From Armatimonadia bacterium (GTDB taxonomy: Bacteria > Armatimonadota > Zipacnadia > Zipacnadales > UBA11051), in the NCBI GenBank assembly GCA_039683575.1, contig JBDKRC010000273.1, positions 1 to 15,513 of the forward strand: a DNA stretch of 15,513 nt. Reading direction: 5' to 3'. This document shows positions 1 through 15,513 of the stretch, in pieces (position 1 is the stretch's first letter; each line of letters starts with the position of its first letter). Made by a program: the position numbers and the translations under genes. The notes under the pieces were generated by a model. The model was not told the DNA's origin. It saw nothing but the letters and a program-made list of their open reading frames with translations, and searched no databases.

Positions 1-2670
1 TATGGCGTGCCGCACTGCATGCGCAGCCTCGATGGCAACCCCCTGCGCCTTGGCGGCGCTACTTACATCCACGGCGTCGGCACCCACGCGCCCAGCAGCT
101 TCACCCTCGACACCTACGTCGGCGCGCGCTTCGCCCGCTTCGTCGCCGATGTCGGCGTCGATGACGAGGTGCCGCAGTCTGGATCGGTGCAGTTTCAGGT
201 GTGGCTGGATGGCAAGCAGGCCGCACAGAGCCCCGTCATGAAGAGCGGCGGCGGGGCGCACCGGATGGACGTGGACTGCACCGGGGCGGCGCAGATCGAG
301 CTGCGCGTGACCGACGGCGGCGATGGGATCAAGTGCGACCACGCGGATTGGGCCGGGGCGATGCTGTTCGCCGCGCCGCCGCCGGAGACGATTATCTTCG
401 ACAACTTCAACGGTGGCCTGAGCGACAAGTGGCACGCCACGGGCACGGCCTTCAGCCACATGTCCTGGCAAAACCCTGACCTGTTCCCCGACCAGGACCT
501 CCCGTGGCGCGGGGCCATCGTCGGCATCGAGGGCGCCGGCTTCGTCAACACCAGCAACCCGACGGACCAACTCAGGGCGACGGGCAAGGCGATCTCGCCG
601 GAGTTCACGATCAAGCTGCCCTACATCCACGTGAAGGTCGGCGGCTACCAGCTCCCGGAGGCGGCGGGCGTGCGCCTCGTGGTGGACGGTCAGCCCGTCC
701 GCACCGGCACCGGCATCGGCCGCAAAGACAACACTTTCAAGGGTCTCCACAAGCTCAAGCACGTGACGTGGGACGTGAGAGAGTTCACCGGCAAGACCGG
801 CCATATCGAGATCTACGACGACTCCGCCGAGAGCTTCGTGATGGTCGACTCCATCGTGTTCTCCAGCGACCCGGAGCCGCAGTATCTGGATATTCCCGAC
901 GTGGTGAAGATCGACCCGCAGGTGCAGGCGTGGTTGGAGGGGCTGGTCGCGCAGGAGCGGCGAAACGGTTCGGTTCCCGCGATCAGTTGCTGCATCGTGC
1001 GTGATGGGCAAGTCATGGCGATGGCAGTGCAGGGGGAAAGGAAGCTCGGTTCGGGAGTGAACGCGGAGTTGGGGGACGCTTTCCAGATGGGGTCCGTGTC
1101 TAAGACAGTCACGGCGACGGTCGCGGCGGCAATGATAGACGAGGGGGTAATGGACTGGACCACGACACTGGGCGATGTGTTCCCCGAACTGGCGCAAGCG
1201 AAGAACCCATTCAGGAATGTCAACGTGGTGCAACTGCTTTCACACACCAGCGGCATTCCCCAAAGCCACTTCCCCCCGCAATGGGCCGATATGTCTCTCA
1301 ATATACGATCCAGATACGCGCATTGGATCCAGGGGTACCTCAACCTGCCTCCACAGTTTCCGCCCGGCAACGCATACAAGTACTCGTGGGGACCGTTAGT
1401 TGTGGTCACGATGCTCTCGCGCCTGACGGGTCTGAGTTACGAGCAGATGATCCGGAAGTACCTCGTGGAGCCCCTCGGGCTGCAGAACACGACGGGTGTG
1501 ATGTCCGCCCGTGCCCAGGAAGACCCCGCAGTTGGCTTCGTGTGGCAGCACCGCGTTAGGGAAGGAAGGGTCACTGCGGGCGAACCCACAGGCTTCGGCC
1601 CTCCCGACGGCGATATGCATGGCCCCACCGGCGGCGTCAACATGTGCCCGCTCGATCAGGCACGGTTCATGATGGCTCACATGCCAGGCGTTCGGGCTCC
1701 ACGCCTGTTCACCAACGACACGATCGCAAAGCTCCACACGCCGGTCATGGACACGGGCGCCGGCGAAAGCTACTGCCTCGGGTGCTACACTCACCGCGAC
1801 CCCAAGGCGAAAGCTTTCGGGGCGGCCGTGCAGCATCATGGCTGGAACGGTGCAGCCAGCGCGCACACCTTCATCATCCCTGAAGCATCTTTCGGATACT
1901 CCGTTTGCTGTAACACCGGGGGAGCTCCGCCGGATGCCTATCCTGCGGCGCTCGATGGAGTGATTCTCGATAACCTGGGGCGGCTGATGGAGACGCCTTT
2001 TCGTCTGTCTATGGCGCGGATGACGCAATCGTTAGTTCTGCCGTCCGAATGCCCGGTCGGCTTGGCTCTCGCGGCGGAGGGCCGTGGGTTCTACAGCGAC
2101 TGGGCGAAGCACGAACTCCATTCCTTTGATACTGCGACCGGGGAGATCATATGGACGGCGCCGTTCCCGGATGAAGGGCCCGCCGATCTTGCCTTCGACG
2201 GCACGTCGCTTTGGGGCGGCGGCGAACGCACTCACACTCTCATACGGTTTGACCCGAAGAGCGGGGAGGTCCTCGGTCGCCTACCGACCGGCGACGTCTG
2301 CCCGAATGGTTTGGAGTATGCCGGTGGACGGATTTGGGTCGCGGACGTGCTTCGGGCAGAACTCACAGCCTTCTCCCCGCGCGACGGTTCCGTGGTTGGC
2401 CGCGTGACGCTGCCGCGGACGGGCCTCAACGGCCTCGCGTGGGACGGCCGCTACATGTGGGCCGGCCTAACCTTCGAGAAGGAGCTTGTTGCCCTTGACT
2501 TGCAGAGCGGCAAGATCGTATGCGAAGTCACTGTGCCCATCGCCGGCCGCGGTTGTCGCGGGCTGGAGTTCCGCGACGGCAAGTTCTGCCTTAATGAATG
2601 GGCGCCGCCCAGCCGCATGGACACCATCGAAGTCGGCCAGGAGACGTGGGACAAGCTGGGGCGAAAGTGA
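1..2670 (+). CDS. 5'-truncated multidomain serine hydrolase: NPCBM/NEW2 domain + levanase/GH32-associated beta-sandwich module + beta-lactamase class C/PBP-like (S12-type) domain + C-terminal 5-blade beta-propeller
   Basis: Frame 1 is open from base 1 (YGVPHCMRSLDGNPLRLGG...), so the true start is upstream. NPCBM signature at ~1-370 (GVGTHAPS, FVADVGVDD, GSVQFQVWLDG, LRVTDGGDGIKCDHADWA). Beta-sandwich at ~391-880 (ATGKAISPEFTI, PYIHVKVGG, VRLVVDG, WDVREFTGK). Hydrolase motifs: FQMGSVSK (SxxK 1093-1104), LLSHTSG, YKYSW (1375-1389), HHGWNG (1834-). Propeller repeats DLAFDGTSLW, GLEYAGGRIW, GLAWDGRYMW at ~2040-2640. Stop TGA ends at 2670. Confidence 0.88.
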   Translation, partial: YGVPHCMRSLDGNPLRLGGATYIHGVGTHAPSSFTLDTYVGARFARFVADVGVDDEVPQSGSVQFQVWLDGKQAAQSPVMKSGGGAHRMDVDCTGAAQIELRVTDGGDGIKCDHADWAGAMLFAAPPPETIIFDNFNGGLSDKWHATGTAFSHMSWQNPDLFPDQDLPWRGAIVGIEGAGFVNTSNPTDQLRATGKAISPEFTIKLPYIHVKVGGYQLPEAAGVRLVVDGQPVRTGTGIGRKDNTFKGLHKLKHVTWDVREFTGKTGHIEIYDDSAESFVMVDSIVFSSDPEPQYLDIPDVVKIDPQVQAWLEGLVAQERRNGSVPAISCCIVRDGQVMAMAVQGERKLGSGVNAELGDAFQMGSVSKTVTATVAAAMIDEGVMDWTTTLGDVFPELAQAKNPFRNVNVVQLLSHTSGIPQSHFPPQWADMSLNIRSRYAHWIQGYLNLPPQFPPGNAYKYSWGPLVVVTMLSRLTGLSYEQMIRKYLVEPLGLQNTTGVMSARAQEDPAVGFVWQHRVREGRVTAGEPTGFGPPDGDMHGPTGGVNMCPLDQARFMMAHMPGVRAPRLFTNDTIAKLHTPVMDTGAGESYCLGCYTHRDPKAKAFGAAVQHHGWNGAASAHTFIIPEASFGYSVCCNTGGAPPDAYPAALDGVILDNLGRLMETPFRLSMARMTQSLVLPSECPVGLALAAEGRGFYSDWAKHELHSFDTATGEIIWTAPFPDEGPADLAFDGTSLWGGGERTHTLIRFDPKSGEVLGRLPTGDVCPNGLEYAGGRIWVADVLRAELTAFSPRDGSVVGRVTLPRTGLNGLAWDGRYMWAGLTFEKELVALDLQSGKIVCEVTVPIAGRGCRGLEFRDGKFCLNEWAPPSRMDTIEVGQETWDKLGRK

Positions 2671-2833
2671 CAGCCATGGCCGAACGCGAGAAGATCGAAG
2701 CCGCGCTCAGCATTGACGGTTCGCGCGAATCCGCCGCCGTCAGCACTATCGGAGCGTCACCCTGCGCGACCACTGGGAGCAGGCTGCCGAACCCGCCGCC
2801 TCAGCCGCGCCAATCTTTCTCAAGGATCGAACT

Positions 2834-5800
2834 ATGGCTGTCCCGGCCGCCGTGCTCGCCGTGCTGCTGATCGTCTCGCTCGCTTGTGCACCCGCCCTCG
2901 CCGACGTCTTCTCCGACGCGGCTGCGGGCGATGTGGTGGCTGTGAAGGCGGCCATCGCGCAGAACCCCGGGCTGCTGAAGGCGACCGACCGGCAGTTCGG
3001 CGCCACGCTGTTGCACTTCGCTGCCTTCGCTGACAAGGGTGAAGTGGTGGCAATTCTGTTGGATGCGGGGTCGGATCCGGACAGCCGCAACCGGGATGGT
3101 CGCACGCCCCTGCACAATGCAGCGTTCGTCGGGGCTGACGATGTCGCCAAGCTGCTGCTAGCCAAAGCTGCCGATCCCTTCTGCCTGGACGGGCAGGAGC
3201 GGTCGCCCCGAGACTGGGCGGCAGCGAAAGCGCATCCCTCTACCGAAAGTCTGCTCGCCGACGCGGAGGCCGCAGTACTCATCGACACACGTGCCGGGCC
3301 GTGGAAGGCTGCGGCTGACGGCGATCTAGCTCTCGTCCTGGCGTACATCCGTCGCGGAGCCAACGTTGGGCTCGCCGGTCCGGATGGCTCCACTGCTCTC
3401 CACCATGCAGTCTCGGGGAACCACCTGGCAATCGTGGACGCACTTCTCGGCGCGGGTGTGGACGTCAATGCCCGCTCCAAGGCGGGGGCCACGGCTCTTC
3501 ATCTCGCGGCACAGCTGGCAGAGGTACAGCCGGTTGAGGTCTCCGACACCTCTGAAGTAGACAGTTTCTGCGCCTGGGGCCTCGCTCTCGGGAAGGATGC
3601 GGTCGTCTACTGTGGCGACTTCATCAGCAAAGAGTTGCTGTGGCTAAACAGAAATGACGGGACGGTCATTCAGCGGAAGCCCTTCGTAGACCAGTGTCAG
3701 GGCGATCTCGCATATGACGGACAGCATCTGTGGGCCCTCGGCACCCTGTCCCGCAGACTCTACAAGCTCGATCCGGACACTGGTGAGGTGCTCGCATCCT
3801 ACCCTCTGGACATCGCGCAGCCAGGTGGAATGGAATACCTGGATGGCGAGTTGTGGATCACGGACATCGAAGGGCCTGATCTCTGTGTCGTGTCGCCGGC
3901 CGACGGCCATCTCCTGCGTCGTGTTCCCGTCTCGGTCAGCCGCCTCTTTGGCCTGGCGTGGGATGGCCATTGCCTCTGGGCCGCCACGGCCTGGAATGAC
4001 AGGCTGATCGCGCTGGACCGGACCACCGGCAGGACGATCTGCGAACTGCGCGTGCCTCTGAGCGGTCAGGGCCTGCGCGGGATTCGGGGGCTTGAGTTCG
4101 ATGGCCGCCGTTTCTGGGCAGTTGAGTTTGGTGCACCCTCACCACGGATCTCCCTTCTCGAGATCAACGGCTCCGTACTGAGCGGCGTGCACGAAGCCGC
4201 ACGGACTCGTGGGGCGATGCCCCCAGTCAAGGAGCTGGCGGGTGGCTCGCGAGCGCTCGTCAGAAAGCTCATTCTCGCAGGTGCGGATCCTGCGCTGCTG
4301 GACGCACAGGGCCGGACGGCGCACCGTATCGCCGCCGACCGGGAGGATGTCGGAGCACTGATGGCTTTGGTTGACGCCGAAGCACAGTTCCTGGCGGCCA
4401 CGCTGCCGCGGCCAGCGCCGGACTTCACGCTGCCAGACCTCGACGGCAACAAAGTGTCACTGGCTTCGTTTCGGGGCAAGACTGTCGCTCTCTTCCTCTG
4501 GGGGCAGTCATACATAGACCCGAACAAGCTGTACGGATCGCTCGATGTGGCAGAGACGCTTGCCCAGTCTCCTGCAGCCAAGAAGGGAGATCTTGTGGTG
4601 CTCGTCTGCACCCGCGCGTCCCGTGACGAGGCGGCAAGACTGAGCCGAGAGCACGGCTTCACGTTCAAGGTACTTCTGGATCATACATCAGCCGTGCGCG
4701 TGAACTACCGCGCCATCGGTTGTGGTGTGATGCTGATCGATCCGGCAGGCCGGCTGGTGTGGCAGCGGCGGCTGGCGAACCAGTACACCGTCGCGCTGGC
4801 GCTTCGCCGCTTGGTCTCCGCCCCCTCGGCGCCACGCGATGCTGCGGCTCTGCCGACGGCCGCCGTAGCCGGTGGCAGTATCTGCGACTTTGAGCAGGGA
4901 CTGCGCGGCTGGACGCTGCGGGGAGATTGCTGGGGCGGCCAGCCCAGCGCCGACGCCAGCTATCCGGGACGCATGAAGGGCTACACGGGGAGGGCCTTCC
5001 TTTGCACCATGGGAGATCGTGCCCCCGCTGCCACGGGATTGGCCGTGTCGAGGCCCTTCACCATCACCTCCCCGTATATCCATTTCCTTGTTGGTGGCAC
5101 TGATGCCACCGACCACGCCTGCGTCGCGCTTGTCGTGGACGGGGTGGCGGCGCGTTCCGCAACCGGCGCGGATTCTGACGAGATGCTACCCGCTTGCTGG
5201 GACGTGAGGGATTTGGTGGGGCGCCAGGCTCATCTGGAGGTCATTGACGCGGGAGATGGCGATACCGACCTGTCATCCGGACATCCGGAGGGGCGGGACT
5301 ACCTGCTCTTGGATGACCTCCGTTTCTCGGAGAGCGCGGCCGTGCCTGCAGATTTTGCCCGCGGCTTCAATCCTGACGATCAGGTCATGGCTCGCCAAGT
5401 GGAACGACTTGCGCCGGACTACTACCAGCAGCTTCGCGCGGGTCGCGTCCATGCCGAATATGTGCCAGACCGCCGGGTGCACGTGCGCTCCGAGTACAAG
5501 GTCTCATGGCCGCAGGACGCACGTCATCTGAAGCTCACCCGGGCGTGTCCGCCCACCTTCGCCGGGCAGACGGTACACGCGGCCTCCTTTTCTCTCCGGC
5601 TGAACGGCCGCGAAATCCCAGGGCGGCGCATAAGGTCGATTCATCCGCTGGTTCCCGAGTCGTTCCTTTGTGAGGCTGATGTTCCGCCTGGAACGCCGCA
5701 TGAGGGCACTGCCATCTTCGAGGCCGACATGACGATGAACCGCCTCGCGCTCCTGCCGGGCCAGGGGCCGCGCGTCCAGGATCTCTCCCCGGAGGTCAGG

Positions 5801-6340
5801 CGCAAGCTTACCGAACCGCTGCACTCCTCGCTGGGAGAGCGTTATCGAAACTGGCTCCAGCAGGAGGGTCTGGTGCGCTGGCCCAATGAGGCGGACATGG
5901 CTTTCGTCTATCGCGCCCTGTGTTGGAACCAACGCGACTGCCGCTACACCTGGGACGTGTTCTGGGGCGGCCATCCCTCCACGGAAGCTGCACATTTCGG
6001 CTTTGTCCAGGGGAGAGCCGGCGACTGTCAGATGCTGGCGCAGACGCTCATCCATGCACTTCGGGCGAACGGAATACCGTCAACAGCCATGTGGGGCATC
6101 GGGCACGTCTGGGCTCTCATTTTCGTGCGGGATGTGGGCTGGGTGCGGGTGGATGACCCCGGCGCAGGACCGGGCTGGAACCACGGTCCTCTTTCGCCGG
6201 CGGATGGTCCTATCGGCAGGTCCGGGCCGCCGATCATGGACGTGCTGGATGGCGAAGACCCGCACGGGTGGAACACGATCGAGGGCGAGGTACCGAGCCA
6301 GATTGGAGTGCCCCTGGTTGCGATCACAGACCTGAAGTAG
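2834..6340 (+). CDS. Exported multidomain transglutaminase-like protein: signal peptide + ankyrin repeats + inserted beta-propeller + redoxin-like domain lacking CxxC + GH32-associated beta-sandwich + transglutaminase-like cysteine-protease domain
   Basis: 1168-aa ORF with AAGGA at 2822-2826 before the ATG. Hydrophobic N-terminus ending ALA|D. Ankyrin motifs GATLLHFAA, GRTPLHNAA, GSTALHHAV, GATALHLAA. Redoxin start PAPDFTLPDLDGNKVSLASFRGK at 4412. Transglutaminase core GDC (Cys 6026-6028), ALRANGIP, HVW (His 6104-6106), GWVRVD (Asp 6152-6154). Confidence 0.88.
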   Translation: MAVPAAVLAVLLIVSLACAPALADVFSDAAAGDVVAVKAAIAQNPGLLKATDRQFGATLLHFAAFADKGEVVAILLDAGSDPDSRNRDGRTPLHNAAFVGADDVAKLLLAKAADPFCLDGQERSPRDWAAAKAHPSTESLLADAEAAVLIDTRAGPWKAAADGDLALVLAYIRRGANVGLAGPDGSTALHHAVSGNHLAIVDALLGAGVDVNARSKAGATALHLAAQLAEVQPVEVSDTSEVDSFCAWGLALGKDAVVYCGDFISKELLWLNRNDGTVIQRKPFVDQCQGDLAYDGQHLWALGTLSRRLYKLDPDTGEVLASYPLDIAQPGGMEYLDGELWITDIEGPDLCVVSPADGHLLRRVPVSVSRLFGLAWDGHCLWAATAWNDRLIALDRTTGRTICELRVPLSGQGLRGIRGLEFDGRRFWAVEFGAPSPRISLLEINGSVLSGVHEAARTRGAMPPVKELAGGSRALVRKLILAGADPALLDAQGRTAHRIAADREDVGALMALVDAEAQFLAATLPRPAPDFTLPDLDGNKVSLASFRGKTVALFLWGQSYIDPNKLYGSLDVAETLAQSPAAKKGDLVVLVCTRASRDEAARLSREHGFTFKVLLDHTSAVRVNYRAIGCGVMLIDPAGRLVWQRRLANQYTVALALRRLVSAPSAPRDAAALPTAAVAGGSICDFEQGLRGWTLRGDCWGGQPSADASYPGRMKGYTGRAFLCTMGDRAPAATGLAVSRPFTITSPYIHFLVGGTDATDHACVALVVDGVAARSATGADSDEMLPACWDVRDLVGRQAHLEVIDAGDGDTDLSSGHPEGRDYLLLDDLRFSESAAVPADFARGFNPDDQVMARQVERLAPDYYQQLRAGRVHAEYVPDRRVHVRSEYKVSWPQDARHLKLTRACPPTFAGQTVHAASFSLRLNGREIPGRRIRSIHPLVPESFLCEADVPPGTPHEGTAIFEADMTMNRLALLPGQGPRVQDLSPEVRRKLTEPLHSSLGERYRNWLQQEGLVRWPNEADMAFVYRALCWNQRDCRYTWDVFWGGHPSTEAAHFGFVQGRAGDCQMLAQTLIHALRANGIPSTAMWGIGHVWALIFVRDVGWVRVDDPGAGPGWNHGPLSPADGPIGRSGPPIMDVLDGEDPHGWNTIEGEVPSQIGVPLVAITDLK
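2906..4384 (+). repeat. Two ~4-unit ankyrin-repeat cassettes within gene 2; the second is split by a propeller insertion
   Basis: Cassette A runs DVFSDAAAGD...SLLADAEA. Cassette B runs GPWKAAADGD...GATALHLAAQL, [insert ~3520-4240], GSRALVRKLILAGADP...MALVDAEA. Both end in LxDAEA. Confidence 0.8.
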
Positions 6341-6584
6341 ATGATCTTCAGCCGGCCCTGAAAGACCCAGATGCCAAGACTCTTGGTGCTGGTGCTACTC
6401 GCAAATGGGTGACCCATACCGGGTCAGTCTCCGTGGCCATAGCGCGAGCCTGTGCCCTGGCTTGTAGCAATCAGCTGGCTTAATTGGGAAGAGTCGCCCT
6501 GACAGACACAGTTGCGCCGCTGTCGGCGTACGAGTTGGCCTCTGGCGGCGCCGGAGCGCTCGGGCGCAATCTATGAGGTTCGAT

Positions 6585-9500
6585 ATGCTCAGCTTCCGGG
6601 GATACCGCACCATTCGTCTTTCGCAGTGTATGCTGGTGAGTTGTCTCATATTGCTCTGCGGGGCTGTTCCTGCTGTGGCGGGGCCGCAGGCCAGCGCCTC
6701 TTCGTGGCCGATGCGTCAGCGCGACATGCAGAACACTGGCCGTGCGGACTACTCGGTTCCGCCGTCACGGCTAAATCGTCACTTCTTCGACGCCGTTCGT
6801 TGGCAAAGCCCCGTTCCCGGCTCTCCGAACGAGGGCAACCTCAGCAGCACCCAGATGGTCTTCTGCGATCAGGTCGGACGGCAGCGGCTCGATATCGTCG
6901 CCGGGACCTATCACGCGCCGAAAGGGATCCAGGGCATGGACCGTCACAGCGGTCGCATACTCTGGCGTGGCGCGACCGCAGGGGGCGAAGCAATCGCGCT
7001 CTGGTCTGCCGCCTTCTCGCCTGACGGCGGTACGATCTATGTAGCAAATGATGCCACTGACCATCCGTTGATGGCCTTCGGCAGTGAGAGTGGCCCAAGC
7101 CTGTACTGGGACAACGGCATGGATCCCAGCGACGGCGAGGCGGCGATGGGGTCTCCCAAGGTTGCTCCCGATGGTCGCGTCTTTGCACACAGTTGGAACG
7201 CCCGTCCGCTCTCCTGGGCAGATGACGGCCACGCACTCGCCCGTTGCTGGGCCGCAAACGAACGGTCGCAGTGCCTGCAGGGCGGACCAGCCCTGAGCAT
7301 GCTCGGCAACAACTTGCACGTGATCAGCGGGGGGGACGGCGGCGTGGCATGTTTCGATGGGACCAATGGAGAGTGTCTGTGGCGCGCGCGGCTGCCCGGG
7401 AAGATCGCGAATGCGAGCCCCACCATAGACCCTGTTACCGGCAACATCTACGTTCCTGCTGAGGGCAACGGGAGCGTGTATGTCATCGGCCTAACAGGCA
7501 ACGGCGCGGCACTGTGGGATCAGAGCGCGCGGATGGCATACGAGTACATCGAGCAGGTCAATGCACCCGGCTATGTGGCTGCTTCAGGCTGTCTCAGTGA
7601 CGATGGTAGCACCTTCTACTTCCAGTCGGCCAGCAAGCAGGGCGACGGCAAGCTATATGCAGTCGACACCAAGACTGGAGCAATCCGGTGGGCCTATGAC
7701 ACCCACAGCAAATCTGATCGGGGCCGCTACAGCGCATCGCCGATCGTCACTCGCAATGGCGTGATCGTTGTCGGCAACAACGACGGCGGTATGTACTTTG
7801 CGATCAAAGACTTCGGCCGAGTGCCAGCGCTCGTGGCGACGCTGGCTGTTGGTCAGGGAGGGACGGCCGCCGCCAGCGCCTCCCTCGCGCCCGATGGGTC
7901 ACTCTATCTGCCCTTGCGCGTGACTTGGACGGCAGCCGGCGGCGGACAGCCGCCGAGTGGCCGGGTAGAGAACCTCTTCTGCTGCATCGACCTGACCGAC
8001 AACGTGCGCGAGGCGCTGAAATCGCCGCCGGAGGCGGAACTGCGCGCGCCCGAGATGACCCAGAGTTCGAACGCGAAGCGGCCGGTCATGGCACCACCGG
8101 CCCACCAGTCATCGGTGGCGCTGAATAACGCCGTCAGCATTCGCTGGGACCCCGTCACCGACGCAAAGCTGTTTGACTGCTATGCTGTGTACCGGGCCAG
8201 TAAGCCGATCATGGACGTGACTGGCATGGTCCCGTTGGCGGTACTGCAATCGATGGGAACCGGTGCATATGTGGATGGTAGTGCAGTGAACGGCAGCCAC
8301 TACTACTACGCTGTCACTATTCGCTGCAAAGGCGGGGGTGAGATGACCGCGGTACGCAGCCTCATGCCGCGGACGCCTCGCGATGAGACTGACCTTCAGG
8401 TGGTATCGATCGCGCGTACCCCCTTCTATCCGCGCTATGCTCCGATATACAAGCGCGCCACCGTAGTTGAGCCGTCGGGGTTTGGGCCCTATTTCTTCAG
8501 CATCGTCACCGGGTACGAACAAGGCCAGAACGGTGAGACGCAGCATGCACCTGCTATCGGCGAGACGGTGACCTATGTCGCCACCATCAGAAACCGCGGC
8601 ACGAATCCCGTCAACAACATCCATGCCACGTGGAGTCTCGGCGGCAATGTGGTCCAGCAGGTCTTGCTTCAGACCACACTGAAATCAGGCGACACTGTTA
8701 CGGCCTCGTATCGTTCAGTCTGGGACGGCGATTCCCATCAGATCGCCTTCACCATCGAAGACCGGGACATCCGTCCGCGGAACAACGTATTGACAATCGA
8801 TATCCGGGCCGTGGGATTCCTCACGTACATTGATCAGTCGATGATGGAGGACTTCCGGGAGCGCACCTGGTTGAAACAGGTGGACGCGGCCGCCACGGAC
8901 GACATGATCGACTGGCTGAACCACCAGATGGCGAGGTTCAACCAACTCTTTGCGCAGGCCGGGTGCGGCAAGCGTGTTCACTACGACGTGTTGGAAGTGC
9001 TGCCGGATGGGTACCCCGACCCGGCGGTCCAACGGCTGAATTTCGCCTGCTTTCCCTTTCGCTTCCGTGCCGGCGAGGATGATTCTCGCAACAAGAGCGC
9101 CTACTACCACCCGGCCGATGATGCCGACATCGGGCTACTACATGAGATGGCCCATCAGCTGGGGATGGTGGACACCTACCAGTTTGACGTGGGCCCAGAC
9201 AACAACCAGGTGTGCGGACAGGTGGTCAAGCCGTATCTGGCCGCGCCTGATTTGATGGCCTGTGGTCCGGTGATATCTCCCCTTCACACCTTCGCGATGA
9301 ACAAGTGGCAGGTTCACGGACTGTACGGCCAGTATTTGTACAACCTGCCGGCGACCATTGCCATGCGCCTCATGGGACGCGACGGTCGGCCACTCGCGGC
9401 AGCTCATGTGAAGGTCTATCAGTACTGTGAGCGGCCCGGGATCGGTCGCGCTTTGACGAACCAGATCAAGGCACAGGGGGAGACAGACAGTGAGGGGCGG

Positions 9501-10307
9501 TATGTCCTGCCGAACGTGAAGATTGACCCTGCACTAGTGCCACCTTTGCCGACTGGCGACACTTTGCGCGACAACCCCTTTGGCTATGTCGATTGCGTCG
9601 GCACCAACGGCACTTTGCTGCTGTCCGTCGAAAGCGGGGGCGAGATTGACTACTGCTGGCTCGATCTCGGCGAGTGTGTCGCGGCATATGGCCGTGGGGA
9701 CAGGAGCGCAACAACCTTCACACGCCCCCTTGATCTCGGCGGCCCCGTCCAACCGCTGCCGCCACATGATCTGACTGAGTCCAGCGCTGGCGAGTGGCGA
9801 ATCACGGCGGCTGACAAGACACAACCGACTGAGACCTTTGCGTCCGACGATGGCGACCGCGCGGTTGCGGGTAACTCATCTGTCAGGTTCGAAAACAGGG
9901 GCGGAGGTAATCCCATTCTTCGCTACCCAAACACGGCCCGCGCGCAATGGGATCTGACACGCGCAATATCTCTGCAGATCACAGCATATGCCGAGTTCGC
10001 CAACGGCGCTTTTGACGTCAATGGGATGCCGGTCGTGCGACTGTATGATCAGAGCGGCAGCTACGCTGAGTACTGCCCCTATGCCAATGGCACACGCAGC
10101 AACCTTATCAACAAAGCCATTGGGAGATGGTGCACCCTGAGCATCCCATTAGCGGCGGCATCTACGGCCAGGGAAGGTTGGCGCAGGGTGGATTCTGGTA
10201 CGGTGGACCTGTCCAGAGTAAGCAAGCTCGAGATCATATTGCGGCGTGATCCCTACCGGGCAGGATCGTACTCGTTGTGGTTGGACGACGTACATTTTTC
10301 GTTCTGA
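6585..10307 (+). CDS. Exported multidomain zinc metallopeptidase: signal peptide + PQQ/BamB-like beta-propeller + FN3-like + CARDB Ig-like + metzincin-type HExxHxxGxxD domain + carboxypeptidase-regulatory-like domain + C-terminal CBM11/CIA30-like jelly roll
   Basis: The ORF track gives 6573..10307. The in-frame ATG at 6585 has GAGG (6575-6578) 6 nt upstream and is preferred, but the start is uncertain. Signal-like stretch LVSCLILLCGAVPAVA. PQQ-type motifs WPMRQRDMQNTG, KLYAVDTKTGAIRW, SASPIVTRNGVIVVG. FN3-like AVSIRWDPV...YAVYR...YYYAVT (~8090-8380). CARDB DLQVVSI...GETVTYVATIRNRG...NN (~8390-8810). HEMAHQLGMVD at 9141-9173 followed by a PDLM Met-turn candidate. C-terminus VDLSRVSKLEI...LWLDDVHF. 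Confidence 0.85.
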   Translation: MLSFRGYRTIRLSQCMLVSCLILLCGAVPAVAGPQASASSWPMRQRDMQNTGRADYSVPPSRLNRHFFDAVRWQSPVPGSPNEGNLSSTQMVFCDQVGRQRLDIVAGTYHAPKGIQGMDRHSGRILWRGATAGGEAIALWSAAFSPDGGTIYVANDATDHPLMAFGSESGPSLYWDNGMDPSDGEAAMGSPKVAPDGRVFAHSWNARPLSWADDGHALARCWAANERSQCLQGGPALSMLGNNLHVISGGDGGVACFDGTNGECLWRARLPGKIANASPTIDPVTGNIYVPAEGNGSVYVIGLTGNGAALWDQSARMAYEYIEQVNAPGYVAASGCLSDDGSTFYFQSASKQGDGKLYAVDTKTGAIRWAYDTHSKSDRGRYSASPIVTRNGVIVVGNNDGGMYFAIKDFGRVPALVATLAVGQGGTAAASASLAPDGSLYLPLRVTWTAAGGGQPPSGRVENLFCCIDLTDNVREALKSPPEAELRAPEMTQSSNAKRPVMAPPAHQSSVALNNAVSIRWDPVTDAKLFDCYAVYRASKPIMDVTGMVPLAVLQSMGTGAYVDGSAVNGSHYYYAVTIRCKGGGEMTAVRSLMPRTPRDETDLQVVSIARTPFYPRYAPIYKRATVVEPSGFGPYFFSIVTGYEQGQNGETQHAPAIGETVTYVATIRNRGTNPVNNIHATWSLGGNVVQQVLLQTTLKSGDTVTASYRSVWDGDSHQIAFTIEDRDIRPRNNVLTIDIRAVGFLTYIDQSMMEDFRERTWLKQVDAAATDDMIDWLNHQMARFNQLFAQAGCGKRVHYDVLEVLPDGYPDPAVQRLNFACFPFRFRAGEDDSRNKSAYYHPADDADIGLLHEMAHQLGMVDTYQFDVGPDNNQVCGQVVKPYLAAPDLMACGPVISPLHTFAMNKWQVHGLYGQYLYNLPATIAMRLMGRDGRPLAAAHVKVYQYCERPGIGRALTNQIKAQGETDSEGRYVLPNVKIDPALVPPLPTGDTLRDNPFGYVDCVGTNGTLLLSVESGGEIDYCWLDLGECVAAYGRGDRSATTFTRPLDLGGPVQPLPPHDLTESSAGEWRITAADKTQPTETFASDDGDRAVAGNSSVRFENRGGGNPILRYPNTARAQWDLTRAISLQITAYAEFANGAFDVNGMPVVRLYDQSGSYAEYCPYANGTRSNLINKAIGRWCTLSIPLAAASTAREGWRRVDSGTVDLSRVSKLEIILRRDPYRAGSYSLWLDDVHFSF

Positions 10308-10319
10308 CGTTACCATAAG

Positions 10320-10335
10320 GGCGAGGCACCTCGCC
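10320..10335 (+). terminator. GC-rich hairpin just after the gene 3 stop (possible pause or processing site; no U-tract)
   Basis: GGCGAG-GCAC-CTCGCC, 12 nt after the TGA at 10307. It is followed by AACG rather than poly-U, so intrinsic termination is doubtful. Confidence 0.25.
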
Positions 10336-10467
10336 AACGGGCGCCAGGCCATCAGGCGGGCCTGTGCCAGATGTCAACGTTGGCGCGCAGAAGGGATGTC
10401 CCCCGTATCCGGTGATTGGTTGGTAAAGACCTGCCGCCACACCGGTTTCGCTGCCGCACCTGACACC

Positions 10468-10472
10468 AGGAG
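10468..10472 (+). promoter_or_regulatory. Shine-Dalgarno sequence of gene 4
   Basis: AGGAG, 7 nt before ATG 10480, which begins a signal-peptide-like sequence. Confidence 0.75.
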
Positions 10473-10479
10473 ACCATCC

Positions 10480-12972
10480 ATGCGAGTATATGTGTCTGCG
10501 TTTCTCGTTCTGGCCTTATTCGTCGCTGCCAAGGATTCCCACGTGGCTGCTCAGGGCACTTCTGCTCCCTCGATCGCTTGGGCGAATCAGCCGCGCGTCG
10601 CTGATTTTCTGGAGGGGGTCGAGCTGATCTCTGGCGGACGCGAGGCTGGGAAGTGCGTCTGGCTGCGTGTGGGCGGGAAGAGAGTTTTTGACGCCACAGG
10701 CTGGCGTGGCCGCGGGGTGAACATGGCGACCTTCAAAGACGCGGCGCTGATCTCATCGGACACCTTCAACACCAGCGAAAGCAAGGAGCGCACGGAGGCC
10801 TTCGCTCGGGCCGTCGAAACACTGCCCGCTGGAACGACCGTCATCCTCGCTGTCTGTGAGGATGGCACCGGTTGCTTCTCGGAGCGTGGCCAAAAGGCCA
10901 TCGAGAGCATCGGTGGCAGGCTGGGCCTTTTCGGACAGCAGTCTGGCTCATCGTACTTTTGCATCGGCGTCAAGGGGCTGTCTCCCGGGATTGCGGTTGA
11001 GCGCGCTGGACGGGAGCGGCTTGAGTATCCCTCGCCGTTTGCCTTCCAGAAGACAGTTCTGCAAGGGGGGCGACCATCTCCCCTGGTTGCTGCCACCGTT
11101 AGGGCTCTCGATGCCGGCGGGAAGCCGGTGGTGGGTGCGGCCATCTACGCTTGGTGTCCGGGGCGGGGTTTGTCAGTTCCCTGGCCCGATGCTCCAGCGT
11201 GCTTCACGGATAGCCAGGGCATTGGCAAGTTCTGCGCCTTGGCGGGCGATTGGACGCTCTTGGGCGTCTGTCGCCTGCCTGACGGTGACAGGGGTTGGGC
11301 AGTCTGCCGCTCGCATGTCGTCCTCGATGATACTGCCTCGCAGGCGTTGCTCAAGGCGAATGCCACCCTCCAGTGCCGCTTCGAGAACCTCCCCGACGGC
11401 GCCCGCGTCCGCGGGGGCGATTTGTACGCAATCCCGACTAGTGAGGCTCCGCACTGGATGCCATCCTCAGTTGGGGGCGGGCGATTTCGGACCCTTGAGA
11501 CGAACACCGAGGAGCCCCTTGACCTGTGGTGGGATGAGGGAGCTCGTGATGCACGCCGCAGCTACTTTCTCAAGGCGAGCATAGCGGCGGACGAGGCAAC
11601 GGCAGTATGGGACGCTGCCGCGGATGTGAATGCGCGCCTGCGGGTTCCGCCCTTCAATCCGGTTGACCCGAGCGTGCGGGGATGGGTGACCATCGACAAC
11701 TTGGAGTTCTGCTACCCGCAGCGACCGATTTACCACTACTTCGGGCCGGAAGGCAAGGAGGTGATCACCACACCCGCACAGGCTTCGGTACATTGGACTG
11801 TTGGCTGGGACAATGCCAACAGCAATGGGCATTCCGAGGAGGCTGAAGAGCATCTCCTCCTGCGTGCGGGTGAGGAGGTCAGACTGGAAGTAAGTCAGCA
11901 GGTATCAGCGCATCCAGTGCTCGATCGTGTCAGCGACCGTGAGTTCCAGTACTGGCTCAATGCCACCGACGGGAACGGACACCGCCTTCACGAAGTGCAT
12001 CGGGGACACGAGGCAGTCGCGGGAAAGCTCGAACTGCTTGACGAGAAAGAAGCCCTCGTGCAATCGTTGCCAGTAAGGCTCACGCACGAGGTGTGGCAGT
12101 TGCCTGCGGGGCAGCGCTTCCCGAGCAAAGGCACCTATCGGCTGACTCTTGACTTTGGTCCGTTCGGCAGTGTCCTCCAAGAAGGGGCAATACCCGAGGA
12201 AAGCGCGCTGCGGGGCAGACAAGAACGCGAACATATGACGCTGCTATACCCCGCTGTTCCTGACCGCGAAAGCCAGAGGATTCTGGACGAGCTGGCTACG
12301 ACATGTGCCGATGACCTGGAACGGCTCGTCTGTGACGGCTACAACTGGTACGGCATCACACCCCCGCGAGGCATCCAGTTCCACGCGGCCCTATGCCCGC
12401 CGACGGCCGGTGGTTCAGCGGGATCGTACATCGTGTTCCACCTGAACTTCCTTGAGCGCTGGGACACGCGCCGGTGGGACCCTTCGCGCGTCGCTGCTCA
12501 CGAACTGGGACACAGTATGCACTGCATAGAACCGCTGCACGTGTTTCTCGAGGAGAGCGACAAGGATAGTGGCGGCACCTACAATGAGTCTCAGGCCACG
12601 TTCATGGGATGCATGGGTCTACTATCCAAGTTTGGCCCGGTGACGCGCGACGCGAGTTTTCTGGCGGAATCGCAACTACTCCTTGATTGGTTCAGGGGAA
12701 CTTCGGCCCCCGGGTGGCAGCAGTCGAGACGGCTTTTCTACTTGAGTTGGCTGCTTCAGCGGGAGCTCGGAGACGACTTCTGCAGGCGGTACTTCCGGTT
12801 GGCACACGCAGACCCGCCTGACGTTCGGAACCGTATCCGCTCCCAATCCTGGAGCGCGACGGAGAAGATCTGCGCCCTGTATTCCTCGGCGGCGGGGCAA
12901 GATCTGTCGGAACGGTTTCGAGAGATGGGTTTCGAAATACGCCCGGGAACTGGAGTGCTGCCGAACCAGTAG
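10480..12972 (+). CDS. Exported ILEI/PANDER (GG-type lectin) domain protein with C-terminal gluzincin zinc peptidase (830 aa)
   Basis: RBS CCAGGAG just upstream of ATG 10480, which is in frame with the 10246..12972 ORF. Signal-like MRVYVSAFLVLALFVAA. ILEI-like motifs GRGVNM, DTFNT, LPAGTTVILAVCEDG, AIESIGG, SYFCIGVKG...AVE (~10630-11001). Carboxypeptidase-regulatory-like VRALDAGGKPVVGAAI...TDSQG. HELGH at 12499-12513, then 24 residues, then E (NES, 12586-12588). Confidence 0.85.
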   Translation: MRVYVSAFLVLALFVAAKDSHVAAQGTSAPSIAWANQPRVADFLEGVELISGGREAGKCVWLRVGGKRVFDATGWRGRGVNMATFKDAALISSDTFNTSESKERTEAFARAVETLPAGTTVILAVCEDGTGCFSERGQKAIESIGGRLGLFGQQSGSSYFCIGVKGLSPGIAVERAGRERLEYPSPFAFQKTVLQGGRPSPLVAATVRALDAGGKPVVGAAIYAWCPGRGLSVPWPDAPACFTDSQGIGKFCALAGDWTLLGVCRLPDGDRGWAVCRSHVVLDDTASQALLKANATLQCRFENLPDGARVRGGDLYAIPTSEAPHWMPSSVGGGRFRTLETNTEEPLDLWWDEGARDARRSYFLKASIAADEATAVWDAAADVNARLRVPPFNPVDPSVRGWVTIDNLEFCYPQRPIYHYFGPEGKEVITTPAQASVHWTVGWDNANSNGHSEEAEEHLLLRAGEEVRLEVSQQVSAHPVLDRVSDREFQYWLNATDGNGHRLHEVHRGHEAVAGKLELLDEKEALVQSLPVRLTHEVWQLPAGQRFPSKGTYRLTLDFGPFGSVLQEGAIPEESALRGRQEREHMTLLYPAVPDRESQRILDELATTCADDLERLVCDGYNWYGITPPRGIQFHAALCPPTAGGSAGSYIVFHLNFLERWDTRRWDPSRVAAHELGHSMHCIEPLHVFLEESDKDSGGTYNESQATFMGCMGLLSKFGPVTRDASFLAESQLLLDWFRGTSAPGWQQSRRLFYLSWLLQRELGDDFCRRYFRLAHADPPDVRNRIRSQSWSATEKICALYSSAAGQDLSERFREMGFEIRPGTGVLPNQ

Positions 12973-13204
12973 TCTTTACAGATACTTCCAGAGCACTCGT
13001 GCGCCCGGTTGTTGGCGACCCCACGCCCATAGTGCATAGTCCTGGTGCAGGCTTCCACCCCGCCCCCGCTTCGCCGACATAGCTTCACGGCGGCCGAAGA
13101 CCGCGCACTTGCTCAACTCTCAGAGACCGCTACAGCGGGCGTTTGTCGAGGTCAGCGCATTGCTTATTGCAGCAAGAATGCACACGATTCCACCTGCCGC
13201 CTTG

Positions 13205-13233
13205 TTGACAGCGGCCACCCCTTCCGATAGATT
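13205..13233 (+). promoter_or_regulatory. Sigma70-type promoter for gene 5
   Basis: TTGACA (13205-13210), 17-nt spacer, TAGATT (13228-13233). The -35 is perfect, the spacing optimal, and the -10 keeps the three most conserved positions. It ends 72 nt before the ATG at 13306. Confidence 0.7.
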
Positions 13234-13292
13234 TCTTCATCGGCGAAGCAGACCTTCTGGCTAGTCGTGCCGGGCCTTTGCTCGCCGTGGGA

Positions 13293-13298
13293 GAGGAG
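13293..13298 (+). promoter_or_regulatory. Shine-Dalgarno sequence of gene 5
   Basis: GAGGAG, 7 nt before ATG 13306. Confidence 0.75.
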
Positions 13299-13305
13299 TT
13301 TTTGG

Positions 13306-15513
13306 ATGACGTTCCGGGCCGTGATCGTTGTCTGCCTCATGCCAAGTCTGCTCTTTGCGGGACAAGAGCCGGCTGCCACGCTGGTGGCCGGCACCGGCGT
13401 GACCGGCTATGACGGGGACGGGCGAGCGGCCGTCGCGTCCGCGCTCAATCACCCCCACGGGCTTGCGGTTGGCCCCCGGGGCCAACTGTTCATCTCGGAA
13501 TGGGATGGAGGTCGGATTCGTAGGGTCGCCCCTGACGGCGTGATCGGAACCGTGGCGGGAACCGGGTGGCAGGGCTCTGCCGAAAACGAGGGACTGGCTG
13601 TTGAGGAACCAGTGTGCAACCCGTCCGGTCTTGCTGTGGAGCCGGATGGCGCAGTGCTCGTGGCCGACTACGGCAACAATCGTCTCTGCCGAATCTCAAG
13701 TGATGGCTGGCTCACCACCATCTGCGGGAACGGACGCCCCGGCTATGGCGGTGACGGTGCCCTCGCCACAGGTGCGCAGTTGAACGGTCCCGCCGCAGTT
13801 GCCGTGGACCGTGCCGGAACTGTGTATGTGGCTGACTCAAAGAACCACAGGATTCGTCGGATTGACGCCGACGGCATCATCAGCACGCTCGCAGGAACCG
13901 GCGAAGCGGCCAGCGGTGGGGACGGCGGGCCCGCGCGAGAGGCGCAGATCAATGTGCCCGAAGGACTTGCGCTGGGGCCCGATGGCAGCCTATATGTCAG
14001 TGAGTGGCAGGGGCAGCGGGTGCGGAGGGTCGCCCCGGATGGCGGCATCACCACGGTAATGGGGACGGGCGTGCCGGGGCTGTCTGGGGACGGAGGACCG
14101 GCCGCCAGTGCTCAAGTCGCGGGTCCACGCGGTCTTGCCGTTGACGCTGGGGGCAATGTCTTCATCGCCGACCATTGGAACAACCGCGTCCGGAAGGTCA
14201 GCGCGAACGGCATCGCCAGTACGGTAGTGGGGGAGGGGGATACGAAGCTGGATTGGCCGAGTGGGGTGGCCGTGGATCTCTCCGGCGGTTTGCTGGTCGC
14301 CGACACGTGGCACAGTCGCGTTCTGAGGCTGCAGCGGGTAGCCGCACCCACCGTACCGCCGGCCAATGGTGCCCCAGTAGCGGCGCTGCCAGGGGACACC
14401 GGAACCGTTGTGCAGCCAACGGTTCTCATTTCTGCAGCGCATGACTACCTGGGAGGGCTTGAGGGGCAGATCCACCAAGGCTTGCTGCGCAGACGTGGAG
14501 TGCGTTCCACTCTGGCCCTGGAGGGCCTGGAGGAGGTGTCCCTGGATCCCTATCAGGTGGTCGTATTGTCCGCTCCCGGCCAATACTGGCTGCCATATAC
14601 GGAGGGCGAGCGGCTTCACCTTCGGCAGTATGTTCAGGCGGGTGGTGGCCTGCTCCTGCTGGGTGATGTGTCGAAGTGGGAGCGCGACGTGGCTGACGGC
14701 GCATTCGGTCGAAGGAATCCCTTCACTTTGAACTCGGTTGCCTCTGACTTCGGCTTCCAGTTCACCACGACAATTGGGCCGATCGGCCCCACCTTAGGCC
14801 CGCCGTGGACGAAGCTGCTACTCAGGGCACGAGGTGTGGCTGCTGGCTGCATCTATGCAACTACGTCATTGGAGGTGGCTGCCTACGATGCGTCAGGCAA
14901 TCTGGCGGTAGCCGGAGCCTGCGTTGGTCACGGACGAGTGCTTGCGGTGGATATGTCCGTTGCGAGACTCAGCGAACTCGCAGCGAGTAGCGAGCCAACC
15001 GGCTCCGGCTTTCGCCAAGCCTTGCGATGGTTAGCCGGGGATGTGCCGTCCAACGAGGCGTTTATGGCTCCGGAGCGTATCCTGCCGGGGCGCACATACC
15101 GGCGCGGACGCCTCGAGTTTCTCGGCTGCCGGCTCATTTCCGAAGAAGTCACGCGGCGGAATGTAGAGCTGTTCGAGAGAGCCTACCAACTGCTGCGAGA
15201 CTCGCTGAAGCTCGATCTGCGGGACTCACTGGGTGTGCTGCGGGTCATCTTCGTCCAGACCGACGGCGGATTCACGGGTGGAGATGAGATGCACGTGGGG
15301 ATCAACGAGACTCCTGAACGCTTCCTCGCATATGTGTCTCATGAATTGGGCCACCAATGGGCCGCTCCCGGTGGCATGCCGGGCGGCTTTGATGAGGGGT
15401 GGGCCAACTACTGCTCCTTCGTTGCCGCCGCCAAGACTGAGTTCGCGGAGCAGGCAAAGGCTTCATGGGCGGCCGACCTAAGGGCACTTCACGAGGCGGA
15501 TCCGACCATGAGC
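13306..15513 (+). CDS. 3'-truncated NHL-repeat protein with class I glutamine-amidotransferase-like (GIFT/DUF4350-type) domain and gluzincin (clan MA) zinc peptidase domain
   Basis: Not in the ORF track because there is no stop in the window. By manual translation: RBS GAGGAG at 13293-13298, ATG 13306, 736 open codons to the window end. Starts MTFRAVIVVCLMPSLLFAG. Six NHL units, e.g. LNGPAAVAVDRAGTVYVADSKNHRIRRI and GPRGLAVDAGGNVFIADHWNNRVRKV. Then LDPYQVVVLSAP...YTEGERLHLRQYVQAGGGLLLLGD...LNSVASDFGFQF...GHGRVLAV...ALRWLAG. HELGH at 15340-15354 and EGWANY from 15394. Confidence 0.87.
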   Translation, partial: MTFRAVIVVCLMPSLLFAGQEPAATLVAGTGVTGYDGDGRAAVASALNHPHGLAVGPRGQLFISEWDGGRIRRVAPDGVIGTVAGTGWQGSAENEGLAVEEPVCNPSGLAVEPDGAVLVADYGNNRLCRISSDGWLTTICGNGRPGYGGDGALATGAQLNGPAAVAVDRAGTVYVADSKNHRIRRIDADGIISTLAGTGEAASGGDGGPAREAQINVPEGLALGPDGSLYVSEWQGQRVRRVAPDGGITTVMGTGVPGLSGDGGPAASAQVAGPRGLAVDAGGNVFIADHWNNRVRKVSANGIASTVVGEGDTKLDWPSGVAVDLSGGLLVADTWHSRVLRLQRVAAPTVPPANGAPVAALPGDTGTVVQPTVLISAAHDYLGGLEGQIHQGLLRRRGVRSTLALEGLEEVSLDPYQVVVLSAPGQYWLPYTEGERLHLRQYVQAGGGLLLLGDVSKWERDVADGAFGRRNPFTLNSVASDFGFQFTTTIGPIGPTLGPPWTKLLLRARGVAAGCIYATTSLEVAAYDASGNLAVAGACVGHGRVLAVDMSVARLSELAASSEPTGSGFRQALRWLAGDVPSNEAFMAPERILPGRTYRRGRLEFLGCRLISEEVTRRNVELFERAYQLLRDSLKLDLRDSLGVLRVIFVQTDGGFTGGDEMHVGINETPERFLAYVSHELGHQWAAPGGMPGGFDEGWANYCSFVAAAKTEFAEQAKASWAADLRALHEADPTMS
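13378..14335 (+). repeat. Six tandem NHL repeats (teneurin-like GxG..GDGG.A..A.L..P.G.A.D..G..Y.AD..N.R.R units)
   Basis: Manual translation shows six units of about 56 aa (the last shorter), each with P-x-G-L/V-A-V and A-D/S-E...R-I/V-R. Confidence 0.85.

Follow-up and report, generated by a model that had tools for sequence, protein, structure and literature searches.

A gene array for predicted exported multidomain hydrolases with peptidase-type catalytic domains in an uncultured wastewater bacterium

The gene array and its modular proteins

The window considered here, that is, the whole stretch of DNA that was analysed (15,513 nucleotides), is a complete 15.5 kb contig (C273) from the genome of an uncultured wastewater bacterium. 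The contig is filled by five open reading frames, g1 to g5, all of which lie on the + strand with no gene between them (Table 1), just as an earlier sequence-only reading of this DNA had described five consecutive and co-oriented genes. The contig ends fall inside g1, which is open at its 5' end, and g5, which is open at its 3' end, such that transporter, regulator or secretion-system partners could sit just outside. The truncated g1 is judged to lack ~53 amino acids, including a signal-type peptide, because a paralogue on contig C132 has them. When measured to the corrected gene starts, which for g4 is most likely ATG 10480 (with AGGAG upstream) rather than 10246 and for g5 is most likely ATG 13306, the intergenic gaps are 163, 232, 172 and 333 nt. 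Scans for promoter-like sites (3 seen against 2.7 expected) and terminator-like sites (5 against 8.1) were uninformative, and no Rfam family or tRNA was found on the contig. The window contains no secretion-system gene, and profile searches with the five proteins and five minus-strand ORFs recognised no family of glycoside hydrolases, transporters or regulators, in keeping with what had been claimed for the window. The composition of the contig is typical of its genome, with a GC content of 63.1% against 63.5 +/- 1.0 and a tetranucleotide correlation of r = 0.972, which lies at the 22nd percentile.

Table 1. Features of the window. Genes, the 5' cassette and the zinc motif are given in nucleotides, protein modules in amino acids (aa).
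Feature	Position	Strand	Remarks
g1	1..2670	+	5' truncated by ~53 aa
g1 NPCBM	aa 4-122		Pfam E 7.5e-38
g1 GH-associated beta-sandwich	aa ~128-300
g1 S12/beta-lactamase-fold domain	aa 314-646		Pfam Beta-lactamase E 8.9e-37
g1 propeller-like repeats	aa 677-879		PQQ_2 28.9-34.6 bits, passes Pfam cut-off
g2 5' cassette	2762..2883	+	72 nt upstream + first 50 nt of g2, encoding signal peptide
g2	2834..6340	+	signal peptide at N-terminus
g2 ankyrin repeats	aa 34-226
g2 propeller-like repeats	aa 241-445		37% identical to g1 C-terminus
g2 thioredoxin-like domain without CxxC	aa 527-638
g2 GH-associated sandwich	aa ~674-810
g2 transglutaminase-core module	aa 835-1168		C1065, H1091, D1107/1108
g3	6573..10307	+	signal peptide at N-terminus
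g3 PQQ-type beta-propeller	aa ~32-497		Pfam PQQ_2
g3 FN3-like domain	aa 519-599
g3 CARDB domain	aa 656-725
g3 metzincin-fold catalytic domain + following beta domain	aa 740-1010
g3 zinc-binding motif HEMAHQLGMVD	9141..9173	+	aa 857-867: H857, E858, H861, G864, D867
g3 C-terminal beta-sandwich	aa ~1061-1244
g4	10480..12972	+	830 aa (P0001), signal peptide at N-terminus
g4 ILEI/GG-type domain	aa ~78-166		Pfam ILEI E 1.8e-10
g4 mostly beta region	between ILEI/GG-type and C-terminal domains		~400 aa, unassigned
g4 C-terminal gluzincin-fold domain	aa ~585-830		HELGH 674-678 (H674, E675, H678), E703
g5	13306..15513	+	3' truncated by ~90 aa, signal peptide at N-terminus
g5 six-bladed-type NHL propeller	aa ~45-365 (from GTG 13267)		Pfam NHL E 4.5e-36
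g5 GIFT/DUF4350-like domain	aa ~380-600		Atlas structure rows with DUF4350
g5 gluzincin domain, beginning only			HELGH 692-696 (H692, E693, H696), E710

The conclusion that the products of these genes are multidomain enzymes predicted to be exported, and that their peptidase-type catalytic domains fall into four mechanistic classes, is supported. All four visible N-termini have a hydrophobic stretch of 12 residues, whose Kyte-Doolittle mean is 2.77 or higher, with small-residue sites after it, a heuristic prediction that agrees with their earlier description as signal peptides. Also supported is the presence, in several of the proteins, of modules that elsewhere bind glycans or accompany glycoside hydrolases, namely the NPCBM, GH116-inserted sandwich, ILEI and GIFT-like domains. 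The description of the array given by the sequence-only reading is partly confirmed. The single catalytic motif set that it saw in each gene stands for g1 (albeit with W at the N of YxN), g3, g4 and g5, with the triad of g2 having been picked by eye. Propellers had been ascribed to g1, g2, g3 and g5; those of g3 (PQQ_2) and g5 (NHL) are solid and that of g1 exceeds the Pfam cut-off, whereas that of g2, with 25.1 bits against 27.6, falls below it. Among the carbohydrate-binding-type modules, Pfam recovers the NPCBM of g1 and the ILEI of g4 but nothing for the 'CBM11-like' module placed in g3. What had been termed a GH32-associated sandwich, seen twice, is indeed one homologous domain in g1 and g2, but its context in the five relatives' proteins tested is GH116 and not GH32. 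Modules that had been overlooked include the ankyrin repeats and thioredoxin-like domain of g2, the FN3-like and CARDB domains of g3 and the GIFT/DUF4350-like domain of g5.

The catalytic domains

The catalytic domain of g1 is a match to the Pfam Beta-lactamase family (PF00144), scoring 127.4 bits against a cut-off of 27, and its nearest PDB relatives are 2qmi (E 6.8e-16) and the alkaline D-peptidase 4y7p. The residues S365-V-S-K368, Y461 and H612-H-G align to the SxxK, YxN and HxG motifs of these two structures, with the N of YxN replaced by W to give Y-S-W. Since PF00144 also covers esterases and beta-lactamases, the peptidase activity of g1 stays putative. With g2 the match is to Transglut_core (PF01841), at 26.8 bits for the whole protein and 29.5 bits for its C-terminal part against a cut-off of 23, and the same domain is present in all 30 of the nearest Atlas clusters. 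Within the matched stretch C1065 (GDCQ), H1091 (GHVWA) and D1107/1108 were located by eye, and no relative of the module with a solved structure was found by sequence search. The g2 core may belong to a cleaving, cross-linking or deamidating enzyme, in a fold that also has non-peptidase members.

But what kind of enzyme is g3? Its catalytic core gave no match to a peptidase family in Pfam (E up to 5) or NCBIfam (E up to 0.01), and a profile of its family searched against all PDB sequences returned only noise. These Pfam, NCBIfam and PDB searches gave no profile match to any named metzincin family (M7, M10, M12, M72 and others). The predicted structure of the domain (AF2, pLDDT 83.6) points to the metzincin fold: the best 25 rows of a VIA structure search were all metzincins, with Z from 8.9 to 5.2, led by CpaA (6o38) at 8.9 and including adamalysin II at 7.8, ulilysin at 7.2 and snapalysin at 5.4. 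Most rows aligned over 123-151 residues, at a sequence identity of 8-17%, and Foldseek returned only M12B enzymes, as weak rows (E at least 6e-3). At 39 loci in other phyla there are proteins to which g3 is 42-48% identical over its full length. The family to which g3 belongs has at least 209 proteins, with a catalytic core that is 50-62% identical across Planctomycetota, Verrucomicrobiota, Armatimonadota and other phyla. In all 48 aligned members the H, E, H, Q, L, G and D of the motif, a Y and two Met, at +28 and +42 from the motif Asp, are invariant; the two Met are candidates for a Met-turn under the zinc. The motif Asp is likely to be the third zinc ligand. Snapalysin has the same HExxHxxGxxD pattern. 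The pattern is also that given for Asp-zincins in the literature (PMC3890501). Members are usually annotated, wrongly, as BamB or PQQ proteins, some bear dockerin or FlgD_ig-type C-terminal domains, and none among the records examined is cultured or characterised.

The two remaining catalytic domains, those of g4 and g5, are homologous (hhalign 96.3%, E 1.9e-9 over 204 columns) and share an HExxH motif with a Glu 13-24 residues downstream. Homologues of g4 are extremely scarce, with only five other proteins in 1.84 billion representatives, and the HExGH and downstream Glu are invariant in all six; the zinc motif of g5 is likewise kept in three distant Planctomycetota homologues. A low-confidence AF2 model of g4 (pLDDT 62.5) was matched by VIA to LTA4 hydrolase (Z 11.2) and thermolysin (10.3), with M60 enzymes at 7.1-8.0 (ZmpA Z 8.0, BT4244 Z 7.1) falling below the M1/M4 enzymes at Z 10-11. 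For g5, the Atlas structure rows include some with DUF4350 and unnamed clusters of ~480 residues at TM 0.63-0.67, and the nearest named Atlas clusters, which serve as a lead only, are M60-like at 0.78-0.83. No Pfam match to Peptidase_M1, M4, M60 or MA_2 was found in the g4 and g5 parts (E up to 5) or in eight relatives (E up to 1). The Peptidase M60-like profile PF13402 was thus unmatched at these thresholds, and for Peptidase M1 the PDB profile matches at the motif reached only E ~1. The g4/g5 domain is best described as a putative rare gluzincin, and a second unclassified zincin next to that of g3.

Shared modules and distribution among genomes

The sandwich domains of g1 and g2 are 40% identical to each other and the propeller-like modules 37%. 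The sandwich has no sequence match in Pfam or the PDB, and in all five of the relatives' proteins tested it lies inside GH116 enzymes. Other combinations of the same parts are seen elsewhere: in one relative an FGE-sulfatase domain and an NPCBM are fused with a propeller like that of g3 (55%), and an ORF on contig C314 has ankyrin, NPCBM and M64 matches. The 5' cassette of g2 is 89.6% identical in nucleotide sequence to that of the g1 paralogue on C132 (C132:674-795 against 2762-2883 by blastn), and these are the only two copies in the genome. Taken as a whole the array looks like the outcome of local duplication and domain shuffling.

The genome has a habit of such runs. Eight runs of at least four large genes are found against 0.97 expected, a number reached in none of 3000 shuffles; one of the others (C70) contains glycoside hydrolases and another (C275) an S8 subtilase and a C39-like domain. 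Three HExxH genes in a row are unlikely by chance, given that 21 of the 589 other crude ORFs in the genome with 700 aa or more carry the motif (probability of at least three in five ~4e-4), but this zincin enrichment partly reflects one duplication because two of the three zincins are paralogues. Together, co-orientation and HExxH enrichment are compatible with either a functional theme or co-transcription.

A search of 40 related genomes, of which three belong to the same genus, turned up no homologue spanning the full length of any of g1 to g5 (for g1, g2 and g5, among the matches listed). Among those listed, matches to g1 are to single domains only, those to g5 are to the NHL repeats only and those to g2 are to its ankyrin or sandwich parts only, an assignment that leaves out 243 weaker g2 matches. 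Within the 40 relatives the stretch of g3 from aa 740 to 1010 is uncovered by any match and g4 has no match at all. Forty g3-family loci were also fetched, 39 of which hold a g3 relative, and their flanks (up to 10 kb a side) contain no homologue of g1, g2 or g4; the sole other match is to NHL repeats in an adjoining gene of one locus (L061). At most 3 of 38 of these loci have any one neighbour family in common, and no array homologues surround three g5-type relatives. The sequence-only reading had proposed a protease counterpart of a polysaccharide-utilisation locus (PUL), for which neither the 40 relatives nor the 39 loci with a g3 relative reveal a conserved gene set or order, and the clustering of homologues in other genomes, by which that reading had itself asked to be judged, was not found. 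Its interpretation is, as a whole, partly supported.

Interpretation and comparison with known systems

The array is probably best explained as a lineage-specific cluster of separately acting, secreted multidomain hydrolases that arose from duplication and shuffling, and not as a conserved system. Each gene would probably have its own promoter, and each product would probably be a Sec-exported hydrolase that combines a single catalytic domain with binding modules of no catalytic function. The catalytic set would comprise an S12-type serine hydrolase, a transglutaminase-core Cys-His-Asp enzyme, one metzincin and two related gluzincins, and the binding set NPCBM, the GH-associated beta-sandwich, ILEI/GG, GIFT-like domains, propellers and ankyrin repeats. 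Having been assembled by local duplication and domain shuffling, the cluster would be one of a number of runs in this genome of large genes for secreted enzymes. Outside the cytoplasm, the proteins would most likely work separately to degrade the proteinaceous or glycoconjugate polymers of sludge, for instance those of necromass, extracellular matrix or debris of cell envelopes, and the appended modules would keep each enzyme on its substrate. We infer export beyond the periplasm, the substrates, independent transcription and the enzymatic activity of the five proteins; glycoproteins, S-layers or peptidoglycan may be among the substrates.

How do other readings fare against the same evidence? 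The five genes could instead form a young, species-specific and co-regulated proteolytic locus, in which shared glycan-binding modules direct several catalytic classes towards a single complex substrate, be it glycoprotein, S-layer or cell-envelope material. Uninterrupted co-orientation, the HExxH enrichment (P ~4e-4), the placing of the same sandwich and propeller-like modules on the different catalytic domains of g1 and g2, the residence of that sandwich in GH116 enzymes in all five relatives tested and the O-glycoprotease CpaA (6o38, Z 8.9) as top structural match of g3 all speak for it. Yet no set or pair of genes is conserved wherever searched, the intergenic gaps are long, the window holds no transporter, regulator or secretion gene, adamalysins come within ~1 Z unit of CpaA and two of the three zincins are paralogous, and on this balance a single-substrate locus is rather unlikely. 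A related and speculative idea, which we hold at a tentative level and also think unlikely, is that of a young locus diversifying in situ by 'warhead-swapping', with shared targeting modules (the GH-associated sandwich, the propeller-like domain, NPCBM and lectin-type domains) and a promoter-plus-signal-peptide cassette recombined onto four catalytic classes. If true, one glycoconjugate substrate would be attacked by several chemistries together, and two of the warheads, a cross-phylum metzincin-like enzyme and a rare gluzincin, would represent unclassified peptidase families.

A different role would be remodelling of the bacterium's own envelope in the periplasm, with g1 as DD-peptidase, g2 as cross-linking transglutaminase and the zincins as maturases. 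A Sec signal alone takes a protein only across the inner membrane, and the S12 (PF00144) and transglutaminase (PF01841) folds include wall-active and cross-linking enzymes, both of which favour this role. Housekeeping envelope enzymes, however, are normally kept among relatives, as g1 to g5 are not, and the dockerin and FlgD_ig-type C-termini of some g3-family members are typical of surface or extracellular proteins, making the proposal very improbable. Hardly better placed, and quite improbable, is the notion that the enzymes are antagonistic or predatory weapons, used against the walls or surface layers of neighbouring microbes and not for scavenging dead material. The closeness of g1 to S12 enzymes of the D-stereospecific and DD-peptidase types, whose substrates are peptides with D-amino acids, those of peptidoglycan included, fits this notion, as does a preprint on giant genes in predatory bacteria (10.1101/2023.11.21.568195), which names peptidase, glycosyl hydrolase and ILEI domains among those of proteins with a proposed role in processing the surface of prey. 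On the other hand, the window is without an immunity gene, a secretion-system gene or a toxin-delivery domain, ordinary Sec-type signal peptides are the sole targeting signals seen, and the present evidence does not tell attack from scavenging. An artefact, in which chimeric assembly or mis-binning has brought together genes of different organisms, might be suggested by the fragmented state of the metagenome bin (352 contigs) and by the Planctomycetota MAG name borne by the nearest g4 relative. It is scarcely credible given that the composition is typical of the bin, that its other contigs carry paralogues of modules from g1 and g2, and that an independent digester study yielded contigs with matches of 99% or more over g2 to g5 (X2) and over g1, g2 and g4 (X3), with two of the matching pieces crossing gene ends.

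Under the favoured reading of a lineage-specific cluster, the array matters little as a system, being a species-specific patchwork, and runs of big secreted enzymes would be normal in some uncultured degraders. The common 5' cassette and common modules provide a concrete example of enzyme assembly by recombination. The new by-products of the analysis are the putative metzincin-like family of g3 and the candidate gluzincin of g4/g5, both devoid of a family match in the databases searched. Both families are carried by biomass-recycling organisms of digesters and sediments, and their fusion to lectin-type modules makes them candidates for new glycoprotein-directed proteases.

In comparison with known systems, the array resembles the PULs of Bacteroidota in its adjacent co-oriented genes, its predicted exported degradative enzymes and its carbohydrate-binding-type modules. 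It differs in that the window, whose contig ends limit the view, shows no SusC/SusD-type transporter pair, sensor or regulator, in that gene set and order are not conserved and in that the catalytic domains are of peptidase type rather than glycoside hydrolases. At the level of single proteins, g1 shares the PF00144 fold, SxxK, Tyr and HxG with the S12 D-stereospecific peptidases (Pab87 of Pyrococcus abyssi, 2QMI; 4Y7P; the R61 DD-peptidase), and, like Pab87, has an additional domain C-terminal to the catalytic domain. It departs from these enzymes in the W of YxN, in E-values of merely 1e-16 to 1e-6 and in its appended NPCBM, sandwich and propeller-like modules. Similarly, g2 is like the transglutaminase-like cysteine enzymes of PF01841 in having a core above the cut-off and, as placed by eye, Cys, His and Asp in their usual sequence contexts, but unlike them its core stands behind ankyrin, propeller-like, thioredoxin-like (no CxxC) and sandwich modules. 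The g4/g5 pair has the HExxH...E of the gluzincins (M1/LTA4 hydrolase, thermolysin M4 and the M60-like BT4244, ZmpB and IMPa), their fold in the low-confidence model of g4 and, in common with M60-like glycopeptidases, lectin-type modules joined to the catalytic domain, whereas its lack of a profile match and its tiny family set it apart from M1, M4 and M60.

Finally, g3 has no sequence-level relation to Pfam or NCBIfam peptidases or to PDB chains, in which it is unlike the metzincins that it most resembles (CpaA of Acinetobacter, M72; the adamalysins/ADAMs, M12B; ulilysin; and snapalysin), with which it shares the predicted fold, HExxHxxGxxD and invariant Met residues downstream. With CpaA, the O-glycoprotease of 6O38, it also has in common beta-sandwich modules around the catalytic domain (PMC7542363). 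The order of PQQ propeller, FN3, CARDB, catalytic domain, beta domain and sandwich is unique to g3 when set against the named metzincins, and its well-defined family is a candidate new family of metzincins.

Composition of the window and its genomic setting

The window is the entire contig C273 (15,513 bases) of the metagenome bin G000, which comprises 6.23 Mb in 352 contigs with a GC content of 63.5% and a completeness of 96%. Five plus-strand ORFs fill the contig (g1 to g5, numbered 5' to 3'; see the table), so the description of five consecutive co-oriented genes given in the sequence-only reading stands. The composition of the window is ordinary for the bin, with a GC content of 63.1% against 63.5 +/- 1.0 and a tetranucleotide correlation of 0.972 (22nd percentile among 223 contigs), and mis-binning or a foreign island is therefore rejected. 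ORFs of 200-411 aa on the minus strand are likewise rejected as chance ORFs, with Pfam matches in none of the five tested. Scans found neither an Rfam family nor a tRNA in the window, and no repeat of note; there is no sign of a mobile element.

The sequencing runs that contain the window sequence are labelled 'wastewater' or 'anaerobic digester', and contigs from an anaerobic-digester study match it at 99% or above. For run X2 of that study this holds for all 20 contigs compared, with depth in 19 of 30 bins. Among the pieces listed, those of X2 match within g2 to g5, and those of X3, a second run of the study, within g1, g2 and g4. The matching pieces from contigs of four DNA runs are 151-493 nt long; two cross gene ends and none bridges two window genes.

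Coordinates of the window genes and of related features in bin G000 and genome G029
Feature	Position	Strand	Content
g1	1-2670 (5' end open)	+	NPCBM, unassigned beta-sandwich, PF00144 beta-lactamase-fold domain, propeller-like repeats
g2	2834-6340	+	signal peptide, ankyrin repeats, propeller-like module, thioredoxin-like domain, sandwich, 334-aa transglutaminase-core module
g2 thioredoxin-like domain (AhpC/TSA, Redoxin)	4412-4747 (aa 527-638)		FLWGQSY in the usual place of CxxC
g3	6573-10307	+	PQQ-type propeller, FN3-like, CARDB, then a region without family match holding HEMAHQLGMVD
g4	10480-12972 (most likely)	+	signal peptide, ILEI domain (E 1.8e-10), HELGH, Glu 24 residues later
g5	13306 to contig end (most likely)	+	NHL propeller, GIFT/DUF4350-like domain, terminal HELGHQW...DEGWANY
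g1 paralogue	G000 C132:629-2439 (outside window)		after aa 319, 61% and 33% identity in two other reading frames
L002 ORF	G029:C14, 901-4389	-	FGE-sulfatase domain, PQQ propeller (55% identity to the g3 propeller), NPCBM
L074	G000:C275:213-13792	co-oriented run of four	S8 subtilase, disaggregatase-related, PD40 propeller and C39-like proteins
L075 crude ORF	G000:C314:21653-24457	-	ankyrin repeats, NPCBM, Peptidase_M64 match; MS_channel match at start

At the level of domains the sequence-only reading is largely right, with corrections. The four visible N-termini do have the look of signal peptides, each with a 12-residue hydrophobic core (mean Kyte-Doolittle value of at least 2.77) and small-residue sites after it, as judged by this heuristic. 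The SxxK serine set proposed for g1 is borne out by its closest solved relatives, the S12 enzymes Pab87 (2qmi, E 6.8e-16) and alkaline D-peptidase (4y7p), with SVSK, Y461 and HHG in register with SxxK, YxN and HxG, and with Trp replacing the Asn of YxN. The transglutaminase-like assignment of g2 is sustained by the presence of Transglut_core in 30/30 of the nearest Atlas clusters; the catalytic part of the C-terminus is without a match among PDB sequences. The thioredoxin-like domain of the same protein, to judge from its replaced CxxC site, is probably a structural rather than a catalytic module. The NPCBM of g1 and the ILEI domain of g4 were both found as described. The sandwich of g1 and g2, previously called GH32-associated, has no Pfam family and a PDB profile search with it was not significant; it lies inside GH116 glycosidases in all five proteins tested from five relatives (L066-L070), where it separates the N-terminal from the catalytic region.

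What is lost at the open 5' end of g1 can be judged from a paralogue on contig C132, which keeps 84% identity along aa 1-319, beyond which the similarity falls off with changes of frame, and which has the appearance of a broken gene or of an assembly error. By comparison with this copy only about 53 residues, a signal peptide among them, are absent from g1, and the repeat is probably why the contig breaks inside the gene. At the other end of the window, comparison with three relatives indicates that g5 lacks about 90 residues of its C-terminus.

Conservation and origin of the array

The system-level part of the earlier interpretation fares less well than its domains. The window had been put forward as a protease counterpart of a polysaccharide-utilization locus, for which homologues ought to cluster in other genomes; in the genomes and loci compared the set is not conserved and neighbours do not recur, and the system-level reading is not supported. 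Forty related genomes were compared, 3 from the same genus, a further 12 from the family and 25 from the order; g4 has a match in none of them, and no match covers the catalytic region of g3. What g3 does find is a stretch of aa 32-497 at 55% in G029, a few weak propeller matches and, mainly, its FN3-like stretch. The matches listed for the other genes are to single parts: NPCBM, two beta-lactamase-fold domains (27-30%) and one sandwich for g1, ankyrin or sandwich parts for g2 (243 weaker matches stand beyond those listed), and the NHL part for g5. Several contigs of a related genome, G010, carry many NHL-repeat matches with one in-frame TAG each (seven among those listed); neighbouring genes, pseudogenes or a non-standard reading of TAG are possible reasons.

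Forty loci were recovered by scanning species-representative genomes, and 39 of them hold a g3 relative. In the flanks of these 39, which extend up to 10 kb on each side, there is no homologue of g1, g2 or g4, and the sole other match is to NHL repeats beside the g3 relative in L061. When 402 flanking ORFs from 38 loci were clustered, no family besides that of g3 recurred in more than three loci, and nothing was found in the flanks of three g5-type genes. By these comparisons of sequence, the array of the window is not a conserved locus.

Its origin probably lies in local duplication and domain shuffling. The argument rests on several kinds of repetition. Two modules are shared by g1 and g2, with 37% identity between the propeller-like module of g2 and the g1 C-terminus and 40% between the sandwiches. 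The 72 nt upstream of g2 together with its first 50 coding nt are 89.6% identical to a copy before the g1 paralogue on C132, which begins with a g2-type upstream region and signal peptide, and no further copy of the segment exists elsewhere in the genome. The catalytic domains of g4 and g5 are paralogous. Shuffling is further suggested by the L002 protein of G029, by the C314 ORF, by the sandwich within GH116 proteins and by a swap of propeller and sandwich within the g3 family. The G029 protein presents the same module set as the window in another combination; the crude C314 ORF may join two separate genes.

Runs of large genes are themselves a feature of this genome. By a crude ORF caller, 594 of 4,421 genes reach 700 aa or more, and these form eight runs of four or more, against 0.97 expected and reached in 0/3,000 shuffles; a run of five appears somewhere in the genome in 334 of the 3,000. 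Contig C70 has a run with GH123, GH42 and CBM9 proteins, and all four proteins of the C275 run end in Big_5 and FlgD_ig, a pattern that suggests a common module for sorting or anchoring at the C-terminus. From such other runs it follows that five large exported enzymes in a row are not special in G000. The array is special in content: HExxH occurs in 21/589 other large ORFs and in three of the five here (P ~4e-4), an enrichment due in part to the g4/g5 duplication.

We lean, with some confidence, towards regarding the window as a species-specific cluster, assembled by duplication and shuffling, of five exported and peptidase-enriched hydrolases, each of which would act independently in breaking down protein and glycoconjugate polymers. 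The main rival, a young, co-regulated locus directed at one glycoconjugate substrate, seems to us unlikely. With the corrected starts, the intergenic gaps come to 163, 232, 172 and 333 nt, and the promoter and terminator patterns in the window occur at chance level.

Two families of zincin

The lasting value of the window, which we read as a cluster of independent hydrolases, lies in its zincins. On sequence comparison they form two families that Pfam, NCBIfam and PDB sequence space leave unclassified: a widespread metzincin-like family represented by g3, and a rare gluzincin represented by g4 and g5.

The gluzincin is rare: when the C-terminal 581 aa of g4 were run exhaustively with HMMER against 1.84 billion representatives, only five other proteins matched, and an 855-aa protein from a MAG of Candidatus Anammoximicrobium belongs to the nearest cluster. 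A word-based search recovered the query alone, both for g4 and for g5 aa 380-749, and a scan of metagenome contigs confirmed 0/595 pattern matches to g4. Among 401 Planctomycetota genomes the only g4 match is to the ILEI part, in three genomes, while g5 aa 380-749 matches weakly in nine; five genomes carrying the g3 family hold no g4 relative. The g4-type proteins show no variation in HExGH or in the Glu downstream of it (6/6), and three g5-type ORFs (481, 655 and 831 aa), whose alignment spans the GIFT-like and catalytic parts, keep HExxH and the Glu of NE/DE-G/P-x-A-x-Y. The two types of catalytic domain are homologous by profile alignment (hhalign probability 96.3%, E 1.9e-9, 204 columns, motifs in register). 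No Pfam peptidase family matches either domain or any of eight relatives, the catalytic parts find nothing in a PDB sequence search, and a PDB profile search with the g5-type domain gave nothing significant. A poor model of g4 (pLDDT 62.5) has as its top 29 structural rows either gluzincins or a fold of TFIID, which we take to be M1-like, with Z of 11.2 for LTA4 hydrolase, 10.3 for thermolysin, 9.8 for pseudolysin, 8.2 for M61 and 7.1-8.0 for M60 enzymes.

Of 2,980 candidates, 209 proteins are related to the g3 core (aa 740-1010) at E <=1e-3. Among the best 120, identity is never below 50% nor coverage below 97%, and no Pfam domain occurs in the matching region; most of these are named 'BamB' or 'PQQ-binding', or are without a name. 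Where enough sequence is available, most of the relatives in the 39 loci are 41-48% identical over nearly all 1,244 aa. A short form of about 975 aa, with a C-terminal sandwich copy in the place of the N-terminal propeller, occupies 12 of the 39 loci (L027, L031, L032, L044-L046, L048, L052, L054, L056, L057, L059), so that the two modules appear interchangeable. No description of the family was found in the literature searched, a scope that left aside subscription journals and MEROPS, and the core matches nothing in the PDB by sequence or by its profile against all PDB sequences.

The metzincin assignment of g3 is argued from the combination of motif, conserved Met and fold ranking. Within HEMAHQLGMVD and its surroundings, H, E, H, Q, L, G, D and Y are invariant in an alignment of 48 members, as are two Met at +28 and +42 after the motif Asp. 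An AlphaFold2 model of the core built with this alignment has a pLDDT of 83.6. Foldseek against the PDB returned no match at E <=1e-3 for this or the g4 model; its weak rows for g3 (best E 6.4e-3) are all ADAM, ADAMTS or snake-venom metalloproteinases. In an independent structure search metzincins make up 25/25 of the top rows, with Z of 7.8 for adamalysin II, 7.6 for ADAM8, 7.2 for ulilysin, 6.0 for OgpA and 5.4 for snapalysin, values of 7 to 9 being 'middling' by the tool's own scale. The best match is 6o38_A (Z 8.9, rmsd 3.8, 132 aligned), which passages of PMC7542363 describe as CpaA, an O-glycoprotease of Acinetobacter that belongs to the metzincins (MEROPS M72).
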